Shown here: piece by piece, positions 1-64,000 of the stretch | How positions within the stretch are numbered: the stretch's first letter is position 1 | Layout of the letters: each line of letters starts with the position of its first letter | From: an uncultured Gammaproteobacteria bacterium | GTDB lineage: Bacteria > Patescibacteriota > Patescibacteriia > UBA9934 | Reading direction: 5' to 3' | Assembly (NCBI GenBank): GCA_964414795.1 | Contig: CAYPWV010000002.1 | Coordinates: 5,057-69,056, forward strand | DNA: 64,000 nucleotides | Notes under the pieces: model-generated | What the model was told of the DNA's origin: nothing | The model's database searches: none | What the model saw: the letters and a program-made list of their open reading frames with translations, nothing else | Translations under genes and position numbers: made by a program

Positions 1-522
1 CAGTCGGCAAAAAGATGGTCTTATCTTGGGCATCCTTATCCGGTTGGTGGACGTTCTTCTGAAGCTGGGCAAATGACGGGATTCCAGATGGATGCTGACG
101 AGTTTGGCTTTATGCAGAGCCTTTCTAATGAAGAAGTGGTTAAGATGAATGCCTCGCATAATGCCAGACTTGTGCTTTTCAATAGTTGTTTTTCTGCTCG
201 TATGGCCGGAGATGTTTTAGAGGCGAACCCGCACATTCAAGCAACGGTAGGCGTTGCGGGGCCTATGCTCATCGCCTTTGCCGATGATTTTAACCGCATA
301 TTCATGCTGTCTATTAAGCTCACAGGAATAGAAAATGCCGAGATGGGATTTCATTTGGCAACTGAGTCTCTCAAGTTGCTTTATAAACATCGCTATCCCG
401 ATTATAGTGAGCGGTTACCGTGGATTGACCAGATAGATCAGCTGCGTTTCTGTCGGAGAGAAAAAGATCCGCTTCCGCCTTTTCTTGGAGGGCCTTGGCG
501 TCAGAAATCTATTCTCCAATAA
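1..522 (+). CDS. C-terminal fragment of a caspase/CHAT-like peptidase (tentative); the ORF runs off the 5' edge of the window
   Basis: Frame is open from base 1 with no upstream stop. 'LVLFNSCFSARMAG' resembles the catalytic-Cys region of CHAT/caspase-like domains. Assignment from motif only. Confidence 0.3.
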   Translation, partial: QSAKRWSYLGHPYPVGGRSSEAGQMTGFQMDADEFGFMQSLSNEEVVKMNASHNARLVLFNSCFSARMAGDVLEANPHIQATVGVAGPMLIAFADDFNRIFMLSIKLTGIENAEMGFHLATESLKLLYKHRYPDYSERLPWIDQIDQLRFCRREKDPLPPFLGGPWRQKSILQ

Positions 523-1330
523 TAACAGGAACTTTGAGTGCGTCGTCATTCTCAGGAAGTCCGGAAGGGTTATCTTTTTGCAAAACGAGCATTCCTGCAT
601 CGCCAATGATTTGCGGATCTGCGGTAAATGTGATTATTGCTTCAAAGGGAACGAAATTGCTTGTCATCCAATCGCTTTGGGCTTGCGCAATACCTTGTCC
701 GAGCATGTTTCCGTGAGCATCAAGAAGGTAAATAGGGAAGCTTGCTTCAAAAAACCAAGAACCACGTGCTTTTCCGGTGATGAGCAGGGGACTGTTGACT
801 GTAGTATTGGTTAGTGGTGAATTGAGGATAATCTTATCCGCATATTCATCGGTAACTTCAGACCAGATCACCTGTTTCATACCGGGTATCTGGAGAATAT
901 TCACTTCGACTTGCGGTTTGCAGCTGCACATACTCACAGACATACCCGCCCAAGCATCTATAGGAGAAATAATAACGATGCCGTCTTTTTCCGTAAACGT
1001 TGTTTGGCTCATAACCGTATGGCACATGCCTGTAGTTGAGGCATCAATTGTTGCGCGAATGATTTCTTCGGTACTTGGATTTGATTTTGCGATAATGCCG
1101 GTATTTTGTACGGTCAGCGATGCGCGATAGCCGGTGCTATTCATATTTTCTCCGTTACAGTACGCCGTTGTTTCTGACGGTGAGGTAAGATAGGTGAATG
1201 TGTATTCTTGTGAATTAGGTGCTGGGACGATAGGGGCTTTTGTTGCGTCATAAAGAGACGCTCCGTACAAACAACCCCCAAGAACAACAAAAAGCGCAAG
1301 TGCGATAAGGATATTTTTCTTCATATCCAT
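509..1330 (-). CDS. secreted or membrane-anchored hypothetical protein (273 aa)
   Basis: N-terminal 'MKKNILIALALFVVLGGC' signal/anchor. Ser/Thr-rich mature part. Long ORF. Confidence 0.5.
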   Translation of the reverse strand: MDMKKNILIALALFVVLGGCLYGASLYDATKAPIVPAPNSQEYTFTYLTSPSETTAYCNGENMNSTGYRASLTVQNTGIIAKSNPSTEEIIRATIDASTTGMCHTVMSQTTFTEKDGIVIISPIDAWAGMSVSMCSCKPQVEVNILQIPGMKQVIWSEVTDEYADKIILNSPLTNTTVNSPLLITGKARGSWFFEASFPIYLLDAHGNMLGQGIAQAQSDWMTSNFVPFEAIITFTADPQIIGDAGMLVLQKDNPSGLPENDDALKVPVIIGE

Positions 1331-1605
1331 TATCGTACTCTCTTTTGAGAAAAGAATGCTATATTTTTCTGCTGTCGTAAGCCCAGTGGAGAACAGCTTG
1401 TCTTTGCGCAGGACGACACATGAAGTCTTTCGCCTGACAATTCTTTCTGATTTGTGTTATGTGTCTGGCAATAGCTTTCCATCGTTTTATTTGCCGTTCA
1501 TCTTCGGTGCCGAGTCGCCTTCCCACATAGTAGCGGCAGTACCACTGGAACCAACAACCGTGTAACCCTTTTGAAAAGTGTCATGTACGGTGATGGTCTT
1601 TTTTC

Positions 1606-2094
1606 TCATACGTTTAATATCCAAATCGAATAATTGAGATATGCGGCAAAGCTGACCCACAGAATATAGGGTACCAGGAGCCATGCGGCGAGTTTGGAGA
1701 CTTTTGCAAAAGTGACGATGGTTGCCGCAATTGCAAGCCAGAGGAACACGATTTCCACAAGCGCACCACGAGGACTTTGTAAGCCGAAGAAGATAATTGA
1801 CCAAAGAGTGTTGAATACGAGTTGCATTCCAAATAAAGCGAGCCCAATCTTGATTGTTTTCTTTTTATCCTCCGAAGCTTTAGCGTAGGAAGACCAGATC
1901 AAAAATGCGGCAATGCCCATAAGTGCAAACAGTGTCGTCCAGACCGGTCCGAACACCCACGCCGGAGGATTGATGGCTGGTTTTGTAATTCCCGCATACC
2001 ATCCTGTAACGGAGGGCGTTGTAAACACCGAACCGATTATTCCGGCAAGTTCTGAAATGGCAATAGCGATGATGAGCTTAAAAATATTTTTCAT
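1606..2094 (-). CDS. tspO: TspO/MBR family tryptophan-rich sensory protein
   Basis: 'GWYAGITKPAINPPAWVFGPVWTTLFALMGIAAFLIW' and multiple TM/Trp motifs typical of TspO. Start chosen at the internal Met (MKNIFK); the ORF extends to 2133. Confidence 0.7.
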   Translation of the reverse strand: MKNIFKLIIAIAISELAGIIGSVFTTPSVTGWYAGITKPAINPPAWVFGPVWTTLFALMGIAAFLIWSSYAKASEDKKKTIKIGLALFGMQLVFNTLWSIIFFGLQSPRGALVEIVFLWLAIAATIVTFAKVSKLAAWLLVPYILWVSFAAYLNYSIWILNV

Positions 2095-2120
2095 GTGCAT
2101 TGAAGATGTTGATGCATCTA

Positions 2121-3878
2121 TTATAGCGGCCAATCGACGGGGAGTGTGCCGGTGAAGGGATAATCACCAAAAAGAACGTCTGTGATACCACCGCCTTCGC
2201 TTCCCGGTAGCCAAGCAGCGACAACGGCATCCCACGAATTAATGTATGGACGGATATCGAGCGGTCGTCCAGAAACAATAATAACAACAATTTTCTTGCT
2301 GATTGCCTGTACGTTTTGAATTGCTTGTAGATCTTCTGCGGAGAGTTCAGGGTGTGCATTGTCGCCAACGCCTTCGGCATAGGGCGCTTCGCCAACGATG
2401 ACGATGCCAATATCAGCACGTTCGTTGCGCACAGAAAAAAGTGCCGTTTCGCTGTACTCAATGACGGTGTTGTCACTGACGGCATCTTTAATTCCGTTAA
2501 GAATGGTCGTGCCGGGGATCCAGTTTCCGTCGATACCTTGCCATTCTATGGTCCATCCGCCAGATTGACGTCCAAGATTATTCGCTGACGACCCGGCGAT
2601 GACAATATGTGACAAGTTTTTGCTGAGAGGAAGTGTATTTGCGTCTTTTAAAAGGACTATCGACTTTTGTACAGCCTCGCGCGCAACGGTGCGATGGTTG
2701 GAAGAACCAATGGTGAGCAGCTCCTCGTTTTCGACAGGTTCAGTATCAAAGAGTCCGGTTGAGAACTTTGCACGAAGGATTCGTCGCGTTGCATCGTCCA
2801 ATCGCTCGTGCGAGATCGCGCCCGAATCAAGCGCACGTTCCATAGATGTTGTGAATGTTTGATAGTCGAAAGGAAGCATAACCATATCTACTCCAGCGTT
2901 GATAGCGGTAACGACGGCAAGATATGCATCGCTCGATATTTCGTTCACGCCATTCCAATCAGAAACGACGAAACCCGTAAATCCCAGTTCGTTCTTGAGG
3001 ACGTCTGTTAAAAGGTAATGATTCGCTGAAAGCTCAATACCATTCCATGAAACGTGACCAACCATGACACTTTTCACGCCAGCGTCAATTACTGCGGCAA
3101 ATGGGGGGAGATGCACTGCTCGCATGGTTGCTTCGTCAAGAAAAGTCGTGCCCTGATCAATGTGGAAATCTGGATTTGTGGAAGTTCCCCAAGTCATCGC
3201 ACCTGTCCCAAGATAATGCTTGGCAGTTCCCATAACAGCTTTTGACTGGAGACCCGTTAAATACGCAACGCTCAGTTCACTGACTGCGGCAGAGTTTGAA
3301 CCAAATGTTTCATAGGTTCGACCCCAACGAGTATCGTCAACAACATCAACGTTTGGTGAAAAGCTCCAATTCACACCGGTGGCCGAAATTTCCTGTGCAG
3401 TGATCTCACCGATGCGACGAACGAGATCCGGGTCATGAGTTGCTCCCAGCCCTAACGCATGAGGAAATATTGTCGCGCTAAGGACGTTGGTATGGCCGTG
3501 CACTGCATCAACGCCGTACAGGAGAGGGATTCCTAGTCGACTTTTTTGTGCGGCATGTTGAAAATCGTTGACCATGGTGAGCCATCCCTCTGGGGTATTT
3601 TGATCCGGATTGCCTCCACCTCCACTCAAAAGCGCACCAATTCCATATTTGGCAATGTCTGATGTATCTTTAATGCTATTTTTTTCAACCAACGCAAGTT
3701 GACCAATTTTTTCATTCGTCGTCATGCGACCAAGGAGATCTTCAACGCGTACATCAATAGAGAGCGATGCATCGCGGTAAGGAGCGTGAAGAAGTCGCGA
3801 GGCATTTTTCGCAGAAAAGAACAGCCCCGTTGCAACGGCTATAACAAACACTATGGGCAATATGTATGGACGCAACAC
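2121..3878 (-). CDS. glycoside hydrolase family 3 (beta-glucosidase / beta-N-acetylhexosaminidase-like)
   Basis: 'GFTGFVVSDWNGV', the 'GIPLLYGVDAVHGH' N-terminal GH3 domain, and a C-terminal GH3 domain. N-terminal TM anchor. Confidence 0.8.
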   Translation of the reverse strand: MLRPYILPIVFVIAVATGLFFSAKNASRLLHAPYRDASLSIDVRVEDLLGRMTTNEKIGQLALVEKNSIKDTSDIAKYGIGALLSGGGGNPDQNTPEGWLTMVNDFQHAAQKSRLGIPLLYGVDAVHGHTNVLSATIFPHALGLGATHDPDLVRRIGEITAQEISATGVNWSFSPNVDVVDDTRWGRTYETFGSNSAAVSELSVAYLTGLQSKAVMGTAKHYLGTGAMTWGTSTNPDFHIDQGTTFLDEATMRAVHLPPFAAVIDAGVKSVMVGHVSWNGIELSANHYLLTDVLKNELGFTGFVVSDWNGVNEISSDAYLAVVTAINAGVDMVMLPFDYQTFTTSMERALDSGAISHERLDDATRRILRAKFSTGLFDTEPVENEELLTIGSSNHRTVAREAVQKSIVLLKDANTLPLSKNLSHIVIAGSSANNLGRQSGGWTIEWQGIDGNWIPGTTILNGIKDAVSDNTVIEYSETALFSVRNERADIGIVIVGEAPYAEGVGDNAHPELSAEDLQAIQNVQAISKKIVVIIVSGRPLDIRPYINSWDAVVAAWLPGSEGGGITDVLFGDYPFTGTLPVDWPL

Positions 3879-4040
3879 GATACTATTGAGTTTAGAAAAT
3901 CTTTACCGTGAGCGTATACTCATGTGTTCGTTCTGTATAGTTTGCAACGTGTACGATAGTCATCCAAAAAAAACATAAAACCTATACCATTTCTAATATC
4001 GGTTCCATGTGCCGTGAACCCATAAATTCATTTTGAGGCT

Positions 4041-4112
4041 AAAACAAAACAAAAAAATCTCTCGAGTCTGTTTGCGATCAATTTCATGATCCTGAGCGGA
4101 CTTGAGAGATTT
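4041..4112 (-). terminator. rho-independent terminator-like stem-loop for the minus-strand gene 4303..4953
   Basis: Arms 4056..4069 'aaatctctcgagtc' and 4099..4112 'gacttgagagattt' are inverted, with 1 mismatch. They are flanked by an A-run on the plus strand, i.e. a U-run downstream on the minus transcript. Confidence 0.4.
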
Positions 4113-4302
4113 TGTTTTTATTGGAGTTTATCGATTTCCAAATTTCTTTTTTACAATTTCAATTTTACCTATCGCACTATTCGTTCACATTTTTGTCGAA
4201 TATTAGCGGTGAAATGAATTTATGGGTTCACGGCATGTGGTTCCGAATAGTGAACGGGTTCAGAGCGGTGAATTGGAAAGGGTGGAAGACCGCCTTGCCG
4301 CA

Positions 4303-4953
4303 TCATTTATCAGAAATCAACATTGCAGCGGCAGTATTTTGAAAATCTAAATTTGCAAGATACAAATCCTCCTGAATACCGTTGAGGCCAAAAATATCTC
4401 TGAAACCTTTACAATCAAGACATATACTGATTTCAAAAATGCACAAAGCCGTGGCCTCGGTCATGATTCTATTATTTCTTTGGTCGCCATCATTCAGAAA
4501 CCCAAGCGTTATAGATAAAATATTTGGATGGGCTAGGTTACTCAGCCATTTATAAACTTTTTTAAAAGATTCTTTGTCACCAATCCAAGGTGGCACGCTC
4601 GGTCTTTTATCGGACGTCTTATGATTTCCCCATTTTTGCAAACTCGATTTACCCGAATACGTGGCAAATTGGGTAATCTTGTTTGCTTGATCTGTTGGAT
4701 CTGACAAGAAATAGAAATTCAGTAGCATTTCATGGTTATATCGTTGCAGAAGAGCAAATATTAAAGGATCTTCGAGTGATAATAAAGCGTAAAGATTTGA
4801 TCGAAATCTCCTAAGAAATATTCTGTAAATTTGTTTTACATCTAGGTCATCGGGGATATTGATGGTGGATGATGACCCTTCTTCAATGAGCGTAATATAC
4901 TTATCTAGGTGCGAAATAAAATCTTTTAATATTTTTTGATGATGGATTTCCAT
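4303..4953 (-). CDS. hypothetical protein (216 aa)
   Basis: Long ORF. Contains 'KWLSNLAHPN', loosely reminiscent of HEPN/Abi-type motifs (K instead of R). No confident family. Confidence 0.45.
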   Translation of the reverse strand: MEIHHQKILKDFISHLDKYITLIEEGSSSTINIPDDLDVKQIYRIFLRRFRSNLYALLSLEDPLIFALLQRYNHEMLLNFYFLSDPTDQANKITQFATYSGKSSLQKWGNHKTSDKRPSVPPWIGDKESFKKVYKWLSNLAHPNILSITLGFLNDGDQRNNRIMTEATALCIFEISICLDCKGFRDIFGLNGIQEDLYLANLDFQNTAAAMLISDK

Positions 4954-5016
4954 AGTGGTTAGGACTCATCTTTTTTCTAGCATAAAACAAAACTCGAACC
5001 ATTTTTAGTTTAAGTC

Positions 5017-5250
5017 TTACTTCTTTATCCAAATTTCTTTTTCAATTCCTGATTGAACGATAATACTCTTTAATGTACGAGGCTTGATAGCATGTGTGCC
5101 GTGAAAGGGAACGCACACTTGTCGGAATAAATCGTTTGCATTTCTTACGTAGAAGTAATGACTGCCATGTGTGTGATTGAGAACAAAGTGATGATTTTTA
5201 AGAAAACGTACGACATCTTCAGCAGTCCAATTGAAAATTCCCTTGGTCAT
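5017..5250 (-). CDS. hicA: HicA-like toxin (YcfA/HicA mRNA interferase family)
   Basis: 77 aa. 'GSHYFY...VPFHGTHAIKPRTLKSIIVQSGI' matches the HicA dsRBD-like core (GSH...PxH...IKxGTL..I). Confidence 0.55.
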   Translation of the reverse strand: MTKGIFNWTAEDVVRFLKNHHFVLNHTHGSHYFYVRNANDLFRQVCVPFHGTHAIKPRTLKSIIVQSGIEKEIWIKK

Positions 5251-5253
5251 ACA

Positions 5254-5595
5254 TTACGCAGCAACGAGTGTTTGACGTGCAAGAGCGTTGCAAATATCCA
5301 TCCGACCTGACGCGTATACATTCGTTTGTTTCTTAACGGGTGACGTTTCAAGACTTTCCCACATTTTTTCGTATTCTTTATCAGGTTGTTGATTGAGAAT
5401 ATGAGGACGAGCTTTTATTTTTTGTGCAGATGCCAAATAACCTTGCGTTGCTTCAAAAAGAAGAAGAAGTGCTTCTTCGGGAGTGTCACCAGATTCTACA
5501 ATATTAAACTCCAAACAAACCCCATACCATACATCGTCTTCGCGAAATACAATGTATCGTACGCTTCCCTGATGAAGGGTATTTTTTTGTCGCAT
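5254..5595 (-). CDS. hicB: HicB-like antitoxin (RNase H-like fold; UPF0150)
   Basis: 113 aa immediately upstream, with a 3-nt gap to hicA. 'YIVFREDDVWYGVCLEFNIVESGDTPEEAL' resembles the HicB N-terminal domain. Confidence 0.5.
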   Translation of the reverse strand: MRQKNTLHQGSVRYIVFREDDVWYGVCLEFNIVESGDTPEEALLLLFEATQGYLASAQKIKARPHILNQQPDKEYEKMWESLETSPVKKQTNVYASGRMDICNALARQTLVAA

Positions 5596-5629
5596 ATCAG
5601 TCAGAATACAATGTTCAGATGATTTGGTA

Positions 5630-5932
5630 TTATTTATCCTTAAAATAATACCCGCTTATTACACCGACGAATGGTCCGAGAATTCCTGCGTAAGTAGCGA
5701 GAAAGTTCAACGTATCAATTCTTAATGTTTCAGTTGCGTATAGGTTATAAATTGGTGCACCAATCAAGATTACTCCAATTCCCGTCAAGAAAAACAGAAT
5801 GATGTATTTAGCGATTGTAGCTCTGAATGTAATCCCAAACTTTTCAGGATCGAATGATTCAATCTGGTCATTTGAAACTGAAACATTTCCTCCAAATACA
5901 TCAATCGCTTCCTTTCGTTCGGTATCAAGCAT
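5630..5932 (-). CDS. small membrane protein (100 aa)
   Basis: Two hydrophobic segments. Confidence 0.4.
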   Translation of the reverse strand: MLDTERKEAIDVFGGNVSVSNDQIESFDPEKFGITFRATIAKYIILFFLTGIGVILIGAPIYNLYATETLRIDTLNFLATYAGILGPFVGVISGYYFKDK

Positions 5933-6215
5933 AATGTCCGTGAATCACCCAAACGTCCCCATCTTTTGTCATTGCAAGTTCACGTCCGACATATTCAAAA
6001 ATATCAATCCCACCAAATTCAATCCCGCGACGAAATTTCACGCCTGGTCCAAATTCAATGCCACCAAGTCGTATTCTTGCCTTAGGCTCAAGAGTTCCAT
6101 CAGGGTGTGAATTGAATATTTGGTTGAAGTTAATTCTCAAGTATTCAGGCATATCGATAAAACTATAGTACTCTAAATTTAGGTCGCATTTTTTATGCCT
6201 AGCGTTGCTCCACAA
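5925..6215 (-). CDS. hypothetical protein. The track start appears to be a TTG codon
   Basis: The ORF track gives M at 6215, but the plus-strand triplet is 'caa' (TTG on minus). Confidence 0.3.
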   Translation of the reverse strand: MWSNARHKKCDLNLEYYSFIDMPEYLRINFNQIFNSHPDGTLEPKARIRLGGIEFGPGVKFRRGIEFGGIDIFEYVGRELAMTKDGDVWVIHGHYA

Positions 6216-6395
6216 TTCTCACAGTAAAAGATTTCAATCCAATTCAAATCCATTTGGCTTAAACTTACATCTTTTTGTTTGTAGCCTAAATTAACTCCGT
6301 TGATCACCGCACCGCATTTTCCGCAAATCGGTTCCATATTTCTTAATTAAATCGATCAGCAGCTCACCAATTGCTTGATGCTCTAGTGACCGACC

Positions 6396-7058
6396 GTGTC
6401 TATTTTACGAGACACTGTCGTTCATGGCTCGGCGGGCGGATCTCGAACTCACTTTCCATCAATGATTGAGGGGTCTTTTGAGGGGGTCGAACTGGCACCT
6501 GGGTCTCATCAAGGTGAGACATTTGAGACAGTACAGAGGGGGTCTGTCTCACGCAAAAACAGCGAATCTAAAGGGATTTTAACAAATATGCAAACACGAA
6601 CAGGACACGAACAAAATCGAAGATTTACGGATGAAGAGATCGGGCAATTCGTGAGATTCGGCGAGTTACTCGAGGGCATTCACCGGCGACTTGAGGGATG
6701 GAAAGAACGGCTCAAAACTGAACCTGATGGCTTTCCGATAACCTACGGAATTTACGACTGCAACCTATGTCGCCGATCCATGAGAGATAACGAGGGTTGG
6801 TACGACCGGTATGGTCTCAAGTGTCCGCTATGCCGAAAGGCGGTCGACGAAGGTATCGTCCCGGGATCGGCAGTCCTCGATGATAAGACATGGTTTTCAG
6901 TTACTCAGTTATCGACGAAATACGGATGGCATCACACGACGGTTCAGGCGAAAGCGCGAAGTGGCGAGTTGAAAGCAAGGGTTGTTAGAAATGCTGATGG
7001 CAGACCGTACTTTTATGTATTTCTGAAGGAAGAGAATCCAAGCCTGGATTCTGAGTGA
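6396..7058 (+). CDS. hypothetical protein with a Cys-rich (zinc-finger-like) segment
   Basis: 'CNLCRRS...KCPLCRK' has two CxxC pairs. Its stop abuts the convergent recombinase stop (7056-7061). Confidence 0.45.
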   Translation: MSILRDTVVHGSAGGSRTHFPSMIEGSFEGVELAPGSHQGETFETVQRGSVSRKNSESKGILTNMQTRTGHEQNRRFTDEEIGQFVRFGELLEGIHRRLEGWKERLKTEPDGFPITYGIYDCNLCRRSMRDNEGWYDRYGLKCPLCRKAVDEGIVPGSAVLDDKTWFSVTQLSTKYGWHHTTVQAKARSGELKARVVRNADGRPYFYVFLKEENPSLDSE

Positions 7059-8378
7059 TTACTGGACGACTGATTCCTCTTCCTGTTGCTCGGAAGGCAA
7101 AAGACGAAACTTCTTGTGCGTATAAACGAGGCGGCTCCGCAAATGCCCGAGGAGTTCGCGCTTTTCGGTCTTGGAGCCGTCCATGAGGACGTACTTGGCG
7201 TATGCCCGAATATTCAGCTCGATTTCTTCCGCTTTGAGATCCGTGGGCTTGCCCAGAACGTGATTTAAAAACTTGCCGTATCGGGTGACCTCTTCGTCAA
7301 ATTTATAACGAATGCCAAGCTCGTCTATTTCTGCGGTGTCGATGATACCGACTAGCTCCTTGATCAACTCCTCCTCGCGAATATAGCTATTTTTGCAAAA
7401 TCGATCCCGCCCACGACTGCACCCGTAATAAATGTAATGAGCCATTGTGCCATCACTTAGTTTCTTCACCTTGTCCTCGGCAACAATGCCAGATCCGCAA
7501 AGACCACAGGTAAAAAGACGGACAAAAGAAAACTCCTTCACACTTCGCTTGGTTTGAATACGATGAAGTCGATCCTGAACCTTTTGAAACAACGCCTTCG
7601 TAATGATTGGCTCATGCTTGCCCGTATGCCACTTACCGCTTTTCTTGGGATGCTCAAATCGCCCGTAGTAAAAAGGATTATTCAGCGTTCTTTGAACGCT
7701 ACTGTGGGCGAAAACCTTTCCGTGATGCGAGCGAAACCCGATATCCTTCAGCCACTGGTAAATATTCCTCGTACTCATGCGATTATTAGCCACCTTCTCG
7801 AACATCTGTTTGATGGTAGGTGCTCGACTGGTATCGATGATCACTTCGCACTTTTTATCCGTACGATTTTGGTTGAGGTAGCCAATAGGCGCAGGACCCG
7901 GCCATAATCCAGCCTGGACACGCGAACGGATACCGCGTTTTACGTTTACGCTTCGGTTGTCGTTCTCCAATTTTGCCTGACTGCCAAGAATCATGAGCAG
8001 GAATTTCTCGTTGGGTGAATTCGTAAAACGCTGGTTGAATGTCCGAATATCAATAAGTTTTCCCGCATCCATCAAATCAACAAGCGCACCCAAATCACCA
8101 GCATTGCGGCTTAAGCGATCGGTCGCCCAGGTAAGAATGCCGCCAAACTTGCCGAAACGAACATCATTGATCAGCTCGTTGAAAATCGGTCTGTCTCCCC
8201 GCGACTTTGCGGAACGGCTTTCACGCTTTATCTCCTTGATGCTTAAGCCTTCGCGCTCGGCGAGTTTCTGCATCTCTTTGATTTGGGAATCGATGGAAAG
8301 AGATTGACGCTCCTCCGATTCGCTACTTTTTCGCGCATAGAGACAGTATGCAATTGGCTTTTGCACTTTTTCTTGCAT
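7059..8378 (-). CDS. large serine recombinase (resolvase/invertase catalytic domain + recombinase domain + zinc ribbon)
   Basis: 'YCLYARKSSESEERQSLSIDSQ' catalytic-Ser region. 'GILTWATDRLSRNAGD'. C-terminal 'CGLCGSG...YYGCSRG' Zn ribbon. Start set at the internal ATG (MQEKVQ..., 8376-8378 'cat'). Confidence 0.85.
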   Translation of the reverse strand: MQEKVQKPIAYCLYARKSSESEERQSLSIDSQIKEMQKLAEREGLSIKEIKRESRSAKSRGDRPIFNELINDVRFGKFGGILTWATDRLSRNAGDLGALVDLMDAGKLIDIRTFNQRFTNSPNEKFLLMILGSQAKLENDNRSVNVKRGIRSRVQAGLWPGPAPIGYLNQNRTDKKCEVIIDTSRAPTIKQMFEKVANNRMSTRNIYQWLKDIGFRSHHGKVFAHSSVQRTLNNPFYYGRFEHPKKSGKWHTGKHEPIITKALFQKVQDRLHRIQTKRSVKEFSFVRLFTCGLCGSGIVAEDKVKKLSDGTMAHYIYYGCSRGRDRFCKNSYIREEELIKELVGIIDTAEIDELGIRYKFDEEVTRYGKFLNHVLGKPTDLKAEEIELNIRAYAKYVLMDGSKTEKRELLGHLRSRLVYTHKKFRLLPSEQQEEESVVQ

Positions 8379-8385
8379 ACCGATT

Positions 8386-8712
8386 CTATTTCTTCTTTGG
8401 TTTTGGCGTGGGTAAATTTTTTTCAGTAATGACGACGAGCTTCGAAAGCCACTCACGATTTTCCAGCAAGTCCCCATGTATTTCCATTGATGCCTTTGCT
8501 CCTGGATACGCAAAACCTTCCTTGTAGTCCTCGCCAACAAACTGTTTTCCAGCATCCGTAATCTTAATGAAGAGCGCATCATCGCAGATTAATCCGACAA
8601 CTTTGTGAGATACATACAGGGCGTACTCGCCAAACATTTTCTTGGCTTCGATGGTAGGTAGATCAGCTAACTGATCAAGAATGTAATCCACAGTTGACTG
8701 TTTTGTTGGCAT
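8386..8712 (-). CDS. TfoX N-terminal domain protein
   Basis: 'KKMFGEYALYVSHKVVGLICDDALFIK' matches the TfoX_N consensus (MFGG.glY.dgkmFalv.dd.LylK). Confidence 0.5.
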   Translation of the reverse strand: MPTKQSTVDYILDQLADLPTIEAKKMFGEYALYVSHKVVGLICDDALFIKITDAGKQFVGEDYKEGFAYPGAKASMEIHGDLLENREWLSKLVVITEKNLPTPKPKKK

Positions 8713-8733
8713 ACGGATGAAGAAAAACCAGAA

Positions 8734-9426
8734 CTAACTCACAATATATTCGCGGATGAGTATCTTTGCGTACTCTTCTCCGGAATGAATGATCATTTTT
8801 TTGGCGAATACCAGATGGATAGAATAGATGATTCCAAGAGCAATCGACGTTCGCAAAGCTGACCCATCAGGATAAAGCCATGCAAAAACAATAACGCTTA
8901 CCGCTGATGCGAACAACGAAATAATTGACCCTCCGGCGAGGTTCCTCCAGAAACCATATTCTGCATTGTGCTGACCGATGAGGTGCCCCTTTTTCATTTT
9001 TCCGCAGATGCAGGATACCGCCTCACAAATAGTCTTGCGGGAGTGGACGGAGTCAGATTGTTCGGCTTCAATGCTTGGAATTTGAATATTGAAGTCCGAC
9101 AAGATTTTTCCATGCACCTTTTCTGTGAAATCACTTGTAAAAAAGTCGTTGAGATGCAACAGGAAATTTGTCGTCGGCATGTTCAGTCCATTGTTAAACA
9201 TTCTCTTCTGGTACAGTTCTTTTGATAAATACTTTGCCAGTTGCACGAATAGATACAATAGAACGAGAGGAATCGTAATATCAGAAACGAACTGGAGTCC
9301 GAAGATACTGTCAACAAGATCACCGATCAGTGGTCGCAAAGCGCGAAAATATAGTACAAGGAACGGAATGACACCGAGGATACCTGGGAATATTCGCGCG
9401 ACGAGTGTATATGCATCTGGTTTCAT
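8734..9426 (-). CDS. hypothetical membrane protein
   Basis: Several TM helices. Start placed at MKPDAY; the ORF extends to 9477. Confidence 0.4.
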   Translation of the reverse strand: MKPDAYTLVARIFPGILGVIPFLVLYFRALRPLIGDLVDSIFGLQFVSDITIPLVLLYLFVQLAKYLSKELYQKRMFNNGLNMPTTNFLLHLNDFFTSDFTEKVHGKILSDFNIQIPSIEAEQSDSVHSRKTICEAVSCICGKMKKGHLIGQHNAEYGFWRNLAGGSIISLFASAVSVIVFAWLYPDGSALRTSIALGIIYSIHLVFAKKMIIHSGEEYAKILIREYIVS

Positions 9427-9428
9427 AT

Positions 9429-10490
9429 CTACTCCTCGACGTATTCGTGGAATGGCTCTTCCTGAATTGGGCTCCAATCTGCCCGCGTCGGAGCATCGGC
9501 ACTACTATACCGAATAGCTTTCCCTTTTGTCGTGTAGACTGATGCGCCGATTTTTTTAAGGGCGTTGGTGACTTTCTTTGCAGGATGTTTAGTCGATTCC
9601 TTTGGAGCAGAAACGTAAGCGACCTGCGCTTTAATCCTCTTTAGGAGGCTACTGCTAAGATTTCTCTTGCTTCCGTGATGTGGAACGTCAAGAAAATGCA
9701 GGTCGGTTAATGCGATTCCCGATGTCTCAGCATAATTTGATGCATTATGAAGGGCGGTTTTTCCAGCATCTCCTGTAAACAGCATTTTGTGACCATCTAG
9801 GTTAAAGAGAATCACAGTACTCGTATTGTTCTCAGCGGAAGTCGTATCTTCGTCGTCGTTCAACAGGTCAATATCAAGGCTATCACGGATACTATTTACG
9901 ATATCTTCCGCTGCTTTTCTTATCGCCCCAAGAATACCCAATGCGTCTTTTGGTTGCGGTGTCCCGCGAAAATGCGGCAATAAGGACTGATAGTATTCCA
10001 TCGATGGACCCAGTACGTGAATCATTCCATTCATCCCACTAACGCCTTGAAACGGCTCAACTACCGTGATGTTTTTCCCTTTGGCGAGCGATTCGAGATC
10101 GCTTGCATGTTGGAGAGATTTTTCCAATTTCTCTTCAAGACCAGACGCGGTGATTCTGCCATTAACAAAAAGGCTCTTGATATCTTCGGCGTGTTCCCAG
10201 GGTTTATGCATCACAAGAGTTCCGACTCGCATCTGCTCCAAGACCACGCACAGTCCTGAGGCATGATCTGCATCTGGATGTGTAGAGATTACAAAGTCAA
10301 CAAAGTCTGTTCCTCCGTAATAGAGCTTGATGTGTTCAACCAAGGCGGTGCCAGAGTCCTTAGTCCCACCATCAATCACAATTACGGTCTGCTCTTCACG
10401 CGAACCCGCAAGGTTTCCAAAACGCAATGCGATCGCATCTCCGCCCCTTTCACCTTCTCCCACTGGGAGATAGTCAATTTCGTAAGCCAT
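9429..10490 (-). CDS. MBL-fold metallo-hydrolase (ComEC/Rec2-related beta-lactamase fold)
   Basis: 'ISTHPDADHASGL' (H-x-D-x-DH metal site). 'LDVPHHGS' downstream His motif. Confidence 0.65.
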   Translation of the reverse strand: MAYEIDYLPVGEGERGGDAIALRFGNLAGSREEQTVIVIDGGTKDSGTALVEHIKLYYGGTDFVDFVISTHPDADHASGLCVVLEQMRVGTLVMHKPWEHAEDIKSLFVNGRITASGLEEKLEKSLQHASDLESLAKGKNITVVEPFQGVSGMNGMIHVLGPSMEYYQSLLPHFRGTPQPKDALGILGAIRKAAEDIVNSIRDSLDIDLLNDDEDTTSAENNTSTVILFNLDGHKMLFTGDAGKTALHNASNYAETSGIALTDLHFLDVPHHGSKRNLSSSLLKRIKAQVAYVSAPKESTKHPAKKVTNALKKIGASVYTTKGKAIRYSSADAPTRADWSPIQEEPFHEYVEE

Positions 10491-10497
10491 ATGAACT

Positions 10498-11148
10498 TTA
10501 CTTTTTTAATTTTGGATCTTTCATCACCTCCACAACCACACCACTGATTCGGAACGTGTCTTTTTCGTCCTCGTGAATGTAAATCGGCGAATACGATTTT
10601 TCCTTCGAATCTGAGGCGAGGATGATCTGCTCGTTTTCCTCGTCCTTAACCAGACGTTTGATGTTTGCAACGTCACCGATGACTGATAACACGTACTTAC
10701 CGCTTGGCGGATCAGTTTGTCCGGAATCGACAATTGCAAAGTCGCCATCGTCAATCGTTTTACCGTTAAGCGATGCATCATTCATTGAGTTTCCACTCAC
10801 GCGCACCGCGAATACCTTGCCGCGGGTCTTGGGAAGAAGTGACTTTGATACATGCAGATACCCCTGAAGGGTTTCATCTGCAAAAATGGTCGCTGGACCA
10901 GCGTTTGCGCTACCAAAAATAGGAATGAGCAGAAGCCCGTCCACTGTTTTCCTAGAAACATCAATTTTTTTAACGATCTTTCGGTCAAAGCTCGCCTTCA
11001 AAAGACCTGCCGAAACAAGCTTCTCGAAGTGGTGCTTCACCTGCTGTGGATGAGGCTGACCGATAAGCTCGCCGATCTTCCGCAAACTTAAACTTCCGAG
11101 GTCGTGTTTCTTTGCCAGCTCCAAGATTTTTTGTTGAATTTCATGCAT
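10498..11148 (-). CDS. LexA/phage-CI-like repressor (HTH + peptidase S24)
   Basis: N-terminal HTH ('LSLRKIGELIGQ...'). S24 'GNSMND' Ser motif. Downstream 'IKRL' Lys. Confidence 0.75.
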   Translation of the reverse strand: MHEIQQKILELAKKHDLGSLSLRKIGELIGQPHPQQVKHHFEKLVSAGLLKASFDRKIVKKIDVSRKTVDGLLLIPIFGSANAGPATIFADETLQGYLHVSKSLLPKTRGKVFAVRVSGNSMNDASLNGKTIDDGDFAIVDSGQTDPPSGKYVLSVIGDVANIKRLVKDEENEQIILASDSKEKSYSPIYIHEDEKDTFRISGVVVEVMKDPKLKK

Positions 11149-11261
11149 ATTTCAAAATAATGATACAGGATAGTACATAATAGTCAAGTGGATAATTTGA
11201 CAGACTTGACACTCATAAACGTCCTCGATAAAATACCTTCATAATTCATTAAACTAATGGT

Positions 11262-11480
11262 ATGGATATCGGGCAAGAACAAATTCAAACATCATGCCCG
11301 GGGTGCGAGGCTCCAATCTCCCTCTCCATCAATGACGTGAGGGAGGAAAAATCAGTGGTCTGTCCGGGGTGCGGGAAAGACGTTGCGCTCAAGAAAGACC
11401 AATCGGTCGATAAGGTCATTGACGACGTGAACGCGTCCGTTGAGGACTTGCTCGGAACGATTCGCAGGTTCGGTAAGTAA
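11262..11480 (+). CDS. small zinc-ribbon protein (72 aa)
   Basis: 'CPGCEAP...CPGCGK' has two CxxC pairs. Confidence 0.4.
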   Translation: MDIGQEQIQTSCPGCEAPISLSINDVREEKSVVCPGCGKDVALKKDQSVDKVIDDVNASVEDLLGTIRRFGK

Positions 11481-11723
11481 AGACAGGATACGGTTACGCG
11501 TTCTTTAAAAATCCAATTACTCCTACGTTTGTGGTGGTACACCGTTATTGCTAAGGAGAACACTGAAACGCCACATAAAATAAACAGTTAGACAAACAAA
11601 CGTAGCCAAAGTGCGAGGGAAAGCTCCTACTCTTACCAAAGTTATAGGCATTAGGTCGAGTACATAAAAACTTATCAGTCTTAGTTTTTTTGTATTTAAC
11701 TTAATGCCCATTCGTTCCATATA

Positions 11724-11757
11724 AAAATCCTAACCTGATCGGTTGGGATTTTTTTCA
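11724..11757 (+). terminator. rho-independent terminator-like hairpin
   Basis: 'aaaaatcctaacc-tgatc-ggttgggattttttt': 9-bp stem including one G:U, followed by a T7 run. Confidence 0.4.
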
Positions 11758-11783
11758 TTCCCTTATTATTCACGCTTCGTTAT

Positions 11784-13067
11784 ATGTCAGAAATATCCAA
11801 AGGTTCAATAAAAGTGGAGTACGTCGCTACAGACGCACTCACCACGCCAGGCTTCAATCCGAGAAAACACGATGAGATCGCGGAAGAAAAACTCAAAGAG
11901 AGCATTAGACGATTTGGCATGCTTGACCCCCTGATTGTGAATTCCGCACCAAAGCGGAAGAACATTGTGATAGGAGGAAATTTCCGCCTATCAGTCGCTA
12001 AATCACTCGGCTTTACTCAAGTGCCCGTCGTCTACGTCAACATTCCGAATCTTGAAAAAGAGAAGGAGCTCAACGTCAGGTTAAATAGAAATACTGGCGA
12101 GTGGAATTGGGATCTCCTCAAGGAGTTTAACATGGATATGCTCATCGAAGTAGGGTTCGACGAAACTGACCTCAGCCACATTTGGGATGACACACTCTCC
12201 GTCGAGGAAGACGACTTCGATTCCGCAAAAGTCGCGGCGGCGATCAAAAAGCCAAAGACGAAATCAGGTGAGAAGTTTCAGCTCGGAAATCACGTTCTCC
12301 TCTGTGGCGATTCCACGGATCCGAAAGTGGTCGCGGATGTCATGGGCAAACATAGGATAGACATGCTTTACGCAGATAGTCCCTACAATATTTCGCTGGA
12401 TTACTCAAAAGGCATTTCAACGAATGGCAAGTACGGTGGCAATGTCGATGACAGCAAATCTCCAGCGGAATATCGCGCATTCTTGAAGTCATGTATCGAA
12501 AACGCGAAAGCGGTTGCCAAGCCCGACGCGCACTTCTTCATGTGGTGCGACCAGTCGTACATAGGACTTCTTCAGTCGCTTTACGAAGAGCTGAGCGTGA
12601 AGAACAGACGCGTGTGTTTATGGGTGAAGAACAATTTCAACATGACACCCCAGATCGCGTTCAACAAGGGCTACGAGCCAGTGGTATATGGAACGATTGG
12701 CTCGCCATATCTCTGCGACAAGGTGATGAACCTCACCGAGATTCTCAACCGCGATATCCAGCCCGGTAATCGTACCATCGACGACATCATTGATGTGTTC
12801 GATTTGTGGCTCGCCAAGCGTCTCAACGCTCAGGATTACACCACGCCAACCGAGAAGCCCGTATCACTTCACGAGAAGCCGCTTAGACGCTGTACGAAGC
12901 CCGGAGACATCGTCCTCGATCTCTTTGGAGGATCGGGTAGCACGATGGCTGCCTGCGAGCAGATGAAGCGAAAGTCATTCACCATTGAAAAAGATCCAGT
13001 GTTCTGTGACGTAATCATCCAACGATATGAAAAACTCACCAACCAAAAAGCAAAGCGCATCAATTAA
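11784..13067 (+). CDS. ParB-like nuclease domain fused to a beta-class DNA (N6-adenine/N4-cytosine) methyltransferase
   Basis: N-terminal ParB/Srx-like ('LDPLIVNSAP...GGNFRL'). Methyltransferase motif IV 'DSPYN'. Motifs 'TPTEKP' and 'FGGSGST' (motif I). Order IV then I indicates beta class. Confidence 0.8.
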   Translation: MSEISKGSIKVEYVATDALTTPGFNPRKHDEIAEEKLKESIRRFGMLDPLIVNSAPKRKNIVIGGNFRLSVAKSLGFTQVPVVYVNIPNLEKEKELNVRLNRNTGEWNWDLLKEFNMDMLIEVGFDETDLSHIWDDTLSVEEDDFDSAKVAAAIKKPKTKSGEKFQLGNHVLLCGDSTDPKVVADVMGKHRIDMLYADSPYNISLDYSKGISTNGKYGGNVDDSKSPAEYRAFLKSCIENAKAVAKPDAHFFMWCDQSYIGLLQSLYEELSVKNRRVCLWVKNNFNMTPQIAFNKGYEPVVYGTIGSPYLCDKVMNLTEILNRDIQPGNRTIDDIIDVFDLWLAKRLNAQDYTTPTEKPVSLHEKPLRRCTKPGDIVLDLFGGSGSTMAACEQMKRKSFTIEKDPVFCDVIIQRYEKLTNQKAKRIN

Positions 13068-13833
13068 TCTCGGGGACATTTTTGTCCTGGGGAATCATCG
13101 CCTCGTATACGGGGACTCACGAGATGTGAAACTCGTAGATAAGCTATTCGGAAAGGATCGTGCTAGCCTCATGCTTCTAGATCCGCCTTATGGAGTAGCC
13201 TACGTGGAAAGCAAAAGCGGATTTAAACAGAAGCTCGGGAAAGAAAAGATCATCGCGAACGATCACTCGCAATCCGACGAAGAATATCGGCAATTCACCA
13301 AAGATTGGTTGGAGCCGATAAGGCATCATCTCGCTCCAAAGAATACCTACTACATCTTCAACTCGGACAAGATGATCTTTGCCATGCGCGAAGGCATCCT
13401 CGACGCGGGATTCAAGTTCACTCAACTCCTCATATGGGCGAAGTCACACGCAGTCATTGGTCGCATGGACTACCTCCCTCAGCACGAGTTGATCGCCTAT
13501 GGTTGGTACGGCACGCACAAGTTCATGAAGTCCAAGGACAAGACAATCCTCATTTATCCGAAGCCCTCAAACTCGAAGGCACACCCGACCATGAAACCTA
13601 TCGGATTGTTGCGGCGGCTCATCATGAACAGCTCGAGTATCCATGAAGTCGTCTACGATGGGTTCCTCGGAAGCGGATCAACACTCATAGCTTGCGAAGA
13701 TACACGACGGCGATGTTATGGAGTGGAAATTGAACCAGAATACATTGCAACGATTATCAAACGGTTCGAGGAAAAAACAGGGATCAAAGCAAAGTTGATA
13801 GAAAACGCATATGAAAAAACAAGTACCAAGTAA
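13027..13833 (+). CDS. DNA methyltransferase (beta-class N6A/N4C; DPPY family)
   Basis: 'LLDPPYGV', 'HPTMKP', 'FLGSGST'. Overlaps the upstream methyltransferase by 41 nt. Confidence 0.8.
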   Translation: MKNSPTKKQSASINLGDIFVLGNHRLVYGDSRDVKLVDKLFGKDRASLMLLDPPYGVAYVESKSGFKQKLGKEKIIANDHSQSDEEYRQFTKDWLEPIRHHLAPKNTYYIFNSDKMIFAMREGILDAGFKFTQLLIWAKSHAVIGRMDYLPQHELIAYGWYGTHKFMKSKDKTILIYPKPSNSKAHPTMKPIGLLRRLIMNSSSIHEVVYDGFLGSGSTLIACEDTRRRCYGVEIEPEYIATIIKRFEEKTGIKAKLIENAYEKTSTK

Positions 13834-14260
13834 GGTCATTGAACGCCAGGATGACAAGAAAAGTGAGATGATCGAACAGTTGAAGCGAACGCCGATCGTG
13901 CAAGTTGCGTGCGAAAAGGTCGGGATCGGTCGCGCAACATATTACCGCTGGCTCAAAGACGATGACGACTTTCACGTTCAATCGCAACAGGCAATCATCG
14001 AAGGCAATTCACTCGTGAGCGACATGGCAGAAAGTCACATGATCAGCATGATTCGAAACGGCAACCTCGGCGCTATTACGTTTTGGCTCAAACATCGTCA
14101 CCGTGCTTACGGAACGCGCGTTGATCTGAACGCCAGCGTTCGCGTCGATCGTCCGCTTACACAAGAAGAGGAAGAAGCGATCGGTCGCGCGCTCACCCTC
14201 GGAAACGTCATTTCGAGCGAAATCACTCCCTATGAAAACGGAAACGGAGAATCTGAATGA
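13811..14260 (+). CDS. phage terminase small subunit-like protein (HTH)
   Basis: 'VACEKVGIGRATYYRWLKDDD' HTH. Position immediately upstream of and overlapping the terminase large subunit gene. Confidence 0.5.
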   Translation: MKKQVPSKVIERQDDKKSEMIEQLKRTPIVQVACEKVGIGRATYYRWLKDDDDFHVQSQQAIIEGNSLVSDMAESHMISMIRNGNLGAITFWLKHRHRAYGTRVDLNASVRVDRPLTQEEEEAIGRALTLGNVISSEITPYENGNGESE

Positions 14261-15683
14261 GCTGATGGAGCGGGTGCAGAAAGACAGAAGGTTCCGAACG
14301 GGACTGACTGGAAAGAGTCATTTCTGGTTCTTCCACGTCTACTTCTCGGAATACATTACTTGCGAGACTGCGCCGTTTCAAAAAGAACTCCTCAATCTGA
14401 CCGAGCAAAACTACGCAATGCTCGTTGTTTTGGCGTTTCGTGGCTCAGCAAAGTCCACGATCTGCACGATGTCGCTCGCCCTGTGGTCGATCCTTGGGAT
14501 ACCACAAAAGAAGTTCGTGCTGATTGTCTGCCAAACACAGGCACAAGCGCGTTTCCACTTGCAAAACCTTCGGCGTGAAATGGAGGGTAACGCCTTGTTG
14601 CGGGATGACCTCGGACCATTCGCGGAACACGACGAAGAGTGGAATTCTGGATCGCTCGTGATACCAAAGTTTGGCGCGAGGATTACTGCCGTATCGCTCG
14701 AGCAAAGCGTGCGTGGATTACGTCATGGGGCACATCGTCCTGATCTCATCATCTGTGATGATATCGAGGACTTAGCATCCGTAAAGACACGCGAGTCACG
14801 TCAGAAAACCTATCAATGGTTTACACGTGATCTCATTCCTGTTGGCGACACGAAGACAAATATCGTCGTCGTTGGAAACCTACTCCACGAAGATTCGCTC
14901 ATAAGCCGAATTAAGGAAGAAATTGAGAAAGGAGAACGAACGGGAAAAGTTGTCGAGTATCCGTTGCTTGACGAGGCAGGAAAGCCGTTATGGCCTGGGA
15001 AATATAAAACGAAGGAGGACATCGAGGAACTCAGGAAAAAGATCGTTGATGAAGTTGCGTGGTCGATGGAATATCTGCTCAAGATCGTGTCCGACGTTGA
15101 ACGAGTCGTCCAGTTGGATTGGATACAGAGATATCCCGATGAACTGTTGCATCTGCCACGATACGCGGAACCGCTAACCATGATCATCGGAGTGGATCTC
15201 GCTATTTCGGAGAAGGATACTGCGGATTACACAGCGATTGTTCCCGTGGTCGTGACGGGGAGCGGTGTGGATACGCAAGTGTATGTCATGCCGCACATTA
15301 CGAACAAACGAATGCCATTTGCCGTTCAAGTGGATACGATCGTTTTTCTCTATCGCCAAATGATGGGGAGATATAGCGTCACGGTTGTCGTTGAAGACGT
15401 CGGCTATCAACGTGCGCTCATTCAAACACTTGAGGAGCGGGGCTGTAGGGTAACGGCATTCAAAGTCGGAAACGTCGACAAACGATCTCGTCTCACGATG
15501 GTTTCACCGAGGATTCGTGATGGAAATATTCTCTTTCCGATTACCGGCGTTGATGCACTGATTTCGCAGATCACGGGATTCGGCGTTGAAAAGCATGACG
15601 ATCTGATGGACGCGTTCGTCATGGCGGCAAGCTATTGTTTCGACAAAGTATCAAATAGGTCGAGCGTCAGGTTGAGAAAGTGA
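14232..15683 (+). CDS. phage terminase large subunit (ATPase + RNase H-like nuclease)
   Basis: Walker A 'FRGSAKST'. Walker B 'DLIICDDIED'. C-terminal nuclease region 'IIGVDLAISEKDTADYTAIV'. Confidence 0.8.
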   Translation: MKTETENLNELMERVQKDRRFRTGLTGKSHFWFFHVYFSEYITCETAPFQKELLNLTEQNYAMLVVLAFRGSAKSTICTMSLALWSILGIPQKKFVLIVCQTQAQARFHLQNLRREMEGNALLRDDLGPFAEHDEEWNSGSLVIPKFGARITAVSLEQSVRGLRHGAHRPDLIICDDIEDLASVKTRESRQKTYQWFTRDLIPVGDTKTNIVVVGNLLHEDSLISRIKEEIEKGERTGKVVEYPLLDEAGKPLWPGKYKTKEDIEELRKKIVDEVAWSMEYLLKIVSDVERVVQLDWIQRYPDELLHLPRYAEPLTMIIGVDLAISEKDTADYTAIVPVVVTGSGVDTQVYVMPHITNKRMPFAVQVDTIVFLYRQMMGRYSVTVVVEDVGYQRALIQTLEERGCRVTAFKVGNVDKRSRLTMVSPRIRDGNILFPITGVDALISQITGFGVEKHDDLMDAFVMAASYCFDKVSNRSSVRLRK

Positions 15684-16199
15684 TGGCTGGGGTCGCGTGT
15701 CCTCAAAGTCCCACTGGAGGATCAGAAAGTTTTCAGGAGTCAGTCCGTACTTCAAACATGCTTCGAGCCAAGTGATCTGTGATCCTCTCACAGAATCGCG
15801 CTTTTTGCGTTTCGATTCTACGAACAGGAGTTTATCGTTCCTCCATGCAATTACGTCCCAACAGCCTTTGTACGAGTTGTTATTCAGCTTCGCAATGCCA
15901 GCCAACGTGTCCGTAATCCATCGTTCCTGAATCGGCACGTTTACCTGATCTTTATATGGCGCATCTTTCCACTGCGTGAGATAAATCGGTTCTTTATTTC
16001 CTCGTCCGTACACCTCAACCCATCGCGTTTCATAGTCGTCTCGTTTCATGGTTTCCGCGATAGCCAGCTCGGCGAACATCGGCTTGCCGTCGATATCAAT
16101 CAAACCCTTATTCCCGAACGTGTGGTTGATTGGCGCACCAGACCACCGTCGAAAAAGCATGTCACGTTCTGGAATGGGTACTGAGCCGAGGATAGGCAT
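15651..16199 (-). CDS. PD-(D/E)xK nuclease, VRR-NUC-like
   Basis: 'CWDVIAWRNDKLLFVESKRKKRDSVRGSQITWLEA' follows the D...E-x-K...Q pattern of VRR-NUC. Confidence 0.5.
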   Translation of the reverse strand: MPILGSVPIPERDMLFRRWSGAPINHTFGNKGLIDIDGKPMFAELAIAETMKRDDYETRWVEVYGRGNKEPIYLTQWKDAPYKDQVNVPIQERWITDTLAGIAKLNNNSYKGCWDVIAWRNDKLLFVESKRKKRDSVRGSQITWLEACLKYGLTPENFLILQWDFEDTRPQPSLSQPDARPI

Positions 16200-16221
16200 A
16201 TGATGCGATGCTGTTCATCGA

Positions 16222-16755
16222 TCAATCCTCTGAGGGATACTGCCGTGTTATCTCTGTACCGTCCGTGTAATGGACACGGATCACCTTTGCTTTTGTTACC
16301 TTCGTTGCTCCGCTGAAAGCAGTAAGGTTCCAATACATCGGCTCCGAGTCTCCCGGCGCGATCACGTCCTGTGATCTTACGAGGAGAGAGTTATCATTCG
16401 GGTCACCCCATTCGCCAGCAGGTTCGTCAAAGTTATTGTAAAAGCTCGCCGTAATTTCGATACCGTCCATGGTCTTTTCTGAAGTGTTCTTCACCACCAT
16501 GTGAAGCTCGGGAATGCCGATGGAATTATTTTCAATGCTCGCGGATACGATGAAGGAATCAAGGAGAGCATTCGTCGCCAACTTCTCAGCCTCGATCACT
16601 GCTTTCTGTTCCGCGGTGAGTTCGGGTGCCTTTGGAGTGATGATGGCGAGGAAACCAAGTGACCCGACAAGAAAAATTGATAAGCCAATCACGAACTTCT
16701 TCATCCAACTCATGGGTTGTTTCTTCATCACCGAGGTATTTGTCGTTTGCGACAT
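16222..16755 (-). CDS. membrane-anchored or secreted hypothetical protein (177 aa)
   Basis: N-terminal TM 'FVIGLSIFLVGSLGFLAII'. Confidence 0.45.
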   Translation of the reverse strand: MSQTTNTSVMKKQPMSWMKKFVIGLSIFLVGSLGFLAIITPKAPELTAEQKAVIEAEKLATNALLDSFIVSASIENNSIGIPELHMVVKNTSEKTMDGIEITASFYNNFDEPAGEWGDPNDNSLLVRSQDVIAPGDSEPMYWNLTAFSGATKVTKAKVIRVHYTDGTEITRQYPSED

Positions 16756-17073
16756 ACGCGGGTGGTTAGGGATTAGAACCCCGCGATGTCGCTAAAAACA
16801 AAAGCGACACCCGGTGGTGTCTAGCCCCAATCTCCGTACGGATCGTACGAAAATTGTTTTAACCGGATGCCGCTCACTGCGTGCGATCCGATAAGCAAAA
16901 TTTGCCCCTGTAAGGAGATTGAAGCTAGACCATGAAAGTATAGCTTACAAATCGCCTAAAGTGAAGTCCGAGTTACCAACTGCTCAACCCCTTCCTTACC
17001 CTTGTACTTATTGGGCTTTTCAAGGGTTTTTAGGACTAGACAGTCCCAACCCTTGTGGCATTACTTGTCGTGT

Positions 17074-17535
17074 ATGAAAAACGAACTCGAACTGAAAATA
17101 GACCTCGACGTGATCGATTTACCCGTCATGGCAGAGGGAGAATATGACGAAATCGCAAAGGTACTCGACGTGCCAACCGAAGCAGTTGTGACGGCTGCAC
17201 TATTTCGTTGCAACGGCGGATTCCTCGCATTTATTACGTCAGCGAATCGTCGTCTAAACTATGCGGCAATATTCGGCAAAACAAAGTTACAGTGGTGCAC
17301 GGTGCCGAATAGCGAGGAGATGTGCGAACTCGGCTCGATTGATCGAACAAATCCATTTTTCCTCGCTTCAAATCAGCGTGTACAGATGATTATCGACGCA
17401 AAACTTCTTGATCAGAAAAACATCGTTGTTCTCCTTGGGGATCACCGAGCGATAAAAACGACCCTGAATCACTTCATGGTCGGAACGATGCCGAAAGTGC
17501 AAGGAGGAATTTCACTTCCGAAAAAGTTCGAGTAA
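17074..17535 (+). CDS. YbaK/ProX-like aminoacyl-tRNA deacylase domain protein (tentative)
   Basis: Pattern 'CNGG...AFITSAN', 'GSIDRTNPFFL', 'MIIDAKLL', 'VVLLGDHRAIKTTL' parallels the YbaK blocks (GGISPLG, TIIDA, VSGGKRG). Start at the internal ATG 17074. Confidence 0.45.
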   Translation: MKNELELKIDLDVIDLPVMAEGEYDEIAKVLDVPTEAVVTAALFRCNGGFLAFITSANRRLNYAAIFGKTKLQWCTVPNSEEMCELGSIDRTNPFFLASNQRVQMIIDAKLLDQKNIVVLLGDHRAIKTTLNHFMVGTMPKVQGGISLPKKFE

Positions 17536-17544
17536 GCATTGACG

Positions 17545-18372
17545 CTATGATCCTATTAACTCCAACAAAGCCGACCGATTGATCTCCCAGTCGCTTTTGT
17601 CGTGACTGGATATCTCGACGGTAATTGCCGGTTTTCCCGTTGTGTTCGTGAACCATTGCGTGGCAGTGCCTGAATAGTTCCAATCATTATAAATCGTATA
17701 GCCGGTCTTGTTGGCATACCAGTCTCCGAGGGCTACGGACTCGGCGTTCGCCTCGGGGGAAATCACGCCGCCTTGCGAGTGGAAGGCGAGCATCATATCT
17801 GGCGCGCATTCCTGAACTACCTCGCGCAACGCACGTGCTTCGGCTTCTGAAAACGGTTCCGTTCCGGCAAAGGTTTCTTCGTCTGGATACGTTGTCCAAC
17901 CTTGCGTTTCAAAGTTACGGTTCAGATTTACACCGTTTGCGTTCGTACGATACAAATCTTCCATGTATCCATCGGGATTAAGGAGTGGAATAATCACAAC
18001 CTTCTTCTCAAAAGAAAGAATACTCGGCTGGGCAGCTATTTCATCGGCAAATGTTCGCAACATGTCCACCGCGCCTTTTTCATTGCCATGAATCCCAGCA
18101 AAGAAGAGAAGACAACTGCCCCCGCTTCCAAATTGATAGGCATCGATGGCACGTCCATTCTCCGAATAGCGGATGATTCGTTTTGTGGCAATCTCCTCCG
18201 CGAGCGCAGGTTCCGTGACGACCGTCTCGATCTGTTTGGTGGTGAGTGTTTGTTGTGGCTGAGGGGTATCGGTCGCTGGAATAGCACGAAACAAAACCAA
18301 GACAAGTATTGGAATCGGCACGATAAGAACTAGAAGCAAACGATGTCGGTTCATACCTCGTGGTGAGCGCAT
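17545..18372 (-). CDS. M14-family zinc carboxypeptidase-like protein
   Basis: 'HGNEKG' (HxxE zinc site), 'NPDG', 'NRNF' motifs. N-terminal TM. Confidence 0.7.
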   Translation of the reverse strand: MRSPRGMNRHRLLLVLIVPIPILVLVLFRAIPATDTPQPQQTLTTKQIETVVTEPALAEEIATKRIIRYSENGRAIDAYQFGSGGSCLLFFAGIHGNEKGAVDMLRTFADEIAAQPSILSFEKKVVIIPLLNPDGYMEDLYRTNANGVNLNRNFETQGWTTYPDEETFAGTEPFSEAEARALREVVQECAPDMMLAFHSQGGVISPEANAESVALGDWYANKTGYTIYNDWNYSGTATQWFTNTTGKPAITVEISSHDKSDWEINRSALLELIGS

Positions 18373-18962
18373 TCCTCTTTTGACTCTCGAAGAACATCAA
18401 TCGCGCTCTTCAGTACATAGCACCCAATAGCAAGCGCGATGATGATATCTGGCCACTTTGACGACGTTGCCATGACGAACAAACCACCGACGAGAACTCC
18501 CGTGTTGGCAAGAAGGTCGTTCCGCGAACAAATCCACGCCGAGCGGATATTGATCCCGCCCTTCTTATAACGCGACAGCATCGCGAAGCATAGCGCGTTC
18601 ACTGCCAGAGCAAGCAAACCGATCCCTGTCATAACTGAACCCTGAACGTCAATCGGGCTAAAGATTTTCCCGATGGCCTCGCCAATGACCACGAGTGCCA
18701 GGATTGCCATGATGATACCCTTCGCCATGGACACGCGTCCTTCCCACAACTCGGTTTTATAGAGCGACCAAATGCTCAGACCGTACACGAGAGCGTCTCC
18801 AAGCATATCGAGCGAGTCCGCAAGGATGGCGCTCGAGTGAGCGGCAAGTCCGGCATAGACTTCGACAAAAAACATGACGCTATTCAAAAAAAGGACGATC
18901 CAGAGCATCGACTTCTGTTGCGTGATATTTTCTTTGGGTGGGATTGAGCAGCAATCAGACAT
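18351..18962 (-). CDS. cation diffusion facilitator (CDF) transporter, membrane domain only
   Basis: 'HSSAILADSLDMLGDALVYGLS' CDF signature. 203 aa without the cytoplasmic C-terminal domain. Confidence 0.65.
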   Translation of the reverse strand: MSDCCSIPPKENITQQKSMLWIVLFLNSVMFFVEVYAGLAAHSSAILADSLDMLGDALVYGLSIWSLYKTELWEGRVSMAKGIIMAILALVVIGEAIGKIFSPIDVQGSVMTGIGLLALAVNALCFAMLSRYKKGGINIRSAWICSRNDLLANTGVLVGGLFVMATSSKWPDIIIALAIGCYVLKSAIDVLRESKEECAHHEV

Positions 18963-18965
18963 AGG

Positions 18966-19499
18966 CTACGTTGGTTTTACGTTCACGGTGGGCTTGTTGG
19001 AAACTTTGAGGGTAAGAAAGGTTGCAAGCGCCCCAAGGAACATGCCAGCAATAACGTCCGTCAAGAAATGCATTCCGAGGTAGAGGCGTGTGAAGGCAAT
19101 AATGAGCGGAATGGTCAGCAAAGTAATAACCATCGTCCTCCGAACCATCTGATTCCTGATTCTCGTCGCGAACAAATAGGCTACCATGCCAAAGAAGTAG
19201 GCAGAGAGAGCTGAATGCGCGCTAGGGAAAGAGAAGAGACTGTCCTCGACGATGCCGCCCGTAGGTCTTGGGCGTTGAACAAATTCCTTTAGGGCGTAGA
19301 CGATCGAGAGCAGCAACACATAGCCTGCTCCAAAACAGAGTGCTGTCCGAATCCGTTTCTGAAACAACAATACGAAACATGCCGCCAGAACAGCAGCGAG
19401 GAGAATCCACCATTCGCCCAAAAACGTGATCCACTTAGCCGCTACAGTTGCGGCAGGAAAACGCATCTGCGCGATTGCGTCGACGATTGCTTGTTCCAT
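18966..19499 (-). CDS. PAP2-superfamily phosphatase (undecaprenyl-diphosphatase-like)
   Basis: 'KEFVQRPRP', 'PSAHS', 'TRLYLGMHFLTDV' are the three PAP2 motifs. Confidence 0.75.
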   Translation of the reverse strand: MEQAIVDAIAQMRFPAATVAAKWITFLGEWWILLAAVLAACFVLLFQKRIRTALCFGAGYVLLLSIVYALKEFVQRPRPTGGIVEDSLFSFPSAHSALSAYFFGMVAYLFATRIRNQMVRRTMVITLLTIPLIIAFTRLYLGMHFLTDVIAGMFLGALATFLTLKVSNKPTVNVKPT

Positions 19500-19510
19500 G
19501 AAAACAGTTA

Positions 19511-20434
19511 CTAAATCTTCACATCGGAATCGGTCGCGCAGACCATGCCGTGGCAGGTCTCGCCCTCGCGCTCCATTTCAATAGTGATGTGGTTGATGCC
19601 GCTCACCTTCACGAGATCCAAGATGCAGCATTTCTGCTTAAACATCTCCTCGGCAGTAGTTTCCTTAGATAGCATCACGTGAGACGTGAAGACGCTGTAA
19701 TCTCCGTCCAAAGACCAGACGTGCGTATCATGGACACGGAGCACGCCCGGCACGTTCGCGATGCGCTTCTCAATCTCGCCAAGGTCAATCGAGGATGGAA
19801 CCTCTTGGAGAAAAGTGAGAACCGTCTCCTTGAGGTTTTTGAGCACGTTGCGCAGGACGTAGAGCGTGATGAGGATGGAAAGAATCGGATCAATAACGTG
19901 GAGATCGTAGAAGGCGATGAAGACACCGGCGATAAGTACCGCGATCCATCCAAGCATGTCTTCCATGAGGTGCCAGGTGGTGACGCGTTCGTTGAGCGTT
20001 TTCCCAGCCCTCAGCTTCAAGACTGCCAAGCCGTTCATGGCGATTCCCACGACCGCGAGAACGATCATGCCGGGCGCGTTGGAGTGCTCAGGAGAGAGCA
20101 GGCGAGGCACCGCTTGCGTCAGGATGAACATGGAGCCAACCAACAGCACTATGCTGTTCACGAAGGCGGCTAAGAGAGAAAACCTCTTGTACCCGTAGGA
20201 GAACTTGTTTGTTCGCCCACGCTCGGAAACTTTTGAGAAGTACCAAGAAAGCCCGAGGGAGAAGGTGTCACCAAGGTCGTGGAGCGCGTCCGCAAGAATC
20301 GCCGTGCTATTCGTCCAAAGCCCACCAATCAGCTCAATGATGGTGAAGACAAAGTTGAGAAGGAACGCCACCCTGACACGCAACGTGCTTGCCCCCGTGG
20401 TGGAATGATGTGCAGAGTGGTTATCATTTTTCAT
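19511..20434 (-). CDS. czcD: CDF family metal cation efflux transporter (CzcD-like)
   Basis: 'NSTAILADALHDLGDTFSLG' signature. Six TM segments. C-terminal cytoplasmic domain with His/Cys ('ETCHGMVC'). Confidence 0.8.
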   Translation of the reverse strand: MKNDNHSAHHSTTGASTLRVRVAFLLNFVFTIIELIGGLWTNSTAILADALHDLGDTFSLGLSWYFSKVSERGRTNKFSYGYKRFSLLAAFVNSIVLLVGSMFILTQAVPRLLSPEHSNAPGMIVLAVVGIAMNGLAVLKLRAGKTLNERVTTWHLMEDMLGWIAVLIAGVFIAFYDLHVIDPILSILITLYVLRNVLKNLKETVLTFLQEVPSSIDLGEIEKRIANVPGVLRVHDTHVWSLDGDYSVFTSHVMLSKETTAEEMFKQKCCILDLVKVSGINHITIEMEREGETCHGMVCATDSDVKI

Positions 20435-20445
20435 ACACGCACTTG

Positions 20446-21096
20446 TTATTTTGCCTGTTCAGCGAGTAAGCCGTCGATAAGAGCCTTGAGTGTATTGTAC
20501 GTCGGGAACTCCTCTACCGCCACGCCGTTTAGAAAGACGCTCGGCGTCGAGTTGACCCCTGCGGCAATGCCGTCCTGGCGGTCACGCTTGATTTTGTCTT
20601 CGTATGCGGAACTATTGATGGTGGCGGTGAACTTTTCCATATCAAGCCCAAGCCCTTCTGCGTAGGAAAGGAACAGTTCGGTCTGCGGCGTTTTCTTCTC
20701 GCCCCATTCAGACTGACGCTCAAATAGAATATCGAGCATCTCCCAATACTTACCCTGTTCTCCTGCGGCTTCGAGTGTCTTCGCGGCAAGCTCGGAGTTT
20801 CCGTGCAGGGGGAAGTAGCGAACCACGTAGGTAATCTGACCCGAGTAGTCCTCCAAGATTTGTTTGATCTGCGGATGCGCCGCGCGGCACGCCTCACACT
20901 CAGGGTCGAAAAATTCGACAAGCGTGATGGAGGCGTTTGGTACTTCCTGTTTCCAGCTATCTTCCCGCACAAGCGTCTCGTAAGCAATCGGTTCAGTCGA
21001 CTGGGTTTGGTTCGTCGTAGCCACGGCGATGCCGACAAAAATAAGAACAGTGGCAAGACCGATGCCGATCAGGACTTTTGCGTCATCGCTAAGCAT
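20446..21096 (-). CDS. DsbA-like thioredoxin-fold thiol:disulfide oxidoreductase
   Basis: N-terminal TM. 'FFDPECEACRAAHP' CxxC active site. Confidence 0.75.
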   Translation of the reverse strand: MLSDDAKVLIGIGLATVLIFVGIAVATTNQTQSTEPIAYETLVREDSWKQEVPNASITLVEFFDPECEACRAAHPQIKQILEDYSGQITYVVRYFPLHGNSELAAKTLEAAGEQGKYWEMLDILFERQSEWGEKKTPQTELFLSYAEGLGLDMEKFTATINSSAYEDKIKRDRQDGIAAGVNSTPSVFLNGVAVEEFPTYNTLKALIDGLLAEQAK

Positions 21097-21520
21097 ACTT
21101 TTTTATGAGACGGGTGTGAGTAATGAGAATAAGGGTAATGACGCTGAATGCCACAAGCGAAAGGAGCGGGATCGTAATGAAGCCGAACCATTCAAAGAAC
21201 TTTGTCGTGCAAGAAATGCCGAGGGTGCAGGGCGCAACGCTTTCCGGCAGAATCTTCCAATACAGGAGGTTGTGGTACACGGCGACGGCGAGGCCAGCGA
21301 GCGAAAGAGGCAGGGCGTACAGAGCGACCGCCTTGTCCTTGCGAAGAATACCGACGGCAAGGATTGTGACGAGCGGATACAGTGCGATGCGCTGGTACCA
21401 GCACAATACGCACGGCGGAAGATTCATGACTTCGCTAAAGTACAGGCTTCCCGCCATCCCAACGAACGCTTGCGCCCATGCTGCATGCGGAAGGTAGTCG
21501 ATCCATCGTTTTACGTTCAT
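21089..21520 (-). CDS. dsbB: disulfide bond formation protein B (DsbB/BdbC family)
   Basis: 'PPCVLCWYQRIALYP' and second Cys pair 'CTLGISC'. Four TM segments. Confidence 0.7.
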   Translation of the reverse strand: MNVKRWIDYLPHAAWAQAFVGMAGSLYFSEVMNLPPCVLCWYQRIALYPLVTILAVGILRKDKAVALYALPLSLAGLAVAVYHNLLYWKILPESVAPCTLGISCTTKFFEWFGFITIPLLSLVAFSVITLILITHTRLIKKYA

Positions 21521-21531
21521 AGACGAACGGA

Positions 21532-22197
21532 TTAATAATTAACGTAGGTCGTGATGTTCGCCTTGGCTCGCAATTCGGCGATAAGCTTTTGCGCCTCTTC
21601 GCTGAATTTACTATCCGCAATCTGGAGTTTTATTTGTTCTTTCATGGCATCCGGATTTTCTTCCGGAAGTGGAATGCCGCTCTCTGTGATGTATTGCTCC
21701 AACTCTTCATCTGTAACCGTCAGTTTTTCAGCAAGCAACTTTTTCATGGTCAACTGCGTGACAATGCTCTTGCGAAGGCTCTCCTCGGTAAAGCCCCGCT
21801 CAGCGAGTGCCGCCTCGAACGTTCCACCCGCGTCGGTCACGCTCGCCTTGATGCTATCCAGTTCATCCGTAATCTCTTGCGCAGAAACGGTAACGTCTTT
21901 CGCGAGAGCCTCGTTTGCAATGAGCCGTTCAACGATGAGCGCGTCAAGAACGTTCTTGCCGCCTTGGCGTTCAAGTTCCTGCACCACGCGAATCCTACTA
22001 ATCGGGCTTCCATCTACCGTGGCGGCAATAAAGACGCTCTTGAAGTAAAACAGTGTTGCAAGCGGGAGAACGATCACTGCTGCGATGACAATCATCTTTT
22101 TCTGTCGCGGTGTAAGGCGCTTTGATACTTGGACTTCAGGGACCTTCGGTACGTCAGTACTTTCAGGTAAAGGTTCTTGTGATATAGGTTCTTCCAT
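21532..22197 (-). CDS. SurA N-terminal-domain-like periplasmic chaperone (no PPIase domain)
   Basis: TM anchor, then 'ATVDGSPISRIRVVQELERQGG...LDALIVERLIANEA', typical of the SurA_N/PrsA N-terminal region. Confidence 0.5.
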   Translation of the reverse strand: MEEPISQEPLPESTDVPKVPEVQVSKRLTPRQKKMIVIAAVIVLPLATLFYFKSVFIAATVDGSPISRIRVVQELERQGGKNVLDALIVERLIANEALAKDVTVSAQEITDELDSIKASVTDAGGTFEAALAERGFTEESLRKSIVTQLTMKKLLAEKLTVTDEELEQYITESGIPLPEENPDAMKEQIKLQIADSKFSEEAQKLIAELRAKANITTYVNY

Positions 22198-22214
22198 AGT
22201 CAGAAACAGTTTGG

Positions 22215-22763
22215 TTATTTTTTACATGGTTTGGATGTCGCGTCGACGCTACACGCCCTGCATCCCTCGGTGATCGTTTTTGATGCAATCACGAGGGCGA
22301 TGACAACGACGAGGATCGAAACAAGGGTGATTTGCCATCGGTTGTTGAGGACGAACAGTACGCCGCCCGTTCCGAGGAATCCCAGGAATCCCGTCACGCA
22401 TGCCCCGCACGATGCTGTAGAGAGCACGGAGGCAAAGGTGGCGGAAAGCCCTCCGATGCCGCCGGTGATGACGGTACCCACGCCTGAACGCGCCCGAACC
22501 CTCCGCAAGTGGAAGAGATGCCACTGCATGAGGAGAAGGAGCGCGTTCAGGACGGAAAGGATGCCAAACATCGCGAAGTCGAGCCGCGTCATGATGCTCA
22601 GCTGGAACGGCAAATCGTTGCCGGGAATCAGCTTGACCGGAATCCAAACGAAGAGCCAGAACGTCGCAACGGTCACGACGATAAAGGCGACTCGTCGTGA
22701 TCCCGTTGCAAGCGTCTCTTTCGTGGCTTGTATAAACCTGTTTAAGGATTCCTGGGGGCGCAT
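22215..22763 (-). CDS. membrane protein with two CxxC motifs (possible thiol-disulfide oxidoreductase)
   Basis: 'TASCGACVTGF' in a TM segment and C-terminal 'EGCRACS'. Confidence 0.4.
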   Translation of the reverse strand: MRPQESLNRFIQATKETLATGSRRVAFIVVTVATFWLFVWIPVKLIPGNDLPFQLSIMTRLDFAMFGILSVLNALLLLMQWHLFHLRRVRARSGVGTVITGGIGGLSATFASVLSTASCGACVTGFLGFLGTGGVLFVLNNRWQITLVSILVVVIALVIASKTITEGCRACSVDATSKPCKK

Positions 22764-22764
22764 A

Positions 22765-23538
22765 CTACTTCGCTAACGCCGCATCAAGGAGAGTTTTGAT
22801 TTGTGCGAACGGAAGTGCGCCAGAAACAAGCTCAGCGTCTCCATTCGTATCAATAATGAACGAGCCCGGAGTTCCGGTAACACCCGCCGCCGCTCCACCA
22901 GCCGTATCGTCCTTCACGTGTTGAGCGTACTTTCCGCTATCAAGACATTCCTTGAACTTCGTGCCGTTCAAGCCGAGCTCCTCCGCGAGTGGGACAAGAT
23001 CAGTAAGGGCGAAGCCGGTTCCACCTGCCTCTCCACGCTCAAAAATGGCATCATGGTACTGCCAGAACGCATCATTGCCGCCAAGCTCGTTGGCGCATTC
23101 CGATGCCTCGGCTTCTTTTTGCGCATTGGCGTGGAATGAAAGCGGATAGTGACGGTAGACGACGCGAACGTCTCCGTCGTACTCCTCAAGGATCTGATCG
23201 ACCGTGGGTGCGAACTTCTTGCAGAACGGACATTCGAAGTCCGAGTATTCCACAAAGGTCACAGGCGCGTTTTTGTCACCACGAATATGGTCTGCGTCCG
23301 TGACTTCAGGAACCTCGCCCGTCGGTGCCTTGGTTTTGACGGTTGGAGCCGCTGCCGATGGTTGAGCATTCGCGACCGCGACCGTTCCCGTATCCGTTGT
23401 CTTTGCGAACAAGTTGTTGCCGCTCAAAAGACCAAAACTCGTGAGAAGCGAGATAAGCGCAACTCCTGAGACGAGCCCAAAGATAAAGCTCGTTTTGGAC
23501 GGCATACCGTCGAAGAATCCTTTTGTATCATTTTCCAT
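22765..23538 (-). CDS. DsbA-like thioredoxin-fold oxidoreductase
   Basis: 'EYSDFECPFCKKFAP' CxxC. N-terminal TM. Confidence 0.75.
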   Translation of the reverse strand: MENDTKGFFDGMPSKTSFIFGLVSGVALISLLTSFGLLSGNNLFAKTTDTGTVAVANAQPSAAAPTVKTKAPTGEVPEVTDADHIRGDKNAPVTFVEYSDFECPFCKKFAPTVDQILEEYDGDVRVVYRHYPLSFHANAQKEAEASECANELGGNDAFWQYHDAIFERGEAGGTGFALTDLVPLAEELGLNGTKFKECLDSGKYAQHVKDDTAGGAAAGVTGTPGSFIIDTNGDAELVSGALPFAQIKTLLDAALAK

Positions 23539-23579
23539 AGCAAAAATAAGATGAATAAATCCTCACGGACTTATCTTTG

Positions 23580-24002
23580 CTACGCGTCGCGCATCGGGCT
23601 GAAGTACGGTAAATAGCCTCCGTTCCAAGCGAACGGCCATGATTTTGCCCAAAGCCACCCCAGTTCTTTGTTCCGCTGTTTGATCGTGACGAGGGAAACG
23701 ACAAGGATGACGGAGAAGGCGATTGGCGTCTGTGGAGCCAAGGCGATGTCCGGAAGGGAAAATTCGGAGATTCTTGAGATGGTAGTTTGAGAGAAGATCG
23801 ACTGATGGCTATCGTTGAAGCTCCCAATTGAGTGATCTGTGCAGCACTCTGTATTCATCCCCACTATTTCCATGTGGTTCGAAGAGCCAAGCGGATGGCA
23901 GGTCACCATGAACATGAGCAGTGTGACGCAGAAAAACAGCGCCATGGTGAGATGACGGCTGAATTTCTGCCAGATTTTTCTGCTCAATTGTTCAAGATAC
24001 AT
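23580..24002 (-). CDS. hypothetical membrane protein
   Basis: ORF with TM helices only. Confidence 0.3.
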   Translation of the reverse strand: MYLEQLSRKIWQKFSRHLTMALFFCVTLLMFMVTCHPLGSSNHMEIVGMNTECCTDHSIGSFNDSHQSIFSQTTISRISEFSLPDIALAPQTPIAFSVILVVSLVTIKQRNKELGWLWAKSWPFAWNGGYLPYFSPMRDA

Positions 24003-24058
24003 GCGGGTATTGTAAGGGATTCCTGCCTTAGCTACAAACGTCTCTCCCTCGGATCTTT

Positions 24059-24460
24059 TTACTCGGCGTTGATCTCGAATTTGTACATTCCCATCGAACA
24101 GGTTCCCTGAAGCGTTCCTACCGCCAATGTCCCAATATTTACGTCTGTAGTCCCCGTTGATGGCAGATTCTTGCTGATACCAAGATCCGGAATGCGCACG
24201 GAGGAAGAACAGTCATATGCGCCATTTGTGGCAAATCGTAGAACGGTAGGTACACCAGCTTTAACGGTGCTCGCCTGTGGTGAGTAGCCGCCTTTGACGT
24301 TTATCGCAACAATCTGCTGTCCTGCCACCGTGCTCACGTTCGAACTCGCGTTGGCTGTGACAGCGGTCTGCGACTGTCCGCCTCCACGGAACAAGAGAAA
24401 TGCACCAAGAACGAGTGCACCGACGATGAGGAGTGTCTTTGTGTTGGAATTCATATGCAT
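24059..24460 (-). CDS. small secreted protein, possible cupredoxin-like or metal-binding fold
   Basis: Signal/anchor 'LLIVGALVLGAFLLF'. 'GTCSMGMYKFEI' C/M-containing C-terminus. Confidence 0.35.
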   Translation of the reverse strand: MHMNSNTKTLLIVGALVLGAFLLFRGGGQSQTAVTANASSNVSTVAGQQIVAINVKGGYSPQASTVKAGVPTVLRFATNGAYDCSSSVRIPDLGISKNLPSTGTTDVNIGTLAVGTLQGTCSMGMYKFEINAE

Positions 24461-24469
24461 TTGATGAGA

Positions 24470-25489
24470 TTAAAAGTTGAAGATGGGAGCGATGTACCCA
24501 GCGGCAACGAGTGCCGTGAGTATGTTGAACACGGCGAACGCGATGACGATCAGCCCGGCGGTCTTAAAGAACACGCCCTTGTTGCGGCTCTTCTCAGCGC
24601 TGAACGAGCTGAAGCTGATGAGCGCGAGCACCGGGAACGTCCCGAGCGCAAACGCGAGCATCGTGAATCCTCCCGTGAGGAAACTTCCCGTCGAAAGCGC
24701 GTACAGCTGCATGGACTGGGTGAACCCGCATGGCAGGAAGAACGTCGCAATGCCGACAAGAACTGGCGTGAGCGTGTGGTTGAGCTTGGAGACTCCGAGC
24801 GCGTACTTTGAGAGAAACTTCGGCATCGACGGCTGGAGCTTTTTCGTCCAATCGAACACGTCGAGAAGGTTCAATCCGAGTATGAGCATCACGAGCCCAA
24901 GGACAAGACCGAGCACGAGCGATCCGAAGCCGCTCAAACGAAAGACGGAGCCAAGCACTCCAATAACGCCACCCAGCAGAAAGAACGAAACAATGCGCCC
25001 TGCATGAAACATGATCTGCGGCCTCACCTTGTCTCCTTCCTTAGCAAACGTCGCAGACATAGAGAGCACTAGCCCACCAACGACTGCCATACAGGTGGAT
25101 ACGGAAGCGACCAATCCAACAACGAACGCTGTAACATAAGATGGCTTGCCTCCGCCAATCAGGTTCACGACTCCTGCTTTCTGCAAAAGGAAAAAGACGA
25201 TAATGAACGCGAGCGCGATGGGAACGGCATTCCTGAATTCTCCCCAGTGCTTTGTTTTTTTCTGCTTTTCAACCGACAACGCGTAGCCATGCTTGGCGAG
25301 TACGAGTGTGAGGTCGGCGGCGATTGTTGACGCGTCTTTTCCCTCAAAGTCGCCCGTCACTTCAACGCACTCTGCTTCAAGACTTGTCTTGGCGCGTGAT
25401 ACGTACGGAACATCTTGTAATTCGCTCTCCGTCATGAGGACGCAGGCACGGCAGTGCATGCCTGTCACATGGAAGGTATATTTTTCCAT
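24470..25489 (-). CDS. HMA (heavy-metal-associated) domain fused to a polytopic membrane domain (CcdA/DsbD- or TauE-like)
   Basis: N-terminal 'GMHCRACV' (GMxCxxC). Membrane part with conserved Cys ('VSTCMAV', 'FFLPCGFT'). Confidence 0.6.
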   Translation of the reverse strand: MEKYTFHVTGMHCRACVLMTESELQDVPYVSRAKTSLEAECVEVTGDFEGKDASTIAADLTLVLAKHGYALSVEKQKKTKHWGEFRNAVPIALAFIIVFFLLQKAGVVNLIGGGKPSYVTAFVVGLVASVSTCMAVVGGLVLSMSATFAKEGDKVRPQIMFHAGRIVSFFLLGGVIGVLGSVFRLSGFGSLVLGLVLGLVMLILGLNLLDVFDWTKKLQPSMPKFLSKYALGVSKLNHTLTPVLVGIATFFLPCGFTQSMQLYALSTGSFLTGGFTMLAFALGTFPVLALISFSSFSAEKSRNKGVFFKTAGLIVIAFAVFNILTALVAAGYIAPIFNF

Positions 25490-25493
25490 ATGC

Positions 25494-27785
25494 TTAGAGC
25501 GACTTCGTTTTCAGTCGAAGCGAATTGCCAACAACGGATACGCTCGAGAACGCCATCGCGAGTCCGGCGAAGACGGGGTTGAGGAGCCAGCCGAAGAATG
25601 GGAAGAACAGTCCTGCTGCCAATGGAATGCCGATGACATTGTACGCGAACGCCCAGAAGAGATTTTGCTTGATGCCGCGCATCGTCATTTTGGAAAGCGT
25701 GATTGCTTTGACGAGTTTGGAGATATCGCCGTGAAGCAAGGTGATGCCAGCGGATTCAATCGCGACATCTGTTCCCGTGGCCATCGCGATACCAACGTCT
25801 GCTCGTGCAAGCGCAGGAGCATCGTTCACGCCGTCCCCGGCCATCGCAACAACGTTTCCTTTTGATTGCAGTTCTTTGATCTTGGCGAGCTTGCCCTCAG
25901 GCAAGACTTCCGCAACAACTTCATCGACTCCGATCTGTTTGCCGATGAATGCGGCGGTGTTCTTATTGTCACCAGTGAGCATGACGACTTTTACGCCGAG
26001 TTTGTGCAGACGAGACACCGCTTCTTTCGCCTCAGGCTTTATCGCATCCGCAACCATCACAATGCCGATGACTTTTTCTTTGGTTGCGAGAATAACCGGA
26101 GTTTTACCTTCGAGTGTTTCCTTTTCCAAGGAGGACACATCGAACGATAACTTCAACGCCGTAACGAGCTTGGTATTTCCGGCGTAGTATTCGATTCCGT
26201 TTACAGTCCCTTTCAATCCTTGTCCCTTGATCGCTTCGAAGTTTTCTACGGGCGACAGGGTCAGTTTCTGCTTCTCGGCGTGGCTCGTAATTGCATGAGC
26301 GATGGGATGCTCAGACTTCTTTTCAAGCGATGCGAGAATGCTCACGAGTTCCTTTTCGTGAAGATCGGATAATGCACGAATAGAAACAAGTTCCGGTTTG
26401 CCGTTGGTGAGCGTTCCTGTCTTGTCGACAACAACCGTGTTCACTTTGTAGAGCTTCTCAAGCGTTGCCGCATCCTTCACGAGGATTCCTTCCTTGGCTC
26501 CCTTTCCAACACCTACGATAATCGCGGTCGGCGTGGCAAGTCCAAGCGCGCATGGGCAAGCGATAACAAGGACTCCAACGAACGAAACCAAACCGTTCGA
26601 CAATGCTTGCGAGAAGTCCATGTACTGACTTCCTACGATGAGCCAGGCAGCGAGCGTAAGGAATGCGATAACCAGAACAATTGGCACGAAGACGGATGAG
26701 ATTTTGTCCGCGAGTGCCTGAATGGGCGCACGGCTTCCTTGCGCTTCCTCGACCATCTTGATGATTCGCGCGAGCATTGTTTCCGAACCAACCTTGGTCG
26801 CCTTGAACGTAAACGAACCGTTCGTGTTCATCGTTCCCGAAACAACCGTATCGCCGACATCTTTCTTGATCGGCATCGGTTCGCCAGTCACCAGCGACTC
26901 ATCAACGTACGATGAACCTTCCGTGAGTACGCCGTCCACGGCAATACGACTTGCGGGCTTTACGATAATAAGTTCGCCGAGAACGACTTCGCTTGCGGGG
27001 ATCTCGACCTCCTCGCCGTCACGAATAACGAGCGCGGTCTTTGCCTGAAGATTGAGTAGTTTCTCTATTGCATCGCCGGTTTTGAGCTTGGATCGGGCTT
27101 CAAGGTATTTTCCAAGCGTAATAAACGCAACGACGACGATCGTTACGTCGTAATAGGTGTGCTCGACATTGAGGAACGGTGCGAGCGTTTCCGTAAAGGC
27201 GGTAATGACGAAGCTGTACAAAAACGCTGCGAGCGTACCAATGCCGATGAGCGTGTCCATGTTTGCCTTGCCGTAACGAAGGAATCGGTACAAGCCGAGA
27301 AGATACGGCTTGCCGACGACGAACAAGGTATACGTCGCCATGAGCGGAAGGAGGTGGTGAAAGAACTCACTCCACACGTACGGCATATCCGCAATCACGG
27401 AAAACTGAGCGAGAATGTCCCAGCCCATGATGAAAATGCTGACGATGGTCATGGGAATGACCGAAAGCACCTTGGTCTTCATGTCGGCAATCTCCGCAAG
27501 CTTCTCCTTTTTCGTCTGACTAATGCCAAGGTGAGCGGCATGCTCGCTCGGACTCATGTGCATGGACTCCGCCGTCAGAATGACAAGGGTATAGCCGAGC
27601 GGTTCGATTGTCTTTGAGAGTTGTTCGGGGTTGGTCTTAGCTGGATCGAAGGCGATCTTCGCCGCCTCGGTGCCGTAGTTCACTTCCGCCGAACTTACCC
27701 CGGCAGTTTTCTTGAGCGTCTTTTCAATGATGCCCGCGCAGGAGGCGCAGTGCATCCCTTTTATTTTATATGTGGTGGCATCCAT
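25494..27785 (-). CDS. copA: copper-translocating P1B-type ATPase
   Basis: 'GMHCASCAG' HMA domain. 'CPC' in 'IACPCALGLATP'. 'DKTGTLT'. 'GDGVNDAPAL'. Start set at MDATTYKIKG (27783-27785). Confidence 0.9.
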   Translation of the reverse strand: MDATTYKIKGMHCASCAGIIEKTLKKTAGVSSAEVNYGTEAAKIAFDPAKTNPEQLSKTIEPLGYTLVILTAESMHMSPSEHAAHLGISQTKKEKLAEIADMKTKVLSVIPMTIVSIFIMGWDILAQFSVIADMPYVWSEFFHHLLPLMATYTLFVVGKPYLLGLYRFLRYGKANMDTLIGIGTLAAFLYSFVITAFTETLAPFLNVEHTYYDVTIVVVAFITLGKYLEARSKLKTGDAIEKLLNLQAKTALVIRDGEEVEIPASEVVLGELIIVKPASRIAVDGVLTEGSSYVDESLVTGEPMPIKKDVGDTVVSGTMNTNGSFTFKATKVGSETMLARIIKMVEEAQGSRAPIQALADKISSVFVPIVLVIAFLTLAAWLIVGSQYMDFSQALSNGLVSFVGVLVIACPCALGLATPTAIIVGVGKGAKEGILVKDAATLEKLYKVNTVVVDKTGTLTNGKPELVSIRALSDLHEKELVSILASLEKKSEHPIAHAITSHAEKQKLTLSPVENFEAIKGQGLKGTVNGIEYYAGNTKLVTALKLSFDVSSLEKETLEGKTPVILATKEKVIGIVMVADAIKPEAKEAVSRLHKLGVKVVMLTGDNKNTAAFIGKQIGVDEVVAEVLPEGKLAKIKELQSKGNVVAMAGDGVNDAPALARADVGIAMATGTDVAIESAGITLLHGDISKLVKAITLSKMTMRGIKQNLFWAFAYNVIGIPLAAGLFFPFFGWLLNPVFAGLAMAFSSVSVVGNSLRLKTKSL

Positions 27786-27848
27786 ACCATTTTGGGTAAA
27801 ATTAAAACCAAGCAATATTCGCAATACTCAGCGAATGGAAGCCTGGTT

Positions 27849-28238
27849 TTAATCCCGCAAAATGACGGTGGACAGGTTTTGTTGGAGGAGCAGTTTTCCT
27901 ATACCCTCACGCCAACGTCGAAGCGATGGGTTGAAAGTTGAGAGAGGGCTTGGTGACCATTCAGAAACAAGAACGGCAACAACGGCTATAAGTACGATAA
28001 ACGCAAACGGTAAGGGCGTCACCACGGCTGTGGCTGTTGAAGTGGCGGACAAGCAGTGTTCCAGACATTCCGCCCCAGACGTTTCCATGCCTCCCGCATC
28101 GTGACAGGTTGCACTTATGCATGTGTCCGCGCCCATCAACATGCCCCCGCCGTGCATTCCAAAAATCGCCATTCCAGCCAGTGTGGTGAAAGAGAAAAGG
28201 ATGGAAGCAAGGAGAAATGAGAGAAAGGCACGTTTCAT
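27849..28238 (-). CDS. small Met/His/Cys-rich membrane-anchored protein (putative metal-binding)
   Basis: 'GMHGGGMLMGADTCISATCHDAGGMETSGAECLEHC'. Confidence 0.45.
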   Translation of the reverse strand: MKRAFLSFLLASILFSFTTLAGMAIFGMHGGGMLMGADTCISATCHDAGGMETSGAECLEHCLSATSTATAVVTPLPFAFIVLIAVVAVLVSEWSPSPLSTFNPSLRRWREGIGKLLLQQNLSTVILRD

Positions 28239-28282
28239 AGCATGAGTATACCTCGCTCTGATTCAGAGGAAAAGAGGGTTAT

Positions 28283-29749
28283 TTAGCCTATTGCTTCAGT
28301 AAACTTCCGATAGATCGCAATCATAGCGTAAGTATCGAGTCCACAGTACGCGAGCATGTCCTTTTTGAGCTGTTCCTTTGCTTCTAGCGAGATCGTCGGA
28401 TCGGTAAGGGTTGCCCAGCTTGCAGATGCTGTGCCACCCTCGTGGATGGCGAGATTGTTATATGAAAGTTCGGGACACATGACTGGCAATACCTTCTTGA
28501 TCGATGCACTTCCACCGAATCTTGAATCAACGTAATGACCTTTCTTCACAATCATCATGAGGTCGTACATGCGGTCGTTGATACTCGCCATGAAGTCCGT
28601 GAACTCGGGCAAGTATTCGCCGATCTCGGCGTTGCGTGATGCCTCAAAACGAGCGTTCCAGACGATAACGCTTCCTGTATCTCCGATGTGATTTTTGAGG
28701 GAGGCGGCAACACCTTGAGCAGGATCGATCATCTCCTCGGTAATATATTCGTAATGCTCGGGTTCTGCATTTGGTTCGCGCACAACATGAACAGAATACT
28801 GAAACACCATTTGCTGATAGGGACGGTAGCTATCAAAAATCGGTACCGCAGGAAAGAACGTTTCGTAATCCAAAAAGTAGAGTGGGTGCTGAAGGCTATC
28901 GAGTTCGGACTTAATCGTTTCTTTATCGACGGAAAGTGTTGGTTCGACTTTTACTCCCGGAAGTTTGATATTCGGCAATTCAGCCATGACATCGGCAGGG
29001 ATCTGCTCGGGCTTCAAAAGCCCTCGTTCAAGGAATGCGACGAGCTTTTCCTTGGAAAGCGAGGTCGCGATCGAATAGATGTGATCGTTATTCAACTCCG
29101 AGAAATAACACGACAGGAATTCGCATTCGGCAGGATTTGTGCAAGAAGAAACGTGCGTGAGACTTGGTGCCTTGTCCCACTCGACCACTGCAAGAGCACG
29201 AGGGATCTCCTTCTTCACCATCGGCATGACCGTTTCTACTTCGTGCGTAATGTCTTTGATGGCAAAAAGCTCGCGAGGATCAATCTCACCACGCCTGACG
29301 TATTGATTGTTGACGTGAACAAGAAACGTTTGCGCGACCCGTATTCCGGACTCCTCAAGACAGATGCGTTGAAACGCCACGTCGATGACGTGCTCCTCTT
29401 TAACGTCCGTCGAGCTTTTTACTTCGTAGATATTCCACGAACCATCGACATTCTTTGTGAGAATGTCGGAGCGGCAGGAAATCTTGCTCGTCATGAACGT
29501 TGGTTGGAGCAATGCCGTCGCCCCAGTTGCAATGGCTTTTTTAGTATTGATCGCCGCAGGCATTCCGAATCCATCAACGTTCACCGCATCGGGAAACAAC
29601 TTCTGTGCCCAACGGTCGACAACATTTCCCTCATCGAAAATTCGCTGAAGTGCGGGATCGGTCGGGGGAAATAAATCTGGTCGCTGCTTTGCAAGCCAAA
29701 GCTCACACGTGCAGCGAAGGAATTGCATGAAGTTGGACTTGGAGAGCAT
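28283..29749 (-). CDS. RecB/Cas4-like PD-(D/E)xK nuclease with C-terminal DUF2779-like (RNase H-like) domain
   Basis: N-terminal 'LSKSNFMQFLRCTCELWL' (RecB-family start). 'YEVKSS...QRI'. C-terminal 'YFLDYETF' DxE and 'CGLDTYAM'. Confidence 0.55.
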   Translation of the reverse strand: MLSKSNFMQFLRCTCELWLAKQRPDLFPPTDPALQRIFDEGNVVDRWAQKLFPDAVNVDGFGMPAAINTKKAIATGATALLQPTFMTSKISCRSDILTKNVDGSWNIYEVKSSTDVKEEHVIDVAFQRICLEESGIRVAQTFLVHVNNQYVRRGEIDPRELFAIKDITHEVETVMPMVKKEIPRALAVVEWDKAPSLTHVSSCTNPAECEFLSCYFSELNNDHIYSIATSLSKEKLVAFLERGLLKPEQIPADVMAELPNIKLPGVKVEPTLSVDKETIKSELDSLQHPLYFLDYETFFPAVPIFDSYRPYQQMVFQYSVHVVREPNAEPEHYEYITEEMIDPAQGVAASLKNHIGDTGSVIVWNARFEASRNAEIGEYLPEFTDFMASINDRMYDLMMIVKKGHYVDSRFGGSASIKKVLPVMCPELSYNNLAIHEGGTASASWATLTDPTISLEAKEQLKKDMLAYCGLDTYAMIAIYRKFTEAIG

Positions 29750-29754
29750 AGGCG

Positions 29755-31899
29755 TTATTCTGTTTCTTTCAGTATGGAAGCAACAAGGGCTTTATATTCT
29801 TCAGGAATGACGTAATTGTCTTTCGGCGCGCCTGGGCGTACGTCAGCAGAAAAGCGCACGATTTGCCTGAGGTGGTCATTCTCTTTTTTGGTAAGGAACT
29901 GGGAAATATTGCTCATAAGATGACCAGTGCGTGTCTGCGTATCTCCAAGACCAGCGGCAAATAGCGCATCACGCAGTGCCTCGCGCTCCATTGGCTCGGT
30001 TTCTTTTACGAGTACCGAAAGGAGGGTGCGGAAATAGCCATTCACCTTTCCGTCTTCCTGCAATGTCGTATGCAGACGTTCGCGCAATTCGTTATCCTCA
30101 TACGCGCCGACCGCATACGAGAGGCTCGGGTGGTCGAAGCTCTCCTTGCGAGCCGTGAGCCGCGATTGAACGTCATCAAGATTGATTTTCCAAGCATGAA
30201 GAAGTGCGCGAAGCATTTCTTCGGTGCGTGTTTGAATGACTTCCGGTGTCCATGCTTCGTACCGCTTGAGATCGGTCGTCATGGCAAAGGCGGAAGTTCC
30301 GTCATTCAAAGTTTGACCGGTATAGATTGCGATCTTTTCCGCGAATGGTTTATTGGAAGCGGATTGATTTTTTGAGGTGTTTTTCTCCTCGGTACTCCCA
30401 ATAAGAAGCGTGAGGTTTCCAAGAGTATTCACGAGTTCGTGCTGTTCCGTGGAACTAAAACGCTTCTCCCATTCCGGCGAAGTCATTGTTTGCGGAAGAA
30501 TATGTTCGATCTGTACGGTCTTGTCGAAATGAATCTCGCGAGCCATCGACGCGTCAGTAAGCGCATATTCAAATTTTGCGAGCGCATAGCGGCACCAGCT
30601 TGCGTTGTAGCAATCGCCGCGAAGATTGGTAACTGCTCGCTCAATAGCCTGAAAGCGATCGAGGTACTGTTCGCAAACGACCGCGATACTTTCCACGGAT
30701 TTTTTCTGGAGAATGTATTCGCGAATAATGAGCATGGCGGGGTCGCGCAAAATCGTTGAGGCATCTCCGGCAACGCGAGACAGCGCGAACAAACGCTCAA
30801 TATGGAACGTCAGCGATTCGAGGGACGGCTTGTCGTATCCCATGCGGACGGCCGCAATGAGAATCGCTTGCCAATATCGATTTCCGCCGTGTTTTAAAAG
30901 ACGAATATTGTTCCGCGCCGACGGCGCGAGCGTATCAAAAACAGAGCCTTGCGTGAGCGACGTATACGCGTCAACGGTCTTGAGCCAATCGTGCAGAAAT
31001 TCGATAGCATCGAGCTTGGCGTCGAGAATGAGATTGGTAATCTCCTTGAAAAGATCGCGCTTCGTGCGCTGTCCCGTCACCGCCTCGCGGTGGAGTATGA
31101 GCGACTCGTCCATGTCGAGTTCCGCATCCTCGGCGCGTTGCCACAAAGAAAGAAACGTTCCCGACTCTCTTTGGAAAAGCGTTTGTACGCGTACCTCGTC
31201 CGCCTCACGTCCCTTCAATTCCTGAAAAAGCGCGTTGAGAAGATAGTTCTTTAGCAGATCCTTCGCGGCAAGTTCCTGCCCGCGATAGTTGATACGTTCA
31301 AAAATGGTGTAGGCGGCGTTCAAGTCGGCAGTGACGATAAGAACGACCGAGACGCGATCAAGAACATAGGAGAGCAGATCAGAGAGGCTTCCTGCGTCTG
31401 CGACGAACGCGGCAAGACGATCACGGAATAACGTCCGCGCAATTGAAAACGATTCTGGTAGGCGTTCGAGATCTTGGGAGACTTCAGGATTCTCCTTCAG
31501 GAAGGCGTGCTCGTAGGCGGTTCGATCCTGCTGTCGCGTTACGAGCGTCGGCAGGCTTCCGCGATGAAGAAGCGTCGATTGAATTTCTGTCGCGACCACG
31601 TTCCCATCCTTTGCGAGCAGATCTCGCATGACCGAGAGAAAAATGCTGGTCGTTGTAAATCGTTGCTGACCGTCAACGATATCGAACTCGCGACCTTTGT
31701 CCTTCTCAATCAAAATGAATGAGCCAAGGAAATATTCCGCGTGTTGGCGACGATACGCATCGAGAACGTCGTCGATATATTCCTCTATCTCTTTCTTGCC
31801 CCAAGAATACGGACGCTGATAGTCCGGAATCACGTAGGTATGTTGTTGGTTGCGAAACAATTCGCCGAGCGTTCGTTGTTCAAGATTCGTTATCTTCAT
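29755..31899 (-). CDS. GmrSD/BrxU-like DUF262 + DUF1524 (His-Me finger) modification-dependent nuclease
   Basis: 'YVIPDYQRPYSW' and 'DIVDGQQRFTT' (DUF262/ParB-like NTPase). C-terminal 'VQIEHILPQ' (DUF1524 HNH-like). Confidence 0.8.
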   Translation of the reverse strand: MKITNLEQRTLGELFRNQQHTYVIPDYQRPYSWGKKEIEEYIDDVLDAYRRQHAEYFLGSFILIEKDKGREFDIVDGQQRFTTTSIFLSVMRDLLAKDGNVVATEIQSTLLHRGSLPTLVTRQQDRTAYEHAFLKENPEVSQDLERLPESFSIARTLFRDRLAAFVADAGSLSDLLSYVLDRVSVVLIVTADLNAAYTIFERINYRGQELAAKDLLKNYLLNALFQELKGREADEVRVQTLFQRESGTFLSLWQRAEDAELDMDESLILHREAVTGQRTKRDLFKEITNLILDAKLDAIEFLHDWLKTVDAYTSLTQGSVFDTLAPSARNNIRLLKHGGNRYWQAILIAAVRMGYDKPSLESLTFHIERLFALSRVAGDASTILRDPAMLIIREYILQKKSVESIAVVCEQYLDRFQAIERAVTNLRGDCYNASWCRYALAKFEYALTDASMAREIHFDKTVQIEHILPQTMTSPEWEKRFSSTEQHELVNTLGNLTLLIGSTEEKNTSKNQSASNKPFAEKIAIYTGQTLNDGTSAFAMTTDLKRYEAWTPEVIQTRTEEMLRALLHAWKINLDDVQSRLTARKESFDHPSLSYAVGAYEDNELRERLHTTLQEDGKVNGYFRTLLSVLVKETEPMEREALRDALFAAGLGDTQTRTGHLMSNISQFLTKKENDHLRQIVRFSADVRPGAPKDNYVIPEEYKALVASILKETE

Positions 31900-34800
31900 A
31901 TTTGCAAAGGCGTAGCTGACTGTCCCGAACCCTCTATAATCCGTTTTTCTTTATCCGTGATTCCGTAAAGATTGAATATCTTTTCATTGATTTCATTCTC
32001 TAAGCCATGTGCCACATCAGAGCTTCCATGATCTTTTCTCAAATCAGTAAGCCGATCAACTAATGAGATCAATTCGGACTCATCTTTGTCATTAGGAACT
32101 ACAACTGGAAGAATTTCAATTTTATATTTCTTCCATCGGTTCGTCCCCATTCCAGAAGTAGTGGAAATTTGCTCAAAATACCATTTACCCAAAGCCGAAT
32201 TGAGAACTGCTACTAAGAATTTAAGATGTTCGCCGGTGAGAATAAAGAGGGTTGCTTCAGCAAAATACCCTTGATCGTCGAAAGCAAATTTTGGCTCATC
32301 GGAAAGCTCCCCCCAAATTATTTTTGGACGAACAAAATCATCGTAGTAATCGCACGAACGCAATTCCCACCAGTATTTTCCCTGATCCTCACGGTCGTAT
32401 AACCCCTTTCCCTTTGCTTTAACCGTAGCACCAATATGTTGCAAATAGCTATAAATAGAGGGGTGCTGCGTCTTGAAAAATTCTTCGGGATTCATATCTC
32501 CTCGGTGTAAATCAGTCCATCCAGATGGAATGACAAACATCCACTCATCACCGAACTCATAAAAGAACTTTTGAACGTTTCTTCCTCTCAATATAGGTTT
32601 AATCAATTCTGCAGATTGAGGATTTTCTCTAACTATTTCTTCACGTACAGTTCCGCCAAAAATAAATGCCTGATTATATCCTGTTTTAATGCCGAAGTTT
32701 ATTCTTATTCCAAGTTCTTTTACTGGCTTGCCGATGTCATCTATTTTTTGTTTGAGATTTTGTGAATCTTCGTTGCCGACAAGCCATCCGTTCTGCTCAT
32801 CAAGCTTCTCAATGTTGACTGAGTTTTTTTCTACGAAATTTGCTAGCGATGTTCGTTCGTGTTGCTCACTTGTTAGCACGGCACCTGTTAGTTTCCCTTG
32901 CCATGAACCCTTGCGAGCAAAAAAGATGCAGGCTTCGACAGTGGCCGCTTCAAAAACTTGTGCATTCTCGATGTTAATTAGAATAAATGGGTCGGCTTTT
33001 GTAACCAGGAATTTACGCAATGATTTTCCGTAAAGAGTTCTTAGCCATGAATTTGAAGTGATATAAGAAATGATTCCACCCTTGGAAAGAAGATTGGCAC
33101 CACGTTCATAAAAAAGACAGTATAGATCCCCTCGTTTCTCATACGTTGAGTAAACGCTTGCATAACTTGCACGCTGTACCTCAGATATCTTCATTTTTTG
33201 AAGCTGGACGTAGGGCGGATTACCAATAACCACTCCAAATCCATTTTCAATTCCAAACATTATTTGTGGATCAAAAAATGTAGCCGTATTTTCAGCATTA
33301 AATGGCTGATAGGTTTTTAGTTGCTTTTCTCTATCCGAAGAGAACATTCCGTCCATTCCGTTTTTTCCTTTAACGAGGGTTTCAAATTTTTCCCGTAATT
33401 CCTGCTTTCGGGAATGCTTTCTTGCTCGGAAATATTCGTCACGAATTTCTATGAGCTGATCTTCTTTGAGTGTGTCGTAAAGTCCTTCAGCATGGTCAAG
33501 TGGCATCAATGAATTCGCGCAGACGAACTTGAAATCAAGGTTTGGCAATGGCTCAATACGACCATCTGATACATCCTCATCAACGATGATTGAAAGCCAA
33601 GCACGAAGACGGGCGATCTCTACCGCCATCGGCTCAATATCAACGCCAAAAATGTTATTTTTGATAATCGTTAGTTTTTTCTTGTAGGGATCATAATCGC
33701 TTTCCAAGCGATCGTATGTTTCCAGGAGAAGCTGGAGCATGCCCATTGGAAAAGCACCCGATCCACAAGCTGGGTCGAGCACCGTAAGCTCTTCTAGAGC
33801 TTCGAGAATGTCGTGCTTATACGGTTTAAGGTCTCCCCGATAATTCCGTTGCTGATCCCGGAACTCATGTGGTTTTTTATCAAGTAACTTTGCAAGTTGT
33901 TCGTCACGATCCGTCGTTTCAGGAATCCTAGATCGGAGATATTCTCGTAAACTCTCCTTACACATGTAATCAACGATCTCCCGGGGGGTGTAGAATGCAC
34001 CCTTCGCCTTGCGAGCCTGTTCTCCGGTTTCTTCGATCTGTTCCGCGAGCAAATTTTCAAAAATACGACCCAACATTTCAGGATCAATTGCTACCTGCTG
34101 AAACGTACTTGAGGACTCATCGGTCGTAAAGTTATAGCGGCGAAGAAATTCGTAGAGACGATCAAAATAATCTGCCGGAAAAGAAACGCGGACATCACCC
34201 TCATGGTCGCCAGTTTTTGCCTCGAACAAACCTCCGTTGAGAAATGGAGTTTTTATATCCAGTCCACTGATACGTTCGTCAACTGGTGTGTTAAGAATTC
34301 TGAAAAATAATGTTTCGAGTTTTGTGCGATAATGTTCAGATGCGGCTAAACCATTTGTTTGAAAGTAATTAACTTCTGTATTTAGAATTCCTTTTTTATC
34401 AATGAACCAACAGAAGATGATGCGACCAATAAGACGGTTTACGAATAAAGCCGCCGAATGATCATCAAACAGGTCTTTTGATTTTGAAAGGAGATGTTGT
34501 TTGAGCTCTGTAAAGAATGAGCTGATCGTCTTGTAAAAGACTTTATTTATTGCCTCAAAGTTAAAGCTATCCCAAAGTATTTGATGGAGTTGCGCTTTGT
34601 TCGAAAAATTAAAAGGCTGAGTCCATTTTGAAAAAATCTCGGAAGCAGTTGGAGAAAGACGGTCGCGCAACTCGATAACACGTAAAGCATGTTCTTTGCT
34701 TAAGACAACGAAAACCCGATCAGCTTTTTCTGGAATGACGAAATCTATACCAACATTTTCTGATGCAAGCCAGGGCGCATCTTCGAAGTTAGGTGTAATC

Positions 34801-35132
34801 GCTGTCACCCAATGAATGACGGATTTATTCGTGTTCTGTACCCAGTAAGTTTTAAAGTCGAGTTTTCGATCATTTCCCTTAGCCACTTCGTAGACTGCCC
34901 GTCGGTCAGCATAACCATCGGCGGGCATGAACCAGTGACCATTCGAGCGAATTTTTCCCGCTGAATCGCTAAATAACCTCCAGCCGTCAGGTTCGCCCGA
35001 AACACCAAGAAGAGCGATGACAGCGTTAATCACCGCCTGCGTTCCTTGGAAGGAATGATTTGCAGCAAGCGAGTGTAGGGCATTATCGATCTGCCGAAGT
35101 AGCTGATTGGGGTTATTCGTTTGTTCTGGCAT
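31896..35132 (-). CDS. MmeI/PglX-like (type IIG/IIL-like) gamma-class N6-adenine DNA methyltransferase, 1078 aa
   Basis: 'FLNGGLFE' motif. 'GAFYTPREIVDYM' (motif X). 'LDPACGSGAFP' (motif I). 'GNPPYVQ' (motif IV). Long C-terminal TRD-like region. ATGA overlap with the downstream gene. Confidence 0.8.
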   Translation of the reverse strand: MPEQTNNPNQLLRQIDNALHSLAANHSFQGTQAVINAVIALLGVSGEPDGWRLFSDSAGKIRSNGHWFMPADGYADRRAVYEVAKGNDRKLDFKTYWVQNTNKSVIHWVTAITPNFEDAPWLASENVGIDFVIPEKADRVFVVLSKEHALRVIELRDRLSPTASEIFSKWTQPFNFSNKAQLHQILWDSFNFEAINKVFYKTISSFFTELKQHLLSKSKDLFDDHSAALFVNRLIGRIIFCWFIDKKGILNTEVNYFQTNGLAASEHYRTKLETLFFRILNTPVDERISGLDIKTPFLNGGLFEAKTGDHEGDVRVSFPADYFDRLYEFLRRYNFTTDESSSTFQQVAIDPEMLGRIFENLLAEQIEETGEQARKAKGAFYTPREIVDYMCKESLREYLRSRIPETTDRDEQLAKLLDKKPHEFRDQQRNYRGDLKPYKHDILEALEELTVLDPACGSGAFPMGMLQLLLETYDRLESDYDPYKKKLTIIKNNIFGVDIEPMAVEIARLRAWLSIIVDEDVSDGRIEPLPNLDFKFVCANSLMPLDHAEGLYDTLKEDQLIEIRDEYFRARKHSRKQELREKFETLVKGKNGMDGMFSSDREKQLKTYQPFNAENTATFFDPQIMFGIENGFGVVIGNPPYVQLQKMKISEVQRASYASVYSTYEKRGDLYCLFYERGANLLSKGGIISYITSNSWLRTLYGKSLRKFLVTKADPFILINIENAQVFEAATVEACIFFARKGSWQGKLTGAVLTSEQHERTSLANFVEKNSVNIEKLDEQNGWLVGNEDSQNLKQKIDDIGKPVKELGIRINFGIKTGYNQAFIFGGTVREEIVRENPQSAELIKPILRGRNVQKFFYEFGDEWMFVIPSGWTDLHRGDMNPEEFFKTQHPSIYSYLQHIGATVKAKGKGLYDREDQGKYWWELRSCDYYDDFVRPKIIWGELSDEPKFAFDDQGYFAEATLFILTGEHLKFLVAVLNSALGKWYFEQISTTSGMGTNRWKKYKIEILPVVVPNDKDESELISLVDRLTDLRKDHGSSDVAHGLENEINEKIFNLYGITDKEKRIIEGSGQSATPLQI

Positions 35133-38100
35133 ACATCAGAAGCGGTTCCGCCCCGTTAGGCCGCTCAACACGGTCAATATTACGTTGAAGTGTTCGGGCA
35201 ATATCAAGAATCGTTTGAACGTCTTGTAGGACCGAACCATTTTCATTCTTTGTTTTTACAATACGACGCACACACTTTTTCATATCTTCACGAGCAAGGA
35301 CATTCTTCGTACCAAATGCCATTCGTACAACATCAAGATCGTCTTGCGAAAAATGAAGTTCGTACATGATCCGAAGAACGTCTCCTTGTTGTCCAACAGG
35401 AGCGATGACCACTTCGTCATCATGATAAGCCTCTGCGGCTTCCTTCGCGCGGGCTAAGAGATTAACCCGATCAGCACTGATGTGATCAGCTTGACGTTCA
35501 TTGCTCCGTTGAATTGTTGAACGAAGCCATTCAAGAGCCTGTAGTTGAGGCACGTGGTGCATTTCGCGTCCATCTCTATTCATGGCTACAAAAGCATAGC
35601 CAAGGGTAACTTCAGAAGAGCTTTGAAGAGAAACGAGTGAGAGGATATCGGGGCGTTCGTCACCGCGAGATGTCGCGGTCGGCATCACCCCCCATTTCCT
35701 TTTTGGAATATTGTATATTTCCGCCTTCTGTTCTGGTGTGTGATTTGGATCGTGATGGAATCTCTTCAAGTCTGAAACAAACTCATCTTCGGCGAGCAAG
35801 AAATCAGCTTCGCCCTCAGCATTTTGAATCGCTTCCATGCGCGCCTCGACATCACTACTGTAAACGTCCTTCCAAGAATCAACGAACTCTATCGGATTCG
35901 CTTTTTCATCGAGCACTGGAGTGTCCGTACCGATAGTGTTACGAATGAGATCGATCTTTCGTTCAAGGCGTGCGACCAAACGCAGATATTCGTCCAATTG
36001 TCCCTCTGGAGAAATGTTATAAATGTAGACATCCTTGAATGATGTTCCAAGACGATTCACTCGACCGTTTCTCTGGATCATACGAACGGGATTCCAGTGA
36101 AGGTCATAGTTCACAAGAATGCCGCAGTCTTGAAGATTCTGTCCTTCTGACAAGATATCGGTCGAAAAAAGATAGGATAATTCTTTTTCTCCATCCTTCA
36201 GTGCGTGTTGTTTGGAGACAGGAGAGAATCGACCCGCAAGCGATTCTGCATCCTCTCGATTATTTGAAGATAAAAATGCAGCGTTATCTTTATTTACGAC
36301 ATTCGTACGCGTTTCAACCACTTCACGCAGATAATTAATCGTGTCAGCGTAATAGGAGAAAATAAGGACTTTTTTACCAGCTGGTTGACGCTTTGCAAGA
36401 TCCTCAATGAGACCAATAAAAGTCTTGAGTTTTGAGTCGTCTTCGTGAAGGACGACTAATTGCTGACGAAGCAAATCAATTAACTCACGTTCCTTTGCAA
36501 CGTCGGCTTTGAGCGCATTGACTACGTAATTATTTTCATCGATTGTGTCGTGAATGAATTCCTCAGGCATTTCAACTTCTTCCGCATCTTTATCCTCAAC
36601 GTCACCAAGGATTTCGTCGATTTCATCAATGTTCGTTAACGTAATAATTTTCCCTTGGCGTAACCCACGCTCAAAGATCTCGAGCTTGTGATCGTAAGTC
36701 TCCAGCGATGAATGAATTGCGCTGACCGAAGATTCGAGACGTTTCAGGAACATCGTACGGAGAATGCCGTAGATACTAAGCTGAGAGAACAAACTGTTTC
36801 GTTCATCGCTCGAAAGCTTCATTTCCTTAATTTCTTCGCGGGTCTTTCCGTAAAATTTTGTTTGATACATCTGCCAACGGTAGGGCAAGAAACCGAGCAG
36901 AAGGATCGTACGATAAATTAAGGCGATGGGAGAAGTAACATCCGCTGTCTCACCTGAGGATTGCGCGTTACTTATCTGATCGATCGGATGTGTGAGCCGC
37001 TGAGTGGCATCAACGATATCGCTAATCGTCAAAGAGTACAGCGAGTCTAGATCGACCGAATCAGTGGTGATGTCTCGAATTCTTTTTGCAACCTCTTCGT
37101 TAAACCGGTATGTACGAACATCTGGAACGACTTTGGGGAATGTTTGTAGAACACCCTGATCATCTACAAGTCCACCGTATTCCTTCTCAATCCCTTGGCG
37201 TGTTCGACGGACAACGAACTCACGGAGGATCGGAGACATGGTTGCTCGAACATACCCGAAATCAATCGACTTTCCTTCCTCGGCATCTCGTTTAATTGAG
37301 CGTGCAAGATTTTCTACTGCCTGATTGAAGTCAACGATTGTGGTCTGCTTGTTCTTTTTATCTGGCACGGCAAAGCGTAGAAGACCTGCTTCTCCTCGGC
37401 ACGCAAGCAAGATTTGGTTGGTGATATCGGAGAGCTGGTTGTTAATTGGTGTGGCAGTCAAAAGCAAGACATGAGCTTTTGGATTCGCGCCAATCCATTC
37501 AGTGATTTGCTTGAAGCGTTTTCCGGAACGACTTTTAAGGTTATGCGATTCATCAATCACGAATAATCCAACGGCAGCAATTGAATCAAGACCTTGTCTG
37601 CGCTCAATCTCGCGAGGATTTTGCAACGTGATAGGCGTAGAGCCATCCATCCTTTGGGTCGCCATTTGTTTCTCCCATTGCACGGTAAGAGATTTCGGAC
37701 AAATAATCTCAACACGCAAGCCGGATTCTTTATACTGCTTAATGACCTCAATCGCCGTGATAGTTTTTCCTAATCCTACCGAGTCAGCTAGCATTGCAAC
37801 CTTATGCTTCCGTAACCGACGCATGAGGCCGTGAACGTTTTTCATTTGAAAATCGTGCAGGGTAAATGTTCCACGGGTGGTTTCCTTCAAATCTTCGTCT
37901 TCCAACTCCTCTTTATAAATTTCGTACAAAGTTTTGATGTACATCTCATATGGCGTAAAAAGCATGTCGCCATGTGAAGATTGGGAAATAATCGCGGTAA
38001 ACGATTGATCCCACGGAAGAGACTTATTCCAAAATTGGTCAAACCATGCGAGGTGACCGACCTCCTGATCTTCGACGCGTGGAGTGTAAGTAACGATACG

Positions 38101-38583
38101 ATGATCGGCTTCGAGTGCGTTGAGTTCGGTATTGGCGGTCAAGCCGTTCTTCGTGAAGTTAGATGAGCCAATAATGCCCACCGCTTCAGGGGATTCGTAG
38201 TTTCCAAAAATATAACACTTCGCGTGGAAGAATTCTTCTTTATAAACCCTAACTTCAAGTACGCCTTTTGCGATTAAATCTTTGATTGTAACGACGGACT
38301 CTCTAAAAGTTTCATTGTGTTCAAGACGTTCCAAGTCTGAGAAAAAATCCTTATCGGGAAAGTCGACCTCGGGTTTTTTTAATTGGTATCGGGGAATGAG
38401 AGGTTCGCGACCAATAAGCAAACGGATTTTCTTGCAGTCCTTTAGTTGGGGTAAAACAAGCGTTGTACCGGGGAGATCCCAATAGCCAGTAGCGATCGAG
38501 ATTTCTTCGTGTTTAGTGGCAAGCTCCTGAAATGCAGCAAGAAGTGACTGTCGGTGATTATCGATGATTCGAGAAGTTGCCAT
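35113..38583 (-). CDS. phospholipase-D-family nuclease domain fused to an SNF2-family helicase (~1156 aa)
   Basis: N-terminal HKD 'HAKCYIFG...GSSNFTKNG'. Helicase 'FVIDESHNLK', 'LLLTATPINN', 'NPVRMIQRNGRVNRLG'. Start at the internal ATG 38581-38583 (MATSRII); the ORF extends to 38634. Confidence 0.8.
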   Translation of the reverse strand: MATSRIIDNHRQSLLAAFQELATKHEEISIATGYWDLPGTTLVLPQLKDCKKIRLLIGREPLIPRYQLKKPEVDFPDKDFFSDLERLEHNETFRESVVTIKDLIAKGVLEVRVYKEEFFHAKCYIFGNYESPEAVGIIGSSNFTKNGLTANTELNALEADHRIVTYTPRVEDQEVGHLAWFDQFWNKSLPWDQSFTAIISQSSHGDMLFTPYEMYIKTLYEIYKEELEDEDLKETTRGTFTLHDFQMKNVHGLMRRLRKHKVAMLADSVGLGKTITAIEVIKQYKESGLRVEIICPKSLTVQWEKQMATQRMDGSTPITLQNPREIERRQGLDSIAAVGLFVIDESHNLKSRSGKRFKQITEWIGANPKAHVLLLTATPINNQLSDITNQILLACRGEAGLLRFAVPDKKNKQTTIVDFNQAVENLARSIKRDAEEGKSIDFGYVRATMSPILREFVVRRTRQGIEKEYGGLVDDQGVLQTFPKVVPDVRTYRFNEEVAKRIRDITTDSVDLDSLYSLTISDIVDATQRLTHPIDQISNAQSSGETADVTSPIALIYRTILLLGFLPYRWQMYQTKFYGKTREEIKEMKLSSDERNSLFSQLSIYGILRTMFLKRLESSVSAIHSSLETYDHKLEIFERGLRQGKIITLTNIDEIDEILGDVEDKDAEEVEMPEEFIHDTIDENNYVVNALKADVAKERELIDLLRQQLVVLHEDDSKLKTFIGLIEDLAKRQPAGKKVLIFSYYADTINYLREVVETRTNVVNKDNAAFLSSNNREDAESLAGRFSPVSKQHALKDGEKELSYLFSTDILSEGQNLQDCGILVNYDLHWNPVRMIQRNGRVNRLGTSFKDVYIYNISPEGQLDEYLRLVARLERKIDLIRNTIGTDTPVLDEKANPIEFVDSWKDVYSSDVEARMEAIQNAEGEADFLLAEDEFVSDLKRFHHDPNHTPEQKAEIYNIPKRKWGVMPTATSRGDERPDILSLVSLQSSSEVTLGYAFVAMNRDGREMHHVPQLQALEWLRSTIQRSNERQADHISADRVNLLARAKEAAEAYHDDEVVIAPVGQQGDVLRIMYELHFSQDDLDVVRMAFGTKNVLAREDMKKCVRRIVKTKNENGSVLQDVQTILDIARTLQRNIDRVERPNGAEPLLMYARTNE

Positions 38584-38707
38584 AGGAAAAATATTCCCTC
38601 GAATTTTATCAGAAAATGACCACAGGAGCAACATAATTGTTCATGCCCAGGAAAGTAGAATAATCTGACCTAATACTAGCAAATATTGGCGTTTTTTAAT
38701 CAATTAG

Positions 38708-38728
38708 TTACCTACAGCTTACCTACAG
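38708..38728. repeat. tandem direct repeat 'ttacctacag' x2 upstream of the recombinase gene
   Basis: 38708..38717 and 38719..38728 are identical 10-mers separated by 1 nt, about 60 nt upstream of the ATG. Confidence 0.5.
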
Positions 38729-38790
38729 GTCGTGACTAGGCACCCGGGACAGACGCGGTAGTGTGTGGGTATTAGGAGTAACCAAATCTT

Positions 38791-40122
38791 ATGTACGGAC
38801 AAAATACGAATAACGAAACGCAGGCTATACCAATCCGCTACTGCCTTTATGCAAGAAAATCGTCCGAGGACGATGAACGGCAAGCCTTATCGATTGAGAG
38901 TCAGGTTAAAGAGGTTATGGAATTAGCAGTGAGAGATGGATTGAGCGTTATAGAAGTTCGTCGAGAAAGTCACTCCGCAAAAAGCTCTGGGTCACGCCCA
39001 GAGTTTAATCGTTTAATAGGAGACATTCGTGAAAAGAAATTCGATGGAATCCTCACATGGGCAGCAGATCGTATCAGTCGTAACGCTGGTGATCTTGGTA
39101 CGGTCGTCGACTTGATGGATCAAGGCTTGCTTAAAGAAATCAGAACGCATGGACCCCGATTCACCAACTCACCAAGTGACAAGTTCATGCTCATGATGAT
39201 GTGCGGTCAAGCAAAGCTGGAAAACGATAACAAAGGCGTAAACGTGAAGCGAGGCTTCCGAGCGAAAGTAGAGATGGGCTACAGACCGAATATGTCACCG
39301 CTCGGCTATCTCCATGACAAATATGCAGAAAAGGGTGCCCGTAGAATTTTCATGGATCCCGAGCGTGGACCGATGGTTAAAGAGATCTTCCATAAGGTTG
39401 CATACGAAGGTTGGACGGGACGCAATATCCAGAACTATATGAAAGAAAAAAACTTCACCACGCGCAAAGGAAAAAATGTTTCGCTGAGTATGATCTATCG
39501 CATGATGGATAACCCTTTCTACACGGGTCGATACGAATTTCCGCAGAAGAGCGGTCAGTGGTATCAGGGAAAACATGAGCCGTTAATAACAAAAGATGTG
39601 TTCGAGCGGGTTCAGGAAGTCATGAAAGTAACAGGAACACGGGTACCGCCAGGAACACACGAATTCGGATTCACACGAATGTTTAAATGTGGAAACTGTA
39701 ATTCAGGAATCAGTGCTGAGGAAAAGAAGAAGCGTTTGAAGGACGGCACGATAAAGCGATACGTTTACTACGGATGCATGAAACGCTGGGTGACCGGCTG
39801 TAAGGAGCCGTACATTCGAGAAGAAGAGCTATTGAGCCAGCTTTGTAAAATCATTGAGAGCGTCGACATCGATGAACTCGCCGCTGTCGCGCGGATTAAA
39901 GAGGAAATAGATCGACTAACCAAGATGATCTCGAGTCTCGGTGGTCACATTGCAACCGCAAAAGTTGCCGAAATCATGCCAGACATCGACGTATATGCAT
40001 GTGCAAAATACATCCTTAAAGAAGGGACAAAAGAGGAAAAACGAGATTTACTGGGACACGTTCGAACTGAGCTAACAATCACTGGAGGAACTATCACCAA
40101 TCGTGCTAAGAGAAAGAAATGA
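38791..40122 (+). CDS. large serine recombinase, paralogous to 7059..8378
   Basis: 'YCLYARKSSEDDERQALSIESQ', 'GILTWAADRISRNAGD', 'CGNCNSG...YYGCMKR' Zn ribbon. Roughly half of residues identical to the first recombinase by eye. Confidence 0.85.
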   Translation: MYGQNTNNETQAIPIRYCLYARKSSEDDERQALSIESQVKEVMELAVRDGLSVIEVRRESHSAKSSGSRPEFNRLIGDIREKKFDGILTWAADRISRNAGDLGTVVDLMDQGLLKEIRTHGPRFTNSPSDKFMLMMMCGQAKLENDNKGVNVKRGFRAKVEMGYRPNMSPLGYLHDKYAEKGARRIFMDPERGPMVKEIFHKVAYEGWTGRNIQNYMKEKNFTTRKGKNVSLSMIYRMMDNPFYTGRYEFPQKSGQWYQGKHEPLITKDVFERVQEVMKVTGTRVPPGTHEFGFTRMFKCGNCNSGISAEEKKKRLKDGTIKRYVYYGCMKRWVTGCKEPYIREEELLSQLCKIIESVDIDELAAVARIKEEIDRLTKMISSLGGHIATAKVAEIMPDIDVYACAKYILKEGTKEEKRDLLGHVRTELTITGGTITNRAKRKK

Positions 40123-41205
40123 CCGTTGATGGAGATGCATCATGGCTCTAGGCGTAATGTTCCCAAGTACAAAACCAAATAGATGATCTGGTGAAATAAT
40201 TCTGTGCGGGAACCAAAAACTTTCTGGATCTTCGCAGGTAAGGCAAATGCTACCCGATCTTGAAACGTTAATTCTCAACTTTCCGTTCAAAAGTTTGTAA
40301 TCTACGTTATCGAAAGCGCCTCCACTTTTTACGGTGCTACCAGGATTTAGACCTGCTTTTTCTACAGACCAGTGAACCAACGAATCGACATTTATGGGTT
40401 TGTTAAGCACAAACTGAATTGAAAAGTATTGCCTACCGAAGCAAGTTAGGATCGAATTTAAATCCACTTTGCACGCTGGCTTATAGCGAATGCTGGTGAT
40501 GAAACTTTTGCACTTAACTCCGTTTTGCTGAGAATTTGGTTGACCCTTAGGTGATGTGTGCGTATCCACCGAAATCTGCGGTGCAGTGATCTTAGAAACG
40601 AATTCTTCTCTTTTCTCAACTATCTTTTTATCGTCAAAGCCGCTCTTTTTCAAGGCATCAACAACCAGATTGTTCAAATTAGCCAAAAAAGCTTTGGATG
40701 TTTGTAAAACTTCGTCCTCCATTTTATCTTCCGTGGGAATGTAGTCTCTGAATTCAATAATGGTTTCTTTTATCGCTGTACTAGTTCCTATACGCCAAAG
40801 GTATATGTCATCTGTAATCTCACCAGCAATACCAATCAGCAATTGCTGTTGAGTCGGGGTAATATCTCTGTTGTGTGCTAGCGCGTTGCGGAAATTTTCC
40901 GCTACAGAGAGATACTGCATCGTCTTTTCCCACTCTTTGAAAACTTCTTCAAATAAAGCCTTATGTTTTGCGAGAAGAGTTTTTAGATGCGAGAACTCGG
41001 AGTATGCCAATGGCAGATCATAAATAGCAACATCTCCTCTGGTTGATCTGTCGGATTTAGCTTTTTCTTGCAAAGCTCTATAGCCAGACCATTCCTCAAC
41101 CAGTCCAACATCTTTATTGTCAGTCCAAGAAACGCCAAACTTATCTGATAAAACATCGTGGATCAGATTCCGCAGTTCGTTTTCTATCATTTTAATTGGA
41201 TCCAT
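40072..41205 (-). CDS. HEPN-like domain protein (N-terminal Rx4H motif) with a C-terminal domain of unknown function, 377 aa
   Basis: 'ENFRNALAHNRDITP' (R-x4-H, Swt1/Abi-type HEPN signature). Confidence 0.5.
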   Translation of the reverse strand: MDPIKMIENELRNLIHDVLSDKFGVSWTDNKDVGLVEEWSGYRALQEKAKSDRSTRGDVAIYDLPLAYSEFSHLKTLLAKHKALFEEVFKEWEKTMQYLSVAENFRNALAHNRDITPTQQQLLIGIAGEITDDIYLWRIGTSTAIKETIIEFRDYIPTEDKMEDEVLQTSKAFLANLNNLVVDALKKSGFDDKKIVEKREEFVSKITAPQISVDTHTSPKGQPNSQQNGVKCKSFITSIRYKPACKVDLNSILTCFGRQYFSIQFVLNKPINVDSLVHWSVEKAGLNPGSTVKSGGAFDNVDYKLLNGKLRINVSRSGSICLTCEDPESFWFPHRIISPDHLFGFVLGNITPRAMMHLHQRSFLSLSTIGDSSSSDC

Positions 41206-41206
41206 A

Positions 41207-42775
41207 TTACTTTCCTATATCGACATTACCTTTTAAAAGGTTGCTGAAAAAGGCATTGTAAACACGATCAAGAAAATCTACTTTGTAGATATCTGTCTTT
41301 CCAGATACCTGATCGAGTATGGATTGAACAATGCTTTGATTCTTATTCTTTGAATGCTGGCAAATGAGCTCGAATTCCCAACAGCCAAAAACATAGAAAT
41401 CATTGGATGATTCCGTCATTCTTTCTTTCAGTTTTTCACGAGCGTACCTGTTAATCGAGAACATTTCATCTAAAAATACGATCAAGTTAACCACCTTCTG
41501 ACCCTTGTAAGGTATACCTTGGACTTTATCTTCTCGAAGATGTTTCTCCTTTTTTACGAGCTTATCCAATTCCTGCCCCAAATCATTCAATAGATTATCG
41601 ATGCCTGGCCCATTTTCTTGTTGGATACCTGCCTTGGAGTAGTTATCTATTTTCCGTTTCTTACATTCAATTTGAACAATAAATTCATCCGATATCAAAA
41701 GCCAGTCAGCACTCTTCCATAAATCCTTTCCCACACTATAAGTCGTTTCAGAGATGATTTTTGAGGATGATAGAGATTCGATCCCATAGTCTTTAATAAG
41801 TGCCCCGATGTAATCTTCAAAAACACTGCCGATGTCTCGATAGAGAATGGATTTATTTTCCTCATCAAGCCTATCAAGTAAAACGTAATATAGCCCTTCA
41901 AAGACTCCGAATAGGAAGTCTGCTTGGGATGGAATAATGTACTGTTCGTTTTTCTTTTCCAATTCCGTACGGATTACCGGGAATCGTCTGAGCGCATTAA
42001 ACTCGTATTTCTTTAACAATGAGTCAGTAAGTTCGTACTTCTTACTTTCATCCTGAAATTGTTTCTGCGTGACCGCAAATATGCCGAATAACTTCAGTAT
42101 ATTATTTTCCGTTAATAGCGGTTTTAACTGCTCAATGGAAGTATTTGTATAGCTATCCATTAAAAATGAATCCGCAAAACCTTCGCCAGCTCGGGGGCAG
42201 TAATTTGCGTATATACACGTACCTATCTTCATGGCATCGAAAAGCCCCATTCCTAAAGCGAGATTCAACTTTTCCCCTAAAATAGGATTTTTTTCAAAAA
42301 CTTTTGTAAAAATCCAATGATATCTTCCGATGATGCCGGAATAATGCCTGAGGTAATGCCATTGATGATAGGTTGACCTCAAAATCCAAAGCCACCCATC
42401 CTCTTTTAATGTTTCGCCTTTCAACTTTTGGATTCCATCCTCAAGATTTCCATACGAATAGATAAATTGAGTTAAGTCGAAGTCGTTAAATTGACGATCT
42501 TGCTTTTGGCAATTTAGAAGTATCCGCTTGGCAGCAAAAGCCAGAAAGTCCCTTGTGAGCATTCCGGTACGCAGTTTTACCTTTTCCGAAGAATAGAATT
42601 CAAATTCAAGATTGACATTCACCCAAACTTGATTGCCCATGAGGGCTCCGAGCTTTTGTAGCGACATCAGGGAGCCTACCAGATCAAAGTTTTTACTCAT
42701 TGCATCGAGGTCGTCAACGCTAAAATTTCTTGAGAATGAGATATCGGATGAGGTTTGAATCTTTATGTCTGACAT
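41207..42775 (-). CDS. hypothetical 522-aa protein with a possible PD-(D/E)xK nuclease motif
   Basis: 'SADWLLISDEFIVQIECKKRK' (D...E-x-K). No other recognisable family. Confidence 0.45.
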   Translation of the reverse strand: MSDIKIQTSSDISFSRNFSVDDLDAMSKNFDLVGSLMSLQKLGALMGNQVWVNVNLEFEFYSSEKVKLRTGMLTRDFLAFAAKRILLNCQKQDRQFNDFDLTQFIYSYGNLEDGIQKLKGETLKEDGWLWILRSTYHQWHYLRHYSGIIGRYHWIFTKVFEKNPILGEKLNLALGMGLFDAMKIGTCIYANYCPRAGEGFADSFLMDSYTNTSIEQLKPLLTENNILKLFGIFAVTQKQFQDESKKYELTDSLLKKYEFNALRRFPVIRTELEKKNEQYIIPSQADFLFGVFEGLYYVLLDRLDEENKSILYRDIGSVFEDYIGALIKDYGIESLSSSKIISETTYSVGKDLWKSADWLLISDEFIVQIECKKRKIDNYSKAGIQQENGPGIDNLLNDLGQELDKLVKKEKHLREDKVQGIPYKGQKVVNLIVFLDEMFSINRYAREKLKERMTESSNDFYVFGCWEFELICQHSKNKNQSIVQSILDQVSGKTDIYKVDFLDRVYNAFFSNLLKGNVDIGK

Positions 42776-42801
42776 AATTTATGTAATTTCCATCAGAAAA
42801 A

Positions 42802-43386
42802 TTATGCCAAATCAATATACTTCGAAATGAACCTTTGCTTCGCTCCCAGCAACAGTGCGTCCGTTGTCAAAATTTTGTCGTACTTGTAAATCTTTCCTCC
42901 ACTTTTGAATGCCTTCAAATAGTGATCGAGATAAATCTGGGGATTTAAAAGGGTTACTTCACCTTCCTTTCTCCAACCCTGTTTCATCGTAAAGTCATAA
43001 GAGAACTCATGACCTGCGGCATTTAGCCAACGGTGAGCCAAAACATTGCGCCATTCATGAATCTCGGTCGCAATCGAAGAAAACGTTGTGTCATGTGTAT
43101 CGCCATCGACAAAGTTCTCCAAAAATAAGCGATACCCCTGCGAGCCTTGTTTATCAAAAAACCCAAAGGCAATAGTTAAGGCAACAGAATGTACCCCTAA
43201 AATCATCAGAGCAGTTTGTGGATTTTTCGGATTAGCAAAAGTTGCTCCAATCTCATTGTTGAAATAATTGTGGATTGAGTTAATTAAGGTCTCTATAATT
43301 TCAACGGGGGCGCCATCTTCAAATCGCTTCAATCGCCTTTCTTTGGTTTCACCGAGGTGGGCATTATTTTTCATATCCGAACACAT
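42802..43386 (-). CDS. HEPN-like domain protein (194 aa)
   Basis: 'EIHEWRNVLAHRWLN' carries the same RN-x-LAH pattern as the 40072..41205 product. Confidence 0.45.
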   Translation of the reverse strand: MCSDMKNNAHLGETKERRLKRFEDGAPVEIIETLINSIHNYFNNEIGATFANPKNPQTALMILGVHSVALTIAFGFFDKQGSQGYRLFLENFVDGDTHDTTFSSIATEIHEWRNVLAHRWLNAAGHEFSYDFTMKQGWRKEGEVTLLNPQIYLDHYLKAFKSGGKIYKYDKILTTDALLLGAKQRFISKYIDLA

Positions 43387-43639
43387 CGTATCAAATTTGC
43401 GCTAATTCTGTGCTGGTAGGGGTTAGAGCCTATGCCTGGGGATCGAACCATCAACTTCATTCGGGAATATACTCAAAACAGTGCTTTCGTCCGGTTCCTC
43501 GTCCCAGCCCTATCATAAGCGTACACCTGGGTATCGAACTTTTTACCGAACCAGATAAACCAAGCGGGTAACAAAAAACCGCTACTTTCGTAGTGGTTTT
43601 TTGACTGAACGCATGTGGGACACCACACACGTTCACTCA

Positions 43640-43714
43640 TGGCTCCGGGGGAGGGGATCGAACCCTCGACCTGAGGATTAACAGTCCTTCGCTCTGCCGC
43701 TGAGCTACCCCGGA
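43640..43714 (-). tRNA. tRNA-Asn (anticodon GTT)
   Basis: Minus-strand sequence folds as a cloverleaf. Acceptor TCCGGGG/CCCCGGA (7 bp). D-arm GCTC..GAGC. Anticodon loop CTGTTAA. T-arm GAGGG-TTCGATC-CCCTC. Discriminator G and encoded CCA. Confidence 0.8.
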
Positions 43715-44231
43715 AGGGTCTTGTGTTTATACATTTACGGGGAAAGCTCCCTAGAAATATATTTCGGCATGTATTGTAACCGGGCCTAGGATAACAAATG
43801 TTGCATCGTGACGCAAGATAAAAATCGGGATAAAAAATTTCCCCCATAACTCCATTGCGGAGCGACGGGGGAAATTCTTATTTTGCAGCTGCAGTTTCAA
43901 GTTTGCGCATGCGGATTGCCTTGGCCTTGCGGCGCTTTGCAAATCCGTCTACACGTTCGATGGCAAAAGCAGCATTTTTGCCTTTGCGAGAGAGATGATG
44001 GCGGGAGGGCATAGGTGAGAGTTATCAAGTAATGAAGAGGTGAAGTTTGAAGTGGACTGGTGAGGCTAGAAGGCTGGGTAAAAGTTTATACCTAGCCCGC
44101 CTAGCCCAACTAGCCTTCTCGTTAATTTCGAAAAAATACTACCCTTTCTTACCATTCTGGTCAAATATTTGCCAAATTTTATGGGGAAAAGTCCTTGACG
44201 AATCAAAAAAACTCCGCCAAAACTGAGACAT

Positions 44232-45725
44232 ATGCATATTGCGGTTTCAAAAGGGCGTCTTTCTCAAAGCGGTGCGGAAGTATTGGTGGTACCGGTATTT
44301 TTTGGAAAAGGGCTCGCAAGCATCCCGGTTCTTGCTGCGGAATCGTTGCGCAGAGCAGAGCGTTTGGCAAAGATGCAGGAGTTTACGGGCAAGGCGGGGC
44401 AAGTGCTCGCACTCCCGGCTCCCGAGGGGCACGGTGCCGATACATTGTTGTGTATTGGTGTAGGCGAAAAACGTTCTGTAGGATTTTTAGATGCGGTGCG
44501 TGATATGGGAGGAACGGCCGTGCAAGTTGCACGCAAAATGGGATTGCGAACTATTGCCGTAGATTTTTCTGCAAAAGAATTAACTGCTGATGCCGTAGAA
44601 TCGTGCGTCACCGGTTTGATGCTTGCAAACTATGCGTTTGATGCCTACAAAAAACAAAACAGTGCAAAGTGTGTTGCAGAGGTAGATCTTTTGCTTGCTG
44701 ATAGCCGCATGACGCTTGCACTCCGTAAAGTGGTTGATCGCACGCTTGCGGTTATGGCGGGCGTGCACATTGCGCGCGATCTGGTAAACATCCCTGCGCA
44801 CGACATGACGCCCCAGCGCTTGGCGGAGGCGGCGCAAGAAATTGCAAAAGAATCCGGAGGAACCATTAAAGTGAAGGTGCTCGAACGTGCAGAGTGCGAA
44901 AAGTTTGGCATGGGTGCATATCTCGCCGTTGCACAGGGCGCCGATCGTGAACCAAAGTTCATCACACTTTCCTATACCTCACCTCGTGCGGCAAAGAAAA
45001 CGGTTGCTGTAGTAGGGAAGGGTGTTACGTTTGATTCGGGCGGCCTTTCGCTTAAGCCCGCAGACGGCATGATGACTATGAAGTGCGACATGGCAGGTGC
45101 TGCCGCAGTTATTGGTTTGTTTGCGATTTTGGGAAAGCTGCGTCCTCGTGTGCATATTAAAGGATACATTGCGGCAACAGAAAACATGCCGTCCGGCAAA
45201 GCTATTCGGCCAGGAGATATTGTGCGTTCGATGTCAGGAAAAACGATTGAAATTTTAAACACTGATGCCGAAGGTCGTTTAACGCTTGCCGATGCGATGA
45301 CGTACGCTTTGCGCGATAAACCGGATGCGATGGTTGATGTAGCGACGCTTACCGGCGCGTGCATGGTGGCGCTGGGTGAGGAAATTGCGGGATTGATGAG
45401 CAATGATCGAGTGCTTGCAAAAGAACTCTTGCGCAGTGCAAAAGATGCGAGCGAAAAATTGTGGGAGATGCCGCTTGAAGAACGCTATAAAGAATTGGTG
45501 CACAGCGATGTTGCAGATTTGCGCAATATCCCAACGTCGCGATACGGGGGAGCGCTTACGGCGGGATTGTTCTTGCAAGAATTTGTAGGAGAAATGCCTT
45601 GGGCGCATTTAGATATTGCAGGTCCTGCATTTGCCGAAAAGCCCATGGGCGTCTGTTTGCAAAAAGGCGCAACCGGCTACGGCGTGCGGACCTTGTGGAA
45701 ATGGGTAGAAGGAATGGGGAAGTAG
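44232..45725 (+). CDS. pepA: leucyl aminopeptidase (M17 family)
   Basis: 'NTDAEGRLTLADA' M17 signature. 'VGKGVTFDSGG'. Confidence 0.85.
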   Translation: MHIAVSKGRLSQSGAEVLVVPVFFGKGLASIPVLAAESLRRAERLAKMQEFTGKAGQVLALPAPEGHGADTLLCIGVGEKRSVGFLDAVRDMGGTAVQVARKMGLRTIAVDFSAKELTADAVESCVTGLMLANYAFDAYKKQNSAKCVAEVDLLLADSRMTLALRKVVDRTLAVMAGVHIARDLVNIPAHDMTPQRLAEAAQEIAKESGGTIKVKVLERAECEKFGMGAYLAVAQGADREPKFITLSYTSPRAAKKTVAVVGKGVTFDSGGLSLKPADGMMTMKCDMAGAAAVIGLFAILGKLRPRVHIKGYIAATENMPSGKAIRPGDIVRSMSGKTIEILNTDAEGRLTLADAMTYALRDKPDAMVDVATLTGACMVALGEEIAGLMSNDRVLAKELLRSAKDASEKLWEMPLEERYKELVHSDVADLRNIPTSRYGGALTAGLFLQEFVGEMPWAHLDIAGPAFAEKPMGVCLQKGATGYGVRTLWKWVEGMGK

Positions 45726-45843
45726 TGGTAGAGTAGTTGGAAAGATCCTGACGATAGGAAGGATCCATCGAACCAGTTTGTCACATTACTTCCCATTCAT
45801 TCTCTAGATCCTTCGCCGAGCTCAGGATCTTGTGATCTAAACT

Positions 45844-47109
45844 ATGACTCTTCAAAGAAAAAAATACCTCATCGTCGCTCTTGTCGCCCTTCTTCTCGGT
45901 GCGTTTTTTTACGCAGGGAAACAACTTCTTGCTGCTCGAGAGCTAGATCGGCTTAATGCGGCGCGTATTGATGGTGGATGGTACGCAGAGCCTTTTTCTT
46001 TTGAAGGAAAATCGTATCTCGTTCCTCCGAACGAAATCCACAGCTCGGGCATTGTCGAGGGTGATATTCCCGCACTTACCCATCCAAAAACCGTGAGTAT
46101 TGATGAAGCTGATGAAGTTATTGCGGATGACCTTGGCGGTATTGCGGTTGAAATAAATGGTGAGCATCGTTTTTATCCTGTGCAAATCATGAACTGGCAC
46201 GAGGTGGTTCACGACACGCTCGGCGGAAAATCCATTTTGGTGTACTACGGTCCGCTTACGGGTGCTGCGGCAGTGTACGAGCTTCCTACCGATGACATGC
46301 GTTTTGTGGTAAGTGGACAAGAATATAATAATGACGTTTTTTTAAAACAAGAAGGAACCGATACGCTCTGGTCAGGTATTCTTGGAAAACCTGTGGTAAG
46401 TACAAATGAAGACGCATTTTTCGGTTCTCTCGCTCTTCTTCCATCCGCTTTTATGACGTGGGGAGAATGGAAGATGGAGCGGATGGTGTCATCACTATAT
46501 CCAACGCCTGGTTCTGTTCTTTCAATCGACACTGGTTACGTTCGCGATTACACGCGTCATCCTTACGGCAATTACGAAAATTCTCCTGGCGTGTATTTCC
46601 CCGTTAATCATTCAACAATTCCTGTTCGTGCAAAAGAGCCTGCATATCTTGTGCAGCTTCCCGAAGGCGATGCGGTGTTTATTAATACCGTTTCTTTGCT
46701 TGACTCCACGCCAAGCGTACAAGTGGGAGATGCGTGTGCAGTAGGGCTCAGAGTACATGCAGCAACATATACGCAAATATTCAACTGCACGTTGAATGGT
46801 CAAATGCTTACATTATCGCGCAAAGATGCAAATACGTTTACTGATGCGGAAACGGGATCGTTGTGGATGGCTGACGGATTGGCATTTGAGGGAGTGCTTG
46901 CAGGTTCTCAACTCGAAGCTCTTCCTGCAGTTCGCTTGTACACCTTTGCCGCGGATGCACTTTCCCCCAAAGCAACACTCATGGGTTCAGAATTTATTTT
47001 TGACGAAAAGAAATCCGCAAACGAAACGACGATTGATCCTTCAACAGGTACATCCATAGAAGGTGAAAATACCAGCGGTGCAACGATTGAAGTTTTGCCA
47101 AATGAATAG
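45844..47109 (+). CDS. DUF3179 domain membrane-anchored protein
   Basis: 'FYPVQIMNWHEVVHDTLGGKSILVYYGPLTG' matches the DUF3179 core. N-terminal TM. Confidence 0.55.
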   Translation: MTLQRKKYLIVALVALLLGAFFYAGKQLLAARELDRLNAARIDGGWYAEPFSFEGKSYLVPPNEIHSSGIVEGDIPALTHPKTVSIDEADEVIADDLGGIAVEINGEHRFYPVQIMNWHEVVHDTLGGKSILVYYGPLTGAAAVYELPTDDMRFVVSGQEYNNDVFLKQEGTDTLWSGILGKPVVSTNEDAFFGSLALLPSAFMTWGEWKMERMVSSLYPTPGSVLSIDTGYVRDYTRHPYGNYENSPGVYFPVNHSTIPVRAKEPAYLVQLPEGDAVFINTVSLLDSTPSVQVGDACAVGLRVHAATYTQIFNCTLNGQMLTLSRKDANTFTDAETGSLWMADGLAFEGVLAGSQLEALPAVRLYTFAADALSPKATLMGSEFIFDEKKSANETTIDPSTGTSIEGENTSGATIEVLPNE

Positions 47110-47773
47110 TGTGCTGTACATCGTTGCAACACCTATTGGCAATCGTGGTGACATCACGGAGCGAGCGAAAGAAACGCTCGCTTCTGTTGATGTGGTGCTG
47201 TGCGAAGATACACGGGTAACGGCAAAGCTCTGCAGCATGCTCGCCATTACGCCTACGCTGCACACCTTTCACGAACATACCGACGATTACAAGCGCAGTC
47301 TCATTGTCGCCGATCTTGTCGCCGGAAAAAACATGGCGCTGGTAACGGATGCGGGAACGCCGGGCATTTCCGATCCAGGAGGTATGCTTGTTGCAGATGC
47401 ACTTGCCGCAGGCGTGCAAGTAATTCCTATTCCGGGAGTTTCCGCAGTTGCTACAGCGCTTTCAGTATGTGGTTTTCCTACGGCACGTTTTACCTTTGTA
47501 GGATTTCCTCCGCAAAAAAAAGGACGCGAAACATTTTTTAAAGAATTAGGCGACATCGCACACATCATCGTGCTCTACGAAGCAACGCATCGCATTGAAA
47601 AAGCAATCGAATCACTTGCTGCGCTCGATCGAAAGCTCTGCGTGTGTCGCGAACTTACCAAGCTCCACGAAACCATCTACCGCGGCACTGCATCAGAAAT
47701 TCTTGCGCAGTTTGCAAAAACAAGTACCAAAGGAGAGTTTGTTATTGTTGTTGCGCCCAAAACGAGAATGTAA
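47102..47773 (+). CDS. rsmI: 16S rRNA (cytidine1402-2'-O)-methyltransferase
   Basis: 'LYIVATPIGNRGDIT', 'DAGTPGISDPG', 'IPGVSA' tetrapyrrole-methylase-fold RsmI motifs. Start at the internal ATG 47102. Confidence 0.85.
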   Translation: MNSVLYIVATPIGNRGDITERAKETLASVDVVLCEDTRVTAKLCSMLAITPTLHTFHEHTDDYKRSLIVADLVAGKNMALVTDAGTPGISDPGGMLVADALAAGVQVIPIPGVSAVATALSVCGFPTARFTFVGFPPQKKGRETFFKELGDIAHIIVLYEATHRIEKAIESLAALDRKLCVCRELTKLHETIYRGTASEILAQFAKTSTKGEFVIVVAPKTRM

Positions 47774-47807
47774 ACTTTGATGTCACAAATTGTGATACCC
47801 AGAACAT

Positions 47808-48329
47808 ATGAAGAAAAAAATACAAAAGAAAATTTTCATAAAAAAGAGCGAGAAGTCACCCGTTCTTTTTGAAGTTATAGAGAAGAAGATTCTAATTTTG
47901 CGAGGTAAGAAAATCATGATCGATCGAGATCTTGCGGAACTATATGGGGTCTCTACAAAGTCTCTAAATCAAGCGGTAAAAAGAAATATCGATCGTTTTC
48001 CTGATGATTTCATGTTTCAATTCCAAAAAGAAGAAACGAATTGGTGGAAGTCACAATTTGTGACTTCCAAATCAGTTCAAAGAGGAGTTCGCAAGATGCC
48101 TCTAGCCTTCACCGAACAGGGGATCGCAATGCTCTCCAGCGTTCTTCGCAGTAAACGTGCGGTTGCGGTCAATGTGCAATTCATGCGTACCTTCATTCGC
48201 CTATGTGAGTATATGCGTGACAATGTCGATATTATTGTTTTTGACGCAATTAAGAAGATTATTCAGTATGATGTTGATGACAAGAAACGCGTCATCGGTT
48301 TCACGACAGATAACAAGAAGCGAGTATGA
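47808..48329 (+). CDS. ORF6N-domain protein (phage antirepressor-like KilA-N relative)
   Basis: 'ILILRGKKIMIDRDLAELYGVSTKSLNQAVKRNIDRFPDDFMFQ' is the ORF6N consensus. Confidence 0.6.
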   Translation: MKKKIQKKIFIKKSEKSPVLFEVIEKKILILRGKKIMIDRDLAELYGVSTKSLNQAVKRNIDRFPDDFMFQFQKEETNWWKSQFVTSKSVQRGVRKMPLAFTEQGIAMLSSVLRSKRAVAVNVQFMRTFIRLCEYMRDNVDIIVFDAIKKIIQYDVDDKKRVIGFTTDNKKRV

Positions 48330-48727
48330 GCATGAAAAACATTCTTCAAAGCATATGTGAAAAGTTTTTCACATTTTGGAAACACCTTTCTCTCTTTACA
48401 AAATCTTTCCTACTTTCTAGTTGCATGACGTGCATCTTTTTCTTATTGCTCATTTTGCCTTTCACGCGTCCAGATCCTCTTGATCTTTCGCAGAGTCTTC
48501 ATCCTGTTTTTGCGGAGTGGTTCACCATGCTTTGGATTGTACCCGTAGCAGTCATCGGACTTTTCTTTATGAGCATAGGCTTTTATCCCGGGAATGAAGA
48601 TACCGGTGTATGGGGCGGAGTCTTCTCTATTGCCTTGTTCAACACCCTTTTATGGGCCTGTATTTTCTGGATCATTGCTCGAATGATAAGACTGCTCAAG
48701 AAGAACATTTCTTTGTTGAAGAAATAA
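48326..48727 (+). CDS. hypothetical membrane protein (133 aa)
   Basis: Three or four TM helices. ATGA overlap with the upstream gene. Confidence 0.4.
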   Translation: MSMKNILQSICEKFFTFWKHLSLFTKSFLLSSCMTCIFFLLLILPFTRPDPLDLSQSLHPVFAEWFTMLWIVPVAVIGLFFMSIGFYPGNEDTGVWGGVFSIALFNTLLWACIFWIIARMIRLLKKNISLLKK

Positions 48728-48734
48728 GATTCTT

Positions 48735-48962
48735 TTGTTATCTTACATCTATATGCAATGCACGGCGGTGTATCAAAAACAAGGGAAATGGTACTTGGGA
48801 TGGATCGAAGAAGTTCCAGGGGTGAATACTCAAGGAAAAACTTTAAAAGAAGTAAAGGAAAATTTAAAAGAAGCCCTTGAGCTTTTTTTAGATGTTCATC
48901 GCACAATGATCGAAAAGGAACGTCCTCGTGGCAGGGTGGTACGGGAAAAAATAATGGTTTAA
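48735..48962 (+). CDS. hicB: HicB-family antitoxin (UPF0150-like)
   Basis: 'YQKQGKWYLGWIEEVPGVNTQGKTLKEVKENLKEALELFL'. Confidence 0.6.
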   Translation: MLSYIYMQCTAVYQKQGKWYLGWIEEVPGVNTQGKTLKEVKENLKEALELFLDVHRTMIEKERPRGRVVREKIMV

Positions 48963-48965
48963 CAT

Positions 48966-49151
48966 GTGAAGCGTGAGGAGCTTCTTAAAATTCTTCGAAA
49001 ACATGGCTGTATATTCCTCCGTGAAGGTGGCAATCACAGTGTATTTTTAAATCCGGTAACCGACCGTATATCTACAGTTCCGAGACATAAAGAAATAAAC
49101 GATTTTCTTGCTAAGAAAATTTGCAAAGATCTTGGAATTTCTTTCTCATAA
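48966..49151 (+). CDS. hicA: HicA-family toxin
   Basis: 'LLKILRKHGCIFLREGGNHSVFLNPVTDRISTVPRHKEI...KKICKDLGI'. Confidence 0.65.
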   Translation: MKREELLKILRKHGCIFLREGGNHSVFLNPVTDRISTVPRHKEINDFLAKKICKDLGISFS

Positions 49152-49185
49152 ACTTCCCAACTTCATAACTTCCTATCTTCACCCT

Positions 49186-50685
49186 ATGACTCGCTATATC
49201 ACCGCATCTATCCCGTACGTAAATTCAACACCGCACATTGGCTATGCGGTTGAGCTTTTTCAAGTTGATGCGCTTCTTCGCTACTATAAGTCTCGTGGCG
49301 AAACGGTGCGCGGTCAATTTGGAAGCGATGATAATAGCCTGAAGAATGTTCGCGCAGCACGTGAAGCAGGAGAAGATATAGAAACATTTGTTGCGCGCCA
49401 TGCAGAAGAATTTCGCAAACTCAGCGACACGCTCAACCTCGACGAATCTTTTTGTCACTTCATTCGCACGCGTGACGATCTCCACATGCGCGGTGCGCAA
49501 AAGCTGTGGAGCATGTTCAAGCCCGAAGATATCGATAGGCGATCGTATGAAGGTTTGTATTGCGTAGGATGTGAGGCGTTTTATGCGCAAGAAGATTTGC
49601 TCGAAGGAAATCTTTGCCCAACGCACAAAAAGCCCGTTGAAGTGATTAAAGAAGAAAATTACTTTTTCAAACTCTCTAACTATCAAGCATTTTTTGAGGA
49701 GTTGCTCACCAAAGGTAAGGCAATGTGGAATGGGAAAGAGCATGTCATGGCGATCGTTCCCGAAGAACGCAGAAACGAAATGTTGGCGTTTGCAAAAAAG
49801 CTCGAAGATTTTAGTATTTCTCGCTCGGTGCAGCGCGCAGAAAATTGGGGCGTGCCCGTTCCGGGGGATGATAGTCAGGTGATGTATGTATGGGTTGATG
49901 CATTGTCGAACTACATCACGGCGCTGGGTTTTGCAGATGATGCGCAAGCCTTTGCTGATTTTTGGATCAATGCTGATGTTCGCACCCACGTTATTGGCAA
50001 AGACATCGTTCGTTTTCATGCCATTTATTGGCCTGCGTTTTTGCTCTCGGCAAGTCTTCCGCTTCCTACCGAAATTTTTGTACATGGATTTTTTACGGTG
50101 GAAGGCGAGAAAATGAGCAAGTCCATCGGCAACGTTATTCATCCGCGAGAGATTATTGATCTCTATGGTGTTGATGCAACGCGATATTTGCTTCTTCGCG
50201 ATTTGCCGCTAGTGGGCGATGGCGATGTTGCAAAAGATCGCCTTGAAGAACGATATAACGAACTTGCAAACGGTCTCGGTAACCTCGTTGGCCGCGTTGC
50301 CGCAATGGCGAATAAGTATTTTGAGGGTGTGTTGGATATTGCAAATGTAGCGTCTGTAGCGGCGGGTTTCAAACCCGCCGATAATCTCCACGAAGCGATC
50401 GAATCCCGCGACTTCAAAAAATATCTTGAAATCGTCCAAGGCTTGATCGATCAAGCAAACGCAAAAATTCAAATCGAAGAACCCTTCAAAACCGCAAAAA
50501 CCGATCTTGTTGCATGTAAAAAGACATTGTCAGAACTTGCGGCTATGATTTGTTTTATCGTCCACGCACTTAATCCCATCATGCCCAATATCAGTAAAGA
50601 AATTTTAGCGCGGTATATTGGAGAAAAAATTATTCATGGAGCACCTTTGTTTCCGAAAAAGGAAGATGCAAGTGAAACGATTTAA
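49186..50685 (+). CDS. metG: methionyl-tRNA synthetase (short, ~499 aa form)
   Basis: 'PYVNSTPHIGYA' (HIGH) and 'KMSKSIGN' (KMSKS). Start at the internal ATG 49186. Confidence 0.85.
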   Translation: MTRYITASIPYVNSTPHIGYAVELFQVDALLRYYKSRGETVRGQFGSDDNSLKNVRAAREAGEDIETFVARHAEEFRKLSDTLNLDESFCHFIRTRDDLHMRGAQKLWSMFKPEDIDRRSYEGLYCVGCEAFYAQEDLLEGNLCPTHKKPVEVIKEENYFFKLSNYQAFFEELLTKGKAMWNGKEHVMAIVPEERRNEMLAFAKKLEDFSISRSVQRAENWGVPVPGDDSQVMYVWVDALSNYITALGFADDAQAFADFWINADVRTHVIGKDIVRFHAIYWPAFLLSASLPLPTEIFVHGFFTVEGEKMSKSIGNVIHPREIIDLYGVDATRYLLLRDLPLVGDGDVAKDRLEERYNELANGLGNLVGRVAAMANKYFEGVLDIANVASVAAGFKPADNLHEAIESRDFKKYLEIVQGLIDQANAKIQIEEPFKTAKTDLVACKKTLSELAAMICFIVHALNPIMPNISKEILARYIGEKIIHGAPLFPKKEDASETI

Positions 50686-50790
50686 CTCATAAGACTCTGA
50701 GCAACGGCGAAGGATTAAAGAAACCCATTTGTCACATACCCTCCTTATTCATTTACTGGACCCTTCCTAACGTCAGGGTCTCGTACTTCT

Positions 50791-51264
50791 ATGCAGCCCT
50801 ACGTCATCGACATCATCTTCGCACTCGTTACCTGCGTATTCCTCATCACCGGATGGCGACGAGGATTTGTGCGTATGGCGGGTGGGTTGGTGAGTTTGGT
50901 GATTAGTATTGGGTGTGGGGTGTGGGGGGTAGGGTGGATCGAAGATACGTTGGGGATTCCGCTTTCCGCATCGTTCATCGGTTTGTTGTTTGCATTTTTG
51001 GTTATTGCCGTCATTGTGAGTGCGCTCGTGAATCTTGTCGTCACACTGCTCGATCTTGCACGTCGGCTTATTACGATGATTCCTGGCTTTGGACTTTTGC
51101 ATCGTTTGGCTGGTTCTGCTGTGGGAGTTCTTGAAGCCGGTGTGTGCATCCTCGGCGTAAGTTATGTTGCGATGTACATTCTTGCAGCCGGCGATATGCG
51201 TACACTGTTGCTTTCTTCTCAAGTTGTCGCCTACGGAGTACAGATCTTGTCTGTTATCGAATAA
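50791..51264 (+). CDS. cvpA: CvpA-family membrane protein
   Basis: Four-TM 157-aa protein with N-terminal 'IDIIFALV...ITGWRRGFV', typical of CvpA. Confidence 0.55.
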   Translation: MQPYVIDIIFALVTCVFLITGWRRGFVRMAGGLVSLVISIGCGVWGVGWIEDTLGIPLSASFIGLLFAFLVIAVIVSALVNLVVTLLDLARRLITMIPGFGLLHRLAGSAVGVLEAGVCILGVSYVAMYILAAGDMRTLLLSSQVVAYGVQILSVIE

Positions 51265-51365
51265 GACTATTAGTCATCCCGGGCTTGACCCGGGATCCAT
51301 CGCATCAAGAAAAAATAATTAAAAACGATGGATGCCGGATCGGTGTCCGGCATGACGAAAATGCT

Positions 51366-52217
51366 ATGCACCTCTTCGACTCCCACACTCACATCCACTT
51401 TCCTGCATTCGGCGACGACGTTGCACGCATTATGGAACAAGCGCAGCAAAAAGAGCTGGGCATGCTTACTGTGGGGACACTTGCGCCAACAAATGCGGCA
51501 GCGGTTGCATTTGCGGAGAAATACGACAACGTCTGGGCTGCGGTTGGCATTCATCCCTCGCACGTTCATCCGCTTGCGTTTCATGACGAGCACGAGCTTG
51601 CCGTAGGTGAAACACATCAAGGTATCGTGCAAGTTGATGGCGCTATCGACCTTTCCGATCTTCAGCAATATCTCACTCATCCAAAGGTAGTGGCGATTGG
51701 AGAATTTGGTTTGGATTTTTATCGATTGCCGGAAGATGTTGAGGCGGCAGAAAAAATAAAAGACGAACAGCGTCGTGCCGCAGCAGCGCATCTCGCACTT
51801 TGTTCGTTGCATCACAAACCTGCGGTAATCCATTGTCGTGATGCACATGCAGAGATGCAAGAGCTTATTGCTGATGAAATCGCCAAAGGAGGCCTTGCAC
51901 GCCGCGGCGTCATTCATTGTTTTACGGGCACACTTGAGGATGCGATGTGCTACATCGATCTTGGATTTTTTATTTCTTTTTCTGGCATTGTAACGTTTGC
52001 AAAATCATTACAAGAAGTTGCAAAACAAATCCCGCTTGCATCCATGCTCGTTGAAACCGACGCACCCTACCTCGCCCCCGTTCCTCATCGCGGCAAACGC
52101 AACGAACCCGCCTTTGTTGCAGACACCGTCACTTGCATCGCCGCTTTGCGAAATATTTCCTTCGATGAAGTTGCTTCTCAAACGGTCGAAAATGGGAAAG
52201 GTGTTTTTGGATTGTAG
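51366..52217 (+). CDS. tatD: TatD-family metal-dependent hydrolase
   Basis: 'LFDSHTHI' N-terminal His motif. 'AIGEFGLDFY'. 'VIHCRDAH'. 'LVETDAPYL'. Start at the internal ATG 51366. Confidence 0.8.
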   Translation: MHLFDSHTHIHFPAFGDDVARIMEQAQQKELGMLTVGTLAPTNAAAVAFAEKYDNVWAAVGIHPSHVHPLAFHDEHELAVGETHQGIVQVDGAIDLSDLQQYLTHPKVVAIGEFGLDFYRLPEDVEAAEKIKDEQRRAAAAHLALCSLHHKPAVIHCRDAHAEMQELIADEIAKGGLARRGVIHCFTGTLEDAMCYIDLGFFISFSGIVTFAKSLQEVAKQIPLASMLVETDAPYLAPVPHRGKRNEPAFVADTVTCIAALRNISFDEVASQTVENGKGVFGL

Positions 52218-52233
52218 TAAGTTGGGTATTGAT

Positions 52234-52357
52234 GTGTCATCCTGAGGGAGATTTCAAGCCGACCGAAGGAACTTCTTGTAACCACAAACTATCAACTGAT
52301 AACCATTTGTTTTTCCAAAGATCCTTCGGTCGACGTAGCGCTCCCTCAGGATGACAC
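52234..52357. repeat. long hairpin / MITE-like inverted-repeat element
   Basis: Perfect 17-bp terminal inverted repeat: 'gtgtcatcctgagggag' at 52234..52250 versus 'ctccctcaggatgacac' at 52341..52357. Inner inverted pair 'ccgaccgaagga'/'tccttcggtcga'. Confidence 0.6.
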
Positions 52358-52534
52358 ACTCACTTCCCCCATCTGCCGTCTGTCGTCTGCCGTCTTTCGT
52401 CCCTATTCATTTCCCACTAAACCACTAAACTGCCAACCCCGCAAAACTACTTGTTCCTCCACACATTGCACTTTTTGGCTTTTTGTGCTATACTTTATTG
52501 TCTTTTCATCTGGTTCTGACACGTTCAAAGCCAG

Positions 52535-52981
52535 GTGAAGATACCGGATTTCCACCCCCAATCTGCGAGGTCGTTCATGCCCGAAGTCACCCAGTTTTTC
52601 AACGATTTTCAGGCAAACAAGGCGAACAGGGTCTTTTTCGTCGGGCTGTCCCTCCTCATGCTTCTCGCCTCGCTTCTGTGCTTCCAGGCCGGACGCCAGG
52701 AGATCGCCGAAGTGGTGGTCTCGAAGGAGGTGGCGAACCTGCAGCTCCAAGAGCTGCTGCGGGAAAAAAACCAGGATCTCCGGCATGCCCGCCGGATCAT
52801 CGCCGGCCAACGGCAGGTCATCAACTCCCAGGGCCTCTCGCTCTGGGCGGCGAGCGTCATCCTCGAGGTCAACCAGGCTCGACTCGGAGACCTGGAGGTT
52901 CGTCACGGCGACGACCTCCGGCTCATCGACGAGCAGGCGGGGGTGATCAGCACCCTCGACCGGGCGTGCCGGGCGCAGTGA
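52535..52981 (+). CDS. hypothetical protein encoded in a markedly GC-rich segment (possible start at MPEVTQ, 52577)
   Basis: ORF in a locally GC-rich stretch. One TM helix plus a coiled-coil-like region. Own terminator-like hairpin at about 53000. The other frames here (52483..53067 +, 52403..52906 -) look like GC-driven artefacts. Confidence 0.4.
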   Translation: MKIPDFHPQSARSFMPEVTQFFNDFQANKANRVFFVGLSLLMLLASLLCFQAGRQEIAEVVVSKEVANLQLQELLREKNQDLRHARRIIAGQRQVINSQGLSLWAASVILEVNQARLGDLEVRHGDDLRLIDEQAGVISTLDRACRAQ

Positions 52982-53127
52982 CGGTTCTGAGCCTTTGGGC
53001 TCCGTGTGGCGGCTTCATCGTGGAGCCGTCTTTGTCTTTTTATAGAGAGTTGTATGTTTTAGCATGAAGCGAACGTAATCGTTCTGCTTCATGCTTTGAC
53101 CGTCTTTAGTGATTTCGGATACATTTC

Positions 53128-53709
53128 TTGCAAAGTATGAACATCCTTTCCATCTCAGACAACCAACTCGTCACCCTCATCAAAAACGGAGGTGTGGGTG
53201 TTTTGCCAACGGATACCGTGTATGGTTTGGTATGTGATGCAGCAAATCCAGCTGCAGTTGCAAAATTATATGCATTGAAACATCGGGAGCAAAAGCCTGG
53301 TACAACCATCGCTGCAGATGCGGATCAGATTATTTCTTTGGGTATTGCAAAAGATGCCGTGCAATCCGTCGAGCGATTTTGGCCAGGAGTGAGTATTGAG
53401 CTTTTGTGGGGAGAGCAAGGAATGTATCTCCATCAAGGAACAGGTCGATCGGCCTTTCGTGTAGTTGCCGACGAGAGTCTCAGACAATTTTTGCAAAAAA
53501 CAGGACCACTCCTTACGTCAAGCGCAAATCTTCCTGGTCAGCCGCCTGTAAATACGCTTGATGAAGCGCATACGTATTTTGGCGATTCGGTGGATTTTTA
53601 TGTGGATGGTGGCAATCTTTCCGGTCGACAATCGTCCACGCTTATCCGTGTAGTAGATGGAGTTGTTGAAGTTCTGCGTCAAGGATCGGTGGTTATTTCA
53701 AGAGAATAA
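53128..53709 (+). CDS. tsaC: L-threonylcarbamoyladenylate synthase (YrdC/Sua5 family)
   Basis: 'GVLPTDTVYGLVCDA', 'LLTSSANLPG'. Confidence 0.8.
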   Translation: MQSMNILSISDNQLVTLIKNGGVGVLPTDTVYGLVCDAANPAAVAKLYALKHREQKPGTTIAADADQIISLGIAKDAVQSVERFWPGVSIELLWGEQGMYLHQGTGRSAFRVVADESLRQFLQKTGPLLTSSANLPGQPPVNTLDEAHTYFGDSVDFYVDGGNLSGRQSSTLIRVVDGVVEVLRQGSVVISRE

Positions 53710-53752
53710 TTTTGACCATGATGATACGGTTCGGATATCATGAAATATAAGT

Positions 53753-55681
53753 ATGCTCTCCACAAACGACATTCGACAAAAATATCTTGCCTTTTTTGCA
53801 AAGCACGGGCACGCCGTTGTTGCATCATCTTCTTTGGTTCCCAACAATGATCCAACGACGTTATTTACCGGTTCGGGCATGCAACCCATGATTTCTTATT
53901 TGCTTGGAGAAAAGCATCCTGCAGGAACGCGTATTGTTGATAGTCAAAAGTGTTTTCGTTCGGGAGATATTGAAGAAGTGGGTGATAATCGCCACACCAC
54001 ATTTTTTGAGATGCTCGGCAATTGGTCACTTGGTGATTATTTTAAGCAAGAGCAAATTCCTTGGATGTACGACTTTCTTACCAAGGAAATTGGATTGAAC
54101 CCGGAACATTTATACATCACCGTTTTTGAGGGGAGCCCAGAGATCGGGATCGGGAAGGACGAAGAGGCGGTAGAACTTTGGAAAGCCTGTTTTGCAAAAG
54201 ATAAAATCGAGGCAGCTGCACTTGATGATGCCGAAAAACTTGGTATGCGTCCCGAGCTCAACGGACGAATCTTTTCGTATCCAGAAAAAAAGAATTGGTG
54301 GAGCCGTGCGGGAGTTCCTGCAAATATGCCCGTGGGTGAACCGGGCGGACCAGACACCGAAATGTTTTGGGATTTCGATCCAGACGAATCTAAGAGGTAT
54401 CACGAGAATTCAAACTGGGCAGGAGAAAAGTGTCACGTCAATTGCGATTGCGGTCGATTCATGGAAATCGGCAACAACGTGTTTATGCAGTACGTAAAAA
54501 CAAATACAGGTTTTGTCGAGCTTCCGCAGCGTAATGTAGATTTTGGTGGGGGATTGGAGCGTATTGCCGCAGCAGTCAACGGTGATCCGGATGTGTTTCA
54601 ATTAGATATTTTTAGTGAAGCAAAAGAGAAGATCACTGCTCTCTCAGGTTGTTCGTATCAAGGCGAAAACATGTACGCCTTCCGTGTGATTCTCGACCAC
54701 ATTCGTGCGGCAACGTTCCTTATTGGTGATGGGGTTTTGCCAGGGAATAAGGATCAAGGTTATTTTGTGCGCCGTCTCATTCGTCGTGCGGTGCGATTCG
54801 CAAAAAAGCTTGGCGCTGCGCAGGCAATCGTGCGTGCCGTTGCAGAAACGTACATCGATCAGTACAGCGATGCGTATCCAAGTCTTTTAGAAAAGAAAGA
54901 GGATATTTTGCGTGCACTTGAAGCTGAAGAAGAAAAATTTGCGAAAACTATCGAGCAGGGTCTTAAGGAGGTAGAAAAACTTGTTGGTCTCGGAATCCAA
55001 TACGTTCCCGATGGAGAGCAATTGCCTTATTATAATGAAGTTGATGTTAAGAAGGCATTTGATATCTATCAATCTTTCGGTTTCCCGTTTGAGATGATTC
55101 AAGAAGAGTTAGCAAGACGAAATCTTCGTTTAGATGATTTAAAATTTAAAAAGGAGTTTGACGACTACATGCGAAAACACCAAGACCTCTCGCGTGCAGG
55201 AGCAGAGCAAAAGTTTGCAGGAGGCTTGGCAGATCATTCCGAAGAAACGACGAAGTTGCACACTGCAACGCACTTATTGCATCAGGCACTGCGAACCGTT
55301 CTCGGTGATCACGTTGCACAAAAGGGAAGTAACATTACTGCTGAGCGCTTGCGTTTTGATTTTTCGCATACCGATAAAATGACGCCTGAGCAAATCAAGC
55401 ACGTCGAAGATATCGTGAACGAGCAAATTAAGCTCGATCTTCCCGTGCATTTTGAAATGCTTACGGTCGACGAAGCAAAAGCTCGCGGCGCAATCGGACT
55501 TTTCGGTGACAAATATGCAACGCTCGGCGATAAGATCAAGGTCTATTTCATGGGTGATTACAGTAAGGAAATTTGCGGCGGCCCTCACGTAGAGCATCTT
55601 GGCCAACTCGGCGGCATCAAGATCGCGAAAGAAGAAGCCGTTTCCGCCGGCGTCCGTCGTATTAAGGCGGTGTTGAGATAA
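53753..55681 (+). CDS. alaS: alanyl-tRNA synthetase, short (642 aa) form with catalytic and editing domains
   Basis: 'RQKYLAFFAKHGHAVVASSSLVPNNDPTTLFTGSGM' N-terminus. Editing 'HTATHLLHQALR' and 'CGGPHV'. Confidence 0.85.
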   Translation: MLSTNDIRQKYLAFFAKHGHAVVASSSLVPNNDPTTLFTGSGMQPMISYLLGEKHPAGTRIVDSQKCFRSGDIEEVGDNRHTTFFEMLGNWSLGDYFKQEQIPWMYDFLTKEIGLNPEHLYITVFEGSPEIGIGKDEEAVELWKACFAKDKIEAAALDDAEKLGMRPELNGRIFSYPEKKNWWSRAGVPANMPVGEPGGPDTEMFWDFDPDESKRYHENSNWAGEKCHVNCDCGRFMEIGNNVFMQYVKTNTGFVELPQRNVDFGGGLERIAAAVNGDPDVFQLDIFSEAKEKITALSGCSYQGENMYAFRVILDHIRAATFLIGDGVLPGNKDQGYFVRRLIRRAVRFAKKLGAAQAIVRAVAETYIDQYSDAYPSLLEKKEDILRALEAEEEKFAKTIEQGLKEVEKLVGLGIQYVPDGEQLPYYNEVDVKKAFDIYQSFGFPFEMIQEELARRNLRLDDLKFKKEFDDYMRKHQDLSRAGAEQKFAGGLADHSEETTKLHTATHLLHQALRTVLGDHVAQKGSNITAERLRFDFSHTDKMTPEQIKHVEDIVNEQIKLDLPVHFEMLTVDEAKARGAIGLFGDKYATLGDKIKVYFMGDYSKEICGGPHVEHLGQLGGIKIAKEEAVSAGVRRIKAVLR

Positions 55682-55718
55682 AAGAAAAACCCGGTCGCCG
55701 TCACGCTGACGACGACAC

Positions 55719-57025
55719 GGGTCGCGACCCACTACTGTCCAAAGTCCTTAAAACCTCTTAATATATGAGCAAATACCTAACATTCATATATGCAGGGAGG
55801 GCATATTCATGCAGACGAGATCATTAATTTAGTATCAGATGAACTCTTGGACACGCTCGCTTACGAGACGGGAGTAGATTACTCCGTACAGAAACTCCAC
55901 GGAAAAACACTTTTCAAATTGTTTCTTTTTTCATTACTTCACCAAGGCAATGTATCTCTGCGTGTTCTTGAAGCCATTTTTTCTTCAAAGAAATTTCAAT
56001 CACTATTTGGTATGCAGAATGTTTCCATTAAACATTCGGCTCTTGGCATGCGGTTACAGAGCATGAATCCCTTGTATTTTGAGCGTATCTTCACTTCACT
56101 CCTCGAGCACCCAAAACTTAAAGACGTCTGTTTCGGAAATACAAAGATCCAAACACACAAAATAGACTCAACATTTGTAGGCATTGCAGAAAAGCTCCTC
56201 CGTCATGGTTTACGGAATGGTAAAAGTGAGGATCATCGCCGACATGTAAAATATAGCGTCGCTCTTTCGGGAAGCATTCCTGTACATATTGTGTTATGCA
56301 AAGGTCAGTCGAGTATCAGTGAAGACATTGCATTGCCGCCCGTAGTAAAGAATATTCCGAAGAACAAAGATGGAACGGTCCATGTCGCCATCTTTGACCA
56401 AGGAATTCATAAAAAGCAAACATTCGTTGACCTTTTTCGTGAGAATATCTTTTTTGTTTCTCGTGCAGAAAAGCATCCTTTCATGACGGTTGAATCACTT
56501 TCTCTTGAAGAACAAGAAACAAAAACACTCACCATCCTTTCAGATGAGATCGTAAAATTCTCTTCCAAGAAAACAGAGACGCAACGAAGAACACTTCCTG
56601 AAGAGTTTCGGCTCGTAACAGGAAAAAACAAAAAGACCGGCAAGGTCTTTCATTTTATTACGAATATTCGTTTTCTTTCTGCGACAGAAATAACAGAATT
56701 GTATAAATCTCGTTGGGAAATTGAGACGTTTTTTAAATTCATTAAACAAGAACTCGGATTCACGCACATGGTTTCTCGTACAGAAAATGGTATTCGTTGT
56801 GTCATGTATCTCACGATGATTGCCGCGATTCTTTTAACGCTCTATAGAAAGATGAATAAGATTACTGGATGGAAAGTTGCGAAAATACAATTTTTAGATG
56901 AGCTTGAGTTTAACATTCACAAAGAGTGGCACGAAGAGATTAGTATATTCCTCAAGCGACAACAACCCTTTGCTCAAGCAGATCCGGGGGTATAAGGGGA
57001 CTTTGGACAGTAGTGGTCGCGACCC
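55719..57025. mobile_element. IS4/IS5-superfamily insertion sequence with ~28-bp terminal inverted repeats
   Basis: Left IR 55719..55747 'gggtcgcgacccactactgtccaaagtcc'. Right IR 56998..57025, reverse complement 'gggtcgcgaccactactgtccaaagtcc' (1 indel). Encloses the transposase gene. Confidence 0.75.
55790..56995 (+). CDS. DDE transposase (IS4/IS5 DDE_Tnp_1-type)
   Basis: 'LYKSRWEIETFFKFIKQELGF' (Y-x2-R-W-x-IE-x2-F-K motif). 'VAIFDQG' D residue. Confidence 0.75.
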   Translation: MQGGHIHADEIINLVSDELLDTLAYETGVDYSVQKLHGKTLFKLFLFSLLHQGNVSLRVLEAIFSSKKFQSLFGMQNVSIKHSALGMRLQSMNPLYFERIFTSLLEHPKLKDVCFGNTKIQTHKIDSTFVGIAEKLLRHGLRNGKSEDHRRHVKYSVALSGSIPVHIVLCKGQSSISEDIALPPVVKNIPKNKDGTVHVAIFDQGIHKKQTFVDLFRENIFFVSRAEKHPFMTVESLSLEEQETKTLTILSDEIVKFSSKKTETQRRTLPEEFRLVTGKNKKTGKVFHFITNIRFLSATEITELYKSRWEIETFFKFIKQELGFTHMVSRTENGIRCVMYLTMIAAILLTLYRKMNKITGWKVAKIQFLDELEFNIHKEWHEEISIFLKRQQPFAQADPGV

Positions 57026-57037
57026 TCGCTGTGTTGT

Positions 57038-57265
57038 TCACGGCGAGGGGTAGGGAATTACTCCTCCCAAAATATCACTGAGCATCAGGATATTGGGAAA
57101 ATATGTCATCAGGAGAAAAAAGATGCCTGCGAGAACAATGGCCGCGACGATTCCGTACATCATTAATGTCCACATTGTCACCGCAGAGGTACTTTCTTCT
57201 TCCTCTTCTGAAACTTTATCTTTCAAACGTTCTTTTACCATGCACTGCTCCTTTTGTGAAAGCAA
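57038..57265 (-). CDS. small membrane protein (75 aa), hypothetical
   Basis: Single TM 'IVAAIVLAGIFFLLM'. Confidence 0.3.
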   Translation of the reverse strand: MLSQKEQCMVKERLKDKVSEEEEESTSAVTMWTLMMYGIVAAIVLAGIFFLLMTYFPNILMLSDILGGVIPYPSP

Positions 57266-57432
57266 TGGATTTGTACCATAAATAAGCTTTCTTTTCGAAT
57301 CAAAACGTTATTCTCAAGATAAAGTTAGGTGTTTTGAGGTTTATCCTGTACACTTTTCCTTGACCAAAACTTTATTCTTTCCTATACTTGTTCCGCTTTC
57401 AATTTAATGCTGAAAGCGCTACAGCGCCGCTT

Positions 57433-57648
57433 ATGGCGGAAAAACAATTCTTAGAAATTCGTGGCACGGTTCTCGAATCGCTGCCCGCTGGCGCCTTCCG
57501 CGTCAAATTAGAAAACGACATGGTGGTTATCGCGCATCTTGCCGGTAAACTCCGTCAGTTCCGCATCCGGGTCATGCCGGGTGACGACGTCAAGTGTGAG
57601 ATCAGTCCGTATGATCTCACCAAGGCACGAATCACGTTCCGCTTTTAG
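57433..57648 (+). CDS. infA: translation initiation factor IF-1
   Basis: 'IRGTVLESLPAGAFRVKLENDMVVIAHLAGKLR...ISPYDLTKARITFR'. Start at the internal ATG 57433. Confidence 0.85.
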   Translation: MAEKQFLEIRGTVLESLPAGAFRVKLENDMVVIAHLAGKLRQFRIRVMPGDDVKCEISPYDLTKARITFRF

Positions 57649-57739
57649 CGAAACGGCATCTCGCGCTTTTTACAAAATCATCTTTTGAGAAATCTCGGAT
57701 GATTTTGTGTTAACACTTTAATTCACCTCAGCTTCGCGT

Positions 57740-57853
57740 ATGAAGGTTCGCTCCTCTGTGAAGAAAATTTGCCGCGACTGTCAAGTTATCCGCCGTTTTG
57801 GTCGGGTAATGGTTGTGTGCAAAACCCCGAAGCATAAACAGCGTCAGGGTTAA
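57740..57853 (+). CDS. rpmJ: 50S ribosomal protein L36
   Basis: Manual translation '[37 protein letters not shown]' (37 aa). Not in the ORF track because it is shorter than 60 aa. Confidence 0.8.
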
Positions 57854-57856
57854 TAA

Positions 57857-58249
57857 ATGGCTATGGCTCGTATTGCTGGAGTTTCACTCCCATCTCAAAA
57901 GCGTATCGTCATCGCACTCCAATACGTTTACGGTATTGGTGCGACACGTGCGCAGCAAGTGCTTGCGAAAGCAAAGGTTGGTGAAGATGTTCGGGTAAAA
58001 GATCTTACTGCAGATCAAGAAAATGTCATTCGTACGATTGTAGAAAAAGAATATCGTACCGAAGGTGACTTGCGCCGCGACAATCTTTCCAACATCAAGC
58101 GTTTAAAAGATATCGGTGCATACCGTGGAACGCGCCACATGAAAGGCTTGCCCGCACGTGGTCAGCGCACAAAATCAAATTCACGTACTGTTCGTGGAAA
58201 CGTGCGTAAAACCGCAGGAAGTGGTCGCCGCATGCTTACCAAGACCTAA
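57857..58249 (+). CDS. rpsM: 30S ribosomal protein S13
   Basis: '[26 protein letters not shown]'. Confidence 0.9.
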
Positions 58250-58261
58250 TGCATTGATGCT

Positions 58262-58735
58262 ATGACTGAAGAAGTAAAAAACATCGTTCCTGCAGAAGGT
58301 GGGGAAGCACCTGTGGCAGCTCCTGCAAAAACAGGAAAAAAATCAGATCGTGTGCTTACCGCAAAAGGTAAAAAGCGCACCATTAAGCAAATCCCTCAAG
58401 GATGCGCATACGTGCACGCAAGTTACAACAACACTATCGTTTCTATCACCGATCCTCATGGCAATCTTATTGCTTGGGCATCAGCAGGAAATTGCGGCTT
58501 TAAGGGTCCTAAAAAGGCTACCCCGTACGCAGCAAGTGTTGTAGTAAAAAAAGCTGCAGAAAAAGCAGCGGTGTACGGTTTAAAAGATATTCAAGTGTAC
58601 GTAACGGGTATCGGAAACGGCCGCGATGGCGCAATGCGTGCATTAAACGCAAATGGCTTCAACGTTCTTTCTCTTACTGATACCACGCCAGTTGCACATA
58701 ACGGGTGCCGCCCGCGCCGTGCACGTCGCGTGTAA
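58262..58735 (+). CDS. rpsK: 30S ribosomal protein S11
   Basis: 'HASYNNTIVSITDPHGNLIAWASAG...KGPKKATPYAA'. Confidence 0.9.
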   Translation: MTEEVKNIVPAEGGEAPVAAPAKTGKKSDRVLTAKGKKRTIKQIPQGCAYVHASYNNTIVSITDPHGNLIAWASAGNCGFKGPKKATPYAASVVVKKAAEKAAVYGLKDIQVYVTGIGNGRDGAMRALNANGFNVLSLTDTTPVAHNGCRPRRARRV

Positions 58736-58750
58736 CGCAGACATCATTCT

Positions 58751-59371
58751 ATGGGAAAAAATTTACGCCCCCTTGGAAAGCTGAGCCGTCGCGAAAACGT
58801 GCCCCTTTCCACTTCTACGAGCATTTTGAAAGTCATGCAGCGTCGTCCGTATGCACCTGGTGTACACGGAAGTCCAAATGCACGTCCACCCAAAGTTTCG
58901 GTGTACGGACAGCAGTTGCGTGAAAAACAAAAAGCAAAGCGTTTGTACGGCATGATGGAAAAGCAGTTCCGTAATTATTTCACCAAGGCAGCTGCCATGG
59001 AAGGAAATACCGGAGAACAGCTTTCTCGTTTGCTCGAAACGCGTTTGGACAATGTGGTGTTCCGTCTCGGATTTGCAAAAACCCGTCCACAGGCACGCCA
59101 AATGGTAAGTCACTGCATGTTTATGATAAATGGTGAAACGGTAAACATTCCGTCGTATCATGTACGTGTCGGCGACGTTATCGAAATTCGTGCGAACAAG
59201 AACGCGAAAAAAGTCTTTTCCGATCTTGCTGAGCGCATGAAAACACACAAAGTTCCTGGGTGGCTTCATTTGGAGGAAATGAAGGGAAAAATGGTGAGTA
59301 CTCCAGTTGGTGAAGATCTCAAGGAAGCGTTCGATCCTACGTTAATCGTCGAATTCTATTCCATGCGCTAA
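58751..59371 (+). CDS. rpsD: 30S ribosomal protein S4
   Basis: 'LSRLLETRLDNVVFRLGFAKTRPQARQMVSH' (S4 domain). Confidence 0.9.
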   Translation: MGKNLRPLGKLSRRENVPLSTSTSILKVMQRRPYAPGVHGSPNARPPKVSVYGQQLREKQKAKRLYGMMEKQFRNYFTKAAAMEGNTGEQLSRLLETRLDNVVFRLGFAKTRPQARQMVSHCMFMINGETVNIPSYHVRVGDVIEIRANKNAKKVFSDLAERMKTHKVPGWLHLEEMKGKMVSTPVGEDLKEAFDPTLIVEFYSMR

Positions 59372-59398
59372 GCATTGCTTGGCCTAATCTTTATCCGT

Positions 59399-60151
59399 AT
59401 GGAGACCATTTTTCTCCCTTCAAAGATGCACATCGCTCCTGGCGACATGCCCAACACTGCAACGCTTACCATTGAGCCGCTCCATCACGGATACGGCACA
59501 ACCGTAGGAAATGCCTTGCGTCGTGTATTGCTCTCTTCTTTGCCGGGTGCTGCAGTTACTGCAGTAAAAATCAAAGGTGCTCAGCACGAGTTTCAGGCAA
59601 TTACCGGAGTAAAAGAAGATATCCTCGATATCGTTCTTGCGCTCAAGCAGTTGCGTATGAAGGTGCATGCTGATGAGGCGGTAACGCTGAAGCTTGTAAA
59701 GAAAGGTGTAGGACCGGTCACTGCCGCAGACATTGAAAAAAATGCTGATGTAGACATCGCAAATCCTGAACTTGTTCTTGCAAACATCACTGCAGCTGCT
59801 ACCACGCTCGACATGGAAATCACCGTTTCTCGTGGTCGTGGATTCTTGCCAACCGAAGAGCGTGAAAACATCACTTCCGATATCGGTGTGATGGCTATTG
59901 ATGCGCTCTTTAGCCCCGTTCGCCAAGTAAGCTTAAAGGTGGAGAATACGCGTGTTGGCGATATTACCAACTACGATAAGCTCATTATGAACATCGAAAC
60001 CGATGGCACAATTGATCCTTCCGAAGCTTTTGAACAGGCAACAAAAATTCTCATCAATCACTTTACCTGGATGCAAGGTCAATTAAGCAATGCATCGCTT
60101 ACTGAACAAATCATTCGCTCTAAGGAGGAGGGGCAGAAGAGTGACGAATAA
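59399..60151 (+). CDS. rpoA: DNA-directed RNA polymerase alpha subunit, N-terminal domain only (no alpha-CTD)
   Basis: 'TLTIEPLHHGYGTTVGNALRRVLLSSLPGAAVT'. The protein ends right after the NTD. Confidence 0.85.
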   Translation: METIFLPSKMHIAPGDMPNTATLTIEPLHHGYGTTVGNALRRVLLSSLPGAAVTAVKIKGAQHEFQAITGVKEDILDIVLALKQLRMKVHADEAVTLKLVKKGVGPVTAADIEKNADVDIANPELVLANITAAATTLDMEITVSRGRGFLPTEERENITSDIGVMAIDALFSPVRQVSLKVENTRVGDITNYDKLIMNIETDGTIDPSEAFEQATKILINHFTWMQGQLSNASLTEQIIRSKEEGQKSDE

Positions 60152-60153
60152 CT

Positions 60154-60504
60154 ATGCGTCATAATAATAAAAATAAAATCTTGAGTCGCAAGGCTCCGCT
60201 GCGAAAAGCGCTCATCCGCGACCTCGTTACCGCAATGGTAACGCACGAGCGAATTGAAACGCCTCTCGTACGCGCAAAGGTTGCACGTCAACAGCTTGAA
60301 AAGCTTATTACCGTTGCAAAAACCCCTTCGCTCCAGTCGCGTCGCCGCTTGCTTGCATTCTTTACTACCGATCAACCGGTAAAAAAGCTGCTCGAAGTGA
60401 TTGGTCCTCGCTACGCAGAGCGCAAGGGAGGGTATACGCGTATCACCAAAATGGGTCACCGTTTAGGAGATGCTGCAGAAACCGCTATCATTGAATTTGT
60501 GTAA
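60154..60504 (+). CDS. rplQ: 50S ribosomal protein L17
   Basis: 'MRHNNKNKILSRKAPLRKALIRDLV'. Confidence 0.9.
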   Translation: MRHNNKNKILSRKAPLRKALIRDLVTAMVTHERIETPLVRAKVARQQLEKLITVAKTPSLQSRRRLLAFFTTDQPVKKLLEVIGPRYAERKGGYTRITKMGHRLGDAAETAIIEFV

Positions 60505-60507
60505 TAT

Positions 60508-60867
60508 ATGACCAAGACTATTGAACGCAAAACCTATACGGTAGACGCTTCGGATAAAATCCTTGGTCGTATGGCAACGGATATTGCTCGTCACCTTACC
60601 GGTAAAACCAGCACTTCATTTCAGCCGCATCTTGATGTAGGAGACTACGTCACGGTAACCAACGTTGCAGGAATGAAAGTCACCGGAAAGAAGTACGATC
60701 AAAAGATCTACCATCATCACTCCGGTCATCCAGGAGGAATTAAGGCGAAAACCATGCGCCAACTCTGGGAGCAAGATCCCGCACTTGTTCTTCGCGCAGC
60801 CGTTTCTCGTATGCTTCCTAAAAACAAGCACCGCGACACACGCATGCAACGTCTCACTATTTCCTAA
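60508..60867 (+). CDS. rplM: 50S ribosomal protein L13
   Basis: 'KTYTVDASDKILGRMATDIARHLTGK'. Confidence 0.9.
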   Translation: MTKTIERKTYTVDASDKILGRMATDIARHLTGKTSTSFQPHLDVGDYVTVTNVAGMKVTGKKYDQKIYHHHSGHPGGIKAKTMRQLWEQDPALVLRAAVSRMLPKNKHRDTRMQRLTIS

Positions 60868-60872
60868 GGTAT

Positions 60873-61268
60873 ATGGCAGAAACATATTTTCATTCCGTAG
60901 GTCGTAGAAAGACTGCGGTTGCCCAGGTTCGCTTGTCCGCAGGCGGTTCTGGCAAGGTAACGGTAAACGAACGTCCTTTCGAGGAAGTGTTTACCACCGA
61001 AACACTTCGGCTCATGGTTGCACGCCCGCTCAGCGAGTGTGGCAAGCGTGAAGCGGTAGATATTGAGATCAAAACGTCGGGTGGTGGTATGGTTGGGCAA
61101 GCTGATGCTGCTCGCCTTGCAATTGCTCGTGCGCTCCTTAAAATGGATGATGCACTTAAGTCCGCGCTCAAAGGCCCCGGCCTTCTCACGCGTGACCCTC
61201 GCAAGAAGGAACGCAAAAAGCCAGGTAAGCGCGGCGCACGTCGCTCTTCTCAATGGCGAAAGCGTTAG
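60873..61268 (+). CDS. rpsI: 30S ribosomal protein S9
   Basis: 'GGGMVGQADAARLAIARAL...KKPGKRGARRSSQWRKR'. Confidence 0.9.
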   Translation: MAETYFHSVGRRKTAVAQVRLSAGGSGKVTVNERPFEEVFTTETLRLMVARPLSECGKREAVDIEIKTSGGGMVGQADAARLAIARALLKMDDALKSALKGPGLLTRDPRKKERKKPGKRGARRSSQWRKR

Positions 61269-61286
61269 TCAGTCACGTCAATCAAA

Positions 61287-61322
61287 CAAAAAATCCTCGA
61301 TATTGCATCGAGGATTTTTTGT
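61287..61322. terminator. bidirectional rho-independent terminator between convergent rpsI and the minus-strand gene
   Basis: 'aaaaaatcctcgat-attgc-atcgaggatttttt': 8-bp stem, 5-nt loop, A-run and T-run on either side. Confidence 0.6.
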
Positions 61323-63080
61323 TTATCGATCACGTAACTTTGTATATACGTCTTCTACACCGTATTTTTTAGCTACTTCAGAAGGTGACATGCCGTTCTT
61401 GAGATCTACTGTCGCTTTTGCAGCTTGATTAAAGAGGAGAAAATCCTTTGAAGGATCCCACTTTGGATCATTGTTTGCCCTAATGCGCATGGCCTGTGCT
61501 TCGGTTTTTTGTGATTCATTAAGAACAATTGCGGCTAATACTGCCTGCTTTGGAGCGTTTGGTTTTAAACCAAGTGCTTCGAGCATACGGCCCCCACGTA
61601 ACCAAATGGTTTCATCAGGACCAAGAGCATTCTGAAGAAGTGCGGCGGGAACAGTGTCGTGCGTCTTGGTGCTCTCGAGAGAAGCACGATTTACCCCTGT
61701 ATCTCGTGAAGTCTTTCCGGAGACTGTTGCTGTTGAGCTTTTTTCTTGACGAGGAGCACGTTCGTTTACTTGGTGTGCTTGGCGAGGTGCTGGGCTGCTG
61801 TCGTAGCTTGTTGCAGGGGAAGGCGCTTCGTTTCCCCACTTTGCAAGATCGAGAATCTCGTATGCAGAGGTGAGATCAAGTGCTTGTCCAATGTGCATGT
61901 GCTTTGCCGCATCGCCTTCAAGATGATTTGCTCGACGGAGTGCTCGTACCATTTCGAGCGTTAATTCTCCGCTATCATCTGGTACGCCACTTTTTTCAAC
62001 GATCTGATCAATAATTCCCCAGGGAGTATCGCCCGATTGTGCATTGTAGGTCATGGTTCGACTTTCCGCAGGAGATTCTGCCTCGGCTCTTGGTGTGCGT
62101 TCATTGAGTTTGTGTGGTTGTCGGTAGGAGTCGGGAGAAGAGAGTGCTGAGGTAGTTCCTTGTGCTTTTGATTCCGTATCTTTCAGTGAGTCGAAACCAA
62201 GTTTTACCCCAAAGATTCCCGCAACAACCGCAACTCCGGTAAGAATGCTCGTTTTCCAGCGATTCAAAAAACTGGGTTTTTGTGGTGCCGCACTGAGCGC
62301 GGGGTCAAGATCCTTGTCGCTCAGTTCCTCGCTTGTCTTTGCTGGTTTTTTCGTTCTTTTTGGAGCGGGAGCAGCAGATTCGCGCACTACAAAAGATTCT
62401 TGAGGTTTTTGCGCTTCAGGAGTAGCAGGAACTTCTCGCACCCCCTCTTCGGGATCACTGAATTTTGACATTTCAAGAGGAGGGGCTTGTGTCGTAATAT
62501 CAAATGTTTCATCCCTTTCTTCTTTTCTGGTACGACTTTCGCGCGGAATATCATCCAATTCCGTTCCGGCTACTGCTTCTCCCACACCCTCAGCGCCAAT
62601 TTGTGCAAAGTTACGTTGTCTTTCTGATTTTGGTTCTGCACTTTTACCGGCTAGTTCTTCTGCTTTTTTACGTGCGCGAAGAAGGTGGTCTAATTCCGCA
62701 GCTCTTCTCAAGGAGTCCTGCAACTCTTTATCTTTTTGACGTACTTCTTCTATTGGACGACCAGTTCTCTGAGCCTCTGCAAGGTGTTCTGCATGCTTAG
62801 GATCACCGTAAAAGCCAGGTCTGAAGGCTGTTTTTGGTGGTCGATCTGCAACTTTTTCTACTGCAATATTTTCAGGTGCTGGTTGAGGATGCTTATCCGT
62901 GTATCTTCGAGCTCTTGCGCCTGTATCTGTCTTTTTAGGATCACTGCCTACTTCAGCCTCAGCAGCTTCAAGTTCGGCGAGCACATCTTTAAAAAAGAGA
63001 TCTTCTTCTGGCTCTCCATTGGGACCTGTATAGGTATGAAATTCTCTACCAGGACTTTGTAGATCGCGTGATTTTGCCAT
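61323..63080 (-). CDS. low-complexity, membrane-anchored protein with a possible LysM-like segment (585 aa)
   Basis: Long ORF. Pro/Glu/Lys-rich N-terminal half. Single TM 'ILTGVAVVAGIFGV'. 'YNAQSGDTPWGII...HIGQALDL' is LysM-like. Confidence 0.45.
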   Translation of the reverse strand: MAKSRDLQSPGREFHTYTGPNGEPEEDLFFKDVLAELEAAEAEVGSDPKKTDTGARARRYTDKHPQPAPENIAVEKVADRPPKTAFRPGFYGDPKHAEHLAEAQRTGRPIEEVRQKDKELQDSLRRAAELDHLLRARKKAEELAGKSAEPKSERQRNFAQIGAEGVGEAVAGTELDDIPRESRTRKEERDETFDITTQAPPLEMSKFSDPEEGVREVPATPEAQKPQESFVVRESAAPAPKRTKKPAKTSEELSDKDLDPALSAAPQKPSFLNRWKTSILTGVAVVAGIFGVKLGFDSLKDTESKAQGTTSALSSPDSYRQPHKLNERTPRAEAESPAESRTMTYNAQSGDTPWGIIDQIVEKSGVPDDSGELTLEMVRALRRANHLEGDAAKHMHIGQALDLTSAYEILDLAKWGNEAPSPATSYDSSPAPRQAHQVNERAPRQEKSSTATVSGKTSRDTGVNRASLESTKTHDTVPAALLQNALGPDETIWLRGGRMLEALGLKPNAPKQAVLAAIVLNESQKTEAQAMRIRANNDPKWDPSKDFLLFNQAAKATVDLKNGMSPSEVAKKYGVEDVYTKLRDR

Positions 63081-63147
63081 ATGAAATAAGATATTTTCAT
63101 CTAGTATATATGATTGCTGAGCGGGGTGCGGTAAGATATGCTCAGCC

Positions 63148-64000
63148 TATGTCAACTTTAACCAAAAATACCTTTTTGCTTACCATTGCCTCGGTGGGGC
63201 AGAAGGCGATTGCCTTTTTTTACTTTGCGTTTATTGCCAATATTTTGGGGGATGAGAAGCTTTTGGGGGCGTATTTTCTTGCGCTCGTGTTAACGACCAC
63301 CATCGGCGCCCTGGATGATGCGGGCATGACTGCGGTCATTATTCGCGATACCGCAAAGGATGAACAAGGTGCAAAAAAGCTGTTGAAAAACGTTCTTGGA
63401 TGGAAATTGTGCATTATGCCGTTTACGGCAATGCTTGCGTGTATTCTTCCCAGCTTTTTGCATTTTTCTCCTCAGGCGACGGCTTTGGTATATGTTGCCG
63501 TGTTCGTTATGCTTGCAGATACGTTATCGGTAACGTTCTATGGCGTGCTGCGTGGATTGCATACGGTGAAGTTTGAAGCCATGGGCGTGTTTGTGGGGCA
63601 ATCACTTACGGCGATATTTGGTGTGGTGGTGTTGCTGACGCATCATGTTGATTTGCGTTTGCTGGTGGTTGCGCTGTTGTGTGGAAGTGTATGGAATGCC
63701 GTTTTTGCCGCAGTGCACGTTGCGCGAAAATTGGGCAGAGATGCACTTATTCCATCGTTTAGTATGGGAACGCGTCCGCTTCGTTTAGGTGCGATGTTTC
63801 TTTTGGCGACGTTGTTTGTAAAGGTGTATTCGTACATTGATTCGTTTACCATCAAAATGGTGCTGGGGGAGGGAGCGGTTGGTGTGTACAGCATTGCGTA
63901 TAAATTTGCGTATGCGTTTCAATTTTTGCCACTGGCGTTCGTGGGTGCGCTGTATCCGGCGATGAGTGCGCAATTGCATGATAAAGAAGCGCTGAAGAAA
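63148..64000 (+). CDS. MOP-superfamily oligosaccharide flippase (Wzx/MurJ-like), 5' partial that runs off the window end
   Basis: Manual translation from ATG 63148: 'MSTLTKNTFLLTIASVGQKAIAFFYFAFIANILG...' Polytopic. No stop before 64000, so it is absent from the ORF track. Confidence 0.55.

Follow-up and report, generated by a model that had tools for sequence, protein, structure and literature searches.

Terminase-carrying, capsid-less integrative elements of Patescibacteria: an apparently undescribed family of possible phage satellites

The PLEs of Vibrio cholerae are satellites of about 18 kb that encode their own replication initiator, use the packaging machinery of their helper, ICP1, and have no TerL. 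A large serine recombinase serves both their integration and their excision (PMC6002521). Islands of the PICI/SaPI type carry an integrase, a repressor and TerS in an integrated element without structural genes and redirect packaging to their own DNA (PMC10085698); PICI lack TerL, use that of the helper, and carry a primase-replicase and an origin. The cfPICI are integrative islands with both TerS and TerL, the latter being their distinguishing core gene, and depend on a helper for the rest of the virion (PMC10085698). They also encode capsid, portal, protease, head-tail adaptor/connector, primase-replicase and an AlpA-type regulator, and their hosts are Proteobacteria or Firmicutes. PICMI are minimal, at about 6 kb, and devoid of capsid-remodelling genes (PMC10803314); their core comprises alpA, int, iolg and primase without terS or terL, and they lie beside fis in Vibrionaceae.

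The element described here was found in a 64-kb stretch of DNA (the window), in which an initial annotation had singled out positions 6396-16199, and its gene calls were re-examined with Pfam, PHROG, PADLOC and NCBIfam profiles. It is intact and belongs to a large family of small integrative elements that occur mainly in the ultra-small Patescibacteria (CPR). The family is apparently undescribed, as no description of a terminase-carrying, capsid-less CPR element family was found in the literature. Like cfPICI, these elements combine TerS and TerL in an integrative island that would depend on a helper, whereas all the further cfPICI genes listed above are absent, the integrase is a large serine recombinase (LSR, a feature shared with PLEs), methyltransferases belong to the core and the hosts are CPR bacteria. 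They resemble PICI/SaPI in joining integrase, repressor and TerS without structural genes, but differ in that TerL is always present and that a replication gene was not detected; in size, the core unit of 6.3 kb is close to PICMI.

The serine recombinase, repressor, Zn-ribbon ORF, ParB-methyltransferase, second methyltransferase, TerS, TerL and VRR-NUC-like nuclease of the initial annotation were borne out, all eight genes being present where it had placed them, and three further genes in its range (TfoX_N, hydrophobic protein and MBL hydrolase) had been missed. The features are as follows.

6396..7058, plus strand: intact accessory ORF of 220 aa, probably 198 aa with a start at 6462
7059..8378, minus strand: large serine recombinase LSR1, 439 aa (Resolvase, Recombinase and Zn_ribbon_recom domains)
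8386..8712, minus strand: TfoX_N-domain protein, 108 aa (PF04993 on an identical gene call)
8734..9426, minus strand: hydrophobic protein, 230 aa (hydrophobic segments by inspection of the translation)
9429..10490, minus strand: MBL-fold hydrolase (Pfam Lactamase_B, E=8e-11)
10498..11148, minus strand: LexA-like S24 repressor (Peptidase_S24, E=2e-18; phrog_4 transcriptional repressor)
11149..11261, no strand: divergent promoter (switch) region with predicted sigma-70-like sites
11262..11480, plus strand: Zn-ribbon ORF, 72 aa (sub-threshold zinc-ribbon Pfam matches)
11481..11783, plus strand: non-coding leader, conserved in relatives L003 and L008
11784..13067, plus strand: ParB_N::N6/N4 DNA methyltransferase, first core gene (N6_N4_Mtase, E=3e-29; ParB_N, E=3e-8)
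13027..13833, plus strand: second N6/N4 DNA methyltransferase, optional core gene (N6_N4_Mtase, E=6e-28)
13811..14260, plus strand: TerS-like HTH protein, 149 aa, core gene (five PHROG TerS families, best E=3.6e-7)
14232..15683, plus strand: TerL, 483 aa, core gene (phrog_38, E=1.9e-76; TIGR01630 above cutoff)
15651..16199, minus strand: VRR-NUC-like PD-(D/E)xK nuclease, 182 aa (predicted fold, AlphaFold2 pLDDT 93.5)
16222..16755, minus strand: ORF of 177 aa with a hydrophobic N-terminal segment, accessory gene of the slot after TerL
38791..40122, plus strand (that of TerL): second large serine recombinase LSR2 (Resolvase, Recombinase and Zn_ribbon_recom domains)
43640..43714, minus strand: tRNA-Asn(gtt) (ARAGORN)

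The conserved core genes are closely packed in one operon, which is linked to an LSR of one coherent family and contains no capsid, portal, tail, lysis or recognisable replication genes. The rightward transcript opens with the Zn-ribbon ORF, which is intact in L003, the 87%-identical relative used as reference for dN/dS (0.13 for this gene). In the leader, a long hairpin precedes a terminator-like hairpin and T-run directly 5' of the methyltransferase start codon; this leader is common to the window, L003 and the distant L008 (nhmmer E=5e-19), with a 31-nt block identical in all three, a consensus fold of -49 kcal/mol and the terminator stem kept, and it has no match in Rfam. The ParB-methyltransferase matches the PADLOC model MTase_II PDLC03229, and in the HMM census a methyltransferase lies just upstream on the same strand in 115/116 module copies. 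The second methyltransferase gene, overlapping both its neighbours, occurs in many, not all, loci. The TerS-like protein (dN/dS 0.014) matches PF13022 above cutoff and has 1061 homologs, some named phBC6A51-family HTH; its best fold matches, all weak, were phBC6A51 2ao9 and the small terminases of Sf6 and NV1. Its gene overlaps the start of TerL by 29 nt, and an ORF of about 144 aa abuts TerL in at least 115 of 139 copies. TerL (dN/dS 0.085) has 3898 homologs at E<=1e-20. The match to Terminase_6/Terminase_2 on which the earlier reading leaned did not hold at Pfam thresholds, Terminase_6C giving a sub-threshold match only, but this shortfall counts for less than the PHROG and NCBIfam matches and the invariance, across 26 sequences, of the Walker A, Walker B and acidic nuclease residues.

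Divergent from the packaging operon lies the repressor, with a winged-helix N-terminus and an S24 autopeptidase; it aligns full length with LexA TIGR00498 (residues 5-210), below the curated cutoff. In 23/85 module loci an S24 gene is found upstream, and 20 of these have it on the opposite strand. Between repressor and operon are a predicted plus-strand promoter at 11206-11234 (TTGACA-17-TAAAAT, 11/12 matches) and a minus-strand one at 11187-11160 (TTGACT-16-TATCAT, 10/12 matches); over region 11120-11270, gene ends included, identity to L003 is 93% and the hexamers are retained.

The block of ParB-methyltransferase, optional second methyltransferase, TerS and TerL was found in 143 non-redundant copies, mostly on Patescibacteria chromosomes, with flanks of 10 kb inspected on each side and crude ORF calling under genetic code table 11 alone. 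It also occurs in five independent long-contig contexts and in at least 455 confirmed stretches in species-representative genomes; 21/80 genome loci are labelled non-CPR, labels being taken as given in the records. A serine recombinase of the same family is present in 109/143 loci, downstream and on the same strand in 54/98, often with its start no more than about 200 bp from the TerL stop. A portal gene follows TerL in 1/98 module copies, versus 12/16 related true-phage TerLs. Structural genes were absent within 10 kb on either side of module copies, and may lie elsewhere in the genomes; among 149 random flanking ORFs, which include Sie-like proteins and reverse transcriptases, there was no recurrent structural PHROG. 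The earlier observation that no structural genes follow TerL stood across the whole window, profile searches finding no portal, capsid or tail gene anywhere in its 64 kb. The window copy is a variant, with its recombinase on the left in opposite orientation and extra cargo (TfoX_N, the 230-aa hydrophobic protein, MBL hydrolase, VRR-NUC-like nuclease and the 177-aa ORF). All 13 genes compared are open in both the window and L003 and are under purifying selection (dN/dS 0.014-0.157; 0.033 for a flanking host gene in the same comparison), and the element occupies a single chromosomal site in the window, L003 and L012, which represent three related species. Complete CPR genomes with the module include CP011214.1, OZ246402.1 and BOLA01000001.1.

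In a neighbour-joining tree of TerL, drawn without bootstrap support, the 136 module TerLs included form one clade, which suggests one origin. Its sister is a trio of portal-bearing phages (L136, L172 and L199, IMG/VR contigs), in which a methyltransferase, TerL and portal follow in that order, with a small TerS-like ORF before TerL in L136; unlike the module, these phages have a portal after TerL, more ORFs downstream (a MuF-like protein in L136) and no adjacent serine recombinase. The nearest portal-bearing TerLs are about 43% identical to that of the window (measured for L136), and related TerLs encoded on long viral contigs have a portal gene behind them (E down to 1e-112) and, in one of them, a major capsid protein as well. 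The core appears to go back to a single derivation from a tailed-phage late operon, of which it represents the packaging end.

The module shows several signs of mobility: it occurs as a 6.3-kb unit whose flanks are unrelated, next to tRNA genes, and on a circular contig. Two copies, L087 and L089, are 91.9% identical over 6.26 kb and have essentially dissimilar flanks. A tRNA adjoins 14/81 copies; those after the LSR lie on the opposite strand in 14/14 cases, and nine are tRNA-Ser. TerL and LSR segments are mosaic among elements, the slot between them differing by a 1.1-kb indel, and several genomes or contigs hold two copies. L056 is a 17.29-kb circle, as supported by an open frame that continues across the junction, with the module, two recombinases and no structural genes on it. 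No att sites could be defined.

The presence of a terminase pair, methylases and a recombinase without capsid genes suggests that the element probably rides in the capsids of other phages, and terminase genes in a mobile element have been taken to suggest mobilisation by phages (review, PMC11389934). We put at roughly 50% the probability that it is a helper-dependent satellite supplying its own terminase and methylases. The integrated element would be kept silent by the LexA-like repressor at the divergent promoter and by the terminator-containing leader until infection by, or induction of, a helper phage, or DNA damage, triggers excision by the recombinase. Its TerS and TerL would then recognise and cut the element's DNA and pump it into helper-made procapsids, while the methyltransferases may mark that DNA, either protecting it from restriction in the next host or licensing pac cleavage; the variable slots would hold defence cargo. 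What we infer here is that a helper is needed, that the element's own terminase does the packaging, that the element is induced, and what the methylases do. The earlier suggestion of a satellite keeping both terminase subunits, itself inferential, agrees with all findings and is now the leading explanation. No helper phage was linked to any module host. Headful packaging usually requires concatemers, and no replication gene was recognised in the window or L056, which counts against a satellite. A PICMI of about 6 kb can fill full-size capsids as concatemers (PMC10803314).

The alternative offered by the initial annotation, a truncated prophage remnant, is contradicted by the intact genes, the capsid-less recurrence in 143 copies and the separate TerL clade. 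It would have a temperate phage integrate and lose everything downstream of TerL; the recombinase, repressor, methyltransferase, TerS and TerL do resemble a temperate left arm and late-operon start, and phage relatives with methyltransferase, TerS and TerL followed by a portal exist. Such decay is nevertheless extremely improbable, given that there are no pseudogenes (dN/dS 0.01-0.16 in 13/13 genes), that 97/98 copies are cut at the same point, that the recombinase often lies so close to the TerL stop and that the whole unit moves as one piece. The module TerLs are monophyletic and apart from portal-linked TerLs rather than interleaved with phage TerLs, a pattern that independent decay of different prophages would not produce, and the occurrence of many copies in chromosomal contexts, on contigs 0.1-1.6 Mb long, speaks against assembly fragments. 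A plasmid-like episome, very improbable too, would have the L056-like circle as its native state, chromosomal copies as integrated forms, and the ParB-domain protein and terminase acting in partition or multimer processing instead of encapsidation. The circle, with its module and two recombinases, and the ParB_N domain of the first core gene are in keeping with this; however, L056 is the one circular example among about 250 loci, nearly all copies are chromosomal and no replication initiator was found. We know of no plasmid-maintenance role for terminases.

Two further readings concern what the terminase would act upon. A defence or interference module, retained for the protection it gives the cell, whose TerS and TerL would cut incoming phage DNA while methylases mark self as in restriction-modification, or would compete for procapsids and so abort the packaging of phage, the recombinase merely moving the island, is rather unlikely. 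Neighbours are very often type I and type III-like R-M, TIR and helicases, GmrSD, MmeI-like and PLD-SNF2 genes lie in the window, and Sie-like proteins and reverse transcriptases occur nearby, but satellites also occupy defence islands and carry defence cargo, so that the neighbourhood does not discriminate. The coupling of a methylase to a nuclease-bearing TerL (115/116) would suit defence, as would stable inheritance at a single site, shared by three species and subject to strong purifying selection. Long vertical residence of this kind agrees equally with a host-beneficial resident and with a satellite. No PADLOC model is matched by TerS or TerL, ATPase and nuclease motifs are both kept although a plain nuclease role needs no full motor, and the recombinase belongs to the conserved unit. 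In situ packaging (lateral transduction) or a GTA-like system, in which the terminase would cut pac in the integrated element and package adjacent chromosome and defence islands into capsids from a helper phage or from genes elsewhere in the genome, seems distinctly improbable. Mu-like phages use pac-type headful packaging, and the TerL is of their type; the lack of a replication module, the adjoining defence islands and the orientation of the module towards recombinase, tRNA and then host genes also fit, and phages and PICIs have been reported to move defence systems by lateral transduction (PMC12829572). No pac site was identified, however, no structural genes lie within 10 kb, and lateral transduction alone leaves the discrete 6.3-kb mobile unit and circular L056 unexplained.

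The left arm of the window copy is collinear with L003 from 6423. Its first ORF (dN/dS 0.14 versus L003) shows by eye a CxxC...CxxC motif and an HTH-like C-terminus, has no match in Pfam, PHROG, PADLOC or NCBIfam, and has homologs in the left part of seven other module loci, not always adjoining an LSR. LSR1 (dN/dS 0.021 versus L003), in a non-canonical position upstream of the module on the opposite strand, matches 76/76 TerL-adjacent LSRs of other loci at up to 63% identity (median 52%); a 507-aa ORF proved over-extended, the 439-aa call being the real one. The TfoX_N gene (dN/dS 0.07), missing from L012, is lineage-specific cargo. The MBL hydrolase matches PADLOC PDC-M48B over its full length (E=1e-87), LmuA and Avs1a-type MBLs in addition, and ComEC C-terminus and Avs1a in NCBIfam, which makes it a candidate anti-phage defence gene carried as cargo. 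The 230-aa hydrophobic protein (dN/dS 0.05; no family match in Pfam, PHROG, PADLOC or NCBIfam) is probably membrane-bound cargo and possibly a partner of the hydrolase.

To the right, the VRR-NUC-like nuclease is a lineage-specific gene in the variable slot after TerL. It has no direct Pfam match, although PF08774 is found on a few homologs; the best Foldseek match of its model was the FAN1 VRR-NUC nuclease (probability 1.0, E=2.5e-3), followed by Hjc resolvases. Within the family, which extends to Bacteroidota, D114 and K129 are invariant and E127 nearly so. The 177-aa ORF (dN/dS 0.03), without a family match in Pfam, PHROG, PADLOC or NCBIfam, occupies the slot after TerL in four loci. From 17.5 kb the minus strand encodes an M14 peptidase, cation efflux, PAP2, DsbA and a P-type ATPase, and further along come defence genes, the second recombinase and finally housekeeping genes. 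LSR2 belongs to the LSR1 family, matches 76/76 TerL-adjacent LSRs at a median identity of 50% and may serve as recombinase at the right end of a larger composite island, its membership being uncertain. The tRNA-Asn comes after LSR2 and is encoded on the other strand, an arrangement shared by 14/14 other tRNA-adjacent loci; its orientation and position agree with the pattern after module LSRs, making it a possible right-hand integration target of an island to which it belongs with equal uncertainty, and housekeeping genes start just past it.

The element comprises thirteen open reading frames (ORFs), and each gene named in the initial annotation was present in the ORF listing and profile searches.

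6396-7058, plus strand: ORF of 220 aa, no family match
7059-8378, minus strand: LSR1, a large serine recombinase (LSR; Resolvase, Recombinase and Zn_ribbon_recom)
8386-8712, minus strand: TfoX_N protein
8734-9426, minus strand: hydrophobic protein, 230 aa
9429-10490, minus strand: MBL hydrolase
10498-11148, minus strand: LexA-like S24 repressor
11262-11480, plus strand: Zn-ribbon ORF
11784-13067, plus strand: ParB_N::N6_N4 methyltransferase (ParB-MTase)
13027-13833, plus strand: second N6_N4 methyltransferase
13811-14260, plus strand: TerS-like HTH protein
14232-15683, plus strand: TerL
15651-16199, minus strand: 182-aa ORF (VRR-NUC-like)
16222-16755, minus strand: 177-aa ORF

The four plus-strand core genes, from ParB-MTase to TerL, overlap by 41, 23 and 29 nt and thus form an operon. 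TerL matched phrog_38 (PHROG, E=1.9e-76) and passed the curated cutoff of NCBIfam TIGR01630, Pfam Terminase_6C being sub-threshold only. Its layout is that of a terminase large subunit, with an N-terminal Walker A/B ATPase and the acidic residues of a C-terminal RNase H-like nuclease, and the RGSAKST (Walker A) and ICDDxED (Walker B) motifs and the C-terminal nuclease Asp residues were invariant in the 26 sequences aligned. The TerS-like gene lies directly upstream of TerL, with overlapping reading frames, and its product matched five PHROG TerS families (E=1e-7 to 1e-4) and scored over the cutoff of PF13022. Since PDB sequence-profile searches returned nothing significant for TerS and the 182-aa protein, a fold search was needed for both; the all-helical TerS model gave weak matches only, to 2ao9 and to the TerS of Sf6 and NV1 (E=0.17-7). 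The putative TerS assignment rests on the PHROG families, PF13022, gene position and these weak fold matches. A direct Pfam search of the 182-aa ORF gave no match, although PF08774 is precomputed on a few homologs; its model (pLDDT 93.5) best matched the FAN1 VRR-NUC nuclease domain (E=2.5e-3), then Hjc resolvases. In the alignment D114 and K129 do not vary, and E127 hardly does. With this predicted fold and the retention of D114, E127 and K129, the VRR-NUC-like label given to it at first sight appears reasonable. As the family is found in Bacteroidota too, the gene is a generic accessory outside the core; its 3' end overlaps that of the convergent TerL gene by 33 nt (15651-15683).

The lack of structural genes remarked on in the initial annotation holds throughout the 64-kb window in profile searches: neither the portal and major capsid genes that stand beside the terminase of an intact Caudoviricetes prophage, nor tail and lysis genes, were found there. 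Among 149 unclassified ORFs drawn at random from around the module in 39 loci whose 10-kb flanks were complete, no portal, capsid, tail or lysis family was recurrent, the commonest PHROG matches being Sie-like proteins, reverse transcriptases and peptidases. The minus-strand run after 16.2 kb was rejected as a head/tail module, its genes encoding an M14 peptidase, cation efflux, PAP2 and DsbA proteins among others, and a sporulation-type intervening element interrupting a host gene was dropped, the host being a CPR bacterium.

The window DNA is identical to two short metagenome contigs and, over 6423-17535, 87% identical to L003/L011, a Patescibacteria MAG recovered from groundwater at Hainich. 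Each of the 13 element genes is open in the window and in L003 alike, with dN/dS of 0.014-0.157 (TerS 0.014, LSR 0.021, TerL 0.085; flanking tRNA_edit gene 0.033). In another relative (L012, TerL 73% identical), the element adjoins the same tRNA_edit gene and is without the TfoX_N/230-aa/MBL block, which can therefore be regarded as cargo. The proposal of a degraded prophage was not borne out, as there are no pseudogenes and no relaxed selection and the same architecture recurs in 143 copies. It was concluded, at a probability of about 0.9, that the region represents a conserved mobile-element family in intact form rather than the remains of a decayed prophage.

TerL homologs number 3898 at E<=1e-20, the best at 50-55% identity, and those from named organisms are Patescibacteria, on contigs of up to 785 kb. 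Precomputed Pfam annotation of five independent loci gave a ParB-MTase with or without a second MTase, a ~150-aa ORF and TerL, with no structural genes; in 4/5 a serine recombinase followed at 1-2 kb. At least 455 stretches were confirmed when species-representative genomes were scanned. Closed genomes that bear the module include CP011214.1, OZ246402.1, OZ246394.1 and BOLA01000001.1. The taxon labels of 80 loci fetched, taken as deposited, are CPR lineages for 52, 'bacterium' for 7 and other for 21, the last mostly automated third-party assemblies, which are either mislabelled CPR bins or a family range beyond CPR. These other labels include Gammaproteobacteria, Bdellovibrionales, Flavobacteriaceae and Methanoregula (L013, L017, L020, L028, L043, L054, L074, L087, L089 and others). 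For a census of gene neighbourhoods, ORFs were called and clustered and HMMs were built for recurrent families in the best 80 loci per scan, inspected to 10 kb each side of TerL, which gave 143 non-redundant module-type copies against 22 phage-type copies; ORF calling was crude and used table 11 only, while some CPR lineages use code 25.

Gene neighbourhood of module-type and phage-type TerL copies
MTase just upstream, same strand: module-type 115/116; phage-type 2/13
Portal within 6 kb downstream (HMM): module-type 1/98; phage-type 12/16
LSR within 5 kb downstream: module-type 54/98, all on the same strand; phage-type 0/16
LSR anywhere in locus: module-type 109/143; phage-type 1/22
S24 repressor upstream: module-type 23/85, 20 on the opposite strand; phage-type 0/11

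An ORF of ~144 aa abuts TerL in at least 115/139 module copies, and the gap from TerL stop to LSR start has a median of 215 bp. The typical unit, on one strand and ~5.5-6.3 kb in total, runs from ParB-MTase (~425 aa) through an optional second MTase (~257 aa), TerS (~134 aa) and TerL (~482 aa) to LSR (~450 aa). The window copy is a variant in which LSR1 is placed upstream of the module, on the opposite strand, beyond the repressor and cargo. LSR1 and a second recombinase of the window, LSR2 (38791-40122, plus strand), both have Resolvase, Recombinase and zinc beta-ribbon Pfam domains, each above cutoff; LSR1 matches every one of the 76 TerL-adjacent LSRs (median identity 52%, highest 63%) and is by sequence a member of the module LSR family. 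In another sub-variant (L093, L094, L096, L098, L100 and L046) the single TerL is replaced by two paralogs in tandem (~525 and ~520 aa), with MTases before and LSR after and a TerS-like ORF tagged in 2/6.

The best identity to TerLs of cultured phages is ~26%, to Mu-like Pseudomonas phages, and the module thus has no close cultured phage relative. On long IMG/VR contigs whose TerL is 30-38% identical, a portal follows (phrog_2662, E down to 1e-112), and one contig, L152, also has a major capsid protein after TerL and portal. Three portal-bearing IMG/VR phage contigs (L136, L172 and L199) have TerL scores of 515-583, the low edge of the module range (module median 724), with an MTase upstream, a portal downstream and no LSR in any of the three. 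In a neighbour-joining tree of 162 TerLs, built without bootstrap, the 136 module sequences group in a single clade, which contains no portal-linked TerL; this trio is its sister, and remoter phage TerLs branch below. As far as a tree of this kind can suggest, the branching is consistent with one event, the capture or reduction of a phage late operon's packaging end, from which the family then radiated. Many independent prophage decays do not fit the single TerL clade.

Evidence for mobility came from comparisons between copies. L087 and L089 are 91.9% identical across 6.26 kb with essentially dissimilar flanks. The common segment begins ~115 bp before the MTase, takes in the LSR and a 185-aa ORF, and stops inside the 3' end of a tRNA-Ser gene. 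L039 and L087 are mosaic (TerS and LSR 85-88% identical, TerL <80%), the interval from TerL to LSR differs between L084 and L088 by a 1.1-kb indel, and some genomes or contigs hold two module copies. A tRNA gene lies within 3 kb after the LSR in 14/81 copies with a downstream LSR, on the opposite strand in 14/14 and being tRNA-Ser in nine. The window and eight elements that adjoin a tRNA gene were searched at their far ends for a displaced partial tRNA copy marking an att site; nothing convincing emerged, as is expected for serine recombinases. L056 (JAFGMD010000010.1, a Falkowbacteria MAG) is a 17,334-bp contig with a 44-bp terminal repeat and a 412-aa secreted RHS/Ntox44 toxin ORF that is in frame across the contig junction, both pointing to a circle; it is probably a 17.29-kb circular molecule. 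It bears all four core genes and two LSRs, and neither structural nor replication genes were recognised on it. L056 was the only positive in a terminal-repeat screen of 170 loci.

The element may be part of a larger composite island reaching ~43.7 kb, with metal-homeostasis and defence cargo arranged as follows.

17536-28294: M14 peptidase, two cation-efflux proteins, PAP2, DsbA-like thioredoxins, SurA-like protein, DsbD-HMA, P-type ATPase
28283-38634: defence cluster with Cas4/DUF2779, GmrSD (type IV restriction), MmeI/Eco57I-like restriction-modification and PLD-SNF2 helicase

The first of these (~10.8 kb), which looks like a metal/redox homeostasis block inside the island, is not in L003 and is either an insertion in the window or a deletion in L003. 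Within the defence cluster, L003 has nothing that matches 29755-33210 (GmrSD and the start of the MmeI-like gene, its N-terminal part), a difference that suggests module swapping. LSR2, on the TerL strand, belongs to the module LSR family (median 50% identity) and is followed by three low-GC ORFs (40072-43386, no Pfam match) and, on the opposite strand, tRNA-Asn (43640-43714). This LSR-then-tRNA layout is the right-end pattern of other elements, and 38791-43714 may mark the true right end of a composite island of ~37 kb. Beyond tRNA-Asn lie housekeeping genes for M17 aminopeptidase, MetRS, AlaRS, ribosomal proteins S13/S11/S4 and RpoA; a DDE_Tnp_1 transposase (IS element) sits at 55790-56995, between AlaRS and the ribosomal-protein operon. 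On the left, GC is 0.37-0.38 at 4000-6400 compared to 0.45-0.50 nearby. This stretch encodes a HicA toxin, probably paired with a HicB, as well as small ORFs and, at 4303-4953, a protein with weak resemblance to DUF5677; it may belong to the island as its left part or have been inserted separately. A DUF5677 gene is found upstream of the module in L009 as well.

The intergenic region between the S24 repressor and Zn-ribbon genes contains strong predicted back-to-back sigma-70-like promoters within 151 bp that are 93% conserved in L003, and inverted repeats, searched for in this switch region, amounted to one trivial pair. A leader of ~300 nt (11481-11783) separates the Zn-ribbon gene from ParB-MTase; it has a long conserved hairpin, includes a 31-nt block identical to the distant L008 and ends in a terminator-like hairpin and T-run just before the ATG of ParB-MTase. 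Rfam gave no match over 6000-17600, and nhmmer with the leader found only L003 and L008, which gives no ground for calling it family-wide. Candidate roles for the leader are as an antitermination target, as a pac site or in protein binding, and the arrangement suggests that the packaging operon may be under repressor control with a terminator checkpoint.

Among features of phage-inducible chromosomal islands (PICI), the element has an integrase, here a large serine recombinase, whereas most PICI use a different recombinase class; it has no primase-replicase module, and its TerS-like gene is accompanied by a TerL that is universal in the family, whereas PICI carry TerS and neither TerL nor other phage structural genes. 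Capsid-forming PICI (cfPICI) carry TerL (PMC10085698), as does the element, in which capsid, portal, head-tail adaptor and connector genes of its own were not found. PICMI, a ~6-kb satellite that can be packaged as concatemers (PMC10803314), is recognised by alpA, int, iolg and primase genes beside fis and by the lack of terS; the element has no AlpA or primase domains, carries TerL and a TerS-like gene, and its visible integration targets are tRNA genes, not fis. It therefore falls outside intact prophages, PICI, cfPICI and PICMI as these are defined. By analogy, it would work most like a cfPICI minus its capsid genes or a PICI plus TerL, and it differs from both in its serine recombinase, obligatory methylases and phylum. 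No prior description of the module was found in the literature searched, in which subscription journals are incompletely covered, and the element may belong with the phage-dependent integrative elements.

Together, these data establish an intact, selected, mobile, phage-derived packaging cassette without capsid or replication genes. The most economical mechanism, which we hold at roughly even odds, is that of a helper-dependent satellite, or hitcher: after excision by the serine recombinase, element DNA would be packaged into helper procapsids by the TerS and TerL that the element itself encodes, and the part of the methylases would be either to shield that DNA from attack once in a new host or to permit pac cleavage. 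When a mobile element carries terminase genes, this has been taken to signal phage mobilisation (PMC11389934), and helper-dependent excision and encapsidation has only indirect signs here in the mobile unit, the one circle and the sister phages; weighing against this reading, no replication gene, att or pac site or helper was identified. The next candidate, a defence or interference module, is unlikely. Over its full length the MBL gene product matches PDC-M48B, a defence candidate in PADLOC (E=1e-87), and this cargo gene and generic MTase_II models were the only PADLOC matches among element genes, with no model matching TerS, TerL or the small ORFs.

An in situ packaging or GTA-like system would likewise use the conserved terminase; it is a doubtful reading, less probable than a defence role. 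A plasmid-like episome is very improbable; the circular L056 speaks for it, and neither the element genes of the window nor L056 yielded primase, replicase or helicase domains. At the bottom of the scale stands the degraded prophage, which would account for terminase genes next to a repressor and recombinase and is opposed by the 13/13 intact genes, the low dN/dS and the one TerL clade. Extending the satellite reading, a broader and speculative proposal, to which we give little credence, is that phylum-wide terminase-only hitchers, having neither replication nor capsid genes themselves, would be a principal vehicle of horizontal gene transfer in Patescibacteria, their private TerS/TerL and methylation-licensed cleavage at a site within the leader starting headful packaging from the chromosome into helper capsids and so exporting the element with adjacent defence and metal-resistance islands.

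A conserved, selected methylase-terminase-recombinase cassette in hundreds of species-level genomes would represent an abundant and seemingly undescribed class of mobile element, and a test case for the mobilisation of defence islands in genomes without conjugative machinery as well as for the role of methylases placed in front of phage terminase genes. TerL serves as a viral hallmark gene, and hallmark-based virus prediction probably mislabels the module as virus or prophage; since ~60 IMG/VR contigs (L091-L144) have a module-type TerL with no portal nearby, several of them clearly CPR chromosomal fragments, prophages can be called wrongly in CPR bacteria and viruses falsely linked to them as hosts. 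If the element is a satellite, it adds the strategy of bringing the packaging motor and nothing else, and implies a large hidden population of helper phages infecting CPR bacteria. One IMG/VR sample, 3300035698, contains a module contig (L091) together with many contigs whose portals are related to that of L136 (portal-type loci L136, L174, L175, L180-L182, L184, L191, L203 and L236), and is a possible place to look for a satellite/helper pair.

Follow-up and report, generated by a model that had tools for sequence, protein, structure and literature searches.

The window, the whole stretch of 64,000 nucleotides that was analysed, holds two genes for large serine recombinases, LSR1 and LSR2, which lie near the two ends of a region limited by a tRNA-like 24-mer on the left and a tRNA-Asn gene on the right (Table 1). 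LSR1 adjoins a block with a repressor, methylases and terminase genes, and LSR2 a group of defence genes. Between them are metal and redox genes, in the order YbaK-like, M14 peptidase, two CDF transporters, PAP2 and two DsbA, followed by DsbB, a SurA-like protein, a cupredoxin, DsbD-HMA and a Cu-type P-ATPase. A preliminary description of this DNA had proposed that both recombinases are integrases of integrative elements, each abutting accessory DNA, and the present analysis supports this.

Table 1. Features of the region, with coordinates in the window.
Feature	Position	Strand	Remarks
Small ORFs incl. HicA-type toxin (~5017-5250)	4303-6215	-	GC 0.37-0.38; just outside left junction
Left terminus 24-mer	6425-6448	-	Resembles tRNA 3' end, same sense as tRNA-Asn
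Non-coding terminal module	6449-6607	+	TGAGACAnnTGAGACA boxes (6515-6530), inverted GTCTCA repeats
Zn-ribbon/HTH gene	6608-7058	+	Cys4 zinc ribbon, C-terminal HTH; first gene of the proposed island
LSR1	7059-8378	-	Large serine recombinase, 439 aa, transcribed toward left terminus
TfoX_N-domain gene	8386-8712	-	8 bp upstream of LSR1
Segment absent from related strain L088	8683-16914		8.2 kb
Unknown ORF, metallo-beta-lactamase-fold protein, S24 (LexA/CI-like) repressor	8734-11148	-	Co-directional with LSR1
Packaging-type module	11784-15683	+	ParB-N6/N4 methylase, second methylase, TerS-like HTH protein, TerL
Metal/redox cargo	17002-28238	- (YbaK-like on +)	GC 0.51-0.54
Defence cargo	28283-38634	-	DUF2779/Cas4-like, GmrSD (HEC-06/Orf5), type IIG R-M, HKD-SNF2 helicase
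LSR2	38791-40122	+	Large serine recombinase, 443 aa, transcribed toward tRNA-Asn
Three low-GC ORFs	40072-43386	-	One weakly HEPN/PDC-M34B-like; between LSR2 and its arm
Right terminus	43573-43639	+	Terminator-like hairpin and LSR2-clade arm, abutting tRNA CCA end
tRNA-Asn (GTT)	43640-43714	-	Proposed integration target; convergent with LSR2

The recombinases and their family

Both recombinase genes are intact and translate without stops. The two proteins have the Resolvase (PF00239, E = 1.6e-21 and 1e-19), Recombinase (PF07508, 67 and 64 bits) and Zn_ribbon_recom (PF13408, 28.0 and 26.0 bits, cut-off 25.3) domains, all above the Pfam cut-offs, with about 100 residues C-terminal of the zinc ribbon. 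Serine 18 of LSR1 aligns with the nucleophile serine of SPbeta SprA/YokA, and the YARKSSE motif and the four ribbon cysteines are invariant in 36 family members. Judged by their catalytic, recombinase and zinc-ribbon domains, both belong to the large serine recombinase (integrase) class.

A BLASTP alignment of LSR1 and LSR2 gave 212 identities in 418 positions (51%, with 69% positives, E = 2e-153), which far exceeds the 25-28% between LSR2 and deposited phage integrases, and the blocks reported earlier as common to the two (YCLYARKSSE, GILTWA.DR.SRNAGDLG, QAKLENDN..VNVKRG and CG.C.SG...YYGC) were all found in both. The two had also been called paralogous, but in the sense of a local duplication this was not borne out. 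Relatives in other genomes reach 91% identity to LSR1, and 81% to LSR2, which has its own clade at 70-81%, while about 200 members of the LSR1 clade are 45-55% identical to LSR2 and 58-65% to LSR1. By these comparisons the 51% is the baseline distance between two clades of one Patescibacteria recombinase family, and because each has closer relatives elsewhere, LSR1 and LSR2 are judged not to be recent duplicates but true relatives within a very large family. It comprises at least 8000 proteins (8000 of 8000 scored at E <= 1e-20) and is present in at least 591 species-representative genomes, almost all of them Patescibacteria (CPR), bacteria of ultra-small size, and on 66 IMG/VR contigs; we found no published description of it. 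The LSR1 protein itself has an identical copy on four other contigs.

We surveyed the position of tRNA genes at about 150 family loci. Upstream of the recombinases there was one tRNA gene in 571 kb, and downstream there were 68 convergent ones in 466 kb. A convergent tRNA gene was present within 5 kb at 58 loci, being tRNA-Ser in 46 of these. The gap between recombinase and tRNA has its mode at 110 bp; a conserved arm reaches directly to the CCA end of the tRNA, and gaps with 1-5 kb of cargo are common in the family. Within the LSR1 subclade no tRNA association was seen. The best reading is that the family serves to integrate small islands of phage origin at the 3' ends of tRNA genes.

Termini and cargo

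The right end follows this geometry. The tRNA-Asn, the sole tRNA gene in the window, is convergent with LSR2 and lies 3.5 kb downstream of it; at locus L164, where the recombinase is 70% identical to LSR2, a convergent tRNA-Asn lies 3.9 kb downstream. The arm motif, GCAYGTGGGNCNCCNCACACG (21 nt, at 43611-43631), was found among 247 loci only in the window with its duplicate contigs, in L164 and in L166, and all loci bearing it have an LSR2-clade recombinase upstream on the same strand.

At the left junction, 6424/6425, the window, L002 and L003 are homologous to the right and unrelated to the left. The 24-mer that begins here has the parts of a tRNA 3' end (CCA, discriminator, acceptor strand, T-stem and T-loop). 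Its match to the 3' end of the tRNA-Asn, 18 of 24 positions, is the best in window positions 1-43600; the likeness was equalled in 9 of 500 shuffles and is only modestly above chance, with about 10 of the matching positions shared by any tRNA 3' end. Read from the sequence, the bases of its acceptor strand would be mispaired against the 5' strand of the present tRNA-Asn. Related 24-mers are found at the heads of elements in L165, L116 and L162, and the start of the 24-mer tracks the type of the target tRNA: TGGCGGAGAG in tRNA-Ser elements, TGGCTC (Asn-like) in the window, L162 and L165, and TGGCTGG (Gln-like) in L116. The terminal module also heads the elements in these three loci and in L009, L011, L012, L015 and L026, and is conserved in two cross-locus alignments. 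Its boxes, placed after the 24-mer, are of the GAGACA type. The box motif occurs once in the window. It is present in 19 loci, where it mostly precedes, by 100-250 bp, a recombinase gene or a homologue of the gene at 6608-7058.

This gene was listed as an ORF of 6396-7058, with 6608 as the likely start. It has 19 homologues in 18 loci, weak HTH_17/MerR matches were obtained for 3 of 17 members, and its product is a candidate regulator or recombination directionality factor. Outside the junction, the HicA-type toxin was identified by a PF07927 match in the gene call for L001. To the left of 6424 the sequence is similar to an arm that L165 has as well, and the small ORFs there are possibly left over from an older insert.

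The block next to LSR1 had been described as prophage-like. As an account of the neighbouring genes this was confirmed: the S24 repressor matches phrog_4 (transcriptional repressor, E = 5e-21) and TerL matches phrog_38 (E = 2e-76), beside TerS and the methylases. As a prophage it did not hold, no capsid, portal or tail gene being detected. Among packaging, virion structural and lysis genes, Pfam searches, and PHROGs searches with the block's 10 proteins, gave TerS and TerL only and no portal, capsid, tail or lysin gene, such genes were absent among the 25 commonest PHROG families of 150 neighbour proteins from 50 related loci, and no primase, Rep or helicase replication module recurred among the family neighbours. 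Methylases are found beside the recombinase at 90 of 150 family loci, TerL at 62 and terS at 61, and the compact order S24< methylase> (methylase>) terS> TerL> recombinase> is seen in many. Many loci thus show the PICI-like combination of an integrase, a repressor switch, own packaging genes and no full virion set in about 5-15 kb; in the window this putative packaging module would sit inside a 37-kb island.

Related strains differ in this part. Positions 6425-8733 are 99-99.7% identical to L002, with flanks at about 88-90%, and L002 has an AAA_13 cassette in place of 8734-11148. The segment lacking in L088 has its breakpoints inside codon 10 of tfoX and 160 bp from ybaK, and since the N-terminus of tfoX is conserved in L002, we read the gap as an internal deletion. 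In L008 the block again adjoins ybaK at the same place, and the recombinase there has only 64% identity, which suggests long residence rather than recent mobility.

The metal/redox operon had been described as core-looking and as lying between the recombinases. The position stands, but "core-looking" is unsupported: the operon is the most GC-rich part of the region, copA, cupredoxin and dsbD genes are found beside family recombinases in at least eight unrelated genomes, and on the best reading it lies inside a bounded island. It is 97.9% identical in L088, which is without the 8683-16914 block and LSR1. In L162 the copper genes are beyond the recombinase, apparently outside that element. The defence genes reported beside LSR2 (type IIG R-M, HKD-SNF2 helicase, GmrSD and DUF2779/Cas4-like) are confirmed, and the order IIG< HKD-SNF2< LSR> recurs in L079 and L151.

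One island or several elements

On balance we lean towards a single att-bounded composite island at tRNA-Asn, 6425-43639 (37.2 kb), that holds both recombinases. Of the earlier proposals, two independent elements or two ends or generations of related elements, "two ends of related elements" fits best, with the recombinase genes near the junctions 6424/6425 and 43639/43640. The right end would be the LSR2-clade arm abutting the tRNA CCA end, and the left end the family terminal module with its tRNA-Asn-like 24-mer, GAGACA boxes and Zn-ribbon/HTH gene. LSR2 would be the integrase cognate to the tRNA-Asn site. LSR1 probably arrived with the left-terminal segment of a related element, which would make the island a composite, formed by accretion, cassette exchange or fusion. 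Recombinase dimers are proposed to bind attP (arm/tRNA-like half-site) and attB (tRNA downstream flank/tRNA 3' end), strand exchange would take place within or beside the shared TCA/TGGCTC, and excision would require a directionality factor, for which the 6608-7058 gene is a candidate. The cargo would then be the repressor-controlled methylase-TerS-TerL module, the copper/zinc/disulfide operon and the restriction-type defence genes.

The two junctions are likely partners of one element, as the window has one terminus of each kind only, an intact tRNA-Asn at one end and the same-sense 24-mer (18/24 identical) at the other, as in tRNA islands. Both junctions share TCATGGCTC. A search for flanking direct repeats, suggested earlier, gave only this 9-nt identity, which is expected because the recombinases are of the serine type. 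On a 12-kb scale and with one recombinase, L130 has the same succession, from the 24-mer and a homologue of the gene at 6608-7058 through methylase, terS and recombinase to tRNA-Asn, and the order methylase-methylase-terS-TerL > cargo < recombinase > agrees with the orientation of LSR2. Several observations speak against one island: the different recent history of 6425-8733, which is 99.5% identical to L002 as compared to about 90% for the adjacent block; the persistence of the metal operon in L088; the long residence suggested by L008; the copper genes of L162, apparently outside its element; the missing tRNA association of the LSR1 subclade; and the modest match and mispaired acceptor strand of the 24-mer. 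The comparison with related genomes gave partial polymorphisms only (L088 without 8683-16914 and the LSR1 end, L002 with a swapped cassette); it yielded neither a vacant tRNA-Asn site nor a circular junction, and genomes related through pepA lack synteny upstream of that gene. A junction of an unfamiliar type within the island may also have escaped detection.

It is distinctly less probable that two elements were integrated separately with chromosomal DNA between them, one with the left terminus, LSR1 and the repressor-methylase-terminase block (~6.4-16.9 kb), the other with LSR2 and the flanking defence genes to tRNA-Asn (~28-43.6 kb), the YbaK-to-copA operon being native. LSR1 and the S24 repressor do share one direction in an operon of lysogeny type, which diverges from the methylase-TerL operon and has the same layout in L002, L008 and L106, and the block adjoins ybaK in three lineages. 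L088 keeps the metal operon without block or LSR1, the recombinases are of different clades, acquired separately, and some family elements are only 3.5 kb, a recombinase with downstream cargo (L012, L015, L026). However, a minus-sense left terminus needs a minus-strand tRNA at the other end and there is none at 16.9 kb, no second terminal module or arm was found in the window, the L088 breakpoints are inside tfoX and not at att-like sites, and the GC and recurrence of the operon point to cargo.

We consider it improbable that the region is one or two decayed prophages, the block being a temperate CPR phage minus its structural genes and nothing being mobile at present. TerL, TerS, phage-type methylases and a CI-like repressor would agree with this, as would the IMG/VR contigs with family recombinases, the internal deletion in L088 and the cassette replacement in L002. 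The compact module, on the other hand, abuts a recombinase in dozens of unrelated genomes, so independent decay to one and the same remnant is unlikely, and no portal, capsid or tail family recurs among the 150 neighbouring proteins. Both recombinases are intact, with identical copies in several samples, and strains that have diverged by about 10% elsewhere are 99.5% identical at the LSR1 end, which implies recent transfer. Least credible by far is that the enzymes are invertases or phase-variation switches acting, for example, on restriction specificity genes or on the intervening 30-kb segment: many family members carry the JGI label "DNA invertase Pin-like", about 12 family loci adjoin type I R-M genes that have duplicated cluster-c2 genes and recombinase-driven hsdS inversion is known (PMC7672463), but the enzymes have the three domains of large serine integrases and not the build of small invertases, the tRNA association is strictly one-sided, no significant inverted repeats flank the segment and the window holds no type I system.

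Comparison with known systems

SCC and SCCmec are mobilised by large serine recombinases (CcrAB/CcrC), sometimes two diverged ones, and are inserted into a conserved housekeeping gene at its 3' end; tandem accretion gives composite islands with metal-resistance and R-M cargo, and partners without a large serine recombinase occur alongside. The window is similar in its two diverged recombinases and its metal and R-M cargo, and tandem accretion is seen in its relative L164. Here, however, the target is a tRNA gene and the host belongs to Patescibacteria, whereas SCC targets rlmH; ccrA and ccrB lie side by side and work together, whereas LSR1 and LSR2 are 30 kb apart at opposite ends; and the methylase-TerS-TerL module is not known from SCC. 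There was no Ccr chain among the six PDB matches of LSR1, the relation being at superfamily level only. An SCC-like cassette was rejected on the tRNA target, the distance between the recombinases and the lack of a Ccr match, and the resemblance is functional only.

The integrases of temperate phages (SPbeta SprA, A118/LI, TP901-1, phiC31, Bxb1) are the same three-domain enzyme with a short crossover core, and SprA is the best solved match of LSR1 in the PDB (E = 2e-11). Identity is only the 25-28% given above, however, and the recombinases here are short for the class (~440 aa). Large serine integrases of temperate phages mostly target protein-coding genes, whereas the present family appears to target tRNA 3' ends.

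Phage satellites (PICI, cfPICI, PLE) are likewise ~5-15 kb, with an integrase, a repressor-type switch, own terminase subunit(s), defence cargo and no full virion set, and the PLE integrase is a large serine recombinase. They differ from the present elements, for which we identified neither a helper phage nor a replication module or capsid-remodelling genes, and TerL without capsid genes departs from the PICI/cfPICI pattern.

Tycheposons of Prochlorococcus use tyrosine recombinases in 910 of 937 cases and a large serine recombinase in a minority, and many have replication genes (Hackl et al., bioRxiv 10.1101/2020.12.28.424599). They too are tRNA-targeting elements of streamlined genomes, with full or partial tRNA genes at their ends, and they include both forms with cargo and forms that are PICI-like (terS or capsid). 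In the present family the recombinase is of the large serine type throughout, TerL accompanies TerS and no primase/helicase replication module was seen.

The islands of Dehalococcoides are reportedly ssrA-specific serine-recombinase islands, in tandem at the 3' end of the gene and with adaptive cargo; McMurdie et al. in 2011 are said to have found tmRNA as the target and a direct repeat of roughly 20 bp. The tmRNA target, the recombinase lineage and the cargo set them apart, but in both cases a reduced genome has serine-recombinase islands at the 3' end of a gene for a small structured RNA.

Two recombinases from different clades of one family

The preliminary description held that LSR1 and LSR2, the two large serine recombinases of the window, are related integrases adjacent to accessory DNA, which proved correct and fairly ordinary. 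Translation showed that both ORFs are open over the coordinates in the table, and both products show the domain set of large serine recombinases (Resolvase, Recombinase, zinc ribbon). Pairwise alignment gave 51% identity across 418 residues (E = 2e-153), far over the 25–28% identity to deposited phage integrases. Among solved structures SPbeta SprA is the best relative, and S18 of LSR1 aligns with its nucleophile serine. The LSR1 start giving 439 aa is used in the gene calls of four independent contigs, and an alternative ORF of 507 aa would run into the upstream TfoX_N gene.

Searches with LSR1 and with LSR2 gave a family of at least 8000 proteins at E <= 1e-20, with at least 591 confirmed matches in species-representative genomes, and among the matches listed almost all are from CPR. 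The genome of the window belongs to the Patescibacteria (CPR) and is probably a Candidatus Uhrbacteria. LSR1 is 58–65% identical to most family members, and the closest relatives that are not identical to it reach 91%, 74% and 69%; LSR2 shows 45–55% identity to those LSR1-side proteins and has its own clade at 70–81%. Since each recombinase is closer to its own clade elsewhere, the 51% is a between-clade distance with no sign of local or recent duplication, and paralogy in the sense of a local duplication is not supported. No recombinase pseudogene remnants were found elsewhere in the window.

Contigs with two or three family recombinases are common (L105, L109/L110, L023, L067, L082, L102/L103, L113/L126, L131/L134, L151/L152). 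The genes can be adjacent, convergent, or 16–36 kb apart, and on two-recombinase contigs elsewhere the pair identities range from 26 to 86%. Some contigs bearing the CPR recombinase (L011, L015, L019, L023, L033, L045 and others) are titled Gammaproteobacteria, Izemoplasmatales, Rhabdochlamydiaceae, Nanoarchaeota or Bacteroidetes; mislabelling or mis-binning of MAG contigs probably explains these titles.

Gene content of the window and family neighbourhoods

Genes and gene groups of the window in order of position
Feature	Position	Strand	Remarks
Gmad2, TspO, GH3 hydrolase	509-3878		
Small low-GC ORFs incl. HicA	4303-6215		
LSR1	7059-8378	-	
TfoX_N, unknown ORF, MBL-fold protein, S24 (CI/LexA-like) repressor at 10498-11148	8386-11148	-	
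ParB-methylase, methylase, TerS-like protein, TerL	11784-15683	+	TerL = phrog_38, E = 2e-76
Two unknown ORFs	15651-16755		
YbaK, M14 peptidase, two CDF transporters, PAP2, DsbA/DsbB/SurA-like/DsbA, cupredoxin, DsbD-HMA, P-type ATPase	17002-28238		Metal operon
DUF2779/Cas4-like, GmrSD, type IIG enzyme, HKD-SNF2 helicase	28283-38634	-	
LSR2	38791-40122	+	
Three low-GC ORFs	40072-43386	-	
tRNA-Asn	43640-43714	-	Sole tRNA of window
pepA, DUF3179 gene, rsmI, metG, tatD, alaS	from 44232		

The neighbourhoods of the family were compared by clustering the ORFs of 80 loci from genomes and 66 from IMG/VR. A compact order recurs, consisting of a methylase, in some loci a second methylase, terS, TerL, 0–5 variable genes and the recombinase, frequently with a divergent S24 repressor upstream. 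Among 150 loci with a family recombinase, methylases were found in 90, TerL in 62 and terS in 61. The variable genes are overwhelmingly of defence type: MmeI-like type IIG, type I and type III R-M, OLD/AAA_15, AbiEii, reverse transcriptase with Avd, CBASS and DUF2779. The order of the window, 'IIG< HKD-SNF2< LSR>', was found again, exactly, in L079 and L151. Other cargo of related elements includes a reverse transcriptase with bAvd (diversity-generating retroelement parts), OLD-family ATPases and AbiEii (L098, L117, L129, L144 and others), and CBASS in L162.

Genes for portal, capsid, tail or lysis proteins were not detected in the region, and because no structural gene was detected the block beside LSR1, earlier called prophage-like, fails as a prophage. 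Among 150 neighbouring proteins of the family, the 25 commonest PHROG matches likewise include no phage structural family. The methylase-TerS-TerL module may serve satellite-style packaging. The TerS-like protein (13811-14260) gives weak tblastn matches to residues 180–305 of many family recombinases; a relationship to their DNA-binding domain was rejected, as the profile-profile probability is only 13% and the resemblance is confined to a 51-residue HTH stretch.

The gene family of 6396-7058 was considered as a fixed partner of the recombinase and rejected, since its position varies among loci. It has weak HTH_17/MerR and zinc-ribbon Pfam matches only, a PDB profile search was without match, and the single-sequence AlphaFold model of the product (pLDDT 35) is unusable. 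The weak HTH_17 matches make the Zn-ribbon/HTH gene at 6608-7058 a candidate regulator or directionality factor.

Three smaller features were seen outside the recombinase-linked region. A 250-bp unit (3999-4246) separates the GH3 gene from the low-GC ORFs. It has inverted arms of 35 nt round a terminator-like internal hairpin, and each arm holds a GGTTC...GAACC hairpin of its own; the Logan contig L001 stops within the unit, which resembles a MITE or is possibly an old element boundary. An ORF6N/KilA-N-type gene and a 133-aa ORF (GC 0.40) at 47808-48727 separate rsmI from metG, which are adjacent in L171 and L172, apparently through a small insertion of its own into synteny that is otherwise conserved. 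A 44-aa Lys/Arg-rich ORF (43876-44010, reverse strand) between tRNA-Asn and pepA, also called as a gene on L006, may encode a small ribosomal-type protein.

tRNA targets and the two junctions

The tRNAs called with ARAGORN on all loci are distributed very unevenly around the family recombinases: there is one in 571 kb upstream, and in 466 kb downstream there are 68 convergent and 13 co-directional ones. A convergent tRNA lies at most 5 kb away in 58 loci and is a tRNA-Ser in 46 of them. The commonest gap between recombinase and tRNA is 110 bp, and in this class the spacer holds a terminator hairpin and then a conserved arm, about 65 nt long, that ends ...GCCGATAAAAAATTGTC, flush with the CCA end of the tRNA. 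This one-sided convergent pattern, together with the arm at the CCA end, means that tRNA 3' ends are the targets of the family. Beside family elements in L017 (12169-12256) and L102 (15917-16004), ARAGORN called tRNA-Ser genes with an unusual ACT anticodon, which may be element-borne or changed by integration.

LSR2 fits this geometry, with the convergent tRNA-Asn 3518 bp downstream. In L164, where the recombinase shares 70% identity with LSR2, a convergent tRNA-Asn likewise lies downstream, at 3.9 kb. The 35-nt stretch on the left of the window's tRNA-Asn (...GCATGTGGGACACCACACACGTTCACTCA, followed by TGG) recurs twice, in L164 beside a 20-nt tRNA-Asn fragment 1.1 kb downstream of the recombinase, and in L166, 2.65 kb downstream of a recombinase 80% identical to LSR2. 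A degenerate 21-mer of this arm occurs once in the window, with none expected by chance, and among 247 loci it is confined to the window, L164 and L166. L164 is a clean example of tandem accretion: a recombinase-less insert with a Ser-class-like arm parts the tRNA-Asn fragment from the intact tRNA. The whole arrangement lies at L164:11311-15334; the insert is 2.8 kb, carries radical SAM/SPASM and other genes, and has its arm at the intact tRNA-Asn. No tRNA was found near L007, L008 and L247, members of the LSR1 subclade.

At the left junction (6424/6425), 6425-6448 is the best match to the 3' 24-mer of tRNA-Asn in positions 1-43600, in the same sense and at 18 of 24 positions, a level reached by 9 of 500 shuffled queries. 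The site is independently a homology breakpoint: rightwards from TGGCTCGG... the sequences of the window, L002 and L003 are nearly the same, leftwards they are unrelated, and in L002 and L003 terminator hairpins abut TGG left of the junction. The 24-mer opens a conserved terminal module (alignments A5 and A8) in which it is followed by about 70 nt, TGAGACAnnTGAGACA boxes and the first gene. The same module heads elements in L165, L116, L162, L009, L011, L012, L015 and L026, and in L007, where it is inverted and directly follows the recombinase stop codon. The box motif was found in 19 loci and is single-copy in the window.

The 24-mer varies with the element side rather than with the outer flank (L003 and L162 have a common flank and different 24-mers), and its first bases follow the type of the target tRNA: Ser, Asn-like, Gln-like or Trp-like. 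For these reasons we read it as the element's own half-site mimicking a tRNA end, in which case strand exchange would take place at or near the CCA end. Alternatively, it could be a displaced tRNA end, with the crossover in the T-loop; the two readings give identical boundaries. Distal tRNA fragments are clear in only 4–5 loci within 10 kb, and a generic scan upstream of the family recombinases showed no enrichment of tRNA-3'-end-like motifs (5 sense, 9 antisense). An RNA gene at the left junction was considered and rejected; Rfam gave no match there even at E = 10.

The suggested search for direct repeats as att cores gave a short identity: the two junctions share TCATGGCTC (6422-6430 and 43637-43645). 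No meaningful long direct or inverted repeats flank the region, and no copy of the tRNA-Asn 3' half was found at >= 80% identity.

A proposed composite island and its relation to known systems

The segment between the left junction and the right junction (43639/43640, at the CCA end of tRNA-Asn) is 37,215 bp and has a left-type and a right-type terminus in mutually correct orientation, with no second copy of either terminus in 6425-43639. The distance from LSR1 to the left terminus is 610 bp; both recombinases are transcribed outward. L130 shows the same order within 12 kb, with a tRNA-Asn and a single recombinase. Given the two termini, the lack of second copies, the single tRNA and the order in L130, we favour a model in which a single att-bounded composite island occupies tRNA-Asn, with LSR2 as the cognate integrase. 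Family membership, the tRNA geometry, the junctions and the cargo are observed directly; that the two junctions are partners of one element and that LSR2 acts on them is inferred. Excision would give a circle or attP joining 43639 to 6425, ...CACACACGTTCACTCA meeting TGGCTCGGCGGGCGG..., and a restored attB joining 6424 to 43640. No terminal overlaps indicating circular or excised forms were found among the whole-contig loci.

It is less likely, in our estimate, that two separate elements are integrated here, LSR1 with its block and LSR2 with the defence genes up to tRNA-Asn, with the metal operon as chromosome between them. That operon had been taken as core-looking; it lies inside 6425-43639, and copA, cupredoxin and dsbD genes recur beside family recombinases, on either side. 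It should not be treated as core. The two-element explanation is kept alive by the differences seen in L002, L088 and L008. L002 encodes an identical LSR1 protein and matches the window at 99–99.7% over 6425-8733, and at about 88–90% in the block and ybaK side, with an AAA_13 cassette in place of 8734-12004. L088 is 97.9% identical across the metal operon and lacks 8683-16914 and the whole LSR1 end; as its breakpoints are inside tfoX, whose first 10 codons are shown by L002 to be native, this state is an internal deletion. The native codons also led us to reject L088 as an empty site, with TTACA repeats, into which 8.2 kb would have been inserted within tfoX. In L008 the YbaK protein is 85% identical and the block is at the same place, with a recombinase just 64% identical. 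These patterns suggest long residence with module exchange.

TfoX is not a family-wide neighbour of the recombinases. TfoX_N is a stand-alone protein of 108 aa in the window (8386-8712) and a DUF1801 fusion without the first 10 codons in L088 (12874-13557), and the two are 83% identical, against 97.9% for the adjoining operon.

Presence and absence of the blocks in related genomes had been proposed as a way to define the elements. The differences seen, the L002 cassette and the L088 deletion, are partial, and no unoccupied tRNA-Asn site was found. Relatives keep the gene order from pepA to tatD, and a search anchored on pepA for such a site showed downstream synteny kept and an upstream side that was not comparable.

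CPR (Patescibacteria) genomes are about 1 Mb, and their gene exchange is poorly understood. Behind the ordinary finding of two related integrases lies a very large family of tRNA-targeting, terminase-bearing CPR islands, of which the window would hold a two-integrase composite member. No description of this recombinase or island family was found in the literature searched. It is possible, and we put it forward tentatively, that Patescibacteria carry such seemingly undescribed LSR islands phylum-wide as phage-satellite-like vehicles, the window being an unusually large composite with two integrases, one per end. The conserved core would be an SOS-type repressor, one or two methylases, TerS, TerL, the recombinase and a terminus mimicking a tRNA 3' end; the islands' own terminase would package them into helper phage capsids, and genes for defence and metal homeostasis would travel with them from one ultra-small genome to another. 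If the family-level picture is right, a single recombinase lineage, with tRNA targets that can be predicted and termini that can be recognised, would account for much CPR genome plasticity, covering defence islands, copper/disulfide operons and many IMG/VR 'viral' contigs that are really small islands. It would also give a rule for delimiting islands in metagenome-assembled CPR genomes, a candidate satellite system to seek in virus-particle metagenomes, and many short serine integrases (~440 aa) whose att sites can be inferred, of interest as tools for genome engineering.

Among known systems, SCC elements use serine recombinases, insert at the 3' end of a housekeeping gene, form tandem composites and carry metal and R-M cargo. 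In all of these they are a functional analogue of the island, which is not SCC by target, a tRNA, nor by sequence. The PICI/PLE satellites are among its closest functional analogues, and the tycheposons (bioRxiv 10.1101/2020.12.28.424599) are a further one, resembling it in their tRNA targets in streamlined genomes.

Follow-up and report, generated by a model that had tools for sequence, protein, structure and literature searches.

Do four tightly packed genes on the minus strand of a 64-kb window (by which we mean the whole stretch of DNA analysed here) encode one composite defence machine, as the initial annotation proposed, or several things that happen to be neighbours? We favour the second answer: the block is probably best read as three separable things, namely a two-gene ATP-dependent RM system, a GmrSD enzyme and a Cas4-like/DUF2779 nuclease, stacked in the cargo slot of an island. 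Only the first two genes form a conserved pair, and the mobile island carries the GmrSD and DUF2779 genes as exchangeable extras, each encoding a nuclease (Table 1).

Table 1. Features of the block and of the adjoining island, in window coordinates
Feature	Coordinates	Strand	Remarks
PLD(HKD)-SNF2 motor-nuclease	35113..38583	-	1156 aa; start ATG at 38583 is the gene callers' choice
MmeI/PglX-fold gamma-class N6-adenine methyltransferase, one TRD	31896..35132	-	1078 aa
Exchangeable TRD cassette	31924..33189	-	starts directly behind the NPPY motif, ends with the methyltransferase gene
GmrSD-family type IV (modification-dependent) endonuclease	29755..31899	-	714 aa; DUF262 + DUF1524/HNH
Cas4-like PD-(D/E)xK domain fused to DUF2779	28283..29749	-	488 aa
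Large serine recombinase	38791..40122	+	Pfam Resolvase, Recombinase, Zn_ribbon_recom; divergent from the operon
tRNA-Asn(GTT)	43640..43714	-	ARAGORN; island edge

Direct reading of the DNA bears out the four open reading frames first described, together with their coordinates and three junctions: the PLD-SNF2 and methyltransferase genes overlap by 20 nt (ATGCCAGAACAAACGAATAA), the methyltransferase and GmrSD genes overlap at ATGA, and a 5-nt gap (TAA-CGCCT-ATG) separates GmrSD from the DUF2779 gene. An alternative in-frame ATG lies upstream at 38634 and, as the first ATG, would extend the PLD-SNF2 frame to 35113-38634 (1173 aa). Every peptide motif that had been quoted is found in the translations, and a Pfam run on the four proteins showed all of the domain calls to be right, including the PLD/SNF2 fusion and the DUF262/DUF1524 assignment. 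A scan for consensus promoters and terminators across 27.4-39 kb gave a site count not above that of shuffled sequence, so that co-transcription is neither backed nor contradicted. GC content is 0.50 in the 28-32 kb bins, which hold the GmrSD and DUF2779 genes, against 0.41-0.45 across 32-38 kb.

What holds together across genomes is the pair. Throughout our sample of 79 genome loci with a PLD-SNF2 homologue, the methyltransferase is the sole gene that travels with it, following it in essentially every locus with enough flank; it lies immediately downstream, with an overlap or a gap of at most 11 nt, in 50 of 53 loci, and a reciprocal search from the methyltransferase found PLD-SNF2 directly upstream in L081, L082 and L083. 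The pair is found on Lactococcus and Lactiplantibacillus plasmids too, and among GTDB genomes at least 403 species representatives were matched as encoding it. Neighbour clustering of the 79 loci yielded no conserved third component, and no recurrent small neighbour except an XRE helix-turn-helix protein, which is confined to one clade. Nuclease, ATPase and methyltransferase catalytic motifs are all intact in 48/48 loci (HxK, GSxN, Walker A, DExH and motif VI in PLD-SNF2; motif I and NPPY in the methyltransferase). Helicase identity between loci is tracked closely by that of the methyltransferase N-domain (r=0.96), less so by the core (r=0.80) and hardly by the TRD (r=0.25), although shared descent by itself inflates the helicase/N-domain correlation. 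Linkage and co-variation together suggest that the two proteins interact physically. A literature search for a named system with exactly this pair yields only a table entry (PMC9881135), and what we appear to have, judging from sequence, is a conserved and widespread restriction-like defence pair that is so far unstudied.

The first partner is a nuclease and a motor in one chain. Pfam recognises PLDc_2, SNF2-rel_dom and Helicase_C, the best PADLOC match is 'HKD+Snf2' C3a139, and Foldseek matches the fold to SNF2 remodelers, RapA and SauUSI; there is one HKD motif per chain. Models of named systems fit far less well. With NF038317, the DrmD NCBIfam equivalog, the score is 168.6 bits where the cut-off is 610, and the alignment covers the C-terminal lobe alone; PADLOC 'PLD_Helicase' (84 bits) and NCBIfam 'phospholipD_antiphage' (130 against a cut-off of 1100), which we assume to stand for MtsD, are both weak partial matches. 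Distant homologues, at 27-28% identity, are encoded on cyanobacterial and archaeal plasmids near Eco57I-type methyltransferases; at these loci the gene order differs, unknown genes lie between the two, and no DUF499 domain was recognised.

The second partner matches Eco57I, MmeI_Mtase and TaqI_C in Pfam, with MmeI_hel weak, so that a helical spacer, a gamma N6A methyltransferase and a TaqI_C TRD follow one another in a single chain, a layout that both Pfam and Foldseek recover and that is MmeI-like. Its AF2 model (pLDDT 82.9) finds PglX/BrxX (TMq 0.50) and MmeI (TMq 0.48; TMt 0.65 for MmeI 5HR4) in Foldseek. BREX-1 PglX from NCBIfam reaches 110 bits (cut-off 500), and the PADLOC DrmMI model 78 bits, against 738 for PADLOC REase_MTase_IIG. 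This last score, for a class that combines nuclease and methyltransferase, raises the rival reading that has fared best, if still an unlikely one: that the methyltransferase is a self-sufficient Type IIG/IIL enzyme with a nuclease in its N-domain, and PLD-SNF2 an effector in its own right or an auxiliary one, such as a SauUSI-like or Hna-like enzyme. The domain order is as in MmeI, whose nuclease has its place taken here by the N-domain (residues 1-230), and residues 103-169 have the alpha-beta-beta-beta-alpha pattern of a restriction-endonuclease-like core, with E117, D118, D130 and E154 kept within the window's clade, so that some leftover nuclease activity is possible there. However, in the 48-locus alignment, with its divergent Bacteroidota-type loci, those four residues stay under the 80% threshold for conservation, and no lysine of the N-domain is conserved; catalytic residues could not be assigned there, Pfam gave no MmeI_N match, and a profile of the domain run against PDB sequences returned chance antibody matches only. 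The strict gene coupling and the co-variation of the N-domain with the helicase favour one machine over a self-sufficient Type IIG enzyme, and we infer that the methyltransferase is the modification and specificity subunit of the pair.

The TRD behaves quite differently from the rest of the system. Three systems with 99% identical helicases (those of the window, L002 and L091, the last at 98.6%) each have a TRD cassette of their own. Compared with L091, the window's methyltransferase gene has a single non-homologous stretch, 31924..33189; the corresponding stretch against L002 runs over 29749-33210, and the two TRDs are 31% identical beside helicases that are 99% identical. Inverted spare TRD cassettes stand beside an invertase in L081, where there is an inverted repeat of 120 nt that is 93% complementary, and also in L085, a Lactococcus cremoris JM1 plasmid locus. 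They are particular to L081 and the Lactococcus plasmid, none being present in the 53 loci with a full-length methyltransferase among L002-L080; a passing note on such a pair and TRD inversion in PMC9881135 agrees with both cases. Specificity has, on these alignments, evidently been diversified through exchange of TRD cassettes.

How might such a pair work? The methyltransferase would read a short asymmetric site and methylate it as a mark of self, doubling as the specificity subunit for restriction. With a single HKD motif per chain, PLD-SNF2 presumably dimerises into one active site, as do BfiI, SauUSI and MtsD, and would be recruited or licensed at unmethylated sites, probably via the co-evolving N-domain of the methyltransferase. 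It would then translocate on double-stranded DNA with ATP and cut non-specifically, probably best between inverted sites, in the manner of Type ISP, Type III and MANTIS systems. The GmrSD protein would act by itself as a type IV enzyme, its gene lying downstream of the methyltransferase gene in translational coupling, and membership of its family, for which cleavage of hmC or glucosyl-hmC DNA is characteristic, suggests that it may cover phages whose hypermodified DNA escapes the pair. The Cas4-like/DUF2779 nuclease would be a loosely associated island gene which, more speculatively, may process DNA ends.

This division of labour runs counter to the proposal with which we began, that all four gene products work together as a single defence machine in which modification is joined to several nucleases, and we now rate that proposal as improbable. 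The 714-aa protein is certainly a GmrSD family member, with both Pfam domains over their cut-offs (GmrSD_N 2.8e-34, 119 bits; GmrSD_C 2.8e-22, 79.5 bits), a DUF262 N-domain (DGQQR) and a DUF1524 HNH C-domain read directly from their motifs, and HEC-06 as the best PADLOC match (240 bits). The 488-aa protein matches DUF2779 (6.9e-38) and Cas_Cas4 (2.2e-6) in Pfam; DUF2779 has been placed in a 3'-5' exonuclease clade of the RNase H-like superfamily (PMC3985635), and the domain is predicted to be a DEDD 3'-5' exonuclease. In keeping with a single machine, the four genes are closely joined (overlaps of 20 nt and of ATGA, then a gap of 5 nt); GmrSD follows the methyltransferase in the window, where it is ATGA-coupled, and in L091, where it is 94.5% identical, and it recurs in two of the three closest relatives; and DUF2779 turns up no more than 10 kb from the pair in about 9 of 79 loci, above the 1-2 that we expect from a rough estimate of our own. 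Conservation, however, is limited to the pair, the quartet failing to co-occur in other genomes: GmrSD is found only among the window's closest relatives and, despite a 99% identical helicase, is missing from one of them, L002, which has PLD-SNF2, methyltransferase and DUF2779; in L091 it stands behind a different TRD; and L092 and L093 have a different DUF262-HNH gene in the GmrSD slot. Because of this absence and this replacement we treat GmrSD as a separate gene, in all appearance an embedded accessory outside the core, although functional cooperation with the pair is possible; insertions of GmrSD-like genes into Hma/BR operons are on record (PMC11232893). The association of DUF2779 is loose, its position and orientation varying from locus to locus, and the GC shift falls inside the block.

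Both the GmrSD and the DUF2779 gene occupy a variable cargo slot within a phage-derived island at tRNA-Asn; in related elements, DUF262-HNH, DUF6119, UvrD and other genes are found in that slot too. Pfam and ARAGORN confirmed the serine recombinase and tRNA-Asn that had been reported nearby, and the wider idea of a defence-related block on a mobile island is supported. The recombinase is likely to be the island's integrase, its homologues flanking the pair in 22 loci; the tRNA-Asn flank is common to L002 and L091, and a search for att repeats gave one weak 25-nt pair only. We dropped the notion that the pair is typical phage cargo after a scan of IMG/VR gave only 2 distant matches, and the TerL/TerS element around the pair is better called phage-derived or satellite-like. 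Might the pair, then, serve mainly the mobile element, which it would stabilise as a selfish addiction or epigenetic module, rather than defend the host? The neighbours (those serine recombinases, and a TerL/TerS/ParB-methyltransferase module in about 11 loci) and the small plasmids would suit such a role, but it does not exclude defence, and TRD hypervariability and inversion loci are typical of phage-driven diversification; we consider the selfish reading doubtful at best. Least credible of all, to our minds, is that the block is what remains of a class 1 DISARM, BREX or BR type-2 (MANTIS) locus, decayed or partial, with its core genes lost, for although the domain content fits DrmC, DrmD and DrmMI or MtsD and MtsC, and there are partial DrmD, PglX and DrmMI matches in PADLOC and NCBIfam, the scores lie far under the family cut-offs (169 against 610 for DrmD, 110 against 500 for PglX), and more than 50 independent loci from many phyla all do without DrmA, DrmB, BrxC, PglZ and DUF499 while keeping every catalytic motif intact.

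Our preferred reading, an ATP-dependent two-gene RM system, would matter beyond this island. The mechanism of defences built on a PglX-like methyltransferase (BREX, DISARM class 1, ARMADA and BR/MANTIS) is unclear, partly because many proteins are required, and restriction by MANTIS has had no in vitro reconstitution so far (bioRxiv 10.64898/2026.09.23.753747). A naturally occurring system of two proteins, its nuclease and motor already joined in one chain, would offer a simpler model, and could reveal how a PglX/MmeI-type methyltransferase passes unmethylated sites on to an SNF2 translocase-nuclease; in the three near-identical systems, each with its own TRD cassette, nature has already set up an experiment in swapping specificity. 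In annotation pipelines the methyltransferase will be labelled 'Type IIG' and the helicase left an orphan, so that the system is under-called.

Where does this leave the pair among known systems? The initial annotation saw parts of DISARM and BREX without either core. The absence of the cores stands for ORFs of at least 330 aa across the whole 64-kb window, in which Pfam and PADLOC found no match to DrmA, DrmB, BrxC, PglZ or DUF499; DrmA and DrmB are also absent from the recurrent neighbours in the 79 loci, and BrxC and PglZ were not found in related loci either. The resemblance stands as far as the kinds of protein go (SNF2, PLD and N6A methyltransferase), but the closest described relatives, the DUF499-centred BR type-2 or MANTIS systems (PMC12839542; bioRxiv 10.64898/2026.09.23.753747), had been overlooked. 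Like MANTIS (also Gao_RL, or Type-2 DUF499-centred BR; MtsA-D), the window has an N-terminal PLD(HKD) nuclease on an SF2 helicase effector that is RapA-like in overall architecture, and the combination by which MANTIS is recognised, an N-terminal HKD fused to a Swi2/Snf2 helicase together with an N6A methyltransferase, is present; in MANTIS, too, a PglX-like N6A methyltransferase sets the specificity of methylation and restriction in an RM-like logic, so that MtsC/MtsD provide a mechanistic precedent (bioRxiv 10.64898/2026.09.23.753747). Unlike MANTIS, the window and related loci are without the DUF499 AAA+ ATPase (MtsA), of which the scanned neighbours gave no example, nor any other large conserved neighbour, and without the DUF3780 protein (MtsB), for which Pfam gave no match in the scanned adjacent ORFs of the window; the order here is helicase and then methyltransferase, overlapping. 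DNA binding by the MANTIS methyltransferase requires the AAA+ loader MtsA and MtsB (bioRxiv 10.64898/2026.09.23.753747), and a system that lacks them may therefore work differently.

Class 1 DISARM (DrmA, DrmB, DrmC, DrmD and DrmMI) shares the SNF2 helicase, the Eco57I-type N6A methyltransferase and the PLD nuclease, but its defining DrmA/DrmB (DUF1998) core is missing here and PLD is fused to SNF2. MmeI or Cj0031-type Type IIG/IIL enzymes and BREX PglX/BrxX share the methyltransferase fold, the domain order, the TaqI_C TRD and, in relatives, TRD phase variation and inversion (PMC9881135), yet the N-domain of our protein is without a recognisable PD-ExK motif, its gene has an obligate PLD-SNF2 partner, and BrxC and PglZ set BREX apart. 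The GmrSD protein resembles GmrSD, BrxU and HEC-06 type IV enzymes, and a DUF262 + DUF1524 protein inside an RM-like operon recalls Hma (PMC11232893), but about 140 aa at its C-terminus form an extension without assignment, and the system that hosts it here is the two-gene pair, not BREX or Hma. Type ISP enzymes (LlaGI, LlaBIII) likewise combine a nuclease, an SF2 translocase, a gamma N6A methyltransferase and a single TRD, and their asymmetric site, ATP-driven translocation and cleavage on collision (PMC3874165) would be expected here by analogy; they are single chains, whereas the window divides its parts between two polypeptides, with a PLD/HKD nuclease in place of Mrr PD-QxK and an SNF2/RapA-like ATPase, and membership at the sequence level was not found. 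We see about equal grounds for and against calling the pair a distinct, widespread and minimal class of two-component ATP-dependent RM system, a stand-alone form of the SNF2 and PglX-like module of DISARM class 1, BREX type 3, ARMADA and BR/MANTIS, with no AAA+ loader, with TRD swapping and inversion, and with satellite-like elements as its vehicles in Patescibacteria (CPR) and plasmids in lactic acid bacteria. In its construction it resembles a Type ISP enzyme split in two, and it is related to MANTIS/BR type-2 and the DrmD/DrmMI module of DISARM, but stripped of their ATPase or DrmAB cores.

The object of real interest in this stretch is a pair of genes, encoding a PLD(HKD)-SNF2 motor-nuclease and an MmeI/PglX-like N6A methyltransferase, which together probably represent a new form of ATP-dependent, methylation-based restriction that is both widespread and mobile. 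All parts of the four-gene block in which the pair sits belong to known kinds. The initial annotation had read this block as one composite defence module, and its groundwork is sound: when the ORFs were re-read in the window, the positions claimed for the four minus-strand genes were exact, and the junctions are directly legible as a 20-nt overlap running from the methyltransferase ATG to the PLD-SNF2 stop codon, an ATGA overlap between methyltransferase and GmrSD, and a 5-nt gap that separates GmrSD from the DUF2779 gene (TAA-CGCCT-ATG). Independent gene callers start the PLD-SNF2 protein at the ATG at 38583 (1156 aa), with an in-frame ATG at 38634 as the alternative (1173 aa). Each proposed domain was borne out by Pfam (see table), and PADLOC placed 'HKD+Snf2' (C3a139) first and DrmD second for PLD-SNF2, REase_MTase_IIG (738 bits) for the methyltransferase, and Cas4 for the DUF2779 protein. 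The block is indeed defence-related, and is neither DISARM nor BREX, yet the four genes do not make up one machine, since in our analysis of neighbours at 79 loci only PLD-SNF2 and the methyltransferase were conserved together.

Features of the window and of related loci
Locus	Feature	Position (strand)	Remarks
Window	PLD-SNF2	35113-38583/38634 (-)	PLDc_2, SNF2-rel_dom, Helicase_C
Window	Methyltransferase	31896-35132 (-)	1078 aa; Eco57I, MmeI_Mtase, MmeI_hel (weak), TaqI_C
Window	GmrSD	29755-31899 (-)	714 aa; GmrSD_N, GmrSD_C
Window	DUF2779	28283-29749 (-)	488 aa; Cas4-like domain, DUF2779
Window	Large serine recombinase	38791-40122	divergent, upstream of the block
Window	377-aa (weak HEPN-like) and 522-aa genes	40072-42775 (-)	abut with 1-nt gap; a 194-aa gene comes next, before tRNA-Asn
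Window	tRNA-Asn	43640-43714	upstream side; housekeeping pepA next
Window	357-aa ORF	51144-52217 (+)	PADLOC QatD, 71 bits
Window	P-type ATPase, HMA-DsbD (DsbD-like), cupredoxin, two DsbA-like, CDF	19.5-27.8 kb	heavy-metal and redox genes, downstream
Window	ParB-methyltransferase, second methyltransferase, TerS, TerL	11.8-15.7 kb	further downstream
Window	Second large serine integrase	7059-8582	
L002	Perfect 39-bp copy of tRNA-Asn 5' half	1242-1280	window 43678-43716; ~90 bp from full tRNA
L010	Recurrent 377-aa gene	2808-3950	also L012, L017, L021, L022, L037, L039, L045
L071	RhuM-family insertion	4017-5054	also L064
L078	96-aa XRE gene	9166-9456	also L059, L062-L066, L068, L071-L073, L076, L077, L079
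L081	Inverted spare TaqI_C TRD	10266-12716	inverted repeats of 120 nt (93% complementary) and 26 nt
L085	Inverted spare TaqI_C TRD	8763-10230	L. cremoris JM1 plasmid NZ_CP016750
L081	Phage-derived module	14394-17687	
L092	Phage-derived module	13453-21201	extra HTH/ImmA(M78) pair and second recombinase

Homologues of PLD-SNF2 number in the thousands and are very uniform in length (~1160 aa). A scan covering a single genome from each GTDB species found 403 stretches with a relative, and 79 of these loci, with 10-kb flanks, were analysed by tblastn and by clustering of all neighbouring ORFs. The sole universal partner is the methyltransferase, on the same strand and always immediately downstream, and the same pair was recovered when the search started from methyltransferase homologues. 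The two ORFs overlap or lie at most 11 nt apart in 50 of the 53 loci where both were called; one extra gene separates them in the other three, RhuM in two and a 171-aa ORF in the third. The PLD motifs HxK and GSxN, the ATPase Walker A, DExH and motif VI, and the methyltransferase motif I and NPPY are kept in all of 48 loci. The MAGs that carry the pair have been assigned to Patescibacteria, Omnitrophota, Bacteroidota, Actinomycetota, Pseudomonadota, Cyanobacteriota/Vampirovibrionia and Bacteriovoracaceae, and small plasmids of Lactococcus and Lactiplantibacillus carry it too; a partial methyltransferase, 59% identical, is encoded in an Asgard archaeal MAG (Hodarchaeales; P0230). Clustering of neighbours at the 79 loci gave no widely recurring third gene: serine recombinases neighbour the pair in 22 loci, phage-type methyltransferases in 12, TerL in nine, TerS in eight and DUF2779 in eight or nine, while GmrSD, apart from one distant copy upstream, was confined to the window. 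A 96-aa XRE helix-turn-helix gene lies directly upstream in 14 loci of one clade, largely Bacteroidota MAGs, and its product resembles the controller (C) protein of restriction-modification systems. In eight Patescibacteria-type loci a recurrent 377-aa gene lies upstream of PLD-SNF2, followed in four (L010, L012, L017, L021) by a 104-aa gene; Pfam matches neither of them.

GmrSD and DUF2779 are cargo rather than core, as two close relatives of the window make clear. The helicase of L002 is 99% identical, and homology covers window 33211-41206 and the DUF2779 gene but is missing at 29749-33210 (GmrSD and the C-terminal part of the methyltransferase) and at 17536-28294. L091, with a helicase 98.6% identical, has the same GmrSD (94.5% identity) and a different specificity domain (TRD), 31924-33189 being the sole non-homologous stretch within the operon. 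A 65%-identical system (L092/L093) has a different 412-aa DUF262-HNH gene at the GmrSD position, with TerL directly after, and in other related elements what separates the methyltransferase from TerL is a gene for a DUF6119 protein or a UvrD helicase, DUF2779, or an invertase together with a spare TRD. Together with a GC shift inside the block (0.50 at 28-32 kb versus 0.41-0.45 at 32-38 kb), this replacement of genes from relative to relative marks the GmrSD/DUF2779 region as a slot for variable cargo. For Hma, a methylation-based system, GmrSD-like genes lying inside it are already documented (PMC11232893), with which the best PADLOC match of our GmrSD, HEC-06/GmrSD-like, agrees. The DUF2779 domain, a predicted DEDD 3'-5' exonuclease (PMC3985635), is here fused to a Cas4-like PD-(D/E)xK domain; the phage collection yielded no copy of it, plasmid-borne copies adjoin other defence-like genes, and further defence modules, as yet uncharacterised, may include it. 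On one of two such plasmids (L088, Planktothrix; L087, Aliarcobacter) its neighbours are a PLD-family protein, a DEAD helicase, an ATP-binding protein and a PAPS-reductase-like gene, and on the other a PD-(D/E)XK nuclease and a WYL protein.

The surroundings of the block are those of a mobile element. The metal/redox block (17536-28294, ~10.7 kb, GC 0.51-0.53) is missing from the otherwise collinear L002, which makes it an insertion into the same cargo slot. Further downstream, a phage-derived module (7059-15683) brings a tail-like ORF and the second serine integrase together with the ParB-methyltransferase, methyltransferase, TerS and TerL genes. In about 11 loci, drawn from several MAG phyla, this module is syntenic with the pair; no capsid genes were seen. 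The PLD-SNF2 gene itself is almost missing from IMG/VR (two distant matches), and the TerS/TerL module may represent a satellite-like integrative element of Patescibacteria (CPR) genomes. The tRNA-Asn half-copy in L002 is perhaps left over from an att site; nothing equivalent was found in the window. On the upstream side, the abutting 377-aa and 522-aa genes may be a second defence pair, the former with a weak Swt1-like HEPN match (PADLOC candidate PDC-M34B, 43 bits) and the latter with a faint GapS1-family match (35 bits against a cut-off of 320); L002 retains the HEPN gene (91% identity) beside a different 471-aa partner. The QatD-matching ORF, alongside which no other Qat genes were seen, may be simply a TatD-like housekeeping DNase.

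The methyltransferase gave a good structural model (pLDDT 82.9), whose best full-length superpositions are on PglX/BrxX (TMq 0.50) and MmeI (TMq 0.48, TMt 0.65), with CamA matching the methyltransferase and TRD half, and the PglX/BrxX and MmeI superpositions imply the MmeI order of N-domain, helical spacer, gamma N6A methyltransferase and one TRD. By analogy with MmeI, BREX and MANTIS, having just one TRD should mean an asymmetric site with methylation of one strand. The N-domain (residues 1-230) is built around an alpha/beta core. It matches neither MmeI_N nor any PDB sequence and lacks a conserved lysine, and the acidic residues specific to its clade fall below the 80% conservation threshold across 48 loci; we consider it more likely to be an adaptor than a nuclease. 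Across these loci, and with shared descent contributing, helicase identity correlates with that of the N-domain (r=0.96) and methyltransferase core (r=0.80) but not with that of the TRD (r=0.25; mean TRD identity 22%), a contrast that shows specificity being freely exchanged and the remainder inherited along with the helicase. The window, L002 and L091, whose helicases are 98.6-99% identical, carry three unrelated TRD cassettes with breakpoints just past the NPPY motif and at the gene end, a natural specificity-swap series. The inverted spare TRDs of L081 and L085, each directly after the methyltransferase and beside a small serine invertase, likewise show this exchange and look like phase-variable TRD inversion loci of the family.

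The PLD-SNF2 model, of moderate quality (pLDDT 73.6), matches RapA along almost its entire length, as well as SNF2 remodelers and SauUSI, a restriction enzyme of the PLD-helicase type. One HKD motif per chain implies that the protein dimerises to form a single active site, like BfiI, SauUSI and the MANTIS protein MtsD. Reasoning from Type ISP enzymes (PMC3874165) and MANTIS, we propose that the methyltransferase would mark self DNA and recognise unmethylated sites, where a PLD-SNF2 dimer would be loaded, translocate by ATP hydrolysis and cleave, most efficiently between inverted sites.

How, then, does the pair compare with known systems? Our non-exhaustive literature search found neither a name nor experiments for it. 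The initial annotation was right that the DISARM and BREX cores are missing: the window lacks DrmA, DrmB, BrxC and PglZ, and no ORF of at least 330 aa anywhere in it resembles these or DUF499. Class 1 DISARM shares SNF2, N6A methyltransferase and PLD domains with the window, which is without the DrmA/DrmB core (NCBIfam DrmD score 169 against a cut-off of 610), and BREX is set apart by its BrxC and PglZ (PglX score 110 against 500). In ARMADA, too, a RapA-like SNF2 helicase is found together with a PglX-like methyltransferase (PMC12458937), indicating that this module recurs, although here it is stand-alone and nuclease-fused. The closest described architecture is BR type-2 / MANTIS (Gao_RL), which comprises a DUF499 ATPase, DUF3780, an N6A methyltransferase and an HKD-Swi2/Snf2 helicase (PMC12839542; bioRxiv 10.64898/2026.09.23.753747), whereas the window and more than 50 related loci have the latter two without DUF499 and DUF3780. 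In functional terms, the pair is analogous to a Type ISP enzyme divided between two proteins, with PLD replacing the Mrr nuclease.
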